In this document: positions 1 through 64,000 of the stretch, in pieces
Layout: each line of letters starts with the position of its first letter
How positions within the stretch are numbered: the first letter of the stretch is position 1
Assembly (NCBI GenBank): GCA_964486045.1
Contig: CAZALK010000007.1
Location: 96,001 to 160,000 of the forward strand
DNA length: 64,000 bases
Source of the DNA: an uncultured archaeon
Lineage (GTDB): Archaea > Asgardarchaeota > Lokiarchaeia > Sigyniarchaeales > SOKP01
Direction of reading: 5' to 3'
Program-made: the position numbers and the translations under genes
The notes under the pieces: generated by a model
Databases searched by the model: none
Seen by the model: the letters and a program-made list of their open reading frames with translations, nothing else
What the model was told of the DNA's origin: nothing

Positions 1-172
1 TGTTAGATAAAAGAAAGGAGGGTATTATAGGCAGGATATAACCGAGTAAAAAACTTATTAATATTGTAATTGCTAAAAAGAAATAAAACTTTTTTTTTTG
101 TTTTTTTAGCTCAAGAACAATCGTATAAACAACCGGTTTTACGGTTGTAAGTTTTCCAAATCTATTTCTCAT
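1..172 (-). CDS. ABC transporter permease, N-terminal part (runs off window)
   Basis: ATG at 172 overlaps the ATPase stop (ATGA). It reads MRNRFGKLTTVKPVVYTIVLELKKQKKKFYFFLAITILISFLLGYILP, with a TM helix after a basic stretch. Confidence 0.75.
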   Translation of the reverse strand, partial: MRNRFGKLTTVKPVVYTIVLELKKQKKKFYFFLAITILISFLLGYILPIIPSFLLSN

Positions 173-1215
173 TTTTTATCAACCTCTGTCATTAGTTCGT
201 TGTTATTTTTTACCATTTCGGTATAAACTCTCTCCAATTGGGATGTTTTTGGTTGAGTAAATGAGACTACAGTAAAATCTGATTCGAACTCCCTTATTAG
301 TATTTTTAAGATTTCTCCTTTTGATTCATTTTTTCCATCATAAAATATTTTCAATCTTTGGTTTTCAGGCAAATATTTTACGGGTATCTTTGAGATATCA
401 GGATCCAAGTTTTTATCTAAAAAGGGATTAAGTTTCTCTGCCAATCTATTTAATAATGGTTCTAATTCACTCGCATTAAGCGGTTTAAATAGTTCAGCGT
501 TTAATTCACTAGTTTTCAAAGTAAGTGCTAAATTCTCGACTGTATCAAATCCTATAATAGATCCTAAGTTGATTAGGGCTATTTTGTCACACACTTCGGA
601 AATTTCATATAACATATGTGAGGCTACAAATATTGTTTTTCCTTGAGCCTGAAGCTCCCGAATATATTTCCGGATTTCAACACGAGCTAATGGATCCAAA
701 CCAGTTTGAGGCTCGTCTAGTATAATAATTTCAGGATTATGTATAAGGGCTTGAATAATACCTACTTTTTGGGTCATTCCTTTAGAAAAGTTTTTAACTT
801 TCTCATGTTTCCAATCAGTAAGCTTAAAAAGTGCCAGTAATTCATCGATTCGCTCATTAATTTGACCTTTTGGATAATTTTGAAGATTAGCAAAATATCT
901 AAGGAGTTGATTAGCTGTCATATTGTAAAAGCTTGGGATATCAATCAAAAATCCAATTTGTGTAGCTGTATTAGAAACATGCTGTAAATCTTCTAATTTA
1001 TTGTTATTTGTTCGGATTAGGATTCTTCCTGAATTTGGTCTCAATATCTTCGCAATCATTTTAATAGTAGTCGTTTTTCCTGCACCATTAGGTCCAACCA
1101 ATCCTATAGTTTCACCTCTATGAACTTCTAAGTTAACTCCTTTCACGGCCGTAAAATTCCCAAACTTTTTAGTTAAATTTTCAAATTTTATTACAATTTC
1201 TGACATTGTTTTCAT
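169..1215 (-). CDS. ABC transporter ATP-binding protein (multidrug/ABC-2 type)
   Basis: Walker A GPNGAGKT, signature FSKGM, Walker B IIILDEP, H-loop SH. Confidence 0.95.
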   Translation of the reverse strand: MKTMSEIVIKFENLTKKFGNFTAVKGVNLEVHRGETIGLVGPNGAGKTTTIKMIAKILRPNSGRILIRTNNNKLEDLQHVSNTATQIGFLIDIPSFYNMTANQLLRYFANLQNYPKGQINERIDELLALFKLTDWKHEKVKNFSKGMTQKVGIIQALIHNPEIIILDEPQTGLDPLARVEIRKYIRELQAQGKTIFVASHMLYEISEVCDKIALINLGSIIGFDTVENLALTLKTSELNAELFKPLNASELEPLLNRLAEKLNPFLDKNLDPDISKIPVKYLPENQRLKIFYDGKNESKGEILKILIREFESDFTVVSFTQPKTSQLERVYTEMVKNNNELMTEVDKK

Positions 1216-1232
1216 TTTTTGATTAAGATTTT

Positions 1233-1862
1233 TTATTTAATTTTATGTTCAGATTTTATTTCTGAAATCTTTTTATCGATGTCTGCTAAACGTTGAGATA
1301 AATGCTCAATCTGTTTACTAATAAATAATTTCTGGATATCTAATATATCTAGTTGTTCTCTTCTAGATTTATCTTCTAGTCTATTCATGAAATCACCTTT
1401 AAAAGGTTCTATAAAATGATTTTTTTCTGAAAGTCCTTGAAGCAGCGCTCTTTGAAAGGGATGGCCTTTAAGAACAAGATCTTGGAGATCTCCTTTAAGA
1501 AAATCATCACCAACTTCAGAAGTAGAGAAAATTATTGTCCTCATTGATTCTCTCATTTCTCTCTCTCGTTTCAACATTAATTCTAATGTGTCTTTACCTT
1601 TTTTTGTAAGCTCATATACTTTTTTAGAATCTTCGGGATCTTGAGTTTTTTGTTGTTTAATCAAGTTCTTATCTCGTAAATCTTTAAGAATAGTATACAT
1701 AGTGGAGTCTGTTGGTGACCATACTCCTAGTGTACGTTTCTCTATCAGCTTTTTGATTTGATAACCGTGTGTTGGTTCTTTATTTAGGACCATAAGCACA
1801 AAAATGTTGACAAAACCCTTTTTCATGGTTTTTTCGAATTTGTCTACTATATTCTCAACCAT
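1233..1862 (-). CDS. PadR-family transcriptional regulator
   Basis: HGYQI...TMYTILKDL...KKVYELTKKG winged helix; first gene of the ABC operon. Confidence 0.92.
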   Translation of the reverse strand: MVENIVDKFEKTMKKGFVNIFVLMVLNKEPTHGYQIKKLIEKRTLGVWSPTDSTMYTILKDLRDKNLIKQQKTQDPEDSKKVYELTKKGKDTLELMLKREREMRESMRTIIFSTSEVGDDFLKGDLQDLVLKGHPFQRALLQGLSEKNHFIEPFKGDFMNRLEDKSRREQLDILDIQKLFISKQIEHLSQRLADIDKKISEIKSEHKIK

Positions 1863-1884
1863 AAATTTGAACCATTGATTTATT

Positions 1885-1940
1885 ACTACGTTTATCGATA
1901 CATCGACAACGATTGTAATATATCGGTAACCGAAGTATAT
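1885..1940. promoter_or_regulatory. Candidate PadR operator array (tandem imperfect CG-N4/5-CG palindromes)
   Basis: TACTACGtttatCGATACA, TACATCGacaaCGATTGTA and TATATCGgtaacCGAAGTA lie directly upstream of padR. Confidence 0.45.
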
Positions 1941-2160
1941 AAACTTTGATATTTTAGACTTCTAATTAAAAGTTATCGAAGTGTGAAACCTACTGCGGTT
2001 TATCGCGGAAACTGTCGTTATTAGAATTTTGGTTTCGCTCTTAGGCAATTGATGGGTAAATTATTGAAATATGTACATATTTTTATATCTGCTTTTGTAT
2101 TACAAGTAATGTAGTATAATTAAAGTAATCTAAGTAATAATTTCAATAGGGAATGTAAAA

Positions 2161-2385
2161 ATGCCAAAAAAAAAGAATAAGACGGCTATGAAGGAAATTA
2201 GAAACAGAATTAACGGAATATATGAATCAGAAATAGTCGATGAATTTATCAATAAGATATCGGGAATAGGATTATCAAAATTATCAAAAGAAGAATTAGA
2301 ATTGATGTTTGAGAAATTTAAGAATAACATACCTAAAAAACTTAGAAAAAGAATTAAGTTGGATTTAGAACATAGAGATGATTAA
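2161..2385 (+). CDS. Small basic hypothetical protein
   Basis: 74-aa ORF with host-like composition. Confidence 0.6.
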   Translation: MPKKKNKTAMKEIRNRINGIYESEIVDEFINKISGIGLSKLSKEELELMFEKFKNNIPKKLRKRIKLDLEHRDD

Positions 2386-2409
2386 ATAATTTCATTCAGT
2401 TTAGATCTT

Positions 2410-3531
2410 CTATTTAATTTTTTCGACTTCTTTAAATTTCTGTATATCTTTTTTCTCTATCTTCATCACTATAAAGGCACTTAAAATGCTTATTCCTGCC
2501 TTTACAGAAGCACGTATCCCTAATTTATCATGCGCAGTTTTAAGTAGCCACCCTAAGATGATGTTAAATGCCACTACGGCTATCCATATTGTATGGTAAG
2601 CACTTAACTGTCCCATAAAAAGCACGAGTAGAACATTATGTCCAAGAAAAATGGTAAATGAGTAGTAAGAATAGTAATAGAGAAGGTTATAGCTCTTTTT
2701 TGTTTTAATTACCTCCATTATTTCTATCACGATAAGTATCGTTAGCGAAGCTATTATAAAACCTAATGAATAAAGAACAGAGGATATGGAATTAAAGATG
2801 AGAAAATTTGGAAACAGAAATACAATACCAAAAATATAAACGGATATACTCACAAAAAAGGAATAAATAATTGCTCTATGTGTAAATAAAAATTCTTTTT
2901 TCTGCTGATCCTTAGCATTTCCCAAGTCAAAAATAAATTCTCCTATAACTGAACCAATAATTACAATTCCATAATAGTTTAAGATAGCATATGATGTATC
3001 TATGGGATTAAATAATAGATGACAAAAGATACCTAATAAATTAGATTGGCCATTATATGGGGAAAGAATTGTCAATAGGATTTGGTTAAGAATTACTACT
3101 ATAATGGCTATACATACTCTAAATACTTTAGACGTTTTTAATAAAGGCCACAAAAGTATTAATGCAATTGCGATTGTTTGCAACGCATTCCAGCTCCATA
3201 TATCTGTTAGATCACCACCACCGAATACCATAGCAACACCAAAGTTGAAAAAAAGTGCTATTATTAATATGAAAAGCCCTCTCAATAGAAATATATTTCT
3301 CATAGTGTTCATGTGCACTTTCTGTGTTTGTAGATTATTTTTATAAGCTAATGTCGAACTTACACCTGAAATAAAGAGAAAACCTGTAGCACCAATTGGT
3401 GCCAGAAATGCATACAACCAGTATTTAAGCAAGATATCTTCTGGTCTTATCCAGAACTGAAGCATGTGCCCATACACCATAATCCATATAGAAAAACCTC
3501 TTAGAATATCAACACTCTTTATCCGTTGCAA
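2410..3531 (-). CDS. HGSNAT/DUF1624-like membrane acyltransferase
   Basis: RIKSVDILRG motif, FLFISGVS, multiple TM helices. Confidence 0.85.
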   Translation of the reverse strand: MQRIKSVDILRGFSIWIMVYGHMLQFWIRPEDILLKYWLYAFLAPIGATGFLFISGVSSTLAYKNNLQTQKVHMNTMRNIFLLRGLFILIIALFFNFGVAMVFGGGDLTDIWSWNALQTIAIALILLWPLLKTSKVFRVCIAIIVVILNQILLTILSPYNGQSNLLGIFCHLLFNPIDTSYAILNYYGIVIIGSVIGEFIFDLGNAKDQQKKEFLFTHRAIIYSFFVSISVYIFGIVFLFPNFLIFNSISSVLYSLGFIIASLTILIVIEIMEVIKTKKSYNLLYYYSYYSFTIFLGHNVLLVLFMGQLSAYHTIWIAVVAFNIILGWLLKTAHDKLGIRASVKAGISILSAFIVMKIEKKDIQKFKEVEKIK

Positions 3532-3719
3532 TTTCCTAAAAAATGGTATATATTTTTTATATTTTAAATTGTCAAAGAAATATATAACATTTTATAACAT
3601 TTCATAAAAACAGATTTTTTAGAAAACTAACTTATCAATTCTCGAAGATTTATGTCAGAAAAAACTGTAAAAAGGTGAAATAAAAAAAAATATAAAATTA
3701 ATTACATCTCAATCCAAAC

Positions 3720-4133
3720 TTATTCAGAGGAACGAGCATACGATAGAACTTGGGCAATAATAGCTATTTGAGAGGCTCCTTTTGTTTTTTTTCCTCCCAT
3801 TTTACGAATCCATTTACCAGATTTCCAGTTTCCTGCTTCAGTCAGTGTATTGGTAGTAGGGAACTCCCACCAAGCCCATGCGCGAAGTTTTGTACCTACT
3901 TTTTTAATATCAAAGTCAGGATCCTTTTGTATACCTTCAACTGTAACACAATCATCAATAATAGTAATTAAAGCAGCCCATTTTGGATCTTCTTCATTGT
4001 TAAAAAGAACCCGGGTCTTTTGTGATTTAACGAAATCCTGACATTCTTGTTTTCCCATGGCTATATTAACTAAACTTCCCATAAACTTAGCAAAACCTTT
4101 GAGTCTTGGTTTTCTAGGTTTTTCGTTCGACAT
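3720..4133 (-). CDS. Hypothetical protein (possibly SCP2-like)
   Basis: 137-aa ORF following the MFS gene. Confidence 0.65.
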   Translation of the reverse strand: MSNEKPRKPRLKGFAKFMGSLVNIAMGKQECQDFVKSQKTRVLFNNEEDPKWAALITIIDDCVTVEGIQKDPDFDIKKVGTKLRAWAWWEFPTTNTLTEAGNWKSGKWIRKMGGKKTKGASQIAIIAQVLSYARSSE

Positions 4134-4171
4134 TTTTTATCTCGTGTTAGTTTGATTTGTAATCTATAAAT

Positions 4172-5617
4172 TTAGAATAAACCAGCTTTTTTAAGACCTT
4201 TGACCATGTCCTCTTTTTCTTTTCCTTCAAGAGTATAGTATTTTCTAAATACCTGTGACATCACAACGAATAAAATACAAGGAATCACTGCTCCCATAAT
4301 TATTATTCCCGCCTTAGCTGTCTCAGTTTGAGTTGGAGCACCAGGAACATAAGTCACCATAGTTAATACTATAAAGAAGACTATTGCCTGTACGAGAAAT
4401 GCCATGCGGAAGAAAAAGTTCCGAAGCCCCACGAATGTGGCATCACTGCGTTTTCCTAATTTGAGTGCAACTTCGTCATAGGTGTCTGATGCAACCGGCA
4501 TCAGCATAGTGACCTCACCTGCGTAAAATATATTCATTATAAATAAAAATACCGTGTGCAGTGTAATAAATGTTGATGATCCGAAAGGTATAGCTAACAT
4601 AGCCAGAAATGGTAGAAATAAAAGACCATGCATTAAAAACGCTACCCAATACGTTCTCTTGAAATTACCTTTTCTTGTAAAATTAGACCAGAACGGGATC
4701 GAAGCTATAGCAGCTATAATACTAAGCAATAGTGGTATTCTTTGTGCATCCAAACCTACTCCATAGACATCAACAAAAAAGTAAATTTGAGCCGCATTCC
4801 ATAAAGTTGTCGCTGTTACTTGAACAGTGTACCCAACGAGCGAAACCCGGAAGTTCTTTGTTTTAAGAGCTTTTTTTGTTACTTCTATGAAACTGGCTTT
4901 GTCAGCAGATTTATATTTTTCAATGAACATTGATTTCATTTCTTCTGATTCACCAATTCCAAACTTTATAGTAGGAATAGTGAAAATGATCAATAATACC
5001 ACCATTACTATTGCATTAATGATATACGATGACTGCGCATTCTCATCTCTTCCTATAATAGCTGTTTGCAGAACCGACATAACGATAAGCGTTATAAACA
5101 ACATTACTGTCATTAACATAAACGATTTCCTACGCTCGAACTTTGATGGAAATTGGTTAGTGTATCCGCCATATAGATGGTCATTGTAAATTGAGAAAAA
5201 CGTATCGAATATACATACAATCAAAACCATGTATATAAATTTAGCACTATCATCCACTCCTGTTGGTACCGTCCAGATAAGTATGAAAAATATTAACATA
5301 GGAGCAGTCATAAGTACAATCCAAGGTGCACGTAATCCCCATTTTTTAGTCCATTTCAAGGGTTTATCAGTCAAATAGCCTAATAATGGATCATTGAGCA
5401 TATTCCATAATGCAAAGATAATCATAGACCATAGAATTAATTCGGCACTAATACCAATTACAACCCGGTAAAAATAGTCCATATTTGCTAATCCATACAG
5501 TAATAAAAAATTCACAATGATATAACCGAAGCCATAACCAGCCATTTTCTTTGTAGATGCTATTTCCCACTCGGAAAGATCTTCTTTTGTTGTGATTTTT
5601 TCTTCTTTTGTTGCCAT
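4172..5617 (-). CDS. MFS transporter, GPH (Na+/melibiose symporter-like) family
   Basis: WNMLNDPLLGYLTDK...KWGLRAPW motif, about 12 TM helices. Confidence 0.92.
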   Translation of the reverse strand: MATKEEKITTKEDLSEWEIASTKKMAGYGFGYIIVNFLLLYGLANMDYFYRVVIGISAELILWSMIIFALWNMLNDPLLGYLTDKPLKWTKKWGLRAPWIVLMTAPMLIFFILIWTVPTGVDDSAKFIYMVLIVCIFDTFFSIYNDHLYGGYTNQFPSKFERRKSFMLMTVMLFITLIVMSVLQTAIIGRDENAQSSYIINAIVMVVLLIIFTIPTIKFGIGESEEMKSMFIEKYKSADKASFIEVTKKALKTKNFRVSLVGYTVQVTATTLWNAAQIYFFVDVYGVGLDAQRIPLLLSIIAAIASIPFWSNFTRKGNFKRTYWVAFLMHGLLFLPFLAMLAIPFGSSTFITLHTVFLFIMNIFYAGEVTMLMPVASDTYDEVALKLGKRSDATFVGLRNFFFRMAFLVQAIVFFIVLTMVTYVPGAPTQTETAKAGIIIMGAVIPCILFVVMSQVFRKYYTLEGKEKEDMVKGLKKAGLF

Positions 5618-5837
5618 ATTTAATCCAATTTTTTTATTTCTTTTTTATTTAAAATGAAATAATAATTATTATTAACTAATATCCTTATGATTATATACTT
5701 AATTAAACACAAATTCAGATGAATTAAGAATATTTCAGGAGGGAAGTGATGGCTAGCACGTTTGGATAAAGATGAAGAGCCATTATGCCATTATAAGTTC
5801 TTAAGATATCAATATATAAAGATTAGCAGTATTCCTT

Positions 5838-6110
5838 ATGGTAAATGGCGCGGGGGGGTTTTCACCTAATACTATGACAAAGGAGCGATTCCTAAAGGAA
5901 TTTGAAGCTTATAAAAATATATTAAAAGCTTGGAGTGTGGGTCATGTTATTAAAGGAATTCAAATCTATGAGATGGTCAGCTTTAGATTAGGAGAATATA
6001 TTTCTGAAAAGGTGGAGATTTTGAAAAATTGCTTATTGCAACCACATGGTTCCTATGATTGGCTAAAAGACTTAGACAGACACATAAATCAGAAAAAAAG
6101 GGGATACTAG
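5838..6110 (+). pseudogene. Hypothetical ORF, probably a decayed or frameshifted gene
   Basis: An upstream coding-like frame (DKDEEPLCHYKFLRYQYIKISSIPYGKWRG) meets this frame at a G7 run near 5852. Confidence 0.35.
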
Positions 6111-6250
6111 AAAAGATACTATCAGGATCTTTATTTTTTTTATTCACCTCAATATTACCCTTGTATTATATAGAATAATATATCTAAGAAAGCTTCAAAA
6201 CATTAACGAAACAAGTTTAATCAAATCAAAAAGGGGTTTAAGATTAAAAT

Positions 6251-6409
6251 ATGAAACTAATAACTGTTCATATACCAGAAGCCTATCTTTCAGGAATAGA
6301 AGAGTTAGTTAACATGAATTTATATCCTAATCGTTCTGAAGTAATTCGCGTAGCAATACGAGATTTGCTAAAAACTGAACTTAGTGTCATCTTGAGGAGA
6401 CCGGATTAA
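6251..6409 (+). CDS. Ribbon-helix-helix (CopG/CdrS-like) transcriptional regulator, 52 aa
   Basis: Not in the ORF track. MKLITVHIPEAYLSGIEELVNMNLYPNRSEVIRVAIRDLLKTELSVILRRPD contains the classic YPNRSE-IR-A-R-LL motif. Confidence 0.9.
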   Translation: MKLITVHIPEAYLSGIEELVNMNLYPNRSEVIRVAIRDLLKTELSVILRRPD

Positions 6410-6574
6410 TTTAAATACATTTTCTTCCTTTCTTTTATAATTCATTCATGTTAAAAGAGAAAATCTATTCTCCTAATATATTTTGAATTCAGGATTTACT
6501 CTCTTACTTATGTCTTCTAAACTATAAATAAAAAAAAATAGAATATTTAGAATTCCAATTATTATTCATAATTT

Positions 6575-7141
6575 TTAAGAGATATATGTTTGTACTAGTA
6601 ATGTACTGGAAAAAATTGTATTGCTGACATCACTTCCATATATACCAATCGAAATATTATGAGCTCCAGCGGAAATTGTTTCTAATGCAAGGTGAAATGA
6701 TACAGGTGCATCTATCCTAGTCCCCCACGTTTCCAAGATCCTCTCAGGATATTGAGGACTAGACAATATACTACCATCTAACAAAAAATTAAATAGTATA
6801 AACGAAGGTGCTCCCGCTACTACTGTTGCATAAGTACTAAAAAGAAAAAATGCTGATTCTCCAGCATTTACAGTAAAATTGATTAATAACGAATCAACTG
6901 GTATTCATGCGTTGAAAGGATTAGTATCCACAGAGGAGTAATCTAAATCAGACCACGTATTTCTTATTCCAGAAACCGCATCTACACCATCCTGTCCAGG
7001 AGGTCCTTGAGGTCCTTCAGGTCCCTCAGGTCCTTTAGGTCCTTCTATTACTTGAAAATTCACCATAGTAAACGCTCCGAGCCCCAATCCACCTGCGCCT
7101 ATAATAAGAGCAAATATAGCCAAACCAGTTGATTTTGCCAT
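6575..7141 (-). pseudogene. Membrane-anchored protein with short collagen-like repeat, in-frame TGA at 6905-6907
   Basis: ORFs 6905-7141 and 6575-6784 are in one frame. The TGA aligns with Trp of paralog 7513-8016 (FNA*IPVDSLLINF vs DPTWIQVDQLLINF). GPKGPEGPEGPQGPPGQDG repeat. Confidence 0.85.
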
Positions 7142-7285
7142 TGTTTCATTCTTTCAATTTTTTAAAATTACAGTTAAGATTCTTTTTGTAAAAATATTAA
7201 TTAAGTAAGTATATGGACAAACTTCAATAAAAAAGTGCTATTTCTAATTTAAAATTTTAAAAATCCTTTTTCCTTTTCTTATTTA

Positions 7286-7405
7286 ATGCCCTTTACTCAT
7301 AAAGATTTTGAATTTATCGATGCCCACAGTCATTTTTTCCCTCCTCAAATATTTAAGGCAATTTGGGAGTTTTTTGAGAAGACAGATGAGAAAGGTAATA
7401 TTCAA
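7286..7405 (+). pseudogene. Truncated 5' copy of the amidohydrolase
   Basis: MPFTHKDFEFIDAHSHFFPPQIFKAIWEFFEKTDEKGNIQ matches the first 40 aa of 8162-9022, then similarity stops. Confidence 0.9.
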
Positions 7406-7512
7406 CGCTGCCTTACAATTATAATTCAGAATTTACTCTCTTACACATGTTTTCAAAGCCACAAATAAAAAAAAATTAAGTTATTTAAAATTCTAATTTT
7501 TATTGATAACTC

Positions 7513-8016
7513 CTAAGAGAAATATGTTTGTACTAGTAGTGTGCTGGAAGAAATTTGATTACTGATATCATTCCCTAATATGTGAATCGAAAGATTGTGA
7601 GCCCCCGCAGAAATTGTTTCTAACATGTAGTGAAAGGATACAGGTGCTGACATTACACCCCCCGGATTTGAAAGTAACCAATAAGGATGTAGAGGATCAT
7701 TTAATCTAACACTGTCCAACGCAAATCTAAATTCCATAAATGAAGTTGCGCTTAAAAATGCAGAAGTACTAAAAAGAAAAAATGCCGATTCTCCAGCATT
7801 TACAGTAAAATTGATTAATAGTTGATCGACCTGTATCCATGTGGGATCCATAGGGTTAGTAACCACAGAACCTTCATGGAAATCAGACCACGCATTACTT
7901 ATTCCAGAATCCCCACCTGTAGGTGTTGGAACAAAAAACACTTGATAAGCTCCGAGTCCTAAGGCACCAATTGCAATTATAAGTGCAAATACAGCCAGAC
8001 CAGTTGATTTTGCCAT
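7513..8016 (-). CDS. Membrane-anchored beta-rich surface protein (paralog of 6575-7141)
   Basis: N-terminal TM/signal segment followed by a beta-strand-rich domain. Confidence 0.8.
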   Translation of the reverse strand: MAKSTGLAVFALIIAIGALGLGAYQVFFVPTPTGGDSGISNAWSDFHEGSVVTNPMDPTWIQVDQLLINFTVNAGESAFFLFSTSAFLSATSFMEFRFALDSVRLNDPLHPYWLLSNPGGVMSAPVSFHYMLETISAGAHNLSIHILGNDISNQISSSTLLVQTYFS

Positions 8017-8161
8017 TATTTAATTCCTCAAATTTTTTAAAATAAAAGAATAGGTTTCTTTTTGTAAAATTATTAATTAAGTTAGTATATAGACAAACTT
8101 CAATAAAAAAGTACGATTTTTAATTTAAAATTTTAAAAGTCCTTTTTCTTTTTCTTATTTA

Positions 8162-9022
8162 ATGCTTTTTACTCACGATGATTTTAAATTTATTGATGCT
8201 CACTGTCATTTTTTTCCACCTGAAATATTTAAAGCAATATGGGACTTTTTTGAAAAAACTGATGAAAATGGGAACATACAAGGCTGGTCTATTAATTATA
8301 AGCTTTCAACAAAAGAGTTAGTCAGGGTATTAGACACAAATAATGTGAAAGCTTTTACTACTTACAATTATGCTCATAAAAAAGGTGTTGCTAATTTTAT
8401 AAATGAATGGATTAACCAATTTTGTAAAAAATACAAAGATGCTATACCATTCGGCTGTGTGTGGCCAGAAGATAAAGATCGTGTTGAATATACCCAGAAA
8501 AATCTTGATGAGAATAACTTTTTAGGAATAAAAATCCAACCTCTAGTACAAGAATTTTATCCTGATGATGAAAGAATGTATGAAATTTATGATTTAATCC
8601 TAGACCGAGGAAAATGGATATGTTTCCATGCTGGTACAGCTCCGTATAGAAACAAATACGTTGGTTACAAAAACTTTATAAAATTTTTAGATAAATATCC
8701 TGACATAAATGTAATAGTAGCTCATATGGGTGCCTTCAAATATAAGGAATTCTTAGGGCTTCTTGATAAACATGAGAATCTCTATTTAGATACTGCTGTA
8801 ATATTCATTCCTGATAATATTTTTCCTGAAAGAAAAATTAAACGCACAACCCCAGAAGAATTAACCTCATATCAGGATCGTATTTTATTTGGGAGTGATT
8901 TTCCTAATATTCCTTTTGAATACCAACGTTCTACAAAAGGATTGTTAGAGTTTGATCTCTCTAAAAAATTTTACGACAATATTTTTTTTAATAATGCTAA
9001 GCGATTATTTAATTTACCTTAA
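8162..9022 (+). CDS. Amidohydrolase_2 family metal-dependent hydrolase
   Basis: IDAHCH, FHAG, AHMG, YLDT and ILFGSDFP motifs. Confidence 0.92.
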   Translation: MLFTHDDFKFIDAHCHFFPPEIFKAIWDFFEKTDENGNIQGWSINYKLSTKELVRVLDTNNVKAFTTYNYAHKKGVANFINEWINQFCKKYKDAIPFGCVWPEDKDRVEYTQKNLDENNFLGIKIQPLVQEFYPDDERMYEIYDLILDRGKWICFHAGTAPYRNKYVGYKNFIKFLDKYPDINVIVAHMGAFKYKEFLGLLDKHENLYLDTAVIFIPDNIFPERKIKRTTPEELTSYQDRILFGSDFPNIPFEYQRSTKGLLEFDLSKKFYDNIFFNNAKRLFNLP

Positions 9023-9074
9023 AATAGTCAGAGATTGAAATATTTAAGTACTATATACAATTTTTGTTGATAAT

Positions 9075-9566
9075 ATGAGAAAAGTCACTGATACAGACAA
9101 ATTGTTTTATTTTGAGAGAAATTTTGTCACATTAGACGGATTGTGGATGCTTGAAACCGAAAAAGTGGTAGGATGGGATAAGGCTTTAGAAATAGATAAT
9201 ACAGTATGGATTAGGCTATTAAAAATTATAGTGAGAAGAATTAAAAATTATTTGAGAATCGAGACAAATATACTCAGCGATCTGGTTGAGATCATTACTT
9301 TTAGGTGGTCAATTGAGGGTTGGGATTACACTTTAAACGAAATATCAGATTCAGATATAATAATTGAAATTAATAAATGTCCTTATAAATCTTCAATGGA
9401 TAGAAATGAAAGCCGGCATGATAAAATACCCTTGATATGCAAGAATATGTGTAAAATCATTTATACACAATTAACTGAAGATTTCAATCCAAAGATTAGA
9501 TTGGAGAAAAATAAATCCATGGGATTGGGGGATAGTTTCTGTGAATTTCACTTCAAACAATCTTAA
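9075..9566 (+). CDS. DUF6125/V4R-like hypothetical protein
   Basis: DGLW motif, KCP, C-x3-C and G-D-x-x-C-E-F pattern. Confidence 0.7.
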   Translation: MRKVTDTDKLFYFERNFVTLDGLWMLETEKVVGWDKALEIDNTVWIRLLKIIVRRIKNYLRIETNILSDLVEIITFRWSIEGWDYTLNEISDSDIIIEINKCPYKSSMDRNESRHDKIPLICKNMCKIIYTQLTEDFNPKIRLEKNKSMGLGDSFCEFHFKQS

Positions 9567-9576
9567 GGATGATTAA

Positions 9577-9984
9577 ATGAGTGAAATTGAGGAAAAATGG
9601 AGCTACATAAATTATTTAAAGACTTTACCAGCAGTTATAATAGGGATTGTTATTTTTTATTTTTCCTCCTTGAGTAATCCTTATCCAACTCCTGTTCCGG
9701 TTCCTGAAGAATTTGCACTAAATTTAAATCCAATTATGCATATGGGTGAATTTGGCTTATTATCGTTTCTACTCTTTTTTGGATTCTCTTCTAAAGTAAA
9801 ACCAATCTACATACTTATAGTTGCATTTTTTTACGCGTTTTTAGACGAGATCCACCAATTTTTTGTCCCTAATCGCTATTTTGATATTTTTGATCTAATT
9901 ATTGATATGATAGGAGTGATAATTGGGGTTTTATCCTACTTTTTGGTTAAAAAATTGAATATAAAATTTAAAACTAGAATATGA
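9577..9984 (+). CDS. VanZ-family membrane protein
   Basis: H-x-x-EF, DEIHQ-F-VP-R and DL-x-x-D-x-x-G motifs. Confidence 0.88.
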   Translation: MSEIEEKWSYINYLKTLPAVIIGIVIFYFSSLSNPYPTPVPVPEEFALNLNPIMHMGEFGLLSFLLFFGFSSKVKPIYILIVAFFYAFLDEIHQFFVPNRYFDIFDLIIDMIGVIIGVLSYFLVKKLNIKFKTRI

Positions 9985-10001
9985 ATAGTGAGGAATAGGT
10001 T

Positions 10002-11861
10002 TTAAGAGTAAATGTTATTAAAATGCTTATTATGACTTTTTAATTCAGAGATTATTAATTGTTTCTCATTTTCTGAAATTGAATATATTGTAAAAATTGC
10101 ATTATCAATTTCTTTTAATAAATGCTTAGCTCCTTCATATGACTTATTATTGCTCTCTCTAAGTATAGAATTTATTTTATCTACTTTATTAGCAAGGTTA
10201 ACCTTGATTTGATCATCTACATTTACAATAGGCAGATGTCGTATCATATATTGATTTAAATTGATAGTAGTATTCTTTTGATTATTGATAGCATACATGC
10301 AGTAAAATTGGATTAAGATTGAGTTAAATATGGAACACAAAAATTTAAGTTCATTTGAATCATCGTGAAGTAATGAATAGATTGAAGAAGTAAAGCACAC
10401 ATTTTCTTCGGTATAGATTGCCTCTGGAATGATGTTATTATGTTTTATTAACAATTTTGGGGAGAGATAATATTCAAAATTTCTACCTTTTAAACTTTCA
10501 GCTTCAATCTCTTCAATATTGAAAGATTTATTTTTGTTAATGAAAAAGTAACTGAAATCATTCCGAGCGCTAACAAAAAAACAAGTAGCTTTATCATGGT
10601 CTTTCAATTTTTCTCTAACGAGTCTTAAACCTTTGTCTTCTTCACCTCTTATCAACTTTGGGAAAGTTATAGGATTTAAATAATTTAAATCCCCTTTTTT
10701 TTCAATTTTATTGATTAATTTAAAATAAATAGGATTAGGTTTGATCCTAATACGATTTAGTGTTAAAGTTTTTGAACTACAATATGGACAATATTTTTTG
10801 AATGTATAAGCATATAATTTCTTAGATTTCAAATAATGAGAACACCTAGCATTCATACAAATTTTTAGTGAATCAACATTTTGATCCTTGTAAGTGATTA
10901 TTTTGTTTTCAGGATAGTCATAAATATTTAAGTTTCTGTGATTATTATTGGACTTGTTTTCATAGAGTAGTATTTGAACCTCATTTGTAGCATTCTTAAA
11001 TAGCTTAGAGCCCATATCGATAATCTTTATCAAATTAGCTCTTGCTAAGAATGAATTTCGAAACGCGATGTATCCTTGTCTAAGTAGAAAACTTTTTGGA
11101 ACTAAGAAACCTATTATCTCATTACTCCAACTTAAGGCTTTAAAGATAAAAGTACAATATATGTCATTATAAAAGCTCTCTTCTCCCTTTAGATATTCTT
11201 TTTCAACCTTATTTAAAATATTTCCATAAGGAGGGTTCCCAATGATAATATCATATTTACCTAAATTTGAATCGATTAGAGAATTTTTTAGTTTAAAGTT
11301 TTCTCTTAATTGGGTAATGATTTCACTAAGACTAGTCGTTTCTTCACCAAAATACCATCCAAATAATTTTAAAATTGATAAATCTATTGCTTGATCGTTG
11401 ATATCATATCCATAAAGATTGCTAAGTATTTTTTTTTTGATCTCAGAGTTATCAACAGCGGGGGTCAATCTTTTGATAATCTTAAAAATAACATCAATTG
11501 AACTCAATAAAAAAATACCTGAACCGCAAGCAGGATCACAAATGGTTGTGTTCAATAGAATATTACTTATTTTTTGCTTAAGTTCAGAATTTAAACCGTA
11601 AATCTGATCAAATTTTTGAATCATTATAAAGGAATCGTATTTAAATCTTAATTTTTTATTAATCAAAAGGATTAACGTTTCACGTACAATAAACTTAGAA
11701 ATTTTTTCATCAGTATAATATACACCGTCTTTTTTTCGCTTATCATAATTAGATAAAAAATTTTCTTCAAACTTATCAATACTAGAAATAATTGACTTTA
11801 ATTGGTGGAAATTTTCAGAATTGATTCTCTGAATAAGTTCTTTGAGTATTTGATGTTTCAT
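10002..11861 (-). CDS. N6-adenine DNA methyltransferase (Eco57I/TaqI-like, gamma order)
   Basis: GVYYT, DPACGSGIFL, IIGNPPY, and a TaqI-C-like tail (FNSILIQFY...LPI). Confidence 0.9.
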   Translation of the reverse strand: MKHQILKELIQRINSENFHQLKSIISSIDKFEENFLSNYDKRKKDGVYYTDEKISKFIVRETLILLINKKLRFKYDSFIMIQKFDQIYGLNSELKQKISNILLNTTICDPACGSGIFLLSSIDVIFKIIKRLTPAVDNSEIKKKILSNLYGYDINDQAIDLSILKLFGWYFGEETTSLSEIITQLRENFKLKNSLIDSNLGKYDIIIGNPPYGNILNKVEKEYLKGEESFYNDIYCTFIFKALSWSNEIIGFLVPKSFLLRQGYIAFRNSFLARANLIKIIDMGSKLFKNATNEVQILLYENKSNNNHRNLNIYDYPENKIITYKDQNVDSLKICMNARCSHYLKSKKLYAYTFKKYCPYCSSKTLTLNRIRIKPNPIYFKLINKIEKKGDLNYLNPITFPKLIRGEEDKGLRLVREKLKDHDKATCFFVSARNDFSYFFINKNKSFNIEEIEAESLKGRNFEYYLSPKLLIKHNNIIPEAIYTEENVCFTSSIYSLLHDDSNELKFLCSIFNSILIQFYCMYAINNQKNTTINLNQYMIRHLPIVNVDDQIKVNLANKVDKINSILRESNNKSYEGAKHLLKEIDNAIFTIYSISENEKQLIISELKSHNKHFNNIYS

Positions 11862-12002
11862 CTTGAAAGGTAAATAATTTTGTTCAGAAGCATTGAAATT
11901 TTGTTATTATTCACCTAGATTTTTCAATCTAAAATATTTTGTTGTTTATCTAATTTTTTCTTTAGGTTTTTATAGTTATTTTTATTTTATATTATTGAGA
12001 TT

Positions 12003-12494
12003 ATGACTGATAAAGAAGAAGAATTAGATTATCACGGTGTTGCGCCTATTAGATCGATCATAAAGAAGATGAAAAAAGAGTACGATAAAGATTCTAAAGA
12101 TTGGAGAGTTATTGGTTCAAAAGATCGAGATGGGAACTCGGATACAATCATATCAAAAAAGGCCAATCACTTTTGGTTAAAATCAAAACAATTAAGCCCC
12201 TTTTCAGCCTTATCTATGGGTTCAGTAGTACGAAATCTTGATAGAGATATTGATGAAAAGATGGGGAAACAGATGTCTCCAGATGAGATGCTCCGTTTCT
12301 TCGGGATGGTTGTTCCACTTAAAGAAAATAAAAATATTATAGCAACTGGAATAGAAAAATATTCGCAGGAACAAGGGGATTATCTAAAAAAAATTATTAA
12401 AGAAAGAGATTCGAATTTAGATTATCAACTTCGTCATAGAATTGATAAAGAATTCATTAAAAAACATCCTCAAAGAAAAAATTTATTTATTTAA
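12003..12494 (+). CDS. Hypothetical protein
   Basis: 163-aa ORF. Confidence 0.7.
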   Translation: MTDKEEELDYHGVAPIRSIIKKMKKEYDKDSKDWRVIGSKDRDGNSDTIISKKANHFWLKSKQLSPFSALSMGSVVRNLDRDIDEKMGKQMSPDEMLRFFGMVVPLKENKNIIATGIEKYSQEQGDYLKKIIKERDSNLDYQLRHRIDKEFIKKHPQRKNLFI

Positions 12495-12529
12495 GTGTTA
12501 AAAATCTTTACCAAACTTAACCCAAAGTC

Positions 12530-12940
12530 TTAAACTTTTTCTTTTAAGATATTGAGTTGATCTTTACTTTTAATAACTGGAAGGTTTGCTGAATACTTAT
12601 CTGAATTATTAATTAACTCTGCTACAATAGCGCTCATTTTTTCAGTCCCAGATTTTCCTTCCAGGGAGTTAGTGAATTCTTTCAACAATGCAACCTTCAA
12701 ATCTTCCACATAGAACGTTACTCCCTTTTCAACCTCTTCAAGAAGAAACTGAAATGAAAGGTCAGCATTTCTTTCAGTTTTAAAAAAGGGCTCATCAGGA
12801 TCCTCAAAAGTATAGGAAACTTCAATCCAACGATCGTTATCGGTAGGGACCATCCCAAAAATGTAATCTTTTGTGTGAAGCCAAAAAGGGGTTCCTTTAT
12901 CAAAAGATGAATCTACAAGTGCTTTAAATTCCTCACTCAT
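12530..12940 (-). CDS. Hypothetical protein
   Basis: 136-aa acidic ORF. Confidence 0.7.
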   Translation of the reverse strand: MSEEFKALVDSSFDKGTPFWLHTKDYIFGMVPTDNDRWIEVSYTFEDPDEPFFKTERNADLSFQFLLEEVEKGVTFYVEDLKVALLKEFTNSLEGKSGTEKMSAIVAELINNSDKYSANLPVIKSKDQLNILKEKV

Positions 12941-13075
12941 ACCAAGTTATTCCTCTAATTTTTATTTAAACTTTTTCTTAGATAGATTAATGAAAAAGAT
13001 TTTTTTAATGTTATAATTTTAAAATTTCTTTTTTAATCTTAGCTTTTAGATTAGGTTTAATAAAAAGAATATTAA

Positions 13076-13858
13076 ATGAAAGGAAAATTGAGAAATATTA
13101 TGCGTACTTTAGATTACGACTTAACAATTTCAACAATTCAAGAATGGATAAACGATTATTGCAAATCTGCTAATGCTGATGGAATTGTTGTTGGGATAAG
13201 TGGGGGTATTGATAGCGCTGTAACTTCAACTCTCTGCACTAATGCAATAGGAAAAGATCGCGTAATAGGTTTAGGTTTACCTTGTTTATCAAATCCTAAA
13301 GATTTGACTGATTCTAAATTGTTAGCTTCCCAATTAGGGATAAAATTTTTAGTTTTTGATTTGTCATCAGTTTATGAAGAATTTATGAAAAAAACTATAA
13401 ATATTATTAAATCAAATAATCTCGCGACAGCAAACTTAAAAGCTCGATTAAGGATGGTAACCGGGTATTTTATGGCACAATCTGAGGGAAATTACTTAAT
13501 AGGAGGCACAGGAAATAGAACAGAATTAGCAATTGGATATTTTACAAAATTTGGAGATGGTGCAGTTGATTTTGAACCTATCGGTGGATTGTATAAATGC
13601 GAGGTAAGGAATATTGCAAAAAGGCTAAATATTCCAGAGGAGATTATTAATAAACCACCTTCAGCTGGATTATGGGAAGGACAAACAGATGAAGGAGAAA
13701 TTGGTATGACTTATGATATAATGGATGAAATAATCTACAGAATTGATCATCATTTAAGTTTAAACGATTTAAACAAAAGTGATATAGAAAAAGTTAAAGT
13801 ACGGATTAAAAAGTCAAAACATAAGAACAATTTACCACCAGTTTTTAAGGTAGATTAA
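13076..13858 (+). CDS. nadE: NH3-dependent NAD+ synthetase
   Basis: GISGGIDS, NLKARLRM, GYFTKFGDG, PPSAGLWEGQTDE. Confidence 0.97.
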   Translation: MKGKLRNIMRTLDYDLTISTIQEWINDYCKSANADGIVVGISGGIDSAVTSTLCTNAIGKDRVIGLGLPCLSNPKDLTDSKLLASQLGIKFLVFDLSSVYEEFMKKTINIIKSNNLATANLKARLRMVTGYFMAQSEGNYLIGGTGNRTELAIGYFTKFGDGAVDFEPIGGLYKCEVRNIAKRLNIPEEIINKPPSAGLWEGQTDEGEIGMTYDIMDEIIYRIDHHLSLNDLNKSDIEKVKVRIKKSKHKNNLPPVFKVD

Positions 13859-13912
13859 TTATTAAACTTTTCTCATTAATAAAATTATTCTTTTAACGGA
13901 ATTTGAGACTCA

Positions 13913-14051
13913 ATTGGTAAATATAAGGAAATGAAAAGACCAGGACCATTGGGTTGACATTGATATCGATTTATGTGTTGGTGCAGCTGATTGTGGGGCA
14001 TGTTTAGACGTGTGTCCCACAAATGCTATTTTAAATCATTTAGCTTGGTAA
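13913..14051 (+). pseudogene. Degenerate 4Fe-4S ferredoxin
   Basis: HWVDIDIDLCVGAADCGACLDVCPTNAI looks like two ferredoxin motifs fused by an internal deletion, and it is out of frame with the upstream GKYKEMK. Confidence 0.65.
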
Positions 14052-14164
14052 ATCAAGCTCTTAATCTTGTTTTAATTCAATAATAAAATATGAAGAAAGA
14101 ATGGGTATAAACTTTATATAAATCGAAAAGTTATCACATTTTGAAATAAAACAGCAGTATAGAT

Positions 14165-15784
14165 TTACATACTCGCGATTATTCTTCTAATTCTATTAAT
14201 TCGCGAAGTTATTTCATCTTGATTATTCTTAAAATCTTCACTATGGTTTTTATATTCAACCTCAGAAATCGATCCCCCATTAAAGTTTCTTTCTAGCTCT
14301 TTAAAGCTTTTTTCCAGTGAATATCTTCTCCCTTCAAGGGCAATTAGTTCCTGATATAAAGAATCTTTATCTTTAGGTAGCTCGTTAGTGCTAATTGATG
14401 TATTTTCTTCGGCAGTACTAGTTTGCGGTTCGGTAGAATCAAATCCAACAAAAGGCATTGTTTCAATATCTTTCTTTTTCTTTTTTCCCTCTTTTTTCTT
14501 CTTTTCTTTCGCAGGTTTTAAGCTTGGAAATTCCGATTGAGGTGCTATTTTCTCAGCTCGTTTGCTCCCAACTGAAGAAAATACATCGAAAAGTTGGGTA
14601 CCACTTGATTTAATGGGTTCAGACTCAATTTCTTCAACACTTACAGAAGAGATTTTGGGTGTTTGTGCCAGGAATGGTGCTGGTTCCTTTTGATCTATTG
14701 TATCTTGAATAAGAAATGGTGCCGGGGTTTTTTTTTCTGCTGGTTCTTCTTCGATGAGTGTTATTTCAGTAGAAATTAAAGGTTTTTTTTTTGGTACGGG
14801 AGTTTTGGGTTCTATGATTTTTGGTTCTTCTTCTTTATATTCAGATTCTTGTTCATCTAATATATCTAGAATTGATGTCGATTCTTTTGGTAAATTTTCA
14901 TCTATTTTAGGTTCAGGTCTAATTGGAACTGGTTTTAGTTCTTCGAGAAGATTCAAAATTGTTTCTTCTTCTTTTAATTCTACTGTATCTTTCGGTATAA
15001 CGTCGAGAGACGAAGGAGGAGGTTGAAATCTAGGGTGTGTTTGAGGTGGTTTGGGTGGCGGAGGGAGAGTTATTGTTGAAATGGGTTTTAATTTTTCAAT
15101 TTCTTTTTCTATCTTGACTTGAACATCTTCAATCGACTTAACTCCTATTTTTTCTTTTGGTTTTTCCACGCCTGTTTTAATTTCCCCAAGAATGTGAGGT
15201 GGTTTTTTAGGTCTTTTAATGATGGGAATTTTAATCTTTGGAGGAGGTAGTTTTGAATTTTTCTTGGGTTTAATTTTTATAACTTTTTTTTGAGTAACCC
15301 TTTTAGATGTCTCATCTTTCTCGTCAATCTCGTGTTGTAAGAAGTCTATTTTTTGTTTAAGATCATCGATCTCACCCTTAAACTTATCTGAGACTTGGTT
15401 TACTATCTCTTTAATATCAATTTGGGTTGGACTTGATTCAACTTCCACTTCTTTTTTTGATATTAGTTCAGATTCATCTTTAACTTCAACATCAGGTAGT
15501 TTATCGGTTAAATTGATTATTTTTTTAATATAATCTGGTACTTCAGATTCTGTAAACCATAATTCAAGTGTATCCCAATTTTCTAAATTAGTAAGAACAT
15601 CTTCAAATAAGCGCATATTTGCTCCTACGTCATAGAAATTTACCTTTATTAAATTTTGGATTAACTGGATGAGACTCAAACGCGCTTCGATTTCATCCTC
15701 TGGAGTTGGTTCTCCTTGAATTAAGAATAAATGAATATCTTTAATTTCTTGAATTATAGTTTTAAATTTTTCTTCTTCGCTCAT
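14165..15784 (-). CDS. Pro/Glu/Lys-rich protein with coiled coil and C-terminal helical hairpin
   Basis: Helical N-terminal domain, coiled coil, long low-complexity Pro-rich middle, C-terminal G-S-I-S-E-x-E-Y hairpin. Confidence 0.8.
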   Translation of the reverse strand: MSEEEKFKTIIQEIKDIHLFLIQGEPTPEDEIEARLSLIQLIQNLIKVNFYDVGANMRLFEDVLTNLENWDTLELWFTESEVPDYIKKIINLTDKLPDVEVKDESELISKKEVEVESSPTQIDIKEIVNQVSDKFKGEIDDLKQKIDFLQHEIDEKDETSKRVTQKKVIKIKPKKNSKLPPPKIKIPIIKRPKKPPHILGEIKTGVEKPKEKIGVKSIEDVQVKIEKEIEKLKPISTITLPPPPKPPQTHPRFQPPPSSLDVIPKDTVELKEEETILNLLEELKPVPIRPEPKIDENLPKESTSILDILDEQESEYKEEEPKIIEPKTPVPKKKPLISTEITLIEEEPAEKKTPAPFLIQDTIDQKEPAPFLAQTPKISSVSVEEIESEPIKSSGTQLFDVFSSVGSKRAEKIAPQSEFPSLKPAKEKKKKEGKKKKKDIETMPFVGFDSTEPQTSTAEENTSISTNELPKDKDSLYQELIALEGRRYSLEKSFKELERNFNGGSISEVEYKNHSEDFKNNQDEITSRINRIRRIIASM

Positions 15785-15996
15785 GAAGGATTACTTGATT
15801 TATTTTTATTACCTTTCAGCTAAATATTTCTTTTTAAGTAATTAAAAACTTTTCGCCAATATATTTTTATGTGAAGTTTAAATTGATTATAGATTATGAA
15901 ACTTTTGGTACAAATACTTGAGTACTAAATGTTTCATCTGACTTATTCAATTGAAGAAATTAAAATTAATATCCAAAAGGTTTGGTAAATATGAAA

Positions 15997-17340
15997 TTAA
16001 TACCCCATTTTATGTTCTACCTCAGAAAAGACTGTATCAAGAATATGGTAAGCTTTTTCAGTTTGGTCGTACGTCACCTCAAGTGGTGGTTGGATTCTTA
16101 TAACATTCCCGTCAATTCCACCCTTTCCTATAAGCAATCCATTTTTTTTGCAAATTTCCATAACTTGTAGCATTTCTTGAGTAGCAGGTTCCTTTGTATT
16201 TTGATCACGGACGAGTTCTATCCCTAACATCATTCCTTGTCCGCGTACATCACCAACTAGTTTATGATCCGCTTTAAGATTTAGAAGTTGATTCTTAATT
16301 GATGTACCAAGTTTTGTAGCTTTACTTAGATACTGTTCTTCTTGGATAATTTCAATTACAGCTATTGCCGCTGCACATGAAAGGGGATTACCACCAAAAG
16401 TTGTAAAACTATCTGTTGTAGTATACTCTGCAGCATATTCTGGGTGCGTTAGAATCCCACCTATTGGAATACCGCTACCAAAACCTTTTGCTATAGTAAT
16501 GACATCTGGTGTTACGTTTGATTGTTGAATGCCCCACCAACGATCCCCAGTACGTCCAAATCCTGTTTGGACCTCATCAGCAATGAAAAGACCGTCAAAT
16601 TCTTTTACGATTTCATAAGTGATTTGGAAAAATTCGGGAGGAGGTTGAACAATGCCGCCAACTCCTTGGATCGGCTCAACAATGAAGGCAGCAATGGCGT
16701 TATTAGTCTGAGTTCGGATTACTTCACGAAGATAGCGAGCACACTCAAAATCACAATCAGGATATTCCTTCCCAAACGAACACCGATAACAGTACCCATA
16801 AGGGGTAAAGCGAACACCGGGAGGGTGAGATTCAGGTACCGTACGCCACCCTGCGCTAGAAATCTCACGAGTTAATTGAGTACGTCCATGATAAGCATGA
16901 GTGCATGCTACGATATAAGGATTTTTTCTATATTTTCGAGCCATAAACAACGCAGATTCATTCGCTTCCGACCCACTATTTACAATAAAAGACTGCGATA
17001 AACCTGTAGGCGCAATTTGAGCTAATTTTTGGGAAAGTATAGCGTATGGGATAGTTGAATACAACGTACTAGAATAAATTAGGTGTTCTGCTTGCCATTT
17101 GAGGGTTGCAATGAATTTTGGATGGTTGTATCCAGTAATTTTTGTGCAAATGCCGGAGAAGAGATCGATATATTGCTTACCCAAATCATCTTCTACTATC
17201 GCACCTTTACCCCCCACAATTAGGATTGGATCCTCAAAATAATGAGTGACTGCAGGGATCATGTGTTTTTCTTCAATTGCAAGGATCTCCTTACTTGTAT
17301 AAGTTTTACGAAGGTCCTTGGGTACAAGTGATTCATCCAT
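15997..17340 (-). CDS. Class-III PLP aminotransferase (AGXT2/beta-alanine/GABA-like)
   Basis: NSGSEANE, AYHG, EPIQGVGG, DEVQTGFGRTG, IAKG. Confidence 0.93.
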   Translation of the reverse strand: MDESLVPKDLRKTYTSKEILAIEEKHMIPAVTHYFEDPILIVGGKGAIVEDDLGKQYIDLFSGICTKITGYNHPKFIATLKWQAEHLIYSSTLYSTIPYAILSQKLAQIAPTGLSQSFIVNSGSEANESALFMARKYRKNPYIVACTHAYHGRTQLTREISSAGWRTVPESHPPGVRFTPYGYCYRCSFGKEYPDCDFECARYLREVIRTQTNNAIAAFIVEPIQGVGGIVQPPPEFFQITYEIVKEFDGLFIADEVQTGFGRTGDRWWGIQQSNVTPDVITIAKGFGSGIPIGGILTHPEYAAEYTTTDSFTTFGGNPLSCAAAIAVIEIIQEEQYLSKATKLGTSIKNQLLNLKADHKLVGDVRGQGMMLGIELVRDQNTKEPATQEMLQVMEICKKNGLLIGKGGIDGNVIRIQPPLEVTYDQTEKAYHILDTVFSEVEHKMGY

Positions 17341-17496
17341 TTATTTCACTTTAGGTTTATTAATTGTTAATTTAGTTATCTAATGATGTTTATTATTGAA
17401 AACAAATTTGAAAAAGCATATAAATATTTAATTGTTTTCCAATTTTATTTTCTACATTAACTATTTTACTTAAAGAAAAAAAATTTTGATTAGTAC

Positions 17497-18975
17497 ATGA
17501 ATATCTTAAAAAATTACATAAATGGAAAGTTTGTAGAATCAGAAAGTAGTCGATTCAACGAATTTATGAATCCTGCCTTAGATGAACCCCTTGGTAAAGT
17601 CCCCATATCAACAGAAGAGGAAGTAAATAAAGCTGTTGAAGATGCTAAAGCTGCATTTCTAAAATGGAGAAAAGTACCGGGAATTCAAAGAACTCAACCC
17701 CTATTAAGATTGGTGAGTTTAATTAAAGAAAATGTTGATTCTATCGCTGAATCTATCGTAATAAATCATGGGAAAGAATGGAAGGCTGCAGCAGGAGAAG
17801 TAGTCCGAACTTACCAAATGATTGAAACCTCACTTGCGGTACCTGAGTATCAAAAAGGTCAGTATATGTCTAATATTGCATTGGGTATTGATGAATATTC
17901 TATTCTTGAACCTTTAGGAGTCTTTATCATGATTCCTCCTTTCAATTTTCCAGCGATGGTTCCATTTTGGTTTTGGCCATTTGCTGTTGCTGCTGGGAAT
18001 ACATATATAATAAAATCAAATGAGCAAACCCCTCTGGCTTTACAAAATATTTTTGAATATATCGATAAGGCAGGCTTTCCACCAGGTGTTATCAATTATA
18101 TCCATGGTGATGTAGAAGTTGCGAATTTTTTAATTGAACATCCTAATGTTGTAGGTATATCGAGTGTAGGATCAACTCCAGTAGCTCAAGCTATTTACAA
18201 AAAAGCAAGTAGTTTATGTAAACGAGCTCAATGCCATGGAGGAGCAAATAATTTTCTGGTTATTACTGAGAATGCCAATATTGAGAAAATAATGCCTAAT
18301 TTAATGAATGGTCTCTTTGGTAACTCAGGGCAAAGATGCTTATCTGGGGCTGTAATTATGATTGTTGGAAAAAAAAGTTTTTATGATAATATCAAGAAAC
18401 AACTCATAAAAGCGACAAATTCACTTAAAGTCGGATATAGTATGAATAGAGATACGTTTATGGGACCAGTTGTCTCTAAAATATCGCTGAATAAACTACA
18501 TGGTCAAATTCAGAATGGAATTGATGAAGGAGCATCATTAATATTAGACGGGAGGGGAATTAAAGTACAAGGATATGAGAAAGGATATTTTCTAGGACCA
18601 TGCTTATTTGAAAATGCCAAACCTGGGATGACAATATATGATGAAGAGGTTTTTGGCCCTGTTGCATGCCTTGATCGGGTGGACACTTTAGAAGAAGCGG
18701 TGAAAATTATTAACCTAAATCCAAAAGGAAATGCAGTGACAATCTATACCGAAAGTGGGGAAGAAGCACGCTTTTTCCGGAGTGAAATTTTCAATATACA
18801 AATCGGTATAAATATCGGCGTTGTAGCACCTCTTGCGTGGTTCCCATTTGCTGGAGCGAAAGATTCCTTCTTCGGTACACTTCGAGCTCAGGGACGTGAA
18901 GCAATAAAATTTTTTACTCAAGAACGTGTAATAATTGAACGATTCCATGGGAGTACAAAAATCGAATGGGATTAG
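17497..18975 (+). CDS. mmsA: CoA-acylating (methyl)malonate-semialdehyde dehydrogenase
   Basis: PFNFPAMVP-W, SVGSTPVA, GQRC, EEVFGPV, GINIGV-APL-WFPFAG-KDSFFG. Confidence 0.9.
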   Translation: MNILKNYINGKFVESESSRFNEFMNPALDEPLGKVPISTEEEVNKAVEDAKAAFLKWRKVPGIQRTQPLLRLVSLIKENVDSIAESIVINHGKEWKAAAGEVVRTYQMIETSLAVPEYQKGQYMSNIALGIDEYSILEPLGVFIMIPPFNFPAMVPFWFWPFAVAAGNTYIIKSNEQTPLALQNIFEYIDKAGFPPGVINYIHGDVEVANFLIEHPNVVGISSVGSTPVAQAIYKKASSLCKRAQCHGGANNFLVITENANIEKIMPNLMNGLFGNSGQRCLSGAVIMIVGKKSFYDNIKKQLIKATNSLKVGYSMNRDTFMGPVVSKISLNKLHGQIQNGIDEGASLILDGRGIKVQGYEKGYFLGPCLFENAKPGMTIYDEEVFGPVACLDRVDTLEEAVKIINLNPKGNAVTIYTESGEEARFFRSEIFNIQIGINIGVVAPLAWFPFAGAKDSFFGTLRAQGREAIKFFTQERVIIERFHGSTKIEWD

Positions 18976-19005
18976 TTGGAAAAAATTAAAAAAACCTATG
19001 GTTAG

Positions 19006-20310
19006 ATGATAAAAATGGGAAAAAAAGAAGAAACCAAATTTGAAACTGCCTTCACGATGGCTACATCTAGTATCAAGTATGGTCCAGGTGTAACACGTGA
19101 AGTAGGGTATGATATGAAAAAGCTTGGAGCAACTCGCGTGATGGTGGTCACAGATCCAAACTTAACCAATAGCGAACCAGTGTCAGTTACACTTGAAGCC
19201 CTCCAACAGGAAAATTTAGAAGTAATTTTATATGATCGAGCTCGGGTTGAACCCACCGATAATTCTTTCAAAGATGCAATCAAATTTGCTACTAAGGGTA
19301 ACTTTGATGGATTCCTCGGAGTTGGTGGAGGCTCTAGCATAGATACCGCTAAGGTAGCTAACTTGTATTCATCTTATCCTAAGGATTTTTTAGCTTATGT
19401 TAATGCCCCAATTGGCCAAGGACTTCCTGTACCTGGCCCTTTGAAACCTATGATAGCAATTCCAACAACAGCAGGGACGGGAAGTGAAACGACTGGAGTT
19501 GCAATTTTCGACTTGGTAAAAATGCATGCAAAAACGGGTATTGCACATCGTGCATTAAGACCGTTTATGGGAATTATAGATCCGAACAATACTCGAACAG
19601 TGCCAAAAATGGCTGCTGCTTCATGTGGATTTGACGTTCTTTGTCACGCGTTGGAATCTATTACTGCACTCCCATATAATAAGCGACTTGCCCCTGAAAG
19701 CTTAGAATTACGTCCAGCTTACCAAGGAGCAAACCCAATAAGCCATCTTTGGGCATCTAAGGCAATTGAAATGGTTTCAAAAAACCTTGTACAAGTCGTC
19801 AAAGATCCCTCCAATGATGCTGCACGATCAGAGATGATCCTTGCTTCCACATTCGCAGGTATTGGCTTCGGTAATAGCGGCGTGCATCTTGCGCACGGAA
19901 TTTCGTATCCGGTTTCGGGAATGGTACGGGAATATATCCCTGAAGGTATTAAATCGGAGCACCCAATCATCCCCCACGGAATGGGTGTAGTCACCGTATC
20001 CCCAGCTGTGTTTCGTTTCACAGCAGAAACCAATCCAGAGCTACACTTATATACCGCGAAACTAATGGGTGCTGATATCTCTGGTGCGAAAGAAAAGGAT
20101 GCGGGAGAAATACTTGCAACTGAACTGATTAAACTGATGAAAGCCACGGGCATGCCTAATGGTCTAGAAGCGCTTGGCTTTGGACTAAACGATGTGGAGG
20201 ATTTAGTACAAGGAACCCTACCCCAGCATCGAGTCACTAAGCTTTCACCCCGTCCGGCCAGCGCTGAGGATCTCCGGAAACTTATCACCGAATCGATGAC
20301 TCTATGGTAA
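19006..20310 (+). CDS. Hydroxyacid-oxoacid transhydrogenase (ADHFE1/HOT-like Fe-ADH)
   Basis: GGGSSIDTAK, YVNAPIG-G-PVP, PTTAGTGSETTGVAIFD, RPAYQG-NPIS, GVHL-HG-SYPV. Confidence 0.92.
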   Translation: MIKMGKKEETKFETAFTMATSSIKYGPGVTREVGYDMKKLGATRVMVVTDPNLTNSEPVSVTLEALQQENLEVILYDRARVEPTDNSFKDAIKFATKGNFDGFLGVGGGSSIDTAKVANLYSSYPKDFLAYVNAPIGQGLPVPGPLKPMIAIPTTAGTGSETTGVAIFDLVKMHAKTGIAHRALRPFMGIIDPNNTRTVPKMAAASCGFDVLCHALESITALPYNKRLAPESLELRPAYQGANPISHLWASKAIEMVSKNLVQVVKDPSNDAARSEMILASTFAGIGFGNSGVHLAHGISYPVSGMVREYIPEGIKSEHPIIPHGMGVVTVSPAVFRFTAETNPELHLYTAKLMGADISGAKEKDAGEILATELIKLMKATGMPNGLEALGFGLNDVEDLVQGTLPQHRVTKLSPRPASAEDLRKLITESMTLW

Positions 20311-20323
20311 TAGAAGATATTTC

Positions 20324-20559
20324 TTAAGTTCACTTGCCTATGAACTAAATATTTTTTTTTTTATTATTATTCTATCATTCTGCGTAAAATCTTTAATTTT
20401 AAACATTCAAAGATGGTAAAATTTTAATAATTTATTCATCTGACAATATTTCTATTGCGTATTCGTAAAAATCTTCATTTAAATTGATTTTAGAGTAGAA
20501 AAAAAAGATTAAATTAAGGAATATTTCCTATAGTTAAGTTCACAGTCGGATGAACTTAA
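20324..20559. promoter_or_regulatory. Two copies of palindrome AGTTCA-N8-TGAACT
   Basis: 20327-20346 AGTTCA-cttgccta-TGAACT; 20534-20559 TTAAGTTCA-cagtcgga-TGAACTTAA. Confidence 0.6.
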
Positions 20560-20579
20560 ATCAATTAAGATAGTTAAAA

Positions 20580-20829
20580 AGTTATTATCAAAATTGTTCT
20601 AATTTTTTTATCATGGTGTTTTAGTAAACCTCTTCTCCCCTTATTATTATTAGAATATGTGCTATAAAGAACATCGTGTAAGTATTATGATTATTACTTA
20701 GTGCGATCATGCATAACCAATTTGGTAAAAAAAGGGTGTCTATTAAGCATGTGCGTGGTAATCCTTCAAGTTATGCTATTTCAAAAGAATTTCTTCTGAT
20801 CTATGAGGATCTGAAAGTTTTAAGTTAGA
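20580..20829 (+). pseudogene. Possible decayed winged-helix protein
   Basis: Fragments VRSCITNLVKKG and IKHVRGNPSSYAISKEF, broken by a stop and a frameshift. Confidence 0.35.
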
Positions 20830-20926
20830 GCTAAGATTAATATTGTATTAGAATAAAATCTTTATTTGATAAAGACGAAGATAGAATTTTAACTAAACTT
20901 TTTGAAATTAAATGAGTTAACGAAAA

Positions 20927-22609
20927 ATGAAAGGATTTAGAGGTGCGACAATTTCTCAATTTGAAACAGATTTTCTTCAAGAAATAGAAAAATTAACAGA
21001 AAACAAATTTTATTTCAGGCGAAAGGACGAACTTTCGTTTTCCGATATGTACTTTGCAACGGAAAATAACGAGATTATAGAATTAAGAATTTTTAAATGC
21101 GGATTATTGATTCTCCCAAAATCAATAGGTAATCTCACCTCTCTTAAAAAACTGAATTTAGTAAATAATGAGTTAGAAAAGCTTCCAGAGTCGATAGGAA
21201 ACTTGACATCTCTGAAAAAATTATATCTTACTGGTAATCCATTGAAACACCTTCCAGAGTCGATAGGAAACTTGACATCGTTAGAAGAAATTCTTTTAGA
21301 TTGGGAAAAAATAACTCATTTTCCAAAATCCATGAGTCACCTTAAAATCCCAGAAAAACTTTATTTACCTGACAAAAATTTAATGATTCTCCCTGAGTCT
21401 ATAAGCAACCTCTCCTCGCTTAGAGAACTTTTTTTATCATATAATAATCTAAAATCTCTCCCAAAATCTATAAGGAATCTCATATCTCTTAAAAAACTCC
21501 TTCTTGGGAGTAATCCGTTCTTAGTCTTCCCAGAATCAATTATAGAACTAAAACGCTTAGAAATGATAGATTTGAGTAATGCTAAGTTAAAACTTCTTCC
21601 AGAGTCGATAGGTAAATTTAATTCCCTTAAAAGACTATGGTTAAGGGGTAATAAGCTAAAAAACCTCCCAAAATCAATAGGTAACCTTACTTCTTTGGAA
21701 GAACTATATCTTGGGAGTAATCGATTATCTAGTCTCCCAGAGTCAATAGGCAACTTTACGTCTCTAAAAATACTTGATTTAAGCAAGAACAATCTTATAA
21801 CTCTTCCAGAATCGATTGGTAACCTTAGTTCTTTGGAAGCATTGTATCTTGGGGGTAATCAGTTATTAAGTCTCCCAGAATCAATAGGTAACCTTAAATC
21901 TCTGAAAATACTAGATTTGATTAGCAATCCGTTAAAAGACCTCCCAGACTCGACAGAAAATCTCACATCAAAGATCCTATATCCCTCTCTAAGAGAGGAT
22001 GTTTTAAGAAGACTTGAGCAGTGCGATTTTAACGAGATAAAAGAGTTCTTGCATACTGCCGAATCAAGTCCCTTAGGAGAAGAAGGCATATTTAGCCTTT
22101 TTGAGAGAATTAAGTCTATTAGCGTTGGAAGTCAAAATGGGGATAGATTTGAAGTTTTGGATTTATTAATGGATAACTTACAATTCAATTATGGAGTCGA
22201 GTTCACCCTATCTGAAATAGCAAATTTTCGCTTATGTGAGAATGAGAGGAACCCCTTTCTAGGGATTATGAATACTTCTACTTATTCGTACGAAGAAGGC
22301 AATTTTGAAGATGATACAATTCGACGGAGATATTGGAATAATAAACTCTATTATAATATTTTTAGAGGACATGTTCTGAGTATAGAACTACTTTGCGATA
22401 CTTCTCCTTCTGTCTTATTTTATAACAACCTAAAAAAAATATCCAGTTTCTCATTCTTAAAAGATTTAAATTTACTCTTTTTTTGCGAATATAAATATGA
22501 TCACATAAAGAAAGATATTAGAGATTTAGATTTTCTTAAAAGAATAAAAGTATACGAATTTTATAAATCTTTTACTCAGCCATCTTTAAGAACTATTCTC
22601 AAGAAGTAG
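20927..22609 (+). CDS. Leucine-rich repeat protein
   Basis: About 12 repeats of the 23-aa unit LxxLPESIGNLTSLxxLxLxxN. Confidence 0.97.
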   Translation: MKGFRGATISQFETDFLQEIEKLTENKFYFRRKDELSFSDMYFATENNEIIELRIFKCGLLILPKSIGNLTSLKKLNLVNNELEKLPESIGNLTSLKKLYLTGNPLKHLPESIGNLTSLEEILLDWEKITHFPKSMSHLKIPEKLYLPDKNLMILPESISNLSSLRELFLSYNNLKSLPKSIRNLISLKKLLLGSNPFLVFPESIIELKRLEMIDLSNAKLKLLPESIGKFNSLKRLWLRGNKLKNLPKSIGNLTSLEELYLGSNRLSSLPESIGNFTSLKILDLSKNNLITLPESIGNLSSLEALYLGGNQLLSLPESIGNLKSLKILDLISNPLKDLPDSTENLTSKILYPSLREDVLRRLEQCDFNEIKEFLHTAESSPLGEEGIFSLFERIKSISVGSQNGDRFEVLDLLMDNLQFNYGVEFTLSEIANFRLCENERNPFLGIMNTSTYSYEEGNFEDDTIRRRYWNNKLYYNIFRGHVLSIELLCDTSPSVLFYNNLKKISSFSFLKDLNLLFFCEYKYDHIKKDIRDLDFLKRIKVYEFYKSFTQPSLRTILKK

Positions 22610-22871
22610 TATGAGAAATGTTTACTAGATATTATTATTAAAAAAAATTTATATAAAAAAATAATTAAAAAATTTAAGCAATGTCATAATTTTCCTAAAA
22701 AATCAAACTTTAACCATGGAAAATTTACGTCAAAATCGTCGTTTAATGTCTTTAAACCACTCCTAAATTAGTTAATTATTCTTTTTGAGAAAATTTATTA
22801 CAATTCTATATCTTTTATTTTTAAAAAAGACATTTAGTTATCAATTTCAATTTTCTTTTAAATGAGACTTA

Positions 22872-24281
22872 GTGGTTCAGATGAGTAGAGATTTAAAAAT
22901 CGCGAGACCCCAAATAGAAAGATTAATCAACATGTACAAATTAGATGAAGCCCAAAAGAACCTAATATTTCAAGAATTCACTAAATTTAAGCCCCAAACA
23001 TCAGTTAGACAATTTATTAAAGAATTTTCTGCAAAAACTGAGTTTACGGAAGACGTACTTCAAAAATTTTTTTGGTTTTCATTTGATACTTATTCAGTTT
23101 TCTTAGAGAATGGTGAACCGTTCAATCAAACCTTCAATGATATCATAAAATCCCCGATTGAAAATGAATTTCCTGACTTGGCAAAGCAATTTAAAGATTT
23201 TGACGATTTAAAAGATTTCTACTCACGAATAGTTAAAATAGTAGATTTTGAATATTATAAAGTTTTTACTATTGAGGGTATCAATCAGATTAATATAGGA
23301 TTCTCTAACATTGTTAGTTTATATATTTTTACCATTAATGATAAGATTGTTCTCATCGATGCGGGTTATTCAACAAAATATTGGCAAAATGCTTTTTTTA
23401 AAGCCTTAAATGATCTAGGGTTTAATCTTGAAGATATAGATTACTGTATTGTAACTCATGAGCACCCTGATCATGTAGGATTGATTTCTAACCTAAAGAG
23501 AGCAAATCCAGATGTTAAAATTTGTATACATAAAACCGCCAATGAGCTAGGAAAACTAAGGAAAGAATTAATGGAAAATACTAACTTGGGGGAAAAAATG
23601 GAGGAAAGAGGACAATTACTAGTTAGTTACGGTCTCAAGAAGGAGGAAGTCGCTTTAATGATGCAAAGATTTGGTAGAGGGGGAATGAGATTTGAATATA
23701 TTGAACCCGATTTATTACTTAATAATGATGATAAAATCGTAGGTGGTGAATTACAAATTGTCCACTCTCCAGGTCATTCAGTTGGGCATATATGCATATA
23801 TTATCCCAAAAAAGGCATTTTATTCTCTGGAGACCATATATTAAGTAAGATTACACCACACTTGGGCACCCTGGTAATTCCAGGTGCTGAAGAGTTTAAC
23901 AAAAAAAACAACTATGAAAACATCTTAGAACACTATCTCAGATCTCTGGATCGAATCGATGAGTTGAATGCAAGAATAATATTGCCCGGACACGAACAAA
24001 TCATCTACAATCCCCATGATAGAATAACGGCAATAAAAAATCATCATCAGAATCGCCTTTATGAAATATCAAAAATCATTCAAAATAATCCAATAACACC
24101 CCTTCAGATTGCTCTTCATCATTTCGGTAACGATTTGGACCAAATGAATCAAATCCTTGCAATTAGTGAATCAATAGTTCATTTGGATTATTTAGAAGTT
24201 CATAATAAGGTATACAAAAAGAAAGAAGACGGATTACTTCTTTACTGGTCTGATAATCCATGGGAGAAAATTGAATATTAA
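22872..24281 (+). CDS. MBL-fold metallo-hydrolase with N-terminal extension
   Basis: THEHPDHVG, SPGHSVGH, FSGDHIL, PGH. Confidence 0.92.
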   Translation: MVQMSRDLKIARPQIERLINMYKLDEAQKNLIFQEFTKFKPQTSVRQFIKEFSAKTEFTEDVLQKFFWFSFDTYSVFLENGEPFNQTFNDIIKSPIENEFPDLAKQFKDFDDLKDFYSRIVKIVDFEYYKVFTIEGINQINIGFSNIVSLYIFTINDKIVLIDAGYSTKYWQNAFFKALNDLGFNLEDIDYCIVTHEHPDHVGLISNLKRANPDVKICIHKTANELGKLRKELMENTNLGEKMEERGQLLVSYGLKKEEVALMMQRFGRGGMRFEYIEPDLLLNNDDKIVGGELQIVHSPGHSVGHICIYYPKKGILFSGDHILSKITPHLGTLVIPGAEEFNKKNNYENILEHYLRSLDRIDELNARIILPGHEQIIYNPHDRITAIKNHHQNRLYEISKIIQNNPITPLQIALHHFGNDLDQMNQILAISESIVHLDYLEVHNKVYKKKEDGLLLYWSDNPWEKIEY

Positions 24282-24413
24282 TTTAGATTTGTGTCTTTTG
24301 ATATTTAAAAGCTATTATTAGACATTTAAAAGGTTAAAAACATTTAGTCTAACTATAAGCTAACTTAGATTTTTAAGTATAATTTTGAAGAAAATACAAA
24401 TTATGGTGTAAAT

Positions 24414-25241
24414 ATGACAAATTTTATGGATATAGAAGAACCAGGTGTAGCAGTAATCACTGGTGCGAGTTCCGGTATAGGTGATTCTTTCGCACGTATC
24501 TTAAGTTCTCAAGGTTTTGATTTAGTTATTACTGCTCGAAGAAAAGACAGATTGGAAGCTCTTGCCGCAGAACTGAAGCAAAAAGATGGAGTAAAGGTTG
24601 AGATTTTATCAGGTGATCTTTCAAAACCTGAATTTATGGAAGAAGTTGCTTCGTATATCGAAGGCATTAAAAATCTTGATGTTTTGGTGAACAATGCGGG
24701 ATTTGGAGGTTTAGAAGATTTTATCAGTAAAAATTCCAATATCAAAATTTTTATGACAATGCTCAATCTTCATTGTGGTGCCGTAGTTCGTTTAATGCAT
24801 GCAGCACTGAAACAGATGCGAACTAACGACAGAGGAGCAATTTTTAACATCTCTTCTATAGCATCACTAATATTACACGGTTCACGAGAACCAATGTATC
24901 ACTCTACAAAAGCATTTGTATCAGCTTTTACAGAGATGGTACAGCTCAAATTAAACTTCATTAAATCAAAAGTGAAGCTTAAAAGTATTTGTCCAGGAAA
25001 TACCAATACGGAAATCTTCGGTCCTGCGGCTATTGCTACACCTGGAAAGTTTGGTGGACCGATGGACCCTGAAGAAGTAGTAAAAATTGCATTAGATTCA
25101 TACAAAAATAAAGATACTATAGTAATTACAGGCGACCATAATATAGAGGAAGTAGTGGAGTGGCGTGAATCAGCGTATAAAAAACCAGGTAGATACTTTT
25201 CAAAAGAATTCTCAAAATCAGGATTATACAAGAAATTATAA
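24414..25241 (+). CDS. Short-chain dehydrogenase/reductase
   Basis: TGASSGIG, NNAG, YHSTK. Confidence 0.95.
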   Translation: MTNFMDIEEPGVAVITGASSGIGDSFARILSSQGFDLVITARRKDRLEALAAELKQKDGVKVEILSGDLSKPEFMEEVASYIEGIKNLDVLVNNAGFGGLEDFISKNSNIKIFMTMLNLHCGAVVRLMHAALKQMRTNDRGAIFNISSIASLILHGSREPMYHSTKAFVSAFTEMVQLKLNFIKSKVKLKSICPGNTNTEIFGPAAIATPGKFGGPMDPEEVVKIALDSYKNKDTIVITGDHNIEEVVEWRESAYKKPGRYFSKEFSKSGLYKKL

Positions 25242-25292
25242 ATCTGTCATTTCATATTTTAAAATTCTAAAGCAATATCAGAATGATTATTA

Positions 25293-26042
25293 ATGCCTGT
25301 CGAACCTAAATTGGCCGCAACTGTAATTTTGTTACGTAAGCGAACACCAGACTCAGAATCTGAAGATGATTGTGAGTTTGAGGTATTCATGGCTAAGCGA
25401 CATGAAAATGCCAGATTTATGAGCAAACATCACGTTTTTCCTGGAGGTAGTCTAGATAAACAAGACTTAACTGAAGATTCAAAAACAAGAATAATAGGAC
25501 TTGATACAAAGGTCATTAATAATTTAAAAGAAGTATGTGAAGATCCGTGGAATCTTTGGATTATCGCAATCCGAGAATTATTTGAAGAAGCTGGGATTTT
25601 AATCGCTACTAATAAATCTGGAAAGTCAATTGGAAAAATTGAGGATAAAACTGGGAAATTAAAAAAGTATCAAGAGGAACTTCAAAGAAAACAATTAGCG
25701 ATGACAGATGTTTTGATCAAAGAAGATCTTTATTATAATGCAAACAAATTAAAATATTTTGGAAGATTGATAACTCCTGAGATATCTCCCATTAGGTTTG
25801 ATACTCAATTCTTTATATGTAAATTTCCTAAAAATCAGAATATTAATTTGTTTAGTGATGAATTAACCGAATGTTTATGGGGAACTCCAAAACAATTATT
25901 GAAGCAATATAGAAAAAGGCAAATCAAATTAATTTTTCCTCAATATTCCTCACTTCAACGGCTTCAAAAGTTTAAAACAATTCAGGACGTACTAGATAAT
26001 TCGAAAGAAGTTTCTAGCCACAATCGATTGGATGATATATGA
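25293..26042 (+). CDS. NUDIX hydrolase (NUDT19-like)
   Basis: AATVILLR, VFPGG, AIRELFEEAG, ITP...RFDT-FF. Confidence 0.9.
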   Translation: MPVEPKLAATVILLRKRTPDSESEDDCEFEVFMAKRHENARFMSKHHVFPGGSLDKQDLTEDSKTRIIGLDTKVINNLKEVCEDPWNLWIIAIRELFEEAGILIATNKSGKSIGKIEDKTGKLKKYQEELQRKQLAMTDVLIKEDLYYNANKLKYFGRLITPEISPIRFDTQFFICKFPKNQNINLFSDELTECLWGTPKQLLKQYRKRQIKLIFPQYSSLQRLQKFKTIQDVLDNSKEVSSHNRLDDI

Positions 26043-26098
26043 GGGATATTTTTCTCTGTTTATTAAGAAATTTAATTAAATTTTTCAGAAATTTTTCT

Positions 26099-26932
26099 TT
26101 ATGGAAGTCCAACTCCAGGTATTTCAACTTCCACTATTTCAATTCGTCCTTCTAATCGGTCAGATGTAGACGTAGCTACAAAGAGAGTACGGCGATCAAT
26201 TCCTCCTAACATGCAAGCAAAGGGTTGGCTTGAAACCTTAATTTCATGAGTCACTTTACCACCTTCAAGAACTCGAAAAATCTTACCTCTGCCTGGTGAG
26301 GCTATCCAAATTCTTCCTTCTGCATCAAGACAAATCCCATCGGGAGTCATAGAATTCAAATTTGCCCATATTCGTCGTCCTTCCAATAGACCGTTATCCA
26401 AAATATCAAAGGCAGTCAGTTTACTTCTAAAAGTTTCGGCAACAATAAGAGTTTTATCATCTGGAGTAATAACAGTGCCATTTGGAAAGGCCAATTTATC
26501 AGCAACAATTTGGGCATTACCCTCCGGGGTTACTAAAATAATTTCTGCTGGTTTGAATTTCTCACTTTGATAATCAAACCCAAAATTTCCAACATATGCT
26601 CTTCCTTTCTTATCTACAACCATGTCATTACATTTAAAGGTCGCTAATGAGCTTAAATCTGCGACTTCTTTTAATCCGTCAGGGGTAAGTTTTAACAAGC
26701 GCATATCATCCATTGAAACTATTAACAAAGTACCATCGGGAAGCCAACCCAAACCAGAAGGAGAATCTTTCATCTCAATAATAGTCTCAGTATTCCCTTT
26801 TAGATCAACGGTCATAACCTTTTTCATGTCCATATCGGAAAACCATAATTTTTCCTCTCTCCAACGTGGTCCTTCTGGGAACTTTAAACCCTCTAGAAAT
26901 ATTTCCGTTTCTAATAAATCTGGTTTACTCAT
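26099..26932 (-). CDS. SMP-30/gluconolactonase family protein
   Basis: FPEGPRW, NDMVVD, FPNG, PDGICLDAEG. Confidence 0.93.
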   Translation of the reverse strand: MSKPDLLETEIFLEGLKFPEGPRWREEKLWFSDMDMKKVMTVDLKGNTETIIEMKDSPSGLGWLPDGTLLIVSMDDMRLLKLTPDGLKEVADLSSLATFKCNDMVVDKKGRAYVGNFGFDYQSEKFKPAEIILVTPEGNAQIVADKLAFPNGTVITPDDKTLIVAETFRSKLTAFDILDNGLLEGRRIWANLNSMTPDGICLDAEGRIWIASPGRGKIFRVLEGGKVTHEIKVSSQPFACMLGGIDRRTLFVATSTSDRLEGRIEIVEVEIPGVGLP

Positions 26933-27031
26933 ATCTCATCAAACTTACTTAACAATTGATCGTTATTCTAATTTAAAAAATAAGAAGGAACCTGAGATAA
27001 AAATTTTACTCAATAAAATGAAATTTTGATT

Positions 27032-27391
27032 TTAGTACATTACAATACCAGTTTGTTGAGTTTCATTAAAAATTTCATTAGCTTTTACATAAATATAAGA
27101 GGTTTCCCATAATTCAGATGTAACTCTTATAATTTTTCCAATAACTTTTATGGCATCCCCAACACTTACATGACATAATTTTGAGCATTTTACCACTATA
27201 ACTGAGTTTGCTTTTAATATTTCCCCTTTAGCTTTCTTAAAGCGGACTTCGAGATCTTCAGCAAGTACTATTGGGAATACCAATCTATGGCGTACATAAT
27301 CTCCAGGGGAAACAACTGCATATATGGGCTTACCTTTTACTAAACCTTTTATAATTATTCCCGTTTCCTTACTTACTTCTGCAACAGACAT
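27032..27391 (-). CDS. Hypothetical protein, OB-fold-like
   Basis: Beta-rich; VGD-I-V-G pattern. Confidence 0.6.
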   Translation of the reverse strand: MSVAEVSKETGIIIKGLVKGKPIYAVVSPGDYVRHRLVFPIVLAEDLEVRFKKAKGEILKANSVIVVKCSKLCHVSVGDAIKVIGKIIRVTSELWETSYIYVKANEIFNETQQTGIVMY

Positions 27392-27562
27392 ACATCAATT
27401 TCACTACTTTTCTAATATTATATTTATCGATATTGTATAAATCAATTACTTTTTTTTCAGAAAATACTGTATATTTACTATTTTTAAAAGGATAGTTACT
27501 TCAGCTATAAAAAGATAGTTTTATTTAGTGTCCAATTCAATTAGTATAGAAGGTGAATTGTT

Positions 27563-28642
27563 TTGACGCTAAAAACGAATATTACAGAAATGTTTGGAAT
27601 TAAGCATCCAATCGCAAATGCGGCTATGGGCCCTTTTAGAACAACTGAAATGGCAATTGCAGTCTCAGAGGCTGGTGGACTTGGCATGATCTCTCATGCA
27701 AACCAATCTATGGATGGTAGGGAATTAGATGCGATTGTTGCTATGAAGAAAAATCTTGATTACGTCGTTGAACATACTGAGGGAATTTTTGGATTCAATG
27801 TAAGAACTTCGAGATTAACTATAAATTGTGATAAATTGATTTCCGAAACCTCAAAGCATATAATAGAAAATCCCAAACTGAAAGAACAATGCCTATACGC
27901 GCTCACTAGTGCAGGTTCAGCATCAAGAATGCCCCAAAACAAAGATTTTCAAAAATTACGGGAAAATTCACAGATTAAACACTTCCATGTCGCACCTGCA
28001 CTTTGGTTAGCAGATAAATGTGTGGCTGCGGGATGTGACGGGCTTGTTGTCACCGGTTTTGAAGGTGGGGGACACCAATCATATGAAAAAGTCGGTGGCA
28101 TGGTTTTATTATAGCAAGTGCAGCAAAAGCACCCCGATATCCCAAAAATCGCGTGTGGTGGGTACGCCACGGGAGATGGTCTGGCGGCAGCTTTAGCGAT
28201 CGGCGCTGGAGGCGTTGCTATGGGATCGAGGTTCATCGCGTCGAAGGACGCCGAATTTCACGAAAACTACAAGAATGTAATACCACCGGCTAAAGCTCAG
28301 GATACGATTATAAGAACGGGAGGTTTAGGAACCATTAGGCTCTGGAAAAACAAATTTTCTTTAGCAAAGGGATTAGTAAAAAGTAAAGAAGAAAAAATGA
28401 CTGAGGAAAAATCACTACGGGATCACCGAACCGAGATCTCAAAGGAAGATCTTGCTGAAGAATTAAGAAAAGATGCAATCGCAGGTTTTGCAGCTTATGA
28501 AGGAGATGTAGAGAACGGTTATGTGTTATTAGGTCAGAGTATTGGTGTTATAAACAGTGTCGAGAGTGTTTCTGATATCATCGAAAGTGTTATTTCAGGC
28601 GCAGAAAAAGCTTTAAAAAAAGCTATAACTTATGTGGGATAA
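27563..28642 (+). pseudogene. Nitronate monooxygenase/FabK-like flavoprotein with in-frame TAG at 28112-28114
   Basis: Two same-frame ORFs join: G-EGGGH...MVLL*QVQQ...CGG-ATG-GLAAAL-GA-GV-MGSRFIAS. Confidence 0.85.
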
Positions 28643-28683
28643 CTCCCCTCGTTTATACCATTTAAATTATCTTTTTTTTTATT

Positions 28684-28852
28684 TTATCTCTTATTTCTCA
28701 ATAAATGAATTAATTCACTCCAATCTTCTCTTCCATGTAATGGTTTAAGTAATTTATTTTCAAGAAGCTGATCCTCCTCATTAAATCCGCTCTCAATAGC
28801 TTTTCTCAGATAATCAACTGCTTTTTTGGAATTGCCTATTGCAGAATATTTT
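28684..28852 (-). pseudogene. 3' remnant of a TPR protein
   Basis: KYSAIGNSKKAVDYLRKAIESGFNEEDQLLENKLLKPLHGREDWSELIHLLRNKR* with no start; resembles a TPR capping region. Confidence 0.55.
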
Positions 28853-28933
28853 ACGGTTCTAGCGGGATTAATACTAATGTCTCAAAAATCTTCATTTCAA
28901 AAACATTTTAACTACGGGAAAACTCCAATAATT

Positions 28934-29727
28934 ATGACAATTGACGGTATAGATCAAGGAACTTGTTCTAATTGTTATTCATGTATCAATGTTTGTCCAG
29001 CTACACTCTACAAAAAAATGGAAGATGGGAGTGTGAAGTTCCTTACTAATCGGTTTTGCATTAAATGTGGACATTGCGTGAGTGCGTGTTCAGAAGATGC
29101 GATTATTAGAAGTGACATGGATGACGTTGAAGAGTTCCCCGTAGGGAAAAAAATAGAGGATTTCGTGGAATATGGGGATTTAATGAATCTTTTTCGAGCA
29201 AAACGCTCGTTAAGACGATATAAAAAGAAGAAAGTTGACGAAGATTCATTAAATAAGATTTATAAGGCTATTAGATACGCTCCATCTGGAGGTAACAGCA
29301 GAATGTGGAAATTCGCGCTTGTTTCCGATCAGAAAAAGATAGAAATCCTCCGTGAAAGGATTATAGAGGAAGTATCGAAAGTAAATCCTAGGTATGGGAA
29401 GGGTTATTATGTGAAAAAAAAGTTAGGGATGGACCCTATATTTTTTAATGCACCCCATCTTTTAATTCTTTATTATCCACCTAATTCACTATCAAGCGGG
29501 ATAAATACGGGGATTGCTTTGACTTACGGTATGTTAGCAGCCGAGAGTATTGGTGTCGGAAGCTGTTGGATAGGTGTGGCTCATAGACTACTTGCAGCTA
29601 ATGAAGATCTAAGGAATTTGGTTAACATCGATGGAGTGGTAGGTGGTGTTATAACTTAGGTTATCCAGCTATTAAATACTACAGGTTTCCGTCCCGTTCA
29701 CCCCTCAAAATATCAAAAATAGAATGA
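28934..29727 (+). CDS. Ferredoxin-nitroreductase fusion with a frameshift near 29656
   Basis: Two CxxCxxCxxxC(P/S) motifs, RS-R-Y, APSGGN, G-GSCWIG. The conserved LGYP continues in another frame to TGA 29725-29727. Confidence 0.88.
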
Positions 29728-29997
29728 TATAAATTATAGTCAACTCCTTAATTAGAAATACAAAATATGAAATGGAATATAATGGAGCTAGTGGCACTAT
29801 AGCTTATAGTGCCTTCAATAGTGGGAAACTACAACACCATTACAGAAAAGAATGTGCTTTATAATAAAGGGCACGGGATTCAAGTGGAAATATAGAATTA
29901 TGAATTTTTAATATTATTAAACACCCAAATATTATAAAAAAGGTTTAAAATTATTATAGTAGAAAAATATAAAAAGTAGAGTTTTCTATTTTTAATT

Positions 29998-30270
29998 ATG
30001 GCAAATGTAAAAATGAATAACAAAAGTCTTTTAGAAAAGTTACAAGCTGAAATTACATTAAAAATTGGGAGGAAAATGTCTCAACAAGACATATTGGATA
30101 AAAGTATTGAATTTACATATAATCGACTTGAGGATTTTATAAAAGAAAATATTAACCATCCTCCAATTACTGATGAATTAATAAATCGATTAAAGAATAG
30201 TGCTATTGATGCTCCCTTAGTACATCAAGATAAATCCGATGATGAATTGTTATACGGATTAAAAAGATGA
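29998..30270 (+). CDS. Putative antitoxin (VapB-like)
   Basis: Small ORF ending D-E-L-L-Y-G, directly upstream of a PIN gene. Confidence 0.75.
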   Translation: MANVKMNNKSLLEKLQAEITLKIGRKMSQQDILDKSIEFTYNRLEDFIKENINHPPITDELINRLKNSAIDAPLVHQDKSDDELLYGLKR

Positions 30271-30291
30271 TGATTTAGAGAGTGATTCATC

Positions 30292-30711
30292 ATAGTTATT
30301 ATTCTTGATTCTAATTTTCTATTCGCAATTACTTTTAAAAGAGATAAAAATTTTCTAAGAGCTTATGAACTATTTATGGAATTAAAAGAAAGTAAAGTCC
30401 AGCCCTTACTTACAAATAATTTAGTTTTAGAAGAAACCATAAATCTAGTAGTTGCGAGATTTAATGGGAATCTTTTTCATTTAGATAAGATTTATAAGTT
30501 ATTTTGGGGAGATGATAATTTTTTTCAGACTGAATATTTAATGCAAGATGAGTATAAAACAGTATTTAATGACCTAAAAAAATACACAACCCCTAAGAGA
30601 TTATTGAGTTTTATTGATGCTTCCTTAATATCTTTATATCAAAAGTATAAGGGAGATAAAATCCTTTCTTTTGACAGTCATTTTGATAATATTCTTGAAA
30701 GATTATATTGA
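30292..30711 (+). CDS. vapC: PIN-domain toxin; probable ATA start at 30292
   Basis: The upstream in-frame extension supplies the catalytic ILDSN motif; also VLEET, LSFIDAS and SFDSHF. Confidence 0.88.
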   Translation: MVIILDSNFLFAITFKRDKNFLRAYELFMELKESKVQPLLTNNLVLEETINLVVARFNGNLFHLDKIYKLFWGDDNFFQTEYLMQDEYKTVFNDLKKYTTPKRLLSFIDASLISLYQKYKGDKILSFDSHFDNILERLY

Positions 30712-30873
30712 TATATTTTATTAATAGGTTACCTAACCGTAGTTGTTATATTTGATATCACATTTCCAAATCTTCCAGCATTCAAAACAACTTCCATAAT
30801 TAAACCCAAATATACATTAGATGCAAAATCTACAACGTTTCTTCAAGCTGAGAAAGAACAAATAATTAAAAAA

Positions 30874-31122
30874 ATGAATCTCGATTTATATTTTGATATG
30901 GTAAAACTGAAAATCGACATAGGAATTAAATTTATGAAACAAAAAAAATTCGATGAATCGATACAATTATTTCAAATTGCTTTAACTCTTGTTAAAGAGA
31001 AATACAACACTTTACCAGAAACAATAACTACCAGATTTTACGAGGTTATCAAAATTAGAGAAATAAAAAGTTTAATTAGTCAATCTGAAATCAGGAAATT
31101 AAATATACTAAATAGATTGTGA
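30874..31122 (+). CDS. Hypothetical protein with TPR-like helix, probably 5'-truncated
   Basis: The frame stays open back to 30712, immediately after the vapC stop. Confidence 0.45.
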   Translation: MNLDLYFDMVKLKIDIGIKFMKQKKFDESIQLFQIALTLVKEKYNTLPETITTRFYEVIKIREIKSLISQSEIRKLNILNRL

Positions 31123-31357
31123 AATAATAATTCATCATAACCTAGGGCGTGAGAGGAGGAGGAGGAGAATTTAAAAACTTTGAGATCATAGATCGAAGTT
31201 TTGTTTTTAGAAATGAATTTTAAAAAATAATTAAGGAAATAAATGACATTAAATTATATGACTATTTCTCAATTGGTAAAAAACGTTTGAAGTTTTTATC
31301 TCTAGAAAAAGTTGAGCCGAAAATTATTTATTTGTAGAAAATTTTTTATTTGAAAGA

Positions 31358-31780
31358 ATGAATTCGAAGAAGAAATTCCTTGAAATAGAATTGATTAATA
31401 TTCAACCTAGTCAATTATATATTAGCAAACAGAAACTTGCTAAAGTCAGGGAAAAATTTAACCCTAAAGATATATCGACATTAGATGTAATACCCATTAA
31501 AAAAATAAATAGCATTATTTTTTATACTGATGGTCATACTAGGGCATTTGCAGCATATCAAGCAGGTTTTACAAAAATCCCGGTAATTTGGGAAGATGAA
31601 GAGTTAGATTGGGAGCTATATCAAATTTGTATTAAGTGGTGCAATAATGAAGGTATATATTCGATTGCTGATTTAAACGATTTCATTATTGATCAGAAAA
31701 ATTACGAACTTCTTTGGTATAGACGGTGCGAAAATCTGCATAAAGAATTAATGAAGAAGAGGGTTAAGAAAAAAAATTGA
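31358..31780 (+). CDS. ParB/Srx-like domain protein
   Basis: IQPSQLYIS and DGHTRA motifs. Confidence 0.75.
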   Translation: MNSKKKFLEIELINIQPSQLYISKQKLAKVREKFNPKDISTLDVIPIKKINSIIFYTDGHTRAFAAYQAGFTKIPVIWEDEELDWELYQICIKWCNNEGIYSIADLNDFIIDQKNYELLWYRRCENLHKELMKKRVKKKN

Positions 31781-31789
31781 TCTTGGATC

Positions 31790-32512
31790 CTATTGTACCG
31801 CTAGACTTGCCCCAGGAATATAAACAACCATGGTTTGGAAATTCGAATTAAAAATTAAGTATTGTTCAACTGTTAGGTATTGAGATTCCCAAAAATTATA
31901 AGCAAAATTATATTTTAAATTCATTTTAACTAGAAAAATATTACTTAATATAATCGTAGAGTTATAATTAACAGTAGAGGGTATTTCTGTAAAATTTGTG
32001 TACCAATCACCAGACCAAAATGAAGGTCTATCTCCCGTGTGAGTCCACTCAGCGGCAAATATCTCTGTGTGGTTGGCATACTCTGCTTTAATAATTGCAT
32101 CATTGTTGTAGTTCAGATATATCAAAGATTCATTGGTAACTTCTAATGAATAAATAAAATTCTGCTGATGATAAGGAAATAAATGGATTTCTCCTTTATC
32201 TTTATCAATTTTCAGCTTTAAGGATTCTATGAATTCTCTGTCAATATGATATTTATAATTATGAAAAGATCCACTTAAGTTTTGAATTTCACCCCAAATG
32301 TCGCGAGATTTACAATACTTTAGATAATCAAACAATTCACTTTTTTCTACTATGCTCTCAAAATTTTGAATGTTTGCTCCATAAGTTATCTTATAGTAGA
32401 TTCTAATAAGAATTAAGGAATTATTAACAAATAACGATAAAGGGGTGATTGTACCTGTTAGAAAGATTATTATGATGGTAATTATAAGTTTTCTTTTGAT
32501 TTTCACTCTCAC
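31790..32512 (-). CDS. Hypothetical membrane-anchored protein
   Basis: N-terminal TM segment; very AT-rich. Confidence 0.65.
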   Translation of the reverse strand: MRVKIKRKLIITIIIIFLTGTITPLSLFVNNSLILIRIYYKITYGANIQNFESIVEKSELFDYLKYCKSRDIWGEIQNLSGSFHNYKYHIDREFIESLKLKIDKDKGEIHLFPYHQQNFIYSLEVTNESLIYLNYNNDAIIKAEYANHTEIFAAEWTHTGDRPSFWSGDWYTNFTEIPSTVNYNSTIILSNIFLVKMNLKYNFAYNFWESQYLTVEQYLIFNSNFQTMVVYIPGASLAVQ

Positions 32513-32573
32513 CTCTTTTTGGATCTAATAAAACTAGAGAGATTTCAGAGTAATTGATCAAATTAATTGGTAA

Positions 32574-32972
32574 TTACACTCTTCTTCCTCGATGTCCACC
32601 CTTTCTGCGACAGTGGTCATGGGATTTAGGCGTTACTTCTTCAATTCTTCCAACTTGTAGACCAGACCGCGCGAGAGCACGGATACAAGCTTGAGCTCCA
32701 GGCCCAGGAGTTTGCGATTTATTCCCTCCTGGCGCTCTTACTTTAATATGGATGCCCCTTATTCCTTTATCTCTGAGGTCATTAGCCACTCTGAACCCGC
32801 ACTGCATTGCAGCATAAGGGGATGATTCATCACGGCTGGCTTTAACCACCATACCAGCGGTACATTTAGCGAAAGTCTCGGCTCCGCTTAAATCAGTAGC
32901 AGTTACAAGGGTGTTGTTATAACTCGAAAAAATATGGACAATTGCCCATTTTCTATCATCTTTTCTACTCAT
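32574..32972 (-). CDS. rps11: 30S ribosomal protein S11 (uS11)
   Basis: [35 protein letters not shown]. Confidence 0.99.
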
Positions 32973-33490
32973 TATGCTTCACTTTTGGTTGTAGTTTCTT
33001 TTGGTTTTGAGAGAGGGCTATTAGGGGTAAAATCAATAAAATCTTCTTCTTTCAGTTTAACGAGATATGAAGGTGCATCAATTTTTTTTCCTAGGACTTG
33101 AATATGGCCATGAGTGATATATTGTCGTGATTGGTGTACTGAGCTTGCTAAACCTTTTTCAAATACAAGTGTTTGTAATCTTCTTTTTAGAACGTCTTCT
33201 ACAGTTAAAAGAAGGATATCTTCGAATTCTGCTTGTGAGCCAATGACGCCTAGCTTGTTTAATTTTCTAATTAATTCTTGTTGAGCCTCGACAGCTCTCT
33301 CTTTCATTAATCTTCTAGATTTTCTGGCAATGTTTCGCCAATTAGCTAACAAAGTTCTAGCTTTCCAGTATTCTCGTTTATTTCTAAGACCGTATTTACC
33401 CAGAAATTCAAGCTCTTCCATGATCCTTTCTTTTTGGAATGGATGTTTCGGTTTCTTAAACTTCTTCTTTAAGCGTCTTGGATCTCCCAT
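32972..33490 (-). CDS. rps4: 30S ribosomal protein S4 (uS4); true start MGDP at 33490
   Basis: [25 protein letters not shown]; GGTGA SD upstream of the ATG at 33490. Confidence 0.98.
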
Positions 33491-33503
33491 ATTTTCACCT
33501 TTC

Positions 33504-33995
33504 CTATGGTGCTGGTTGTCTTTTTTTCCTTCGCATAACTCCAACTACAAGACCATGACGTCCGGTACTTCTTGTTCTTTGACCACGAACTTTTAATTTT
33601 AGATGATGGCGAACTCCTTTATAAGACTTAATTTTTTTCATCCTATCTATGTCTCGTTTGAGGGAAATATCAAGTCTATTTCCTAGAATATGAAGATCTT
33701 CACCAGTACGCAGATCTTTTTTTCTGTTGACCATCCAATTTGGAATACCACTTTTAATTGGATTTAAAACGATTTCTATAATCCTATTTAAATCTTTTTC
33801 TGCTATTGCTCCTACTCTAATATTGGGATTTATTTTTGCCACGCGTACTATTGCTTGAGCAAATCTCTTCCCAACACCTCTAATTTGCGTTAATCCATAT
33901 TCGATTTTTGCATTTCCATCTACTTGTGTGCGGAGCTCACGTAGGAAAACTTTTTCACGAAAATTTTTTGGTCTATGCGGAGATACAGAACTCAT
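33504..33995 (-). CDS. rps13: 30S ribosomal protein S13 (uS13)
   Basis: GLTQIRGVG, P-WM-NR-KD, SYKG-RH, VRGQRTRSTGR. Confidence 0.99.
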   Translation of the reverse strand: MSSVSPHRPKNFREKVFLRELRTQVDGNAKIEYGLTQIRGVGKRFAQAIVRVAKINPNIRVGAIAEKDLNRIIEIVLNPIKSGIPNWMVNRKKDLRTGEDLHILGNRLDISLKRDIDRMKKIKSYKGVRHHLKLKVRGQRTRSTGRHGLVVGVMRRKKRQPAP

Positions 33996-34187
33996 TCGAA
34001 CTCAATCGATAATTAGTTTATTTAAAGTTTTGATTTAATGTTAGTAAATTCAGAGCTTAATAATAAATTTTTGGTTTTCTCATAGAATAAGCAATTTTCG
34101 CTTCTTCTATAAATTTTGAAAAAAAGAAAATTTTTGGGATTTTTAAGAATAGCCATTAAGTTTCAAATTTATTTGATTTTTATGCTT

Positions 34188-35300
34188 TTAGGATGGAAGT
34201 ACGCTAGTAGCATCATTCTCTTTAATAGCCCCAAAAAGTCGGTTGTTAAGTGCCGTACCCAGTTCAACTGCCCTTGGATCACTCATATCCAACTGTGTAT
34301 AACCAAGGGGGGGTAAATAGGCATAAATCATCAATGACTTTAAGTAATCATACCATGCCATATCAAACTCATAGCTCTTAACTCCTTTTTCTTCCAGCCG
34401 TTTTAGATAAAGCTCGAGCATTTCTTTTTCGATTTTTCTTCGTAATTCAATTTTTATACTAGTTCCTAAAAGATATGCTACATCCAAAATGCTTCTACTT
34501 ACTAATGGGGATCCCCAGTCAATAATTATTACAGGATTTTCACTATTCTCAGAATCAAAAAACATATTGTCTGCTCGATAGTCAAAATGTGCAATGCTCA
34601 GATTATCATCGGGGACATCATTCATCAACCAAGAAAACTGTTTGTATATTTTTTCTCCAATCTCTAAGCCACCTTCCGGGATAAATTCAGTAAATCCTTC
34701 TGATTTTATTGCTAAATCCCATGAATCATGAAAAGTATCGATGAAAGCCATTACTGTTTCATCCCTAGGTTTAGCCATCCAATCAAAAGAAAAAAGATCT
34801 GGAGCATCCCACCATCGTGCATGAAAATCAGCAATTGAAATTATTGCTTTTTTGGTTTGTTGGTAGTCTAAACCTTTAACTTGATCAACCATCTTATAAC
34901 ATTCACAATCTTCAAGAATAAGAATGTATCTTTTAGCTTCTGAATCAAAATCTGAATAAATAAGACCGAGAACACGTATGGGGCTTTTTGGTGCTACTTC
35001 GTTGTAAAACCTTATCTCTTTTTCATAAAGATTATATTGAAGTGCAACCACTAAGGCTGTTCTAAAGGTTGTTGGCATTTTTACAACCATTGTTTTTGGT
35101 AGGTCAGGAGATTCTTTATCATAAGTAATAGTTAATCTTGCCATATCACTTACAAATCCTTCCCCTATACCGCATGCTTCTCTTGAAATTGATTCAATAT
35201 TGACATCCTTAAGGTATCCAGAGTTGTGAAGAACATCATTAAGATATTCAGAACTTATTCTTTTAGTTCGTTTGGGTATCATTACATTCTTAGATTCCAT
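34188..35300 (-). CDS. Aminoglycoside/ecdysteroid-kinase-like phosphotransferase
   Basis: E--FY, LILED, HFDYRADN, IIDW. Confidence 0.88.
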   Translation of the reverse strand: MESKNVMIPKRTKRISSEYLNDVLHNSGYLKDVNIESISREACGIGEGFVSDMARLTITYDKESPDLPKTMVVKMPTTFRTALVVALQYNLYEKEIRFYNEVAPKSPIRVLGLIYSDFDSEAKRYILILEDCECYKMVDQVKGLDYQQTKKAIISIADFHARWWDAPDLFSFDWMAKPRDETVMAFIDTFHDSWDLAIKSEGFTEFIPEGGLEIGEKIYKQFSWLMNDVPDDNLSIAHFDYRADNMFFDSENSENPVIIIDWGSPLVSRSILDVAYLLGTSIKIELRRKIEKEMLELYLKRLEEKGVKSYEFDMAWYDYLKSLMIYAYLPPLGYTQLDMSDPRAVELGTALNNRLFGAIKENDATSVLPS

Positions 35301-35499
35301 TTTTGTATCGCCCTTAATATTACATAAAAATAAAAATTATCATTATTGAGTTTTAGTACATTTAAAAACTTTTGTTAAATTTGGTACATAAATAAATGAG
35401 TAATATAATTCACTAAAGGGTTTTTTGAGTGTTTAAGCATGAAAAAGGATAATGAAGAGTATTTTTATATTAATGGCATGCATTATGATTTCATGATTA

Positions 35500-35643
35500 A
35501 GAGCAAGAATGCTTTTTCCACAAGAATTAGATGGGTTACTTCATTATAACGGTCTCATTATTGACCATAAACATGGATCTTTTGAGGAAGAACCCTTTAA
35601 TTCGGAATCAAACTGGCAGATCGTAATTTGTCATAAAAAGTAA
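35500..35643 (+). pseudogene. 3' remnant of a class I SAM-dependent methyltransferase
   Basis: FPQELDGLLHYNGLIIDHKHGSFEEEPFNSESNWQIVICHKK*, with no intact 5' part. Confidence 0.55.
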
Positions 35644-35772
35644 TTTATGATAACCTTACTCGTGAGATTTTTTACTAAAAGATCATTATTATTTAATATT
35701 ACATAACAAGTGGATTCAATGAAGGAATGAAATAATAAATTTCATTTAACTAGCAAAAAGAGGAGTATTAAA

Positions 35773-37062
35773 GTGCTTGATATAGAATTATTTCGGAATA
35801 ATCTTGAGGAAATTATCAAATCAGAAAAAAGGAGATTCAAAGATCCTACAAATGCTGAAAAAACTTTAGAGTATGACAAGAAATGGAGAGAAGTTTTACA
35901 GAGAATACAGGATTTACGTAAGGAAAGAAGTGAAGTCTCTGCTCAAATAGCTGAATTCAAAAAAAGTGGGGAAACAGAAAAAGCTGAAAAAGCCATTAGT
36001 GTATCAAAGGAGACAAAATCAAAAATTGATGATTTAGAAAAACAACAAATAGAATTTCTTAAACAAAGAGAAGAATTTCGCTATTCTGTAGGAAATATAT
36101 TACATGATTCCGTCCCGACAGGGGAGACTGAAGAATCTAATGAAATTTTGAGAACTGTTGGTGAAATAAAAAAATTTGAGTTTGATCCCCTCTCCCATGT
36201 TGATTTGATTTCTCTAATTGATGGGGCTGACACGAAAAAAGCATCGGAAGTGGTGGGATCGAGATTCTTTTACCTTAAAGGAGATATTGTACTAATGAAT
36301 TTAGCACTGTTAAGATTTGCCTTAGAAAAGATAGTGAATAAAAATTTCATTCCAATGTGGACTCCTTTTTTCACTAAACACGAAATTATGAAAGCAGCAG
36401 CAGAATTAGCAGATTTTGAAGACCAACTTTATAAAATCGAGGGGGAAGATCTTTATATGATTGCTACTTCTGAACAAACCTTAGCTGCATATCATTATAA
36501 TGAAATTATTAACCCAGAAACTTTACCACTTAAATATGCAGGAATCTCTTCGTGTTTTAGAAGAGAAGCAGGTTCACACGGAAAAGACACACTAGGAATA
36601 TTTAGAGTTCATCAATTTGAGAAGGTCGAACAGTTTGTTTTCTGTAAACCTGAGGATTCTTGGAAATATCATGAAGAATTGTTATCCAATTCTGAAGAAA
36701 TTTATAAAGAATTAGGAATTCCTTATAGAGTTGTCAATATAGCTTCTGGAGAATTAAATGATAATGCAGCTAAAAAATATGATCTAGAAGCTTGGTTTCC
36801 TGCTTCAGAAACATACCGTGAGCTAGTATCCTGTAGTAACTGTTTAGATTATCAAGCACGGAAATTAAAAATTAGAATGGGTAAGGTTGGTGCAACTCAA
36901 GCTAAAGAAATTCTACATACCCTAAACTCAACAGCAATTGCAACTGAACGTACAATCTGTTGCATTCTAGAAAATTATCAAAATAAAGACCATTCAATCA
37001 CTATACCGTTAGCTCTTCAAAATTATATGAATGGGAAAAAGGTTATAAAACCAGTTAAATAG
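35773..37062 (+). CDS. serS: Seryl-tRNA synthetase
   Basis: N-terminal coiled arm, ATSEQ, FRREAG, RVHQFEKVEQF, ELVSCSNC-DYQAR, HTLNSTA-ATER. Confidence 0.99.
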   Translation: MLDIELFRNNLEEIIKSEKRRFKDPTNAEKTLEYDKKWREVLQRIQDLRKERSEVSAQIAEFKKSGETEKAEKAISVSKETKSKIDDLEKQQIEFLKQREEFRYSVGNILHDSVPTGETEESNEILRTVGEIKKFEFDPLSHVDLISLIDGADTKKASEVVGSRFFYLKGDIVLMNLALLRFALEKIVNKNFIPMWTPFFTKHEIMKAAAELADFEDQLYKIEGEDLYMIATSEQTLAAYHYNEIINPETLPLKYAGISSCFRREAGSHGKDTLGIFRVHQFEKVEQFVFCKPEDSWKYHEELLSNSEEIYKELGIPYRVVNIASGELNDNAAKKYDLEAWFPASETYRELVSCSNCLDYQARKLKIRMGKVGATQAKEILHTLNSTAIATERTICCILENYQNKDHSITIPLALQNYMNGKKVIKPVK

Positions 37063-37068
37063 ATCTAA

Positions 37069-38313
37069 ATGGGGTACAAAATGATTGAAAAAGATTTGGA
37101 GGATTTTGAAGAATTTTATACTGAAAAAATCAATTCTATTTTTTCAAAAGTAAAGAGGGCTTCGAAAAAGATACTTTTAGATATTAGAGGTAATTTAATC
37201 GAAGTTAAGGTATGCTTGGATCATTTTAGTGAGGTCGGAAAAGAAAAAATTGATCAGAAAGCTCAAAAATCACTCAAATTTTTTTCAGAGAGAATTAGAA
37301 GAGAAATAGATGAAGTTGAGGTCCCTGAAGAAGAGATAAGCTATGACAACATATTGGACTTATTAAACTCAATAAAGAAACTTTTTACTAATATTAATGA
37401 AATTGCCAGAAAGTCCCTCCCTAAAATTCAGAAAGATTTTCAACCTCAAATCAAAGAATTGAATTATATCACGAGAAAACTAGGAAAAAAACAAGGAATT
37501 TTAGATGAATTTCTGAGGAAAAAATATACTGAACTTAAAAACGCTGAATATTTATTAAAAAAATTACCAAAAATTTTTACTCTAAAGAACAACATAGAAC
37601 ACTCAAAAACAGATTTAGAGCAGTTCGAAGTAGAGTTAGAAGAGAGAAAAAACACAGAAGAGGATTTAAATAAAAAATTAGTAGAGCTTGAAAAAAATAA
37701 TTTATTCAAGGAACTGGAAATTGGAAAGGACAAATTATTTCAATTACAATTAAAAATTAATGATGAAATTGGTTTTAAAAAAGCATTAAAGAAGTTTAAG
37801 TTTGAATTAGAAAAAAATACGATTCATGTTCCTAACGTAGATTTAAACTATTTAAGGGATTTTCTTAAAAATCCTATAGGAGTGCTTATATCTGAGAGAA
37901 AAGATTTACCAAAACTCACAAGTTTAATGGTTCAATTAAGGCATGCATTGGAAGAAAACAGGTTAAATCTTAAATCTGACACAAAACAAAAAACAATCGA
38001 CCAAATTAATGCAATCTTTGAGGAAAAGCTATTACAGTCAAACATCGAAAAGTATTTACTATTTCGGGGAGAAATTAAAAATATTGAGGGAAAAATTGAA
38101 GTTGCCGGATTAGCTAAACAATTAGAAGATCTGAAAAACAAAATCTCTTCAAATGCAGTTAAGCTCGACCATATTGAAAATGACCATAATCGGAAAAATA
38201 AAGATTACCTACGATATCTAACTGCTTTAAAAAGTGACCGGGAAGAATTTCAAGCCCTTGTAGAGGAAGTTTTAAATGAAAGTGTGAAAATTAATATAGT
38301 ATTTGCTTTTTAA
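37069..38313 (+). CDS. Coiled-coil hypothetical protein
   Basis: 414-aa K/E/L-rich helical ORF, likely co-transcribed with serS. Confidence 0.8.
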   Translation: MGYKMIEKDLEDFEEFYTEKINSIFSKVKRASKKILLDIRGNLIEVKVCLDHFSEVGKEKIDQKAQKSLKFFSERIRREIDEVEVPEEEISYDNILDLLNSIKKLFTNINEIARKSLPKIQKDFQPQIKELNYITRKLGKKQGILDEFLRKKYTELKNAEYLLKKLPKIFTLKNNIEHSKTDLEQFEVELEERKNTEEDLNKKLVELEKNNLFKELEIGKDKLFQLQLKINDEIGFKKALKKFKFELEKNTIHVPNVDLNYLRDFLKNPIGVLISERKDLPKLTSLMVQLRHALEENRLNLKSDTKQKTIDQINAIFEEKLLQSNIEKYLLFRGEIKNIEGKIEVAGLAKQLEDLKNKISSNAVKLDHIENDHNRKNKDYLRYLTALKSDREEFQALVEEVLNESVKINIVFAF

Positions 38314-38315
38314 TA

Positions 38316-39047
38316 TCACTTTCTTTCTAACATCTCAAAGCTGCGATTGTTATTTGCATTATTCTTCTTAAGAGAGAGTTTTAAATTATTTTTTAAGAAT
38401 TTAAAAACATTTGTATCTCTTAAATTAAAAATCTTTAAATATTCATACGCTAAAACTAGATCTTGCTTAACATCCATATCAAATCCAGCTCTAAATGAAT
38501 CATATATAACTTTTTTACTTATCCCATTCTTTGAAGCATTATTAAGTAATGCAACTAAGGAAGGAGTGTTCGGATCTGAAAAAAAAGATGGAATTATATC
38601 CGGAGGATTCCTACTTAATATTGAAATCCCTGCGGAATGAATATCAGGACAAACAACTAACTGGTTTTTTTTAATAAGGGCATCAATTTCATTAAAGTTT
38701 TTTGCTGTTATCAATATCAAATCTAAAAAAACGAGTGTTGTTTGTTTAGCACTGTATCTTTCAATAACAATTTTATTGAATTCGCTGATGACATCATCAA
38801 AAAGCTTTGGTTTACCTGAAATATCTTCTTTGATACCAATCAAACCATTTTCTTCTGCAAGATCTAGTATTTCTGTAGTATTACAATACACAATTTTATA
38901 TTCATAACAATTTACTCCATTCAAAGTGTTTATTAGATCTTTAAACATTGCAATTGTGAAATCTTTAAGTTGATCAGCTGAAAAACAATCCTGTAAACGA
39001 GATTTTGTTGCTGAAAAGGGGGCTATAGGAATTAATAAAGAACTCAT
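38316..39047 (-). CDS. cofC: 2-phospho-L-lactate/PEP guanylyltransferase (F420 biosynthesis)
   Basis: IP---F---KSRL, AMF-D, DL-LI, FD-D---DL pattern; divergent. Confidence 0.75.
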   Translation of the reverse strand: MSSLLIPIAPFSATKSRLQDCFSADQLKDFTIAMFKDLINTLNGVNCYEYKIVYCNTTEILDLAEENGLIGIKEDISGKPKLFDDVISEFNKIVIERYSAKQTTLVFLDLILITAKNFNEIDALIKKNQLVVCPDIHSAGISILSRNPPDIIPSFFSDPNTPSLVALLNNASKNGISKKVIYDSFRAGFDMDVKQDLVLAYEYLKIFNLRDTNVFKFLKNNLKLSLKKNNANNNRSFEMLERK

Positions 39048-39133
39048 AATCTTCGAAAGTTCAATCTCTTATAAATATTAGATCAAGTTGTTAAAGTCAA
39101 AAAGAAATTTTTATATTTAAGATTATGTAGTGT

Positions 39134-39697
39134 CTATTTTAAATTATTTAAAATCTGAACTGACAAAGATTCAAAAGCTTTATCAATATTTTCTTTTGAT
39201 TTTGCGGAAGTTTCCATATATTGTACGTTATAGGAATCTGCCTTTTCCTTTCCCTCCTCAAAGGTAACCAATCTTTCATCCTTTTTATCAATTTTATTAC
39301 CAATAATGATGTACGGAATATCACCACTTAACTCTGTGAATTTAGAAATCCAAAAATCTATGTTATCGAACGATTCTCTGTTAATTACATCGTATACAAC
39401 AAATGCACCAACCGCTTGAACAAAATAATATTCATTGCTAAATAATTTATCATGTTGGCCACCTAAATCCCAGAAATAAAGCTTAAATCCTTTATCTTTA
39501 ATATCCTTCCTCAGAATAGGATTTTTAATATCCAATTTGTCAATAACTTTGCTTAATTCAATTTCCTTTATTAAAAAATTAGCTCCTAATGTTTGATTAT
39601 AGTCATCACTAAACTGGTCATCTACATAACGGGCTAGAATACTAGTTTTTCCTACGCTTGGGTCCCCGCACAATATAACCTTTCCTCGATACGACAT
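39134..39697 (-). CDS. Rab-like small GTPase
   Basis: GDPSVGKTS, TLGANF, WDLGGQ, GNKID, ETSAK. Confidence 0.95.
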   Translation of the reverse strand: MSYRGKVILCGDPSVGKTSILARYVDDQFSDDYNQTLGANFLIKEIELSKVIDKLDIKNPILRKDIKDKGFKLYFWDLGGQHDKLFSNEYYFVQAVGAFVVYDVINRESFDNIDFWISKFTELSGDIPYIIIGNKIDKKDERLVTFEEGKEKADSYNVQYMETSAKSKENIDKAFESLSVQILNNLK

Positions 39698-39846
39698 ACA
39701 TTTTTACCCCTTGTTTTTTAAATTTAACAGTTTGCAATTATTTCCTAATTTTTGACTTATAATCTGTTACCTTGTTGGTTAAAATATATATTTTTTTGAA
39801 TAATTTACTTTTTCATATTTTTTTTTAATAAATTAATTACTAAATG

Positions 39847-40671
39847 CTACTTTTTAGTCGTTGTCAATTTGATTAATTTACATTGGCTAGTAATAAAGTA
39901 TCTAAATAAATGTTCATATCCTATAATCTGCTTTGGCATTCCGTTCTCTAGCCATAATCCTGATGTGTATTCTGGTGCCTCTTTTACTTGATCTAAGGTT
40001 GTCAGCAAAAATTCGTTATCCGAAATTAACAAACCGAAGGGAATAACATTGTCACCTTCTATTGAATGAATTGTCATAGAGACTTTTAATAATTTTTTGA
40101 TTTCCTCTTTTAAAGCTTCGTAATATTTCAATGCAATAATAAGTTGGATATTAGTAGAAAATTTCTTACTCCATAATTCTTTTAATACCCATTCATATCC
40201 TCCTAATTCATTCATAAGCAAATCTGGAGTAATAATGAAAAAAATGCGTGTTTCTGCACTACTAATTAATTCTTTTATCTTTTTTCTTATTTTAGATCTC
40301 GAATTTATGGCCCAAACACGAGGTTCTGATTCTTCTTTTGTTATCTCTAAGTCACTAATGATTTTTTCTAGTACTAAAGTATCTTCAATCCTCTCCTTAT
40401 ACTGGTCGCGTATAGTCTTGAAAATCCTGGGTATTGGAATCACTTGATAATTCGCACCCCTCTTAATGGGTTCTTTTTGAATAAAACCCTTATCTATTAA
40501 TCTATTTAAAGAATCATACACTCTAGCTCTATCTACTCCGGAATGTTTTGCAATATCCGCAGGGCTTAATATCTTATACTTACATAGAGTAAGTAAAACC
40601 TTCGAATCATTCTTCGTGAATCCTAATGATTGGAGTGCTTCCTCAATTTCAGATTCTTCTAACTCAGGCAT
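39847..40671 (-). CDS. TrmB-family transcriptional regulator
   Basis: LG-T..., SGVDRARVYDSL-RL--KG helix-turn-helix plus PLD-like C-terminal domain. Confidence 0.9.
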   Translation of the reverse strand: MPELEESEIEEALQSLGFTKNDSKVLLTLCKYKILSPADIAKHSGVDRARVYDSLNRLIDKGFIQKEPIKRGANYQVIPIPRIFKTIRDQYKERIEDTLVLEKIISDLEITKEESEPRVWAINSRSKIRKKIKELISSAETRIFFIITPDLLMNELGGYEWVLKELWSKKFSTNIQLIIALKYYEALKEEIKKLLKVSMTIHSIEGDNVIPFGLLISDNEFLLTTLDQVKEAPEYTSGLWLENGMPKQIIGYEHLFRYFITSQCKLIKLTTTKK

Positions 40672-41235
40672 ACTCAGGTTTCAAGAATTTAAACTAAAAT
40701 TATGTCAGTCTAATTTTATTATTATAATACAATAGTCAAATATCTTATATTTTAATTTATTTTTTTAGTAAAAATTTAGAGATTTCAGATTTCATTTTGA
40801 TTTTTGATACATTGCAGTTTTTCGCTCAATAAATTAACTGAAAGGCGGACTATTGTTATCTTTTTAAAAAAAAAAAAGTCATGGCGTGATTAAATAGATC
40901 ATGAAAATGTTATAATTCTGCTTTCAGCAAAAATTTAACAACTATTAATATTGGATCGTTTAAGTTTCAAAAATTTTTATTGAAACATTAATAATAGGTA
41001 AAAAACAATAATTTAAGAGTACAAGCTTTTATTTCCGACAAAATCAAAAAATAGTTTTTATTAGAAATTAATATCATATTAATAAACCGATCTAATTTTC
41101 GAAATTAACGATTCGAATTAAAATATCATCTAAAATTATTGATTCGAATCATAATATTTATATAATAGAAATGTGTAGTAATACTTAATTAACATCTAAA
41201 TTACAATCTTATATAAATAAGTTGGAGGAATAAAA

Positions 41236-41502
41236 ATGGCTAAAAAGAAAGCTCCTGCAAAAAAGAAGTCTGAAGGATATATTGCCAAAAACGTCTAAAA
41301 TCTATTTTTTCGTTGGTATGCTCCAATCCGCAGGCTTATGAAAAAAGAGGGTGCAGATTTAGTAGCAGCTGAAGCCCTTGATAAGCTAATTGGCTTCTTA
41401 GAAGGCAGTGCAGCGACGGCAACAAAGGAAGCTATAAAAGTCTGTAAAGAGGATAAGCGCAAGAGAGTAACTGCCGCAGATATTCGCGCCGCAACCCGCT
41501 AA
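41236..41502 (+). CDS. Archaeal histone with Lys-rich N-terminal tail, split by a 30-nt candidate intron (exons 41236-41289 and 41320-41502; 78 aa)
   Basis: GGAGGA SD at 41224-41229. The spliced product MAKKKAPAKKKSEGYIAKAPIRRLMKKEGADLVAAEALDKLIGFLEGSAATATKEAIKVCKEDKRKRVTAADIRAATR fits the HMf fold (API-R--K--GA--V; RK-V---DI). Confidence 0.93.
41290..41319 (+). other. Candidate bulge-helix-loop (relaxed BHB) mRNA intron
   Basis: AACGTCTAAAATCTATTTTTTCGTTGGTAT with an in-frame TAA at 41296-41298. Helix GCCA/TGGT with a 3-nt bulge; predicted cut sites coincide with the homology-defined ends. Confidence 0.8.
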
Positions 41503-41532
41503 ATAACTTTAGATTTCAAATATTAATGATAA

Positions 41533-41548
41533 TTTTTTTTCTTTTTTT
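41533..41548 (+). terminator. Oligo-T archaeal terminator after the histone gene
   Basis: T8-C-T7 tract 30 nt after the stop codon. Confidence 0.55.
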
Positions 41549-41925
41549 AATTTTCTTTCTAAATTGTGCTTGATTTTCTTTTACTCACTAATAATGGAAT
41601 AGGTGCACTAGGTGGTGAATCTAAAGACAATTTTAAAAAAAAGAAGGCTAAAAGAACATTATAAAATTAGTGCATAGGGATACGTATATGCACTTAGTCT
41701 TTCCAATAAAGAGGATTTGTCTTTAAAAAATTATCAGAAATGTCTCTTTTATTGAAAATTAAGATAGTTTTTATCAAGTTAAATAAAATATTTGTATAAA
41801 ACTAAAAATTAATTTTAATCAACCTTAGGCATATAATTGACTAAATTATTCAAGACTAAAAGAGGGTATATTTAAATTACTAAATCACTTTCTATTGTAT
41901 TGAGAGTATAAAAACCAGATCAATT

Positions 41926-43204
41926 ATGAAAGAGTTTAAAATTAATAAGTATTTATCATTGAGATTAGAAGATGAAAAGACAAATATCTATATCAACCAA
42001 AAGAAAACCGACAATGTAAATATTTATTAATTGATAGAATCAAATACGACGAAATACCAGAATTGGTTGAAAACTTTGAATCTGTGGATGAAGCAACACA
42101 AAACTCAGATCATTCTTTAGATAATAAGAAAGACGTGATACCACCAGAAACAGAATTTTGGGCGCACTGCTCGAATCTTCAAGTATGGGCGGAAAATAAC
42201 TATGATACACGCTTACTTCATATGTCAATAGCGTTTTCATTATTAAAAGAATTAGCAGAAGCGGGGATACGATGGCCAAAAGAGTATTTAAGGAAGAAAT
42301 TGCTAAACGCCTAGGAAGTGGCTATCCTGCCGTCGTTGATTTTTTAATTCTTGAAGGATTCGACATATTTTTGACTCATGAAGAACGAATAACCTCAGTT
42401 CTAGCACCGGAAGAAGCAGATGTCATCTTGAAGTTAGAGGAATTGACGAAAAAACCCTTTTTTCAATATTCTAACCTTGATGAAAGCTATTCAGATGAAG
42501 GTCCCTTTGAACAAAGGTTTGTCGTTAAAAACAATCATGTTATAGGTATTTGGATTCATTGGGCAAAAGAAACTCCTAGAAAACTCCCCGAGTGGATAAC
42601 TAAATTAAAACTGCTTAAAAGGCTTTATTATACAGGAAATAAAATTAAACATATACCGAAGTTAATATTAAAACTGAAAAGACTCGAGGTCTTACAGATC
42701 GATAGTTTTATTCTAGAAGAAATACCAACGACAATTAATAAGCTAAGATTACTCAAATCTCTAAATATACGAAGCGGTAGCTTGAGAATGATACCAGAGA
42801 CCATTGGTGGACTTTCCCACCTTAAATCTCTTTCCTTAGGCAGTAATTTGATTGACTTACCTATCTCAATTGGGAACTTGGAGAAATTAGAAGAATTAGA
42901 TTTATCTCATAACAAACTTAACAATATTCCAAATTTTATATTCAACCTTAAAAATCTTAAGAACTTGAACATCAAAAACAATAATTTAATAGCTCTTTCA
43001 GAGTCCATAAGCAAACTAGAAAAATTGGAAGAGTTAGATTTTAGTAGAAATCCAATAAGGAGTATTTCAGAATCACTTGTTGATATGGTAAAATTAAAAT
43101 TTGTATCTATTGATAAAATTCCCTCAACTGGTTCTAATATATCTATAATAAAAAAAATGAAAAAAAGAAAGAAAATTAGTGTTTTTGGTTATGTTGGTAA
43201 TTGA
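41926..43204 (+). pseudogene. Loki-type LRR protein with two frameshifts (~42008, ~42266)
   Basis: Three frames join: MKEFKINKYLSLRLEDEKTNIYIN / RQCKYLLI...EFWAHCSNLQVWAENNYDTRLLH...EAG / DTMAKRVFKEEI, followed by LRRs. Confidence 0.88.
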
Positions 43205-43229
43205 TTGTCAATACTTCTTGTACCCTTAA

Positions 43230-43637
43230 GACCTATTCCTAAGATGCGTTAACGAAGCCAACCCCATAATTATTCAGCAACACCAATCCAAGATCAAAAA
43301 GTTAAAAACATTTATAATTAGTTATACAAGCAACATTTACACGCCCATAATTAAAACGTATCAATCTTTAAAAGAAAGTACCAATTCCAAATTAGAACAG
43401 TTTTATTTCAATGTTGTAGATGCAATCAATACAAAGCTTGAAAAGGTTGCTAAAAAATTTGAGATGGATATTAGCGAATTATATTTTGATGACGGTTTAG
43501 AACTTAAGATAACGGTTAAGAACAGTCCATTGAGTAAATTCCCTCTTAAAAGCCTTGATTTTGACGATCTGGAGACCACACACAAGAAAGTAATAATTCG
43601 GATCCTCAAAACAGATATTCGCGCTGCTACAAGATAA
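43230..43637 (+). pseudogene. Open frame without an early start, ending in a histone C-terminus (DIRAATR*)
   Basis: Stop-free from 43230 to 43637; the first ATG is late; the last 7 residues equal those of the histone. Confidence 0.5.
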
Positions 43638-43688
43638 ACTTTTCAGATTGAATACCAAAATTCTTTTTTTTTATTTTATATTTTTAGT

Positions 43689-44207
43689 TTAGAAATTTTC
43701 AAAGAATTCTTTATTTAAGTAGTTGTGTATATTCTTTTCAATTTTCTTCTTTACTGCATTTAATCCTTCAGGAAGAACACGAGTTTTTCCTACTATGTCA
43801 ATAAATCCAAGTTCAGATCCGTATCTGGGAATTATATGAAAATGCAAATGGTCAATACTTCCACCTGCATCTCTTCCCTGGTTAATTCCGATATTATATC
43901 CCTTAGGGTTATATAATTCGTCTAATAATAACTGAATTCCTTGAATAGCTCGATTAATGTGAAGTATTTCTTCTTTTGTCAAATCAAGGAACCTTGTTAA
44001 ATGTCGTTTAGTTACGATCATTAGATGCGCAGGATTATACGGATACAAATTCAAAATGATAAAACAAATATCATCTTCGTAAACTTTTAGAATTTCAACG
44101 CGTTCGTCATTATCCCTTACAGCACATAGTATACAATCTACTCTTGGTCTAGATTTGCCTTGAACATAATCTAATTTTCCTAAAGCTTGTAACCAATCTC
44201 TAAAAAT
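43689..44207 (-). CDS. HIT-family hydrolase (Ap4A phosphorylase/Fhit-like); probable ATT start at 44207
   Basis: HLHFHIIPR, NLYPYNPAH, GYNIGINQG. The upstream in-frame segment supplies the conserved C-I-L-C. Confidence 0.92.
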   Translation of the reverse strand: MFRDWLQALGKLDYVQGKSRPRVDCILCAVRDNDERVEILKVYEDDICFIILNLYPYNPAHLMIVTKRHLTRFLDLTKEEILHINRAIQGIQLLLDELYNPKGYNIGINQGRDAGGSIDHLHFHIIPRYGSELGFIDIVGKTRVLPEGLNAVKKKIEKNIHNYLNKEFFENF

Positions 44208-44236
44208 TGGATTTCACCATTATTCCTGTTTTTAAA

Positions 44237-44785
44237 TTATGAATATAAGGAAAAATCAGAACCTCCCGTAAAATCTTTACTTTTGAGAAAGTCTTCTGGC
44301 TTTATTTTACCTGAGCAATATTCCCCTAATAATATGTGGCTATATGCAGCACCATCAAATACCCGTCTTATTGACTTGAAAAAAGAATTTTTAGAAACAG
44401 TCCCATTATCCTTAAAAAATATCTGATCGTTAATCTCATACCTATAATTATTGAGATCGATTCGATAAAATAAATCCTTAACAAGGAAAAATTTTCTTAA
44501 ATCCCAGAAAAATTGCATTTTTCTGTTTTCCTTTAGTGAGTTTAATGCGTCTATATGTGGTTTTGAAATTTGAGTCCCGAGTGATATAATGATTAAATCT
44601 TTATTTTTTGGTCTTAGAACCGCCATTCTTCTTCCAACTGGGCGTCCTGTAGGATCATTTCCTGGTGGAAAAATAAATTGGAAACCAAAGTCAATTTTAG
44701 GATCAGATATTTTTTCTCTTAATAATCCCTCATCTAATAGGTAATCATGAATTAATTGATTTATTTTACTTTCTTTATCAGACAT
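44237..44785 (-). CDS. DUF2299-like protein
   Basis: I--YL-DEG, F-F---FP, I--QIF-D pattern. Confidence 0.7.
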   Translation of the reverse strand: MSDKESKINQLIHDYLLDEGLLREKISDPKIDFGFQFIFPPGNDPTGRPVGRRMAVLRPKNKDLIIISLGTQISKPHIDALNSLKENRKMQFFWDLRKFFLVKDLFYRIDLNNYRYEINDQIFFKDNGTVSKNSFFKSIRRVFDGAAYSHILLGEYCSGKIKPEDFLKSKDFTGGSDFSLYS

Positions 44786-44991
44786 TATTATTCGGTAAGG
44801 TAAAGAATGAATTATTTAATATATTTTTTTATAAGAAGTTGTTCAAGCTAAAGAGGATAATAATCCTAAAAATTAGAATTTTCTTAAAGATTAACATATG
44901 TTGCAAATATTGAATGAGAGTGAATACCGTGGATCTGTATAATTTAAGGAAAATTAAAATGAATAAAAAGTAGTGATAATTAATATTTTGT

Positions 44992-45252
44992 TTAAGTGTC
45001 TTTTTTCTCATAAATAGAAATTTCGTCAACAGAATGAATTGCACAATTCAAGGATGTCAATTTTTCAGTGATAACTTCAAGTGACAGGTCATTTCCGGTA
45101 ATATGTATATGCAGGGAAGCTGTTTTTTGATCTAACTCATCTAATTTAACTCTAACGTCTTTCACTCCATTAACTTCAACTAAAGCACGAGCTACATAGT
45201 CTATACTGGGAGAGTGGGGTTTAAGGACATCCAAATCGTATTCAAATCTCAT
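44992..45252 (-). CDS. DUF211-family protein
   Basis: LDVLKPH-P and AIHSVDE motifs. Confidence 0.88.
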   Translation of the reverse strand: MRFEYDLDVLKPHSPSIDYVARALVEVNGVKDVRVKLDELDQKTASLHIHITGNDLSLEVITEKLTSLNCAIHSVDEISIYEKKDT

Positions 45253-45339
45253 ATTTTTCTTTTAACCTTTACAAGTTATTGAATTATAATAGTTTAAATG
45301 GATATTTTTATTTTATATTTTCATTATCTCTTTATTTCT

Positions 45340-46029
45340 TTATAAAAGTTTCTTAATTTCTGTTATTAATTTTTGAGGAATTTCACTTTCCCTTACAATC
45401 ACATCTGCTTTTTGAAGGGTTTCTACTATGGCTAGTTTAGTATGAACAGCGATAGAACGAGCGCCAACATTAATAGCACCCTCAATATCTCTGTAATTAT
45501 CTCCAATAACTAAGATTTCATTCGTGGTAACACCGAACTTATCACAAATAACTAGAAGATGATCTGGATGCGGTTTAGGATTACTAACGTTATCTCTACC
45601 TATTATTACATCAAAAAAATTCAGTAATTTGACTTTTTCAAGAGATAATTTAGCATGTTCATATTTATTGAATGTAAAAATTGCTTGTTGAAGATTATTG
45701 GTTTTAGCAAAAATAAGGACTTCTTCGATTCCTTTTATCTTAGTTGCATTAAGAGCAGCTATGTACTCAATTTTACTTACTTCTCTCTCGACTTCTTGTA
45801 AAATTTTAATTACGTGGTTTGGATCATTCCCTTTTTGCTGAAATATTTCTTTAGATGTGTTTATATTATCCAATATGCTTTTTTGAATCGAAAGTTTTGT
45901 TTTATCTATGCCATACGACACAAAAATACTAATTGCCGCTTTACGGGCTTTAGTTGATTTAATTTTGAAGTGTATTAGAGTCCCATCTAAATCCCAAGCA
46001 ATTGCTTTGATAGGTTTTTTACTGTTCAT
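45340..46029 (-). CDS. HAD-family phosphatase
   Basis: DLDGTL, KPHP, IGD---DI. Confidence 0.93.
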   Translation of the reverse strand: MNSKKPIKAIAWDLDGTLIHFKIKSTKARKAAISIFVSYGIDKTKLSIQKSILDNINTSKEIFQQKGNDPNHVIKILQEVEREVSKIEYIAALNATKIKGIEEVLIFAKTNNLQQAIFTFNKYEHAKLSLEKVKLLNFFDVIIGRDNVSNPKPHPDHLLVICDKFGVTTNEILVIGDNYRDIEGAINVGARSIAVHTKLAIVETLQKADVIVRESEIPQKLITEIKKLL

Positions 46030-46048
46030 TTAACTGAGGAATATATCT

Positions 46049-46633
46049 TTAATATTCTAAATCAGAATACTGAGGCCCTTGAGGGGTTAGCACGGATTTT
46101 TTAAGCTTAATTTGTTTTACGTTAAATGTTCCAAATTCCAAGCTTTTATTCTCATTCATGAGTTTCTTAAAAGAATCAAATGTCTTGTAGTTTATTTTTC
46201 CTTTTTTTAATCGTCCAATGGTCAGGTGTGGTTTAAATTTAGTTCTTTTATCCCGATCTATTTTTAATCTGATATTCAATAAATCTTCGACTGAGTTCTT
46301 GATGGTCTGTATAAGGGAGATATCTCCTACAAGCTTTATCCATAAAACTGAAAATCTGTTGAACTGACCTACGCCTTTGAGATAATATTTGAATTCTTTT
46401 CCTTGAATGATTTTTTCATTTATTTCTGACTTTAATAATTCATATATTTTTGGAGCCAATAACTCAGAAATGTTTCCTAAGAATTTAACTGTCATATGTA
46501 GGTTCTCTGGTCTCACTAATTTCAGATTTGGCTGATTTTTTTTCAGATGCGAAGTGAACGAGACGATATTCTCAATCGTAGATTTTTCCGATAATTCAAG
46601 AGCGATGAAGGATCTAATCATTTTTTCCCCCAA
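46049..46633 (-). CDS. thpR: RNA 2',3'-cyclic phosphodiesterase (2'-5' RNA ligase family)
   Basis: Two 2H motifs (HMTVKFLG, PHLTIGR); R-FIA; S-LTP-GP-Y. Confidence 0.95.
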   Translation of the reverse strand: MGEKMIRSFIALELSEKSTIENIVSFTSHLKKNQPNLKLVRPENLHMTVKFLGNISELLAPKIYELLKSEINEKIIQGKEFKYYLKGVGQFNRFSVLWIKLVGDISLIQTIKNSVEDLLNIRLKIDRDKRTKFKPHLTIGRLKKGKINYKTFDSFKKLMNENKSLEFGTFNVKQIKLKKSVLTPQGPQYSDLEY

Positions 46634-47793
46634 TAGTTAACAATTCTCCAATCTTTATCTTTTAGCTGTTTTCTATGTTCAGGAATAATGTGGACTTCAT
46701 TCAAATCCTCTAATGATGAAGATTTTATTATTTTAATTATGTCTTGCAAAAATAGTATATTCATTTTACCTCTAGTATCCGCATCAGCCGAAGCATTATG
46801 GGGAATAAGAATTATTCGAATTTCAGGTCGTTTTTGTTTGATCTTCTTAAATCTCTCAATGGTTTTATTATCAAGTGGTTCTATTGGAAAGACATCAAAA
46901 GCTAAATTTATTCGAATTTCGTTTGTTTCAAGCAAATCAAGAAGAGATTCCAAATCCAACACTGATCCTCTTGCTGTATTTACTAACAAGGCATTTTTTT
47001 TCATAAGTTTTAATAAGTCCCGATTGACCATTTTTTCAGTGTGTTTATTTAAAGGAACATGAATAGTAACAATATCTGATTCTCTGAAGACATCTTCTAA
47101 ATGTTCTTTAAACTCGAGGGAAGGGAAACCTTGTTCGAAATCATTCATTTGTTTGATATCAAAATAAAGAATTTTAATCCCCCAAGGGTATAATCTCCTA
47201 ATTAGTTCCTTTCCAATTTCGCCCAATCCAACAATTCCGACTACTTTACTGGTGATTAAGGAAGAAAGAGATTGATCTAAGTCCCATTTATCATCAGGGG
47301 TCCATTGGTCATCCCATATATAATTATGAAGATCTACTAAATTCCTTAAGTTTGCCATGATTATGGCTATAGTATAATCTGCAACTGTTTCATGAAGAAC
47401 TCCAGGAGTATGAGTTATAATAATATCATCTTTTTCCGTTCTCTGAATATGGTTATATCCGGCTGTTGATGTGGAAACTGCAAAAATATTTGATTTTTCC
47501 AGAGTTTCTGAGATTAAAGAATGACTTAAGTGACATCCTATGATATCTGGTTTAAAATTCTCTACGCTTTTGTTAATTTGATCGTCTGAGGGAAACCTCC
47601 CACTGAATACCTTTACTTCTGATTTTTGATTTAGTTCTTGCCACAAATTTCTAATTTCTTTTCGAATGCTTTCAGAAATTAATTCATTCGATCCAATTTC
47701 CTCATCTGAGAAAACATTTGAGGTGAGAAATACCTTAGGTTTATAGGTCATATTCATAACCAGTATTTTTGTTCTTTTGAATTTTGTGATCAT
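46618..47793 (-). CDS. D-2-hydroxyacid dehydrogenase (glyoxylate reductase-like)
   Basis: TPGVL-ETVAD, G-GEIG, VNTARG, DVF--EP, PHNASA. Confidence 0.9.
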   Translation of the reverse strand: MITKFKRTKILVMNMTYKPKVFLTSNVFSDEEIGSNELISESIRKEIRNLWQELNQKSEVKVFSGRFPSDDQINKSVENFKPDIIGCHLSHSLISETLEKSNIFAVSTSTAGYNHIQRTEKDDIIITHTPGVLHETVADYTIAIIMANLRNLVDLHNYIWDDQWTPDDKWDLDQSLSSLITSKVVGIVGLGEIGKELIRRLYPWGIKILYFDIKQMNDFEQGFPSLEFKEHLEDVFRESDIVTIHVPLNKHTEKMVNRDLLKLMKKNALLVNTARGSVLDLESLLDLLETNEIRINLAFDVFPIEPLDNKTIERFKKIKQKRPEIRIILIPHNASADADTRGKMNILFLQDIIKIIKSSSLEDLNEVHIIPEHRKQLKDKDWRIVNYWGKK

Positions 47794-47883
47794 TAATTTC
47801 GAAATTCAATTTTATCTAATTATCAAAATTTATTAAATCAAACTCTATCTTATAATTAAAACTAACTGGACAGGTGGTAGAAG

Positions 47884-48027
47884 ATAGCAAAAGTAAAATG
47901 TCAAGAATGTAAGAAGGAAATTGTAGGAGGGGCTAAAATACAGGAGTTTGATATGAATGAGCCCACAAGTATGCATGTCTTCTGTTCTGAGACGTGTAAA
48001 GAGAAGTGGCTCGCCACAATAAGTTAA
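47884..48027 (+). CDS. Small TRASH/YHS-like zinc finger protein (47 aa); probable ATA start
   Basis: Not in the ORF track. (M)AKVKCQECKKEIVGGAKIQEFDMNEPTSMHVFCSETCKEKWLATIS has CxxC...FCSxxC; GGTGG SD 6 nt upstream. Confidence 0.8.
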   Translation: MAKVKCQECKKEIVGGAKIQEFDMNEPTSMHVFCSETCKEKWLATIS

Positions 48028-48138
48028 GAACAAAAAAACTGTTAATACCATTTTTATATTTCAGAATTTCCATTTAACACAATTCCCTCAAGAAAATAAG
48101 TAGAATTTATCAGCCTAAGAAAAATTTAATCTTTTTCA

Positions 48139-49101
48139 TTATCTTTTAATTTTTTCAGGAAGGTAGAAATCATAAGTTTTCTTAAATAGGTTGGTTTTGA
48201 TGTATCTATCAATTCTCCTAGCATTTTGAAAAATCATCCAAATCATTTTATCACTTTTATAATACTTTTGCACTTCGACAAAATTAATAGGTTCCAGTTC
48301 AAATTTACTCGCTTCTTCATTTAAGAATTGATTTACTCTTTTTATTAATCGAGGGATGATTTCAGGCATTTGTTCTTTAATAAAATTGGCAAGTAAGTCA
48401 ATAATTACTAACCTCAAATTATAATAACGATCTAACACATCTTGAATGAAAAATGCCTTAATTAGGAATTTTAAGAATGAAGGTGTACTATTTAAGAACA
48501 ATTCTGCTTCCATTGATTCCACTCCATTTTTTCGAAGCATGGGAGTACTTGTATCAAGATATAATAGTTTAGAATTTTCATTTACAGTAGGATTCTTTGA
48601 ATCATAATCCATTACAACAAAATTAGAAATTTGGCCATCTAACCCTATTTCTAGAGCTGAATTTTCCTTATTTAATTTCCATACTTTCTTTAGTTCTCGT
48701 AAAACAAGCAAAACCAGGATTTCTACCTCATCCTCATTCACCTGGTGAATAATTTTGTTACCAACGGATTCGGGATCAATTTTAGCTTGGATGCTGTAAA
48801 ACTGAATTTTTTCCTTATCATCGAAGAACCAAATAACCTTATGTTCAGGAAGAATCATGCCTACATCTTCCTCTAAAATTCTACAATACTTATTATAAGC
48901 CCAAATATGCCTTTGAACTTGTTTTTCATTTTCGAATATTGGAATTCTTTTATAGGCTAATTTTTCTGGATCACCAATGATTTCAAAAACTAGACTTATT
49001 TCTCCGAATCCAAGTATTTTTATAGGGATTTTTCCCTTCTCAGGATGAATTGTATCAATTGTCTTTTCAAACTCTTTTAACAAATCAATATCGATTTTCA
49101 T
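48139..49101 (-). CDS. DUF6206-like kinase-fold protein
   Basis: LGFGEIS-V, KR-P-F, GLDGQISN, LDTSTP. Confidence 0.75.
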   Translation of the reverse strand: MKIDIDLLKEFEKTIDTIHPEKGKIPIKILGFGEISLVFEIIGDPEKLAYKRIPIFENEKQVQRHIWAYNKYCRILEEDVGMILPEHKVIWFFDDKEKIQFYSIQAKIDPESVGNKIIHQVNEDEVEILVLLVLRELKKVWKLNKENSALEIGLDGQISNFVVMDYDSKNPTVNENSKLLYLDTSTPMLRKNGVESMEAELFLNSTPSFLKFLIKAFFIQDVLDRYYNLRLVIIDLLANFIKEQMPEIIPRLIKRVNQFLNEEASKFELEPINFVEVQKYYKSDKMIWMIFQNARRIDRYIKTNLFKKTYDFYLPEKIKR

Positions 49102-49326
49102 AAATAATCAAATAAATTATGCTATCTCTCTCAAATTTAGTTTAACATTATATTTTTATGCTAATAAATGTTAATCAATCGCTTACAAATTTATAAATAG
49201 GTTTATTTAAAACAGTACATTGAACAAGTAGGATATTCGAAAATGATGAGAAATGTGGTATGAGTAAACAGAATTTTTCTATGATCATGGAGCAGAGATC
49301 TGAGTTTGAATATCTTTTTCTTCATT

Positions 49327-50805
49327 TTATTGATTTTTTAATGAATAACTCTCTTTACGATCAAGAATTTTTTTAACCATATCTTCTCTTTCTGATTCTT
49401 GGAGTCTTTGAATATATCTTTCCAATTGATCCCTCGTATGGTATGGCCCACCTTCAGTTAACACGATTTCCATTGGATCCTTACTAATTGGAAATTTCTC
49501 TTCCATTTCTTTATACCATTTATCAAGAAGTTTTAATCCCTTACGGATTACTTCTGGTTTTTCCTCTGCCACATTTTGCAACATATGAAAATCTTTTTCA
49601 TAATCATAGAGCATTAGTTCTGGGAAATTCTTTAATCCAGTATGATAAGTCTTAATTAATGTCCAATTTTCAAATCTAACAGTGCGTTGACAACTCCATG
49701 CATTCTGACTAATAACCAGGAATTCCCTTCCAAATTCTTCATTATTTTCAATATTCTTAAAGAAGCTTTTGCCATCCCAAAATTCAGGGATGTTCAACCC
49801 TAAACCTTCTAAAACTGTCGCTGCTACATCATTTTGATAGATTAATGAATTTTGTTCCGTTTTCCAATTTTTCTCAGGCCATTTTATTATCATTGGAACA
49901 CGATTAGTTACATGACAGGCAGTAGCGTGATCACCGTAAACATTTAGTTCCCCTTGATTTTCTCCATGATCAGAGCTTATAATTATCAATGTATCCTCGT
50001 AGATACCTTGATCCTTCAGAATTTCTATTATTTTACCAACGTATTCATCCGAATAGTTTATACCAACATCATATCCATCAATCCATTGTTTAAAATCATT
50101 AATATCTCTAATTTCTTTGAGATTTTTCAATCTAGGAAACCACTGAGAAAGATCCTGTCCTACAAATCCAGATAAATCACAAGCAGAATGCGGTCCATAA
50201 CTTTTCCTGTGTTCATCTATGATTTCTTGTGTTAACCAGGAAGGTGCAGGTTCATTCTCAAAGGTATTTAAAAATTCTAAAGGAGTACGGTAAGGGGTGT
50301 GAGGATCCCAGAAATTCACGTGCAAAAACCAGTTATTTCTTTTTTCATTATCTTTTAACCATTTCTCTGCATAAGTAAAAATTTGTTCCGCTCTCTCCAT
50401 CCCTCTTTTTCCAGGGTTATACATTTCTTTCCATCCAGAATTGAACCAAAAAGCAGAATGCCGTTCTGCGAATGGTGATATAGAGACAGGATATATCCTC
50501 GCTCTTCTGAGCATGCTGATCCAGTTAAAACTTAGAAATTGATCTTGAAATCCTCGTGTTTTACCAGTTAACTGTAAATCTGCAGCAGTACCACCATGCC
50601 CAACAACACCAGAGTGTATACCAAATCGACCTGTAAAAAGAGAAGCTCTAGATGGTAAGCATGGGGCATCAGATACATAACATTCTGTAAAAATTGTCCC
50701 ACTTTTTGCTATTTTATCGATATTAGGGGAGGTATTAAGATGATATCCATAACACCCAAGATGATCAGGTCTTAAGGTATCGATATCCAGATAAATAATT
50801 CTCAT
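49327..50805 (-). CDS. Sulfatase
   Basis: DTLRPDH, CLPSRASL-TG (CxPxR), DPH-PY, SDHGE. Confidence 0.95.
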   Translation of the reverse strand: MRIIYLDIDTLRPDHLGCYGYHLNTSPNIDKIAKSGTIFTECYVSDAPCLPSRASLFTGRFGIHSGVVGHGGTAADLQLTGKTRGFQDQFLSFNWISMLRRARIYPVSISPFAERHSAFWFNSGWKEMYNPGKRGMERAEQIFTYAEKWLKDNEKRNNWFLHVNFWDPHTPYRTPLEFLNTFENEPAPSWLTQEIIDEHRKSYGPHSACDLSGFVGQDLSQWFPRLKNLKEIRDINDFKQWIDGYDVGINYSDEYVGKIIEILKDQGIYEDTLIIISSDHGENQGELNVYGDHATACHVTNRVPMIIKWPEKNWKTEQNSLIYQNDVAATVLEGLGLNIPEFWDGKSFFKNIENNEEFGREFLVISQNAWSCQRTVRFENWTLIKTYHTGLKNFPELMLYDYEKDFHMLQNVAEEKPEVIRKGLKLLDKWYKEMEEKFPISKDPMEIVLTEGGPYHTRDQLERYIQRLQESEREDMVKKILDRKESYSLKNQ

Positions 50806-50881
50806 ATTCTTAAGTTAAAACAAATTGTTTTTTAAGTTTTTTAGATTTTTAAATCCAGATCTAGATAATAGTAATTTATGA

Positions 50882-54022
<3,141 letters not shown>

Positions 54023-54101
54023 CCTCTATGTGAGAAGTTATCATTTTAACTTTTATTTATATAATAAAAATAGAAATAATTTCAAATAAACTGGTGTTAG
54101 A

Positions 54102-54917
54102 ATGGCACGACCTTTATGGTTCGTTACATTATTAAAAAAAACGTTCCCAAATGTTAAATTTATAGCAAAACTGACTAATTTACCGATTATAGGGAAAATA
54201 ATTGATCATCTCCTCTTTGAAGGCGACCATCTCATTTATCTTCCTCAAGATAGAGTCATTAACATCGATAAATCATTAGGAGAATACGATGAGGCAGTTT
54301 TACCATCCCAAATATTAAAATATTTTATCAATAAAGCTAAAAATCACTGGATCATGAATTTTTGTATTTGTAGAACAAGTATGAAATGTGAAGATTATCC
54401 TCAGGATTTAGGTTATCTGTTCCTTGGTGAAGCTATACTGGATATAAATCCACAGTTAGGGAGATTAGTGAGTAAAGATGAAGCTCTAGATCACATAAAG
54501 AAGTGTGATGAAGCAGGTTTAGTTCACATGATTGGAAGAAATAAATTGGACGCACAATGGCTTGGTGTAGGTCCAGGAGACAAACTATTAACAATATGTA
54601 ATTGTGATCCATGTTGCTGCTTATGGCGTACAGCCCCATTTTTAACACCAAAGATTGGATCGAAGGTAAAGAAAATACCCGGCGTTAAAATCCATGTGAC
54701 AAATAAATGCACTGGGTGTGGGACCTGCAGAAATGGGATATGTTTTGTTGATGCAATTAAGGAAATAAACGATAAATCTTTTATAAGTGAATCCTGTAAA
54801 GGATGTGGTCGTTGTGTTAGTATTTGCCCTCAAAAAGCAATTGAGTTTATAATTGAAGATAAAAACTATATAGAAACATCTATTAAAGAATTAGACGAAA
54901 TACTAGATGTTTCTTAA
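54102..54917 (+). CDS. 4Fe-4S binding protein
   Basis: CICR, ICNC-CCC, and two C-terminal CxxCxxC motifs. Confidence 0.88.
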   Translation: MARPLWFVTLLKKTFPNVKFIAKLTNLPIIGKIIDHLLFEGDHLIYLPQDRVINIDKSLGEYDEAVLPSQILKYFINKAKNHWIMNFCICRTSMKCEDYPQDLGYLFLGEAILDINPQLGRLVSKDEALDHIKKCDEAGLVHMIGRNKLDAQWLGVGPGDKLLTICNCDPCCCLWRTAPFLTPKIGSKVKKIPGVKIHVTNKCTGCGTCRNGICFVDAIKEINDKSFISESCKGCGRCVSICPQKAIEFIIEDKNYIETSIKELDEILDVS

Positions 54918-54992
54918 TCATAAATATTCTGAGCAATTTTTCCCAAAAAAGAAATAGTTACGGAAACAGCTTCAATAAAATAGTTTTATTCG

Positions 54993-55958
54993 CTAATTTT
55001 TAACAATATCCTTGAAAAAATTAACAAATGCGTTATAGTCATTATTTAAAATTTGTATATCAAATGGTTTATGCTTTTTAAGTCCAAGCATATAGTAGGG
55101 TAAAATAGTTTCTTTTATCGTAATTGGTTTAAATATAAAGTAGTTTCCCGATTTTTTCAATAAAATCTGATCTTCTTGGTTTTCTAACTCCATTTCTTCA
55201 AATACATCGTTAAGCGAGAGAAAATAAGCGATTGTGCTACTCAATTTTTTTTTTGAATCCTCATCCTTAAAAAAGGAACCCAAAATTATCGAGTTTTTCT
55301 CGACGATAATTAAACCCTCACAGTCTAATTTTCTTGCATATTCTTCGATAGTTTGTTGAATTAATTCCGATTTTGGGAATAATTCCAATAACATCTTTGA
55401 CATGGCACTCATTATTGTATATGGAGAGTAAATTGAAGTTCTATAAAATTTTATCATTCGATAATTTGCAGTCTCAATTATCTCTTTTTGTAGTTTTTGT
55501 ATTTCATTTTCTATTTCATTTCTAACGTTTTGAATTAATTTGGGATCATATTTATGAAAGAAAATATAGATGGGTGGGTTTATTTTCAATTCTCTAAATT
55601 TCTCAATCACATCATAAAAATAACTCAATGACTCAAGCACGCGAGAAGTATCTAATATATCAATAACATATATCGCGATTTCAGTATCTTCAAAATATTT
55701 ACTAGGATTTTTTAAATAAGATATACGGTAACTTTTTTGACCTCCTAAATCCCATTCACTTATTTCTTTTCCTAAAAACTTAAAATTAGTTCTTTGAGCA
55801 CCTCTTGTTGGCTCAAGTAAAGCGATCTTTGATAATTCTTTCTGCAAAGCCAATATAATGCTTGTTTTGCCTGCAGCATCTAAACCTGTAAAAAGGATCT
55901 TGTAAGTTTTTTCCTTAGACCTTCCTTCTTTTTGAAAAAACAGTAATGAGTCTTCCAA
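54993..55958 (-). CDS. Arf/Rag-like small GTPase with C-terminal longin/roadblock-like domain
   Basis: GLDAAGKTS, PT, WDLGGQ, HKYD, TSI, plus a ~130-aa C-terminal alpha/beta domain. Confidence 0.9.
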   Translation of the reverse strand: MEDSLLFFQKEGRSKEKTYKILFTGLDAAGKTSIILALQKELSKIALLEPTRGAQRTNFKFLGKEISEWDLGGQKSYRISYLKNPSKYFEDTEIAIYVIDILDTSRVLESLSYFYDVIEKFRELKINPPIYIFFHKYDPKLIQNVRNEIENEIQKLQKEIIETANYRMIKFYRTSIYSPYTIMSAMSKMLLELFPKSELIQQTIEEYARKLDCEGLIIVEKNSIILGSFFKDEDSKKKLSSTIAYFLSLNDVFEEMELENQEDQILLKKSGNYFIFKPITIKETILPYYMLGLKKHKPFDIQILNNDYNAFVNFFKDIVKN

Positions 55959-56170
55959 ATGGATTTCACCTTGGTAAAAATAAATGAATATTTACGCCAA
56001 GAATTGTACAGATATATTGTTATTTAAATCTATGTTAGTAGGAAAAGCTCAGAAATCAAACACTTTTCGATTTATTCCATCGAGTTTTTATTATTTCTAG
56101 TATTAAGTATTGATGAACAGTTTTAACTTTTAGATTTTAAGAGCTCTTACGAATAATTTAAACTATTGTC

Positions 56171-57475
56171 TTATCTTTTTAACTTCTTTATTTTAGATAT
56201 TCCCCTGCTTATTCGATATAATATATCTTCAATTTCTGTGGGTTTTACAATTAATGGGGGCATTAGGATATGAGTGTTTTTTTTGTTTCCACAGTAATTC
56301 AATAAAACTCCTTCTTTTATTATGGAAAGCATCCCTAATCGGCTATTTTCTTCATCAAAAAATTCCATACCCCACATCAAACCTCTTCCCCTAACTTCTT
56401 TAATAATATCAGAATTTTGTTTCGCAATCTTTTCCAACCCATTACCAAACATCTTTCCCATATCCTTAACATGATTTAAAAATTCTGGGTCTGATTGTAT
56501 CTCTAGCATTTCTATTGCTACAGCACATCCAAGATCCGACCCTCCAGTAGTAGAGATATGAATAAAGGCATCTTTATTAAAAACTGCTTTTTCTATAAAT
56601 GGTTTATAACTACACGTTGATAAAGGATAAATTCCAGAGCTCATACCTTTCCCGCATACAATAAAATCAGGTATAACTTTTTCTTCTGGATACAAACCCC
56701 CAATGATTGCCCAAAAATGCCCAGTCCGCCCCAATCCTGCTTGAACTTCATCAATAATCAGCATTACACCATTTTCATCACAAATCTCTCGAACTTCGGG
56801 AAAATAGTCCTTAGGGGCAATTATAACACCTCCAGTAGCAGGAATTGTTTCTAAAATCACACATGCAACTTCTTCATTTACAACTTCCCTCAAAGCATTC
56901 ACATCTCCAAAAAGTACTTGTTTAAATTCAGGCAGGTTCCATAAAAAGGGATCTTTAAAATCAGGATCACCAGTTAATAATGCAAACCCCGTATGACCAT
57001 GATAACCTCCTTTCGCTGATATACAGCCTTTTCTTTTAGTAAATGCTCTTGAAAATTTAATAGCTGTGTCAACTGCCTCACCACCACTAACTCCAAATGT
57101 TGTTTTGCTAATCTCACCAGGCATTAGTTCTGCTAATTTTTTTCCTAATAATGCTCGTTGTTCTGAGAGTAGCATATGATCTCCAAGATCTAATCCGCCA
57201 TTTAATGCATTTTTAAGACTTTGTAAAATTCTCGGATTTCTATGCCCTAAATTAAAGACTCCTCCAGATGATCGGCAGTTATACAACACTATTGGAGGTT
57301 CACCTTCTCTTAATCCTTCCAATGTTCTTAGTTTTATCCCTTCTCTTTTACCAGGAATTACTCCTAGACCAAAACCTTTAAAAGTTCGCACTTTCGCAGC
57401 ATTTACATGTTTTGAATAGAGTTTTAGCAATTTTTTTTGAGATAATGAACCAATATACTTTTTTGATTTCTCCAT
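56171..57475 (-). CDS. Class-III aminotransferase (putrescine/acetylornithine-like)
   Basis: GVFNLGH, SGGEAVD, GYHG, DEVQAGLGRTG, GKG. Confidence 0.92.
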   Translation of the reverse strand: MEKSKKYIGSLSQKKLLKLYSKHVNAAKVRTFKGFGLGVIPGKREGIKLRTLEGLREGEPPIVLYNCRSSGGVFNLGHRNPRILQSLKNALNGGLDLGDHMLLSEQRALLGKKLAELMPGEISKTTFGVSGGEAVDTAIKFSRAFTKRKGCISAKGGYHGHTGFALLTGDPDFKDPFLWNLPEFKQVLFGDVNALREVVNEEVACVILETIPATGGVIIAPKDYFPEVREICDENGVMLIIDEVQAGLGRTGHFWAIIGGLYPEEKVIPDFIVCGKGMSSGIYPLSTCSYKPFIEKAVFNKDAFIHISTTGGSDLGCAVAIEMLEIQSDPEFLNHVKDMGKMFGNGLEKIAKQNSDIIKEVRGRGLMWGMEFFDEENSRLGMLSIIKEGVLLNYCGNKKNTHILMPPLIVKPTEIEDILYRISRGISKIKKLKR

Positions 57476-57806
57476 AATTGTAATTATAAAAGAATAAATT
57501 TATTAAAATTATGAATTAACGTAGAATTCGAGAAAGGTTATTGATTTAATTTTGAAGCTTCTTCAGCAACTAAATTATTTGAAAACATAAAATTTTCAAG
57601 AATAAATGCTCAATCAATTGGTAAGAAAATAATTGCATACAAAATTGTGAAATACCTTTATGAATTTTAATTTTAGAGATGATATTATGAATTCTTTATA
57701 TTATCCACTTAATATCCAGATATTTCAGAAATCTAAAATAAAAAGAATAAAGAAAAAAAATTGCAGACTTGTTTATTAACTCCGCCAAAATAGCGAACTG
57801 GCTAAC

Positions 57807-57900
57807 TTAAAATTCGTATCCACATTTCTTGCAGACCTGTTCTTTTGCATACATCGGAATATGTCCAATATAGCTTAAAACATTACTTTTATCTTCAACG
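57807..57900 (-). pseudogene. Orphan 3' copy of the zinc-ribbon tail of 58254-59177
   Basis: VEDKSNVLSYIGHIPMYAKEQVCKKCGYEF* vs IEDKSKVLSYISHIPMYAKKQVCKKCGYEF*. Confidence 0.85.
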
Positions 57901-58030
57901 AAAGATGAAGCTTTATATAAATATAATTTTTGCGAATAAATCACTTTTCATTTTCGCATGATGCCCCCTATCAATAGCTTAAGCTTATTAGTAGATGTAA
58001 AAATAATTTACTTAGTTGAATAAAAATCAT

Positions 58031-58189
58031 ACCGTTACCACTTGGTGGTTGGACTGATTCATAAACTTGAGCTAACCATCTATACTAATTCTTGCAAGGA
58101 AGAAGCATAGGATTGGGAGATATTATTTCCCAGAGTTTTGATAGAAGAGAAAAATCTTCAGCAAAACTATCTCTGATTTCATTATTTGG
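58031..58189 (-). pseudogene. Internal gene fragment resembling type I restriction subunit HsdR
   Basis: PNNEIRDSFAEDFSLLSKLWEIISPNPMLLPCKN*YRWLAQVYESVQPPSGNG; family recalled from memory, not searched. Confidence 0.45.
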
Positions 58190-58253
58190 GACAAATACAT
58201 AAAATTTTATATAAAATAAAGAGAAATGAAAAAAGAAATATTAAAAAAAAAGT

Positions 58254-59177
58254 TCAGAACTCGTAGCCGCATTTTTTGCAAACTTGCTTCTTTGCATACA
58301 TCGGGATGTGGCTAATATAACTTAAGACTTTACTCTTATCTTCGATTTGCTTGATATCATGGCCAACTGCGCCACACATTGGACAAGTAATTCTTTCTTC
58401 ACTTGCAAAACCGCCTGTACCTATATCAGGAGGTTTCAATTCTTCTAACTCAGTCTCTACTTCGCTGAGGTGAACAGATGCGGATTCAATTTTATGGTCT
58501 CTTTCTGATACAGATTCACTTAGTTCTTGGACTTGTGTATCTCTTTGTAATAAAGTGTTATTTATTTCACTTAGTTGTGAGGTTAATTGGGTAACTTCTT
58601 CTTGAGATGCTGAAATTTTAGAAGTTAAATCTTCAATTTCAGATTTTAAATTACTAATTTCCCCTTGATTTGCAGAACTGGAGCTATTGGCTTCATTTAA
58701 TTGTGCTTCTAAACCTTCGGCATTTTGTTTAGCAGTTTCTAAAGCTGAAGTTAAATTTGCTACATTTTCTTCTGTTGAACTTATTTTAGAATCTTTTAGT
58801 GCAAGGTTGTTTTCAAGGTCACTTATTTTAGTCTTGAATTCTTCTAATTCAGTACTTAGAGAAACATTTTCAGTAGTTAAATTAGTAATAGTTTGATCTT
58901 TTTCTTTGATTGTAGCTTGATCATCTGCAAGGGTTTTTTCAAGTGTATTCTGAGTATCAGCAAGGGTACCTTTTGTTTCATCAAGATTATTTTTTATATC
59001 AATCAGTTCAGTTTCAGTTCTCTTTTGATGTTCTTTTGCTTGTGTTAATTCAGTTTTAGATTCATTTAATTGTTTTTCCAGATCATTTACCTTAGCTCTA
59101 AGATCTAATAAGAGTCTACCTTCTACGGCCACTTTCTTATCTGGCTTTGATTCAGCTTTTTCCCAGTCAATACTAAT
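58254..59177 (-). CDS. Long coiled-coil protein with C-terminal zinc ribbon; probable ATT start at 59177
   Basis: Heptad repeats, CPMCG...CKKCG; the frame extends upstream as (M)SIDWEKAESKPDKK. Confidence 0.88.
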   Translation of the reverse strand: MSIDWEKAESKPDKKVAVEGRLLLDLRAKVNDLEKQLNESKTELTQAKEHQKRTETELIDIKNNLDETKGTLADTQNTLEKTLADDQATIKEKDQTITNLTTENVSLSTELEEFKTKISDLENNLALKDSKISSTEENVANLTSALETAKQNAEGLEAQLNEANSSSSANQGEISNLKSEIEDLTSKISASQEEVTQLTSQLSEINNTLLQRDTQVQELSESVSERDHKIESASVHLSEVETELEELKPPDIGTGGFASEERITCPMCGAVGHDIKQIEDKSKVLSYISHIPMYAKKQVCKKCGYEF

Positions 59178-59384
59178 AACATTTCACCTTTGAGTATTTC
59201 AAATATCGATAATTTTAAAATTAGTTTATTGAATTGATTTGATTATTAATATATATCATATTGAATTAAGCTTTTAATTTTTTTTGACTTTAAAGTTTAA
59301 AAAATATGTATCAAGTATTATGATAATTATTTTTAAGGTTATAATAAATTATAATGAAATAATAAGTGAAACTGGATAAAATAA

Positions 59385-60233
59385 ATGGACCAACCAGACA
59401 ATCCACGAATAAAAATTGAATATATTTCTACTTCGGGAGTATTTAAAACACCTTTTACAATAATAATACTTTTTCAGTTGTTTTTTGGGTATTTTGTCGC
59501 ATTCTTAATAAATATATGGTTTTATAATGACTTGTATTTTCTTCTAACAAAAAAAAGTTTTTTATCTTTTGTCTTGATTGGGCAATGGTGGGAATGGCTT
59601 TTGCTTCCACTGAATCTTTATGGAACCATCTATGTGTTTGTTTTTTCTATCATTTTATGTTCAGGAGGGATAAATAAGATTTTAAAACGATTATGTCCGC
59701 TTAAAGAAGGGGTATTCAAAAAGGGAAGTAAAGAATGGAAATATACTCATCGAAGATTTTGGAATGCCTATTTTCCAATTTGGCTGGCAAGAGCAATTCC
59801 AATACCTTGGTCAGATATTTTTGTTTACAGATTATTTGGTGTTCCAATTGGGAAAAATGTTGTTGCTTACGAAGGATATATTGATCCTGAGCTTGTAGAA
59901 ATCGGAGATTTTACCATGACTTCATTAAACATATGCATCTTCTCACATTTACTATACCATGAACACATTATTATCAAGAAGGTAAAAATAGGTAAAGCAT
60001 GCGTTGTAGGGCCTCAATCAATAATAAGCCCTGGTACTATCATGCAAGATGGAGCGATTTTAGGAGCAAATAGCTATACATGGATAGATCAAGAATTAAA
60101 GGGGAATTTAATTCATGTTGGAACTCCTGTAAGTACGAGCTTTCCGATTCAATCAGTAGAAGAGTCAAAAGAAAAAGTAGAAAGAATAAAGGATGACATT
60201 TACGAAAATATGGAAGGAGGTGGTAAGAAATAA
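59385..60233 (+). CDS. Membrane protein with left-handed beta-helix (acyltransferase-like) domain
   Basis: TM helices followed by FGV-IG-N, ELVEIGD, IG--CVVG----I-PG hexapeptides. Confidence 0.85.
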   Translation: MDQPDNPRIKIEYISTSGVFKTPFTIIILFQLFFGYFVAFLINIWFYNDLYFLLTKKSFLSFVLIGQWWEWLLLPLNLYGTIYVFVFSIILCSGGINKILKRLCPLKEGVFKKGSKEWKYTHRRFWNAYFPIWLARAIPIPWSDIFVYRLFGVPIGKNVVAYEGYIDPELVEIGDFTMTSLNICIFSHLLYHEHIIIKKVKIGKACVVGPQSIISPGTIMQDGAILGANSYTWIDQELKGNLIHVGTPVSTSFPIQSVEESKEKVERIKDDIYENMEGGGKK

Positions 60234-60971
60234 ATGTTCCAACCCGCGAGTTTAAAGGGTGAATCTCCTACACCGATAGATGAGAGGTTACGAAACAAAT
60301 ACATAATCATTTATTTGATTATTATAGTCCTTAGTTTTATCCCTTGTTCTATATTTGAATACGTTTATATTTTATTATTGTGGGTGGAAGATTTTCATTT
60401 ATTATTCTTTCTTTTACTACCATTTAATTTCATTATTTTTATTTATTTGCTCCAGTTGAGTGCGATATTATTTTCCGTATTATCTTTAACTATCATTAAT
60501 CTTATTAATTCACCGAAAGAAGGAAATTTTTCTCGAGATATTCATGACAAAAATTATCTATTCTGGAATCTAAGAAACATTTCAAAAAAATGGGCACTGT
60601 TTATTACAGCTTCAAATCCACTCCCCTGGTTAAAAAATCGGTTTACACTTAAATTTTTCGGTGTAAAGATTGGTAAGAAATGTTTATGCTACACATGTTG
60701 GATTTCTTCTGAGTTTGTAGAAATTGGTGATAATGTTATAATTGGAATGGGAAGTACTCTTTTGAGTTTTGGAATTGAGCAAGATAAATTCTTTTTAAAA
60801 AAAATTCAAATAGAAGATGATGTAATAATTGGGGCTAAATGTGTATTATTGCCTGGGACAGTTCTAAAAAAAGGAGCAAAATTATCTGCTCATTCCTATA
60901 CAAAATATAATGATATATTAGCTGAAAATTCAATTTACAAAGGTCATCCAGCAAAATTAAAAGAAGCATAA
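60234..60971 (+). CDS. Paralogous membrane left-handed beta-helix protein
   Basis: TM helices, FGVKIGK, EFVEIGDNVIIG, VIIGAKCVLLPG, GHPAK. Confidence 0.85.
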   Translation: MFQPASLKGESPTPIDERLRNKYIIIYLIIIVLSFIPCSIFEYVYILLLWVEDFHLLFFLLLPFNFIIFIYLLQLSAILFSVLSLTIINLINSPKEGNFSRDIHDKNYLFWNLRNISKKWALFITASNPLPWLKNRFTLKFFGVKIGKKCLCYTCWISSEFVEIGDNVIIGMGSTLLSFGIEQDKFFLKKIQIEDDVIIGAKCVLLPGTVLKKGAKLSAHSYTKYNDILAENSIYKGHPAKLKEA

Positions 60972-60977
60972 GTTGAT

Positions 60978-62572
60978 ATGATAAAAGAAAATAATGTCAA
61001 ATTAAATCCAAAACAAAAATTTGAGACAAAAAAGAGATTTGTAATTATCTCTGATACCCATATTAGTCGATCGGGGGGTGCTTTTAACCTTCATACCTTC
61101 AACTTAGGTATAGAGCAAATAAATAAAGTAAAAGATGTCGATTTGTTTTTGCATTTAGGGGATATCACCCAAAATGGTACTTTATTGGAGTATGAGTACG
61201 CATTAGAGCAATTAGAAAAATTTCAACCTGTTTCTAAGTGCCCATTAATATATCTTATTGGGAATCACGATGCTATGAATGTAGGGTACCTCCTTTTTGA
61301 AGAAATGGTTGGAGAAAGGCATATTGAATATGAAGATGATGAAATCTTTATTATAGGAATTGATAGCACTAAACCTGACCTTCCTGGGGGAATAATTCAC
61401 CATAACATAATAGAACTCGTTAGGGCCGAATTAATGAAGAGAGAAAGAGAAGATAAATTCAAAGTTGTGTGTTTTCATCACCAACTAATCCCAATCCCTA
61501 ATACTGGGAAAGAAAGATCTGCTATTGACGATTCAGGAGATATGCTTCAAATGCTTTTAGAAACAAATGCAGATTTAGTTTTAAATGGGCATCGACACAC
61601 GTCAAATTTATACACTTTAAGCAATAGTGAAAAAGACCTTTACATATTTAATGCGGGTACATTCTGTTGTAATAAAACTAGATATCGTGATTTATTTACG
61701 TATGCAATTATAGATATCGAGGGATGTAAACTCAACTTTAAAGTGATTCCTGTATTAGATTCTAACTCATTGCAAGAAATAATCGTGAAGTCAATTATTA
61801 TCTTCCATTAGAAATAGAAAAAAGCAAAAAACCATTATGTAGGTTAATTCAATTGTCACACTCAATGATAACCGAAAGGATGGAAAATCAATTCACTAAT
61901 TTCGATAGGGCGATTGAAAAAATCAACACAATTAAAGATATTGATTTGGTCATACACACTGGTAACGTTACTCATAATAGTTATAAAGAAGAATTTAGAA
62001 TAGCTAAGGATAAAATAAATAGATTAATTTATCCATATCTAGTCGTTCCTGGATATACAGACTCAAAACCGCCTTACTGGGAATACTGGAAAAGATATTT
62101 CAATGAATTTGATCCAGTCTTCGAAAATGAGAAGTTTTATTTTCAAGGATTAAATTCTACTACTAGAGATTCAACAGAGGGTTTCATTGGGAGAAATAGA
62201 ATGAATAAGTTTATCGAAAAAGTTTTAACAATTAGCCATCAAAAAATATTAGGAGTTTGCTGTTTTCATAGTCTAATCCCTACACCTTTAAGTGTCTGGC
62301 GGACTGAATTAATCGATTCTGGAGATGTACTTTCTCAATTTGCGCGATCTCAAATAGATCTCTGCTTAAATAGCTCACCAAGTATAAATTTTAATGTAAA
62401 GATTGATAACACGATATTCACTAATGGTGGATCCCTTAATCCTGAGAGGTTTAACGAGTCTTTTATCGAAATAGAGATTTTTAAAAAAGGGTTTGTTATA
62501 CTCAAGGAACACGACTTAAAGACGGGGCAAATAAAAGTAGTTGGTACATATACAATAACAATTTTCACATAA
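60978..62572 (+). CDS. Two-domain calcineurin-like metallophosphoesterase, frameshifted near 61781
   Basis: SDTH, GDIT, GNHD, HH and GHRH in domain 1. The frame NREVNYYLPLE...LIQLSH links to a degenerate domain 2. Confidence 0.85.
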
Positions 62573-62725
62573 TTGATGAAAATGAATTCTTTGGGAATTC
62601 AACATATTTCTTAACTTAAAACAAACTTAAAAAGTGTTTTTTTACTAATAAAACTAAGGTTAAACACTCTAATATTAAGATTTTTTAGAGTATTATATTA
62701 ATTTTAATTATTTTAAGTTATTCTA

Positions 62726-63007
62726 ATGGCCAAAATCAAACTAAATTTATTAAATATTTTCCAGCTGAGAACCGATAAGAAATTTATTGAGTACGAAGGC
62801 AAAACAGTAGGTGACATTATCTCACAGTTTCTAGTTGACCATAAAAGTAAATTAGATGGTGAAATATTAAGTAAAAATAAGAAGAAGTTTAATTCTCAAG
62901 TGCTTATACTGTTAAATGGAAGGAATATTAAATATCTGAAAGATTATAAAACAAAACTTAAAGAATCTGATGAAATGTATCTTAGTTTTGCTTTAGCTGG
63001 GGGATAA
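62726..63007 (+). CDS. Ubiquitin-like MoaD/Urm1/SAMP protein
   Basis: ILLNGRNI, T-L---D, C-terminal GG. Confidence 0.92.
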   Translation: MAKIKLNLLNIFQLRTDKKFIEYEGKTVGDIISQFLVDHKSKLDGEILSKNKKKFNSQVLILLNGRNIKYLKDYKTKLKESDEMYLSFALAGG

Positions 63008-63162
63008 AGCAAATATATCGAGTTTGTAAACGTTAACCTTAAATATTAAAATAATCATATTTTTTTTACTAAAAGCGATTCTTTATTAGTAGTTTTAAAT
63101 TTTGAATATATTAGGATAGAGCTTTTAGAAATACAATTGTACTATTACAAAGGTGTATATTA

Positions 63163-64000
63163 TTGAGGAAAATAGCATTTCTTGGTCTAGACAATGCGGG
63201 TAAGACCAGCATAATTACTGCAATTTCGAAACGATTTGGATTTGAGGATACTGTGGCTAAATTAATGCCAACAAGGAGAATCGCTCGTGATACTTTCAAA
63301 TTTTTAGGATTGGAATTTTCCAGACTAGATTTTGGTGGTCAGAGAATTTATCGAGATGATTATCTAAAACATCCTGAGAAATTCTTAAATGGTATAGATT
63401 TAATCTATTACGTTATTGATGCTCAAGATTTTGATAGATATATTGAAACAATTGATTATTTGGATCAAGTACTGCTCTTTTTTAAAGAATCCCAAGAAGA
63501 TGTTATGGTTTCGGTTCTATTTCATAAGTTTGATCCACAACTTGTTGATGATGTCGAAATAAATAAAAGAATTTTAACATTAAAGCAAGCGTTAACAAGG
63601 TATTCTAATCACTTTGATATATTTTTCTTTGAAACAACGATATTCGATATTAAATCGATAATGGATGCTTTTTCTAGTGGTTTATCAATGTTATTTGATA
63701 AAATAGAATTGGTTTCTAATCTTTTTTCCGAAATCAGTAAGAACTATAATTCAATTTTGATTTCCCTTTTTGATGCTAAAGGTATAACCATTGGGGAGCA
63801 CCATCGCCCACACTTACAGCTAACTCAGAAATTAAAGATTTATGAAATTTATTTGGATTTACAAAAGCGTATTATTGCAGAAAATAGGAGGTTATTCGAA
63901 TTTTCTGATAAGTTTGAGAGTGGGGAAAGATTCTCAGGTATAATTGAAGTACTTAAATTTGGAAATTTAGATTTTTATCTTTTGTTTATCATAGAAGAAG
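63163..64000 (+). CDS. Arf/Rag-like small GTPase with C-terminal domain (runs off window)
   Basis: TTG start 6 nt after GGTGT; MRKIAFLGLDNAGKTS, PT, DFGGQ, HKFD, TTI. Confidence 0.92.
   Translation, partial: MRKIAFLGLDNAGKTSIITAISKRFGFEDTVAKLMPTRRIARDTFKFLGLEFSRLDFGGQRIYRDDYLKHPEKFLNGIDLIYYVIDAQDFDRYIETIDYLDQVLLFFKESQEDVMVSVLFHKFDPQLVDDVEINKRILTLKQALTRYSNHFDIFFFETTIFDIKSIMDAFSSGLSMLFDKIELVSNLFSEISKNYNSILISLFDAKGITIGEHHRPHLQLTQKLKIYEIYLDLQKRIIAENRRLFEFSDKFESGERFSGIIEVLKFGNLDFYLLFIIEE

Follow-up and report, generated by a model that had tools for sequence, protein, structure and literature searches.

We found that Lokiarchaeia very likely use ATT, ATA and ATC (together ATH, as distinct from the canonical ATG, GTG and TTG) as translation starts directed by a Shine-Dalgarno (SD) motif, and that this use is lineage-wide. 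A preliminary description of a 64,000-nt window, i.e., the whole stretch of DNA analysed here, had proposed that this lineage initiates at AUU/AUA when the SD positions the codon, and the proposal gained support from motif counts, coding potential, protein domains and orthologs. The window belongs to a genome of the Promethearchaeota (Loki) type, with a size of 5.18 Mb and a GC content of 31%, whose 16S rRNA 3′ end reads ...GGATCACCUCCU. Since the 16S rRNA ends in ...GGATCACCTCCT, GGTGA is complementary to it, in line with the earlier statement that this motif pairs with the archaeal 16S 3′ end. Judging from the sequence, four intact genes in the window very probably start at ATT or ATA six bases behind a ribosome-binding site; they are listed here with their SD motifs and two canonical-codon comparators.

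27552–27565, plus strand: start of a nitronate-monooxygenase-like gene, GGTGA-attgtt-TTG (TTG at 27563), comparator
30281–30286, plus strand: SD-like AGTGAT of vapC, 6 nt ahead of the gene’s start; its GTGAT is complementary to the 16S 3′ end, and its TGA is in the vapC frame
30292–30711, plus strand: vapC-like PIN-domain gene, 139 aa, predicted ATA start (Pfam PIN and start codons of homologs)
43689–44207, minus strand: HIT-family gene (Ap4A phosphorylase / ATP adenylyltransferase-like), 172 aa, predicted ATT start (Pfam and orthologs)
44214–44218, minus strand: SD GGTGA of the HIT gene, 6 nt before its start, with the TGA in the HIT frame
47873–47877, plus strand: SD GGTGG (GGTG core) of the zinc-finger gene, with an in-frame TAG right behind it at 47878
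47884–48027, plus strand: small zf-FCS-like zinc-finger gene, 47 aa, predicted ATA start (Pfam and orthologs)
58254–59177, minus strand: coiled-coil protein gene with a C-terminal zinc ribbon, 307 aa, predicted ATT start (orthologs)
59184–59189, minus strand: SD AGGTGA of the coiled-coil gene, 6 nt before its start, with the TGA in the coiled-coil frame
63152–63165, plus strand: start of a Gtr1/RagA-like GTPase gene, GGTGT-atatta-TTG (TTG at 63163), comparator

When the window sequence was re-read, the coordinates and motifs of all four sites matched those described before: AGTGA(30281-30285)-ttcatc-ATA(30292) for vapC, with an in-frame TGA at 30283, and GGTGG(47873-47877)-tagaag-ATA(47884) for the zinc finger, both on the plus strand, as well as GGTGA(44218-44214)-aatcca-ATT(44207) for HIT and AGGTGA(59189-59184)-aatgtt-ATT(59177) for the coiled-coil gene on the minus strand. 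The two TTG starts likewise have the 6-nt spacing ascribed to them, and a nitronate-monooxygenase-like paralog (C3:106505) reads GGTGA-tttatt-ATA, with the ATA at the same codon position as the TTG of the window gene. Because the TGA of GGTGA falls in frame with a 6-nt spacer, an in-frame stop within the SD is automatic and is no independent coincidence.

The genome-wide count of codons behind GGTG(A) at ORF 5′ ends, which had been put forward as a check, revealed a sharp and position-specific excess of ATT, ATA and ATC. In ORFs 100 or more codons long, counted over the stretch leading up to the first canonical codon, the codon 7 nt behind GGTG (equal to 6 nt behind GGTGA) was ATH 54 times (ATT 22, ATA 23, ATC 9) versus 25 ATG, 10 TTG and 4 GTG, with AAT (8), TAT (3), TTA (5), AAA (9) and TTT (3) as A/T-only control codons. 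Of the starts placed exactly 6 nt behind a GGTG(A) core in this genome, more than half would be ATH. From 100 GGTGA-bounded ORFs of at least 100 codons, 67 were left once those with a canonical codon at or before codon 3 had been set aside, and codon 3 was ATH in 29 of them (43%), compared to 11–15% in all other stop contexts and 5–15% at codons 4–8 of the same ORFs (Fisher p = 4e-10 and 6e-11). At an aligned spacing of 6, where the peak is sharp, 5 nt or more matched AGGAGGTGATCC ahead of 79 of 7426 ATH versus 204 of 49220 other codons (odds ratio 2.6, p = 4e-11), and an SD with the GGTG core precedes 54% of ATH starts versus 23% of ATG starts (p = 1.5e-8). About 11% of first ATGs are preceded, at a spacing of 4–10, by an SD-like match of 5 nt or more (background not subtracted), in agreement with a published assessment that SDs are not in prevalent use in the Lokiarchaeon P. 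syntrophicum (PMC7531240). SD-plus-ATH candidates numbered 148, about half of them expected by chance at the background rate, so that single unchecked calls are uncertain; in all probability, ATH is the start of some 70–150 genes (about 1.5–3%) with 100 codons or more in this genome.

Orthologs had been suggested as a further check, and for HIT, the coiled-coil gene, vapC, the zinc finger and the ribosomal gene eL21 they showed either ATG/TTG at the same codon or an ATH behind the same SD. The first codon of HIT in 17 same-genus loci (own included) was ATT in 15 and ATA in one, the last having ATG one codon upstream, and GGTGA was kept at the same spacing in these orthologs. Across 80 Loki MAG loci, HIT starts were ATH in 59 (ATT 53, ATA 4, ATC 2), ATG in 11 and CTG in one, the remaining nine lying one codon upstream (ATG 5, TTG 2, ATT 2), and GTGA stood upstream in 50 of the 59 ATH orthologs versus three of the 11 with ATG. 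For eL21, 17 congeners (own included) had ATA (8), ATT (4), ATC (3), CTG (1) or TTG (1), with GGTG 7 nt upstream in all except one ATC copy and the TTG copy (15/17), and other families had ATG (8), TTG (3) or ATT (1). The ORF of aIF1 (C1:612768(-)) has no canonical codon before codon 57, its SUI1 domain beginning at codon 28; its ATT is kept in every congener in which the start can be read (16 of 16, own included). A second genus has ATA at the start, and outside these two genera it is TTG or ATG.

Mechanistically, a GGUGA-type SD would pair with the 16S 3′ end (...GGAUCACCUCCU) and place the small ribosomal subunit such that the codon 6 nt (range 5–7) downstream is set into the P site, where the ordinary initiator Met-tRNA (CAU) would tolerate a third-position mismatch and ATH proteins would begin with Met. 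We infer that Met-tRNAi serves as the initiator at ATH codons. Inspection of aIF1 and the initiator tRNA, as proposed earlier, found the tRNA canonical (CAU anticodon, A1:U72 pair, GGG/CCC anticodon stem) and aIF1 itself on the conserved ATT. Initiation by other means, namely an elongator or special Ile-tRNA or termination-reinitiation coupling in operons, which would leave an N-terminal Ile, is improbable: vapC and HIT lie 20–30 nt behind a same-strand upstream gene, so coupling is possible at both, but the zinc-finger and coiled-coil genes head their transcription units, with divergent neighbours, and the free interchange of ATH, ATG and TTG in orthologs is expected if one initiator tRNA reads all. 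An initiator-like tRNA with an Ile anticodon was sought in this genome and not found. The stem-loop C17:21292, considered as an Ile initiator tRNA, had no Rfam tRNA match and was rejected.

With a strong SD, AT-biased mutation of ATG to ATA or ATT may be tolerated. The same mutation could instead have taken away the ATG and left pseudogenes or silenced genes, an explanation of the ATH genes that we regard as quite improbable. It draws on the zinc finger, a tiny gene (zf-FCS at residues 3–41, 22.7 bits against a cut-off of 22.4; first ATG at codon 24) whose start is ATG in 12 of 15 loci (own ATA locus counted), with stops in several orthologs and decay in both other ATA copies, for which reason its ATA may represent start-codon loss in a decaying gene. 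The zinc-finger ORF of the window is nevertheless intact, HIT is on ATH in most of the MAGs, and core or essential genes (eL21, aIF1, TFS and the XPD helicase) hold ATH genus-wide with intact ORFs.

It is more improbable still that the genes truly start at the next downstream ATG, GTG or TTG and that the SD-plus-ATH upstream is coincidence, even though this would fit the chance-expected half of the candidates and the coiled-coil gene. The latter has a GTG (59132) only 15 codons downstream of its ATT, which is therefore not forced by the sequence alone, and it is the orthologs that decide: this is the one case of a conserved N-terminus resting on them only. Their start in 17 same-genus loci (own included) is ATT in 10, TTG in six and ATG in one, so that TTG or ATG sits exactly on the ATH codon, and the downstream GTG is missing from the majority. 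A paralog (C10:42414) also reads GGTGA-N6-ATT, with the next canonical start 106 codons in. Moreover, the stretch that downstream starts would skip scores as coding, with 0.19 bits per codon from ATH to the first canonical codon (91% of regions positive), compared to 0.24 (94%) for true N-termini and 0.04 (65%) for open frames that precede SD-ATG starts. For PIN, HIT, zf-FCS, Ras, NMO, DegT, CheR_N and the XPD and DEAD helicases, the Pfam domain starts ahead of the first canonical codon. Likewise, Cas6e matches its profile (positions 2–223) over residues 2–231, ahead of the first canonical start, and eL21 matches over residues 2–94 (positions 2–97) with the next canonical codon at 85. No canonical codon lies between the upstream stop and the conserved N-terminus in vapC, HIT, the zinc finger, eL21, Cas6e, Ras, NMO, DegT, CheR, XPD and aIF1. 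Downstream starts would remove 84 of the 101 residues of eL21, half of aIF1 and the first CxxC of the zinc finger. HIT (PF01230, 75.9 bits, residues 41–129; DcpS_C, residues 25–126; HLHFHI agreeing with the HxHxH motif of the superfamily) would lose 51 residues, its first canonical start being TTG 44054 at codon 52. In vapC (PF01850, PIN, 33.9 bits, residues 3–134, profile positions 1–117 of 120), initiation at the earliest canonical codon, ATG 30376, 28 codons in, would drop the first strand with the N-terminal acidic residue that the PIN match takes in; the ILDSN for which the ATA start had been called necessary indeed lies at residues 4–8, and the homologs of relatives carry ATG, GTG or TTG at the codon aligned with the ATA. 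The SD of vapC is only AGTGA/GTGAT, and an ATC sits one codon ahead of the ATA. The 90-aa ORF upstream of vapC was without a Pfam match, and an antitoxin partner is thus only putative.

Assembly indels, the refutation foreseen in the preliminary description, or programmed frameshifting that would bring the out-of-frame ATGs at 44220 and 59182 into frame are extremely improbable and were rejected: loss of one T from the T5 run in ATG GTG AAA TCC AAT TTT TAG (44220) would lead into the HIT frame, but neither ATG is conserved in orthologs (that of HIT occurs in just six of 17 same-genus loci, and that in the spacer of the coiled-coil gene is also unconserved), the HIT ATT and GGTGA-N6 spacing are retained in dozens of independently assembled MAGs, and the genome-wide excess concerns base identity (ATH versus ATG) and not frame.

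SD-directed ATH starts have precedents in other organisms. NCBI table 11 counts ATT, ATC and ATA as rare initiators, E. coli pcnB has an SD-led near-cognate AUU start, and in bacteria near-cognate starts are known from single genes, making up far less than 0.1% of all starts; for archaea, the start codons published are AUG, GUG and UUG. E. coli infC, encoding IF3, combines an AUU start with autoregulation (summarised in PMC4705826). As in infC and pcnB, a weak AUU/AUA would be rendered usable by an SD at optimal spacing, and as in infC the fidelity factor’s own gene (here aIF1) is on AUU, the feedback in Loki being only proposed. Unlike in bacteria, an estimated 1.5–3% of genes and most starts behind GGTGA-N6 would be involved, and the archaeal fidelity factor is aIF1, an eIF1 homolog, and not IF3. 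The aIF1 of S. solfataricus does not accept AUU in vitro (summarised in PMC4705826), and Lokiarchaeia could tolerate it only if discrimination were weaker or the SD compensated. The Pyrococcus and Sulfolobus SD models share the anti-SD tail of the Loki genome, with a GGAGGUGA-type SD at similar spacing, such as GGAGGUGAUUUAA-AUG in the P. abyssi aEF1A model mRNA (PMC6237735). Eukaryotic eIF1 autoregulates via a poor-context AUG (PMC4705826); the homologous aIF1 also has a weak start site, but eukaryotes rely on scanning and Kozak context, whereas in Loki the codon itself is weak and would be placed by the SD. A ‘rare ATT start codon’ was noted during cloning of AtubA, a tubulin from the Asgard Kariarchaeaceae (PMC13394414), likewise annotated too short until an upstream ATT at a plausible distance from a ribosome-binding site restored its first beta strand; it is a single gene from another Asgard class and was not presented as a genome- or lineage-wide habit. 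In the literature we found this single-gene note only and no systematic account of ATH starts.

Eukaryote-like proteins are sought in Asgard/Loki genomes, almost all of which are annotated with tools limited to ATG, GTG and TTG. Such gene finders shorten ATH-start proteins or give inconsistent N-termini. The earlier claim that standard annotation truncates these genes holds in that public records of the HIT protein differ in their N-termini (150 to 177 aa), but not throughout, as at least one NCBI record (P0032, contig of L152) begins at the ATT. Wrong N-termini mislead structure prediction, cloning and phylogeny, and the Asgard tubulin needed this very correction (PMC13394414). If ATH starts are used as proposed, evolution would be able to alter the start-codon stringency of the eIF1/aIF1 system in the archaea closest to eukaryotes. 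With its own ATT start, aIF1 may give an infC-like feedback on this stringency and provides a concrete, testable case for the evolution of fidelity-factor feedback. A wider reading, which we consider possible but rather unlikely, is that Lokiarchaeia follow a lineage-wide relaxed start rule, with AUH regular and commoner than AUG behind GGUGA, in which the abundance of aIF1, with its conserved AUU, sets by infC-like feedback the output of an AUH gene set (eL21, TFS, helicases, toxin-antitoxin and defence genes). Were the feedback true, it would be the third independent autoregulation of a fidelity factor, after bacterial IF3 and eukaryotic eIF1, and would lie in the closest archaeal relatives of eukaryotes.

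The preliminary description had reported four genes in the window that begin at ATT or ATA exactly 6 nt behind a Shine-Dalgarno (SD) motif, and the motifs and coordinates were found exactly as claimed:

vapC (PIN) gene: ATA at 30292, in AGTGA-ttcatc-ATA
HIT gene: ATT at 44207, minus strand, in GGTGA-aatcca-ATT
zf-FCS zinc finger gene: ATA at 47884, in GGTGG-tagaag-ATA
Coiled-coil gene with a C-terminal zinc ribbon: ATT at 59177, minus strand, in AGGTGA-aatgtt-ATT

At all four sites an in-frame stop lies two codons upstream, with no canonical start (ATG, GTG or TTG) between it and the near-cognate codon (ATT, ATA or ATC, hereafter ATH). The stop is the TGA of GGTGA/AGTGA itself at three of the four, which is an automatic consequence of the 6-nt spacer. 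The two TTG starts described with the same SD-to-start geometry, at 27563 and 63163, do share it. The first opens a nitronate-monooxygenase-like gene (27563-28642) with a single in-frame TAG at 28112-28114, which could reflect a nonsense mutation that arose very recently, translational read-through or an error in the consensus; a near-identical paralog on contig C3 has CAG (Gln) in its place, and the downstream sequence is fully conserved. The second opens a Gtr1/RagA-family small GTPase gene (63163-63999, plus strand, Pfam 83 bits) that extends past the window end and encodes a eukaryote-signature protein typical of Asgard archaea. Four further minus-strand ORFs with an SD and an ATH codon (8529, 13647, 43065 and 54199), 48-52 codons long, were taken as chance occurrences; the two compared with the ORF list (43065 and 54199) sit within longer ORFs of the opposite strand.

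The genome as a whole (5.18 Mb, 31% GC, 45 contigs) has a contamination estimate of 7.8%, and two short contigs at 58-59% GC (C40 and C45) may be rRNA fragments or contamination. Its own 16S rRNA ends in ...GGATCACCTCCT, in agreement with the pairing proposed for GGTGA, which is therefore a genuine SD core. In all 5408 ORFs of 100 codons or more, taken from stop to stop, we recorded the in-frame codons preceding the first canonical codon by how far they lay from a GGTG upstream. At GGTG+7, equivalent to 6 nt after GGTGA, ATH codons were in excess, with 54 occurrences (ATT 22, ATA 23, ATC 9) versus 25 for ATG, 10 for TTG and 4 for GTG, while A/T-only control codons occurred 3-9 times each out of similar or larger totals. 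Where GGTGA bounds the ORF, 29 of the 67 eligible third codons were ATH (43%). ORFs behind any other stop context gave 11-15%, and codons 4-8 of the GGTGA-bounded ORFs gave 5-15% (p = 4e-10 and 6e-11 by Fisher's test). Where 5 nt or more of AGGAGGTGATCC were matched at an aligned spacing of 6, we counted 79 ATH codons versus ~31 expected, alongside 82 ATG, 26 TTG and 10 GTG. Such a match at spacing 4-10 precedes ~11% of first ATGs (background not subtracted), and this low SD use is in line with what has been noted for a Lokiarchaeon (PMC7531240). After background subtraction ATH codons make up roughly one sixth of SD-led starts, and behind the GGTG core at the exact spacing their share exceeds half. 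The GGTG core was found at 54% of ATH starts versus 23% of ATG starts (p = 1.5e-8), thus the weak codon accompanies a strong, well-placed SD.

The stretch between the ATH codon and the first canonical codon also reads as coding sequence. Codon-usage log-likelihood in the 92 candidates where this stretch spans at least 12 codons averaged 0.19 bits per codon (91% positive), close to the first 20 codons of bona fide SD-ATG starts (0.24 bits, 94% positive) and unlike the open frames upstream of SD-ATG starts (0.04 bits, 65% positive). Pfam coverage requires the upstream codon in three of the four window genes. Counted from its ATA, the VapC PIN domain spans residues 3-134 (profile positions 1-117), with the first ATG 28 codons in; the HIT domain begins at residue 41 and DcpS_C at residue 25, with the first canonical codon at number 52; and zf-FCS occupies residues 3-41, with the first ATG at codon 24. 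For the coiled-coil gene, where a GTG lies 15 codons downstream of the ATT, Pfam was uninformative. Twenty SD-plus-ATH candidates outside the window were searched likewise, and none was at odds with an ATH start, although several were merely uninformative. Among them, residues 2-94 of ribosomal protein eL21 match profile positions 2-97 (next canonical codon 85 of 101), residues 2-231 of Cas6e match positions 2-223, a Ras domain starts at residue 9 (next canonical codon 11), and in NMO, DegT, CheR_N and two helicases the domain start precedes every canonical start.

Orthologs were compared at the same codons, and ATG was found at the homologous position in relatives, as the preliminary description had anticipated. 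For eL21 (contig C14:118487-118792, plus strand), which has an ATA behind AGGTGT, the first codon in 17 congeneric species including this one is ATA in 8, ATT in 4, ATC in 3, and CTG and TTG in one each, with GGTG 7 nt upstream in 15 of the 17 (one ATC copy and the TTG copy lack it); other families of the order have ATG (8), TTG (3) or ATT (1). The HIT codon is ATT in 15 of 17 same-genus loci, again counting this genome, and ATA in one, while the remaining species has ATG one codon upstream. Over 80 Loki MAG loci it is ATT in 53, ATA in 4, ATC in 2, CTG in 1 and ATG in 11, and in the other 9, where it is not near-cognate, the codon just before it is a start (ATG 5, TTG 2, ATT 2). GTGA precedes 50 of the 59 ATH-bearing HIT orthologs versus 3 of the 11 with ATG. 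One codon of the coiled-coil gene is ATT (10), TTG (6) or ATG (1) in 17 same-genus loci including this genome, the downstream GTG is absent from most of these orthologs, and a paralog within the genome likewise has GGTGA-N6-ATT. In vapC homologs the aligned codon is ATG, GTG or TTG.

The zinc finger gene is intact in most other species and decaying in several congeners (loci L134, L135, L136 and L138), with in-frame stops and lost cysteines. Its start codon is ATG in 12 of 15 loci including this genome, and ATA in the window copy and in two others. For this gene only, start loss in a decaying gene is a fair alternative to ATA initiation, given that some orthologs carry stops and that the other two ATA copies are decayed. 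Neither the ATG at 44220 nor that at 59182, both out of frame, is conserved among orthologs, which removes indels or frameshifts that would bring them into use as an explanation.

Both components of the initiation machinery singled out in the preliminary description were inspected. The initiator tRNA-Met (C1:583602-583726, plus strand), located by pattern search and verified against RF00005 (44.6 bits), is ordinary: the anticodon is CAU, the anticodon stem is of the GGG/CCC type and bases 1 and 72 form an A1:U72 pair. Its anticodon loop is interrupted by a 51-nt insertion. When run without intron mode, aragorn recovered just 12 tRNAs in the entire genome because many tRNA genes carry introns, and most appear to be interrupted. 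A GGG-CUGAUAA-CCC stem-loop at C17:21292, considered as a special AUU/AUA initiator-like tRNA, was rejected as it had no Rfam tRNA match; an Rfam search of the 64-kb window gave zero matches.

The gene for aIF1 (SUI1; C1:612451-612768, minus strand) itself has a conserved ATT start. It lacks any canonical codon upstream of codon 57, although the SUI1 domain starts at codon 28 and a zinc knuckle is encoded still earlier. The ATT, third codon after a TAA, is present in all 16 congeners, counting this genome, whose start could be read, in an identical context, AGGTTGTGATAAGAGAGT-ATT; other genera have ATA in one case and TTG or ATG in the rest. This start mirrors those of bacterial infC, which begins at AUU and is autoregulated by IF3, and of eukaryotic eIF1, which has a weak start context (PMC4705826), and by analogy aIF1 may exert feedback through its own start codon. 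Sulfolobus aIF1 rejects AUU in vitro (PMC4705826), so initiation at AUU in the Loki lineage would call for less stringent discrimination or for an SD that compensates.

In G026, which belongs to a different family within the order, ATH at spacing 5-7 was enriched ~2-fold over 1.2 Mb of its single-contig genome (23/1301 vs 81/8981, p = 0.007), although 7 of the 23 simply have ATG next; this is suggestive of the habit extending outside the genus. The expectation that annotation truncates such genes held only in part. Public records of HIT orthologs (P0001-P0099) have several differing N-termini (MDCILC, MQGK, MDYVQ, MGKLDY, MQALGK, MFxxWLQ and others) and lengths from 150 to 177 aa, a scatter that shows the inconsistent handling of the ATT start by gene callers, but at least one NCBI record begins at the ATT. 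Annotation thus lacks consistency but is not wrong throughout. We found no systematic account of Loki ATH starts in the literature, most subscription journals lying outside the scope of the search; a "rare ATT start codon" has been noted for one Asgard tubulin (PMC13394414).

Motif counts, coding scores, Pfam coverage and orthologs together support the proposal that this lineage initiates at AUU/AUA when an SD positions the codon. At the sequence level they argue for near-cognate initiation at codons placed by the SD, with Met-tRNAi as the most likely initiator. SD-positioned near-cognate starts are already known from bacterial infC and pcnB and among the rare initiators of translation table 11, and the mechanism would be of the same kind. 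What would set it apart is how often it occurs, that it is conserved across a lineage and reaches core genes, and that Asgard archaea have an initiation system of the eIF1 type.

What the first reader, a model, noticed from the sequence alone, without database searches (positions are those of the whole stretch)
41236..41502. Histone gene interrupted by a candidate endonuclease-spliced (BHB/BHL) mRNA intron
Seen: the frame from ATG 41236 reads MAKKKAPAKKKSEGYIAK-NV*NLFFRWY-APIRRLMKKEGA... Removing exactly 41290-41319 (30 nt) gives YIAKAPIRRLMK, which aligns without gaps to helix 1 of HMf-type histones (ELPIAPIGRIIK). The RNA can fold by hand as follows: central 4-bp helix GCCA(41284-87)/UGGU(41314-17); 3-nt bulge AAA(41288-90); inner stem ACG/CGU; AUG(41318-20) opening an internal loop; closing exon-exon pairs GGAU(41275-78)/AUCC(41326-29) and AAGUCUG(41266-72)/CAGGCUU(41331-37). 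Established: archaeal splicing endonuclease EndA cuts after the second nucleotide of each bulge. Here that means after 41289 and after 41319, exactly the boundaries defined independently by protein homology. Relaxed bulge-helix-loop motifs are cut by some EndA types, and such mRNA introns are known mainly from crenarchaeal cbf5. Inference: an Asgard chromatin gene needs tRNA-type splicing for expression. The intronic stop makes unspliced mRNA unproductive, a possible regulatory switch reminiscent of HAC1/XBP1, and gene callers would miss the gene.
Basis: partly seen in the sequence, partly recalled or inferred. Interest (0 to 1): 0.96.

Follow-up and report, generated by a model that had tools for sequence, protein, structure and literature searches.

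The report
Tiny tRNA-type intron splits histone gene
A histone gene of a marine-sediment Asgard archaeon is broken by a 30-base insert that has the shape cut by the tRNA-splicing enzyme, and it belongs to a family of such mini-introns in several protein genes, so ordinary gene finders miss or truncate these genes.

Summary
The frame from ATG 41236 carries one in-frame TAA. Removing 41290-41319 gives a 79-aa tailed HMf-type histone, and the hand-drawn fold is the computed minimum-energy fold.

On its own the fold is weak (z -1.5). The comparative evidence is strong:
- About 40 uninterrupted orthologs read ...GYIAKAPIRRLMKK..., exactly the predicted spliced product.
- Related inserts sit at the same site in at least two other species, with conserved ends but different hairpins.
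- At least eight further insert sites occur in histone genes of this genus.
- In nearly every case, one register has a 4-bp helix followed 2 nt later by the cut, and that register restores the ortholog residue.
- The inserts share one design: 1 nt, 9-position stem, 5-nt loop, 9-position stem, 4 nt, 2 nt, totalling 30 nt.
- Intron-bearing alleles are under strong purifying selection.
- The single-copy uL11 gene, a thiolase gene and a phosphorylase gene of the same genome carry the same kind of insert.
- The genome encodes two EndA paralogs and RtcB.

No RNA data could be obtained, so splicing is inferred, not shown. A regulatory role is untested.

Other first-stage notes of this scan had already flagged the other histone genes and further genes of this genome. 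I found no paper describing this.

The parts
41157..41166 (+). TATA-like box (TTTATATAAT) inside an upstream block conserved among orthologs; candidate archaeal promoter
   Evidence: Read directly. The same upstream block recurs in many same-genus loci. Promoter function is inferred.
41224..41229 (+). Shine-Dalgarno-like GGAGGA, 6 nt before ATG 41236
   Evidence: The same GGAGGA-ATG arrangement stands before the other histone genes and before orthologs.
41236..41289 (+). Exon 1: Lys/Ala/Pro-rich N-terminal tail, MAKKKAPAKKKSEGYIAK
   Evidence: The tail and the YIAK motif are conserved in uninterrupted orthologs.
41266..41337 (+). Distal exon-exon helices (41266-72/41331-37 and 41275-78/41326-29). 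They close a 5x5 internal loop instead of an adjacent helix h.
   Evidence: Minimum-energy fold. These codons are also present in intron-less orthologs, so the pairing is not itself evidence of selection.
41284..41287 (+). 5' strand (exonic) of the central 4-bp helix H: GCCA
   Evidence: It is the only one of 5 protein-compatible registers with 4/4 pairs.
41288..41290 (+). 5' bulge AAA; predicted cut after 41289
   Evidence: The cut rule was validated on the other introns.
41290..41319 (+). 30-nt mini-intron
41291..41313 (+). Intron hairpin in the family's 9+5+9 layout: stem positions 41291-99 and 41305-13, loop AUCUA 41300-04. Only 6 of 9 stem positions pair, the weakest of the 15 introns compared.
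   Evidence: BHB-constrained fold of -8.1 kcal/mol.
41296..41298 (+). In-frame TAA inside the intron; it ends the unspliced reading after 20 residues
41314..41317 (+). 3' strand (intronic) of helix H: UGGU
41318..41320 (+). 3' bulge AUG; predicted cut after 41319. It opens into an internal loop, which makes the motif relaxed (bulge-helix-loop).
41320..41502 (+). Exon 2: histone fold (alpha1-L1-alpha2-L2-alpha3) and stop TAA 41500-02
   Evidence: Pfam PF00808, E 6e-10; orthologs 88-97% identical.
41338..41502 (+). The 54-aa ORF that gene callers report instead of the gene (P0056); it lacks helix alpha1
41533..41548 (+). Oligo-T tract, candidate archaeal terminator
   Evidence: Read directly; function inferred.

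Best explanation
The 267-nt unit 41236-41502 is one gene for a 79-residue tailed HMf-type histone of a Promethearchaeota (Lokiarchaeia-like Asgard) archaeon. It is interrupted by a 30-nt mini-intron of the archaeal bulge-helix-bulge class.

Proposed mechanism. In the pre-mRNA, the last exon-1 bases GCCA pair with the intron's UGGU. A 3-nt bulge follows each strand of this 4-bp helix, and an intron hairpin stacks on it. The splicing endonuclease cuts two nucleotides 3' of each helix strand, after 41289 and after 41319. The enzyme here is probably a heterotetramer of the two EndA paralogs, a type that tolerates relaxed motifs. RtcB then joins AAA|GCU, giving YIAK|APIRR, and releases a 30-nt intron that is probably circular.

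Without splicing, translation ends after 20 residues.

The intron belongs to a family with a fixed design (1 nt + 9-position stem + 5-nt loop + 9 + 4 nt + 2 nt = 30 nt). This family has entered histone genes of this genus at many sites, and also other genes of this genome.

Shown here: the sequence, the fold, exact restoration of the ortholog protein, recurrence of the rule, the shared architecture, purifying selection, and presence of the enzyme genes.

Inferred: cleavage and ligation in vivo, the enzyme type, and the circular product.
For: 1. Orthologs. 19 same-genus and 10 same-order orthologs are uninterrupted and read ...GYIAKAPIRRLMKKEGA.... Across the genus, 40 of 43 other species with the gene have full open frames.

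2. Register. Of 5 registers compatible with the protein, only 41290-41319 has 4/4 helix pairs, and it gives the ortholog's K. The chance of 4/4 at a given register is 0.0255.

3. Other inserts. The same rule picks one register that yields the ortholog residue in inserts of two further G000 histone genes (two each), in their orthologs, and in other alleles of this gene. The joint chance for five independent cases is about 5e-7.

4. Architecture. A 9+5+9 hairpin is shared, with a mean of 8.2 of 9 stem positions paired in 15 introns, against 3.7 in shuffles.

5. Same site in other species. G049 (32 nt) and G004 (30 nt, no stop codon) have inserts at the same site with conserved ends and wholly different hairpins.

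6. Selection.
- Spliced coding sequences of intron-bearing alleles: pS 0.7-0.9, pN 0.03-0.09.
- L074 versus L075, which share the site-B intron: 14 synonymous and 0 nonsynonymous changes.
- All changes in the first intron of L005 and its two orthologs fall in the loop.
- An exon/intron double change, U.G to G.U, keeps helix H between L006 and L067.

7. Other genes of G000 interrupted the same way, with Pfam profile continuity across the junction:
- uL11, single copy, 28 nt.
- Thiolase, 30 nt.
- A thymidine/AMP-phosphorylase-like gene, 30 nt, where removal restores DKHS|TGG.

8. Machinery. Two EndA paralogs, each with N-terminal and catalytic domains; RtcB; and many intron-bearing tRNA genes.

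9. The insert stands unchanged in an independent contig at about 290x depth.
Against: - No RNA-level evidence exists: no junction read, no circular intron, no peptide.
- The fold alone is not significant (z -1.54).
- The 3' bulge is not closed by an adjacent exon-exon helix. It opens into a 5x5 loop, and the minimum-energy fold adds a fifth pair, U41283-A41318, that would shift the 3' bulge.
- The hairpin is the most degenerate of the family, 6 of 9 positions paired and -8.1 kcal/mol. Splicing could therefore be inefficient, or this copy could be starting to decay.
- G000 keeps three uninterrupted histone genes, so losing this one might be tolerated.
- Synonymous sites are saturated against the nearest relatives, so selection on the G000 branch itself cannot be measured.
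- The substrate range of Asgard EndA has not been tested biochemically, to my knowledge.
Confidence: 0.82

Rival explanations
1. The gene is dead or dying. A 30-nt insertion with a stop codon inactivated this histone copy, nothing removes the insert, and the three intact paralogs suffice.
For: - The insert is absent from about 40 congeners.
- Its hairpin is the weakest of the family.
- G000 has three uninterrupted histone genes.
Against: - Apart from the insert the frame is intact over 79 codons, with ribosome-binding site, promoter block and terminator in place.
- Related inserts persist at the same site in G049 and G004, and intron-bearing alleles show pN/pS of about 0.05-0.1.
- The insert's 3' end pairs with the adjacent exon in exactly the register that restores the protein. 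A random lesion has no reason to do so.
- The single-copy uL11 gene carries the same kind of insert.
Confidence: 0.06
2. The insert is neutralised by a mechanism other than EndA/RtcB splicing. Possibilities are translational bypassing (as in T4 gene 60 or yeast mitochondrial byps), stop-codon read-through, another RNA endonuclease, or excision at the DNA level.
For: - The insert is short and in frame, with a single stop just after a Lys codon.
- No RNA data exist to show which route is used.
Against: - There is no matching take-off and landing codon at the insert's ends.
- Sister inserts of 28, 29, 31 and 32 nt shift the frame or carry two stops, so read-through cannot serve the family.
- Orthologs lack the 10 residues that read-through would add.
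- No contig lacking the insert was seen at about 290x depth.
- The 4-bp helix with a 2-nt offset is specifically the BHB cut geometry.
Confidence: 0.05
3. These are two separate products: a 20-residue basic peptide (41236-41298) and a 54-residue truncated histone-fold protein starting at ATG 41338, as gene callers annotate.
For: - ATG 41338 exists in frame.
- Databases hold the 54-aa call for this and related alleles.
Against: - The 54-aa product lacks helix alpha1 of the histone fold.
- No Shine-Dalgarno-like motif precedes ATG 41338.
- In the L074 and L075 alleles the split Met codon leaves TTG (Leu) before KKEGA in the unspliced frame, and an ATG exists only after the BHB-rule cut.
- The exon-1 tail is conserved as part of one protein in about 40 species.
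Confidence: 0.03
4. It is an assembly or sequencing artefact of the metagenome-assembled genome.
For: The genome is a MAG with 7.8% estimated contamination.
Against: - An independent Logan assembly of run X1 is identical across the region at depth of about 290.
- Comparable inserts occur in assemblies from several unrelated studies.
Confidence: 0.01

Closest known systems
BHB intron in the cbf5 (pseudouridine synthase) mRNA of Crenarchaeota (Watanabe et al. 2002; Yokobori et al. 2009, as cited in PMC7714728)
   Same: A short intron inside a protein-coding frame. It folds into a bulge-helix-bulge type motif, it is removed by the tRNA-splicing endonuclease and a ligase rather than by self-splicing or a spliceosome, and its presence is patchy among relatives.
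   Different: - The lineage is Asgard, not Crenarchaeota, and the gene is a histone.
- It is not a single gene: there are five introns in three histone genes of one genome, plus uL11, thiolase and a phosphorylase gene.
- The inserts have a uniform size of about 30 nt with a fixed 9+5+9 hairpin.
- At least nine insertion sites lie within a fold of about 70 codons across one genus.
- Excision is not yet shown experimentally here.
BHB intron in the 5' UTR of HVO_1309 mRNA, Haloferax volcanii (PMC7714728)
   Same: An mRNA substrate of archaeal EndA. That paper states that by 2020 only this case and cbf5 were known outside tRNA and rRNA.
   Different: That intron lies in a UTR and does not interrupt the reading frame. 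It was shown in vivo and in vitro; this one is inferred.
Non-canonical tRNA introns of Asgard archaea (PMC11291895; bioRxiv 10.64898/2026.10.13.758758)
   Same: The same predicted enzyme and the same motif logic, with half of the motif supplied by exon sequence. Introns have been gained repeatedly and recently on terminal branches. Most genomes have two EndA paralogs, consistent with an (alpha-beta)2 enzyme.
   Different: Those papers treat tRNA genes only. Here the host RNAs are mRNAs, so the cut register must also preserve a reading frame.
HAC1/XBP1 unconventional cytoplasmic splicing (Ire1 plus tRNA ligase/RtcB) - my own knowledge
   Same: Protein-only, non-spliceosomal removal of a short mRNA intron by an endonuclease and a tRNA-type ligase. 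The unspliced mRNA does not give the full protein.
   Different: - The nuclease (Ire1, a kinase-RNase) and the RNA motif (paired stem-loops) are different.
- That system is a stress-regulated switch. No regulation is shown here, and the resemblance is functional only.
Translational bypass elements (T4 gene 60; byps of Magnusiomyces mitochondria) - my own knowledge
   Same: Short inserts of 27-55 nt that interrupt coding frames yet leave the protein intact.
   Different: Those need matching take-off and landing codons and stay in the mRNA. These inserts lack such codons and instead obey the BHB cut geometry.

Membership tests
Archaeal BHB/BHL intron (EndA substrate) | Central helix of exactly 4 bp between the two cleavage sites | tested here: met
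   GCCA 41284-87 / UGGU 41314-17, 4/4 pairs. It is the only such register among 5 that are compatible with the protein. The minimum-energy fold can add a fifth pair, U41283-A41318.
Archaeal BHB/BHL intron (EndA substrate) | 3-nt bulge at the 5' splice site, flanked by an intron helix h' | tested here: met
   AAA 41288-90, followed by ACG/CGU and a 9+5+9 hairpin with 6 of 9 positions paired.
Archaeal BHB/BHL intron (EndA substrate) | 3-nt bulge at the 3' splice site, closed by an adjacent exon-exon helix h (strict hBHBh') | tested here: not met
   AUG 41318-20 opens into a 5x5 internal loop, and the nearest exon-exon pairs start at 41278/41326. This is therefore the relaxed bulge-helix-loop form. 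Sister introns such as the first intron of L006 and the alpha2 intron of G004 do have the strict form.
Archaeal BHB/BHL intron (EndA substrate) | Cuts 2 nt into each bulge give a functional joined product | tested here: met
   The joined frame equals about 40 uninterrupted orthologs. The same rule restores ortholog residues in about 20 other inserts.
Archaeal BHB/BHL intron (EndA substrate) | The host encodes an endonuclease type able to cut relaxed motifs, and a ligase | tested here: inconclusive
   Two distinct EndA paralogs, each with N-terminal and catalytic domains, and RtcB are present. Two paralogs fit the (alpha-beta)2 type, but subunit roles, the specificity loop and activity were not examined.
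Archaeal BHB/BHL intron (EndA substrate) | Excision and ligation seen in RNA (junction reads, circular intron, in-vitro cleavage) | not testable with these tools
   No RNA run was listed for this stretch.
HMf-type archaeal histone (Pfam PF00808) | Histone fold alpha1-L1-alpha2-L2-alpha3 matching the family profile over its length | tested here: met
   Exon 2 matches profile positions 6-64 of 65, E 6e-10, above the curated cut-off. The 54-aa ORF alone lacks alpha1.
Tailed Asgard histones | Lys-rich N-terminal extension joined to the fold in one polypeptide | tested here: met
   In uninterrupted orthologs the MAKKKAPAKK...GYIAK tail is continuous with APIRR. In G000 it is continuous only after removal of the intron.
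HAC1/XBP1-type regulated unconventional splicing | Ire1-type nuclease, paired stem-loop sites and stress-dependent splicing | not tested
   No search for Ire1 was run, and no expression data exist. This is a functional analogy only, and I do not claim membership.

The most novel reading that the evidence does not exclude
This genus of Asgard archaea harbours a mobile or repeatedly copied family of about 30-nt BHB mini-introns with a fixed module: a 9-bp stem, a pentaloop that is mostly RNYUC, and a 4-nt guide that pairs with the exon just upstream of the insertion point. The family invades protein-coding genes and turns over between close species, and histone genes are hot spots. Supply of chromatin proteins, and of some essential proteins such as uL11, would then depend on the tRNA-splicing enzymes and could be gated by them.
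Probability: 0.45. Interest if true: 0.92.

Novelty: new variant of a known kind. Interest (0 to 1): 0.86.

Why it matters
Introns removed by the tRNA-splicing endonuclease are textbook for archaeal tRNA and rRNA. In protein-coding frames, the literature I could search knows essentially one case, cbf5 (PMC7714728). Here the closest prokaryotic relatives of eukaryotes show such introns in several protein genes, including chromatin genes and a ribosomal protein gene, and the introns differ between sister species.

If splicing is confirmed, three things follow.
1. Interrupted protein genes and protein-only mRNA splicing would be a regular feature of some Asgard archaea. This bears on how intron-tolerant the ancestors of eukaryotes were, and on the origin of RtcB-dependent mRNA splicing.
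2. Gene catalogues of these genomes are systematically wrong. Genes are truncated, split or called pseudogenes; this histone is filed as a 54-aa fragment.
3. The fixed 30-nt design and the exon-matched 4-nt guide give a concrete handle on the open question of how BHB introns enter genes.

Tried and rejected
- RNA evidence. No RNA holder was listed for the region or for the gene alone, so expression and splicing could not be examined. Read laying could only use DNA contigs.
- X2 contig. From the listed differences I reconstructed an allele without the site-A insert and with a 30-nt insert after ...APIRRL. The difference list was truncated, so I treat this as a lead only. Independent loci L075-L078 do show that site.
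- Naive genome-wide scans. I required a 4-bp helix with a short inner stem and joining of open frames, with and without a codon-usage filter or constrained folding. None gave a peak at 30 nt. The background of adjacent genes and antisense open frames dominates, so I give no genome-wide count.
- Architecture-based scan. This gave only a modest excess at 30 nt, 10 hits against 2-5 at 28, 29, 31 and 32 nt. The reversed-sequence control was uninformative because hairpins survive reversal.
- One scan hit, C8:124819, proved to be two adjacent ABC ATPase genes.
- Rfam at gathering thresholds finds nothing in the window.
- TAG recoding as an explanation for in-frame stops: there is no excess of TAG among single in-frame stops.
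- tRNA introns as called by aragorn do not obviously share the 9+5+9 design, and their boundaries are unreliable.
- Literature searches on BHB, EndA or mRNA introns together with Asgard, Lokiarchaeia or histone returned only work on tRNA and rRNA.

Full report
**1. What is in the sequence**

The + strand from ATG 41236 to TAA 41500-02 is one frame with a single in-frame stop, TAA at 41296-98.
- A GGAGGA motif lies 6 nt before the ATG.
- A TATA-like box sits in an upstream block that recurs in orthologs.
- An oligo-T tract follows the stop.
- Residues encoded by 41320-41499 match the archaeal histone family PF00808 over profile positions 6-64 of 65 (E 6e-10).
- Gene callers report only the 54-aa ORF from ATG 41338, which lacks helix alpha1 (P0056).
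Taken alone it is not significant (z -1.54).
- An independent Logan contig at about 290x depth carries the insert unchanged.

**2. The insert is not unique in this genome**

A search of the window's own genome (5.18 Mb, 45 contigs) with exon 2 found five more histone-fold loci. Two of them, L005 on contig C6 and L006 on C12, each carry two in-frame, stop-bearing inserts of exactly 30 nt, all at different positions. Three others are uninterrupted.

I reached this before consulting earlier notes of the scan. Those notes had flagged the same two genes and several non-histone genes.

**3. One cut rule fits all**

In each insert, four exon bases pair with four intron bases, and both cuts lie two nucleotides 3' of the helix strands. 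This is the BHB geometry.

I listed every register whose removal leaves a protein colinear with uninterrupted orthologs, which gave 5-9 registers per insert.
- In nearly every case exactly one register has 4/4 helix pairs. One insert, the site-B intron of L076, has a second 4/4 register, but that one lacks the inner stem.
- The register with helix and stem gives the very residue seen in the orthologs. Examples are K at this site, M at site B, H and R in L005, and V or L in the L006 group.
- Naive in-frame deletion would have given N and K in L005. The rule predicts H and R, which is what the orthologs have.
- Four cases have 3/4 pairs: site A in G049, G004 and L074, and the second intron of L038.
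- The background chance of 4/4 is 0.0255 per register. For five independent inserts the joint chance is about 5e-7.

**4. Orthologs and alleles of this gene**

- Nineteen same-genus and ten same-order orthologs are uninterrupted and read ...GYIAKAPIRRLMKKEGA..., exactly the predicted product.
- Across 54 species of the genus, 44 have the gene at this threshold. Only G000, G049 and G051 show a shortened frame. G004 fell below the threshold because it has two inserts.
- G049 (32 nt) and G004 (30 nt, with no stop codon) have inserts at the same site. The ends are conserved (gccaaa|a ... ggtat|gc) but the hairpins are entirely different.
- Further public assemblies from other studies carry a 29-nt frameshifting insert at this site (L079-81). 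Others carry a 30-nt insert that splits the Met codon after RRL, which I call site B (L075-78). One assembly carries both (L074, which is G051).
- G004 has another insert in alpha2, and G020 has one in alpha3 of a paralog.
- In all, at least nine positions are occupied within a fold of about 70 codons in one genus.

**5. Shared design**

When 15 of the 30-nt inserts are laid in register, all follow the same layout: 1 nt, a 9-position stem, a 5-nt loop (mostly RNYUC), a 9-position stem, the 4-nt helix strand, and 2 nt. On average 8.2 of 9 stem positions pair, against 3.7 in shuffles. This design explains the constant length.
- The window's insert fits the layout but is the weakest member: 6 of 9 positions paired, and -8.1 kcal/mol under BHB constraints against -13 to -22 for the strongest relatives.
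- The second introns of L005 and L006 have related hairpins although they lie 17 nt apart in the gene, and each has a helix strand matched to its own exon context.

**6. The interrupted genes are kept functional**

- Spliced coding sequences of intron-bearing alleles are saturated at synonymous sites (pS 0.7-0.9) but nearly unchanged in protein (pN 0.03-0.09).
- L074 and L075 share the site-B intron and differ by 14 synonymous and 0 nonsynonymous changes.
- Among L005 and its two orthologs, all changes in the first intron lie in the pentaloop.
- Between L006 and L067, an exon change (U to G, Ser to Ala) is matched by an intron change, so the helix pair goes from U.G to G.U.
- A random DNA lesion has no reason to carry a 3' end complementary to the exon in the one register that restores the protein. 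Either insertion depends on that pairing, or only insertions that can be spliced survive.

**7. Beyond histones**

Each case below was checked by continuity of the Pfam profile across the junction.
- The only uL11 gene has a 28-nt frameshifting insert: L11_N profile positions 3-25, then 27-58.
- A thiolase gene has a 30-nt insert with a strong strict motif: Thiolase_N positions 1-89, then 94-258.
- A thymidine/AMP-phosphorylase-like gene has a 30-nt insert whose removal restores DKHS|TGG.
- Unverified candidates are a mevalonate-kinase-like, a dodecin-like and an AIR-synthase-like gene.

I could not produce a reliable genome-wide count (see Tried and rejected). Even so, five introns in about 1.3 kb of histone coding sequence is far above any plausible genome average.

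**8. Machinery**

- There are two EndA paralogs of about 200 aa, each with N-terminal and catalytic domains. This is consistent with the heterotetrameric type that cuts relaxed motifs, as described in PMC5829648 and in bioRxiv 10.64898/2026.10.13.758758.
- RtcB is present.
- Aragorn finds only 31 tRNA genes in a genome estimated 99% complete, and 20 of them have introns.

**9. What remains open**

- No RNA data were available, so excision is inferred.
- The 3' bulge here is of the relaxed, loop-type form.
- Efficiency of splicing, any regulation and the way introns arrive are all unknown.
- The HAC1/XBP1 comparison is an analogy only.

**10. Novelty**

Full-text searches found only tRNA and rRNA work for Asgard archaea. 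One 2020 paper states that cbf5, plus one haloarchaeal 5' UTR, were the only mRNA cases known. Subscription journals are not covered by that library. I class the finding as a new variant of a known kind.

Noticed in passing
L005:1426-1725 (G000:C6, about 146.6 kb) and L006:1471-1770 (G000:C12, about 112.7 kb): Two further histone genes of the same genome each carry two 30-nt BHB-type inserts. In L005 they lie at 1478-1507 and 1638-1667. In L006 they lie at 1536-1565 and 1666-1695. Orthologs in G049 and G019 keep both L005 inserts.
   Followed up: yes
L071:1357-1384 (G000:C5, about 238.66 kb): The single-copy ribosomal protein uL11 gene is split by a 28-nt frameshifting insert with helix GCAU/AUGU. 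The Pfam L11_N profile runs 3-25 before the insert and 27-58 after it. Its hairpin is weak (-1.7 kcal/mol under constraint).
   Followed up: yes
L086 (G000:C3:186175, 30 nt) and L087 (G000:C7:186752, minus strand, 30 nt): A thiolase gene and a thymidine/AMP-phosphorylase-like gene are each split by a 30-nt insert of the same 9+5+9 design. Pfam profiles are continuous across both junctions.
   Followed up: yes
G000:C11:28707 (+, 31 nt); C11:93369 (-, 32 nt); C5:195271 (+, 30 nt); C23:3960 (-); C17:6250 (+): More candidate mini-introns from the architecture scan. They include one inside an ILFGE|HFVVYG motif (mevalonate-kinase-like), one in a dodecin-like gene and one in an AIR-synthase-like gene. 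None was checked by family search.
   Followed up: no
L084 (G004:C110), site A: In G004 the insert at the same site as in the window has no stop codon and is in frame (it reads KVSNLLKSGY). Annotation would read it through as a 10-residue insertion. The same gene has a second, 32-nt insert in alpha2 with a strict motif (-22 kcal/mol).
   Followed up: yes
window 41271-41830, as seen in run X2: A contig from a second sample of the same study matches the flanks closely (no X2 difference listed before 41271; 7 differences over 41830-42300). It differs heavily through the histone gene body, and 41489-41830 is replaced by 561 other letters. This looks like allele or cassette replacement at this locus, possibly with an intron at site B.
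   Followed up: partly
L005:1252-1806 compared with L037 and L038: The two-intron histone cassette (555 nt, about 90% identical) lies in unrelated flanks in G000, whereas G049 and G019 share their flanks. Its synonymous divergence (0.05-0.07) is far lower than that of the tailed histone between the same genomes (about 0.8). This suggests recent transfer or relocation of the cassette.
   Followed up: partly
window 27557-28642 (+), stop at 28112-28114: A nitronate-monooxygenase-like gene is broken by one in-frame TAG. By my recollection of the family motif, the TAG stands where a conserved Pro is expected. Aragorn also calls a tRNA with anticodon CUA on C1:126761, which is possibly an intron artefact. 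There is no genome-wide excess of in-frame TAG.
   Followed up: partly
G000 whole genome: Aragorn finds only 31 tRNA genes in a genome estimated 99% complete, 20 of them with introns and some with odd calls (Pyl, Stop). Many tRNA genes are probably hidden by non-canonical or multiple introns.
   Followed up: no
window 39847-40671 (-) and 42272-43204 (+): The neighbours of the histone gene are a TrmB-like transcription regulator upstream, on the other strand, and a leucine-rich-repeat protein downstream. The same neighbours appear in related contigs.
   Followed up: no
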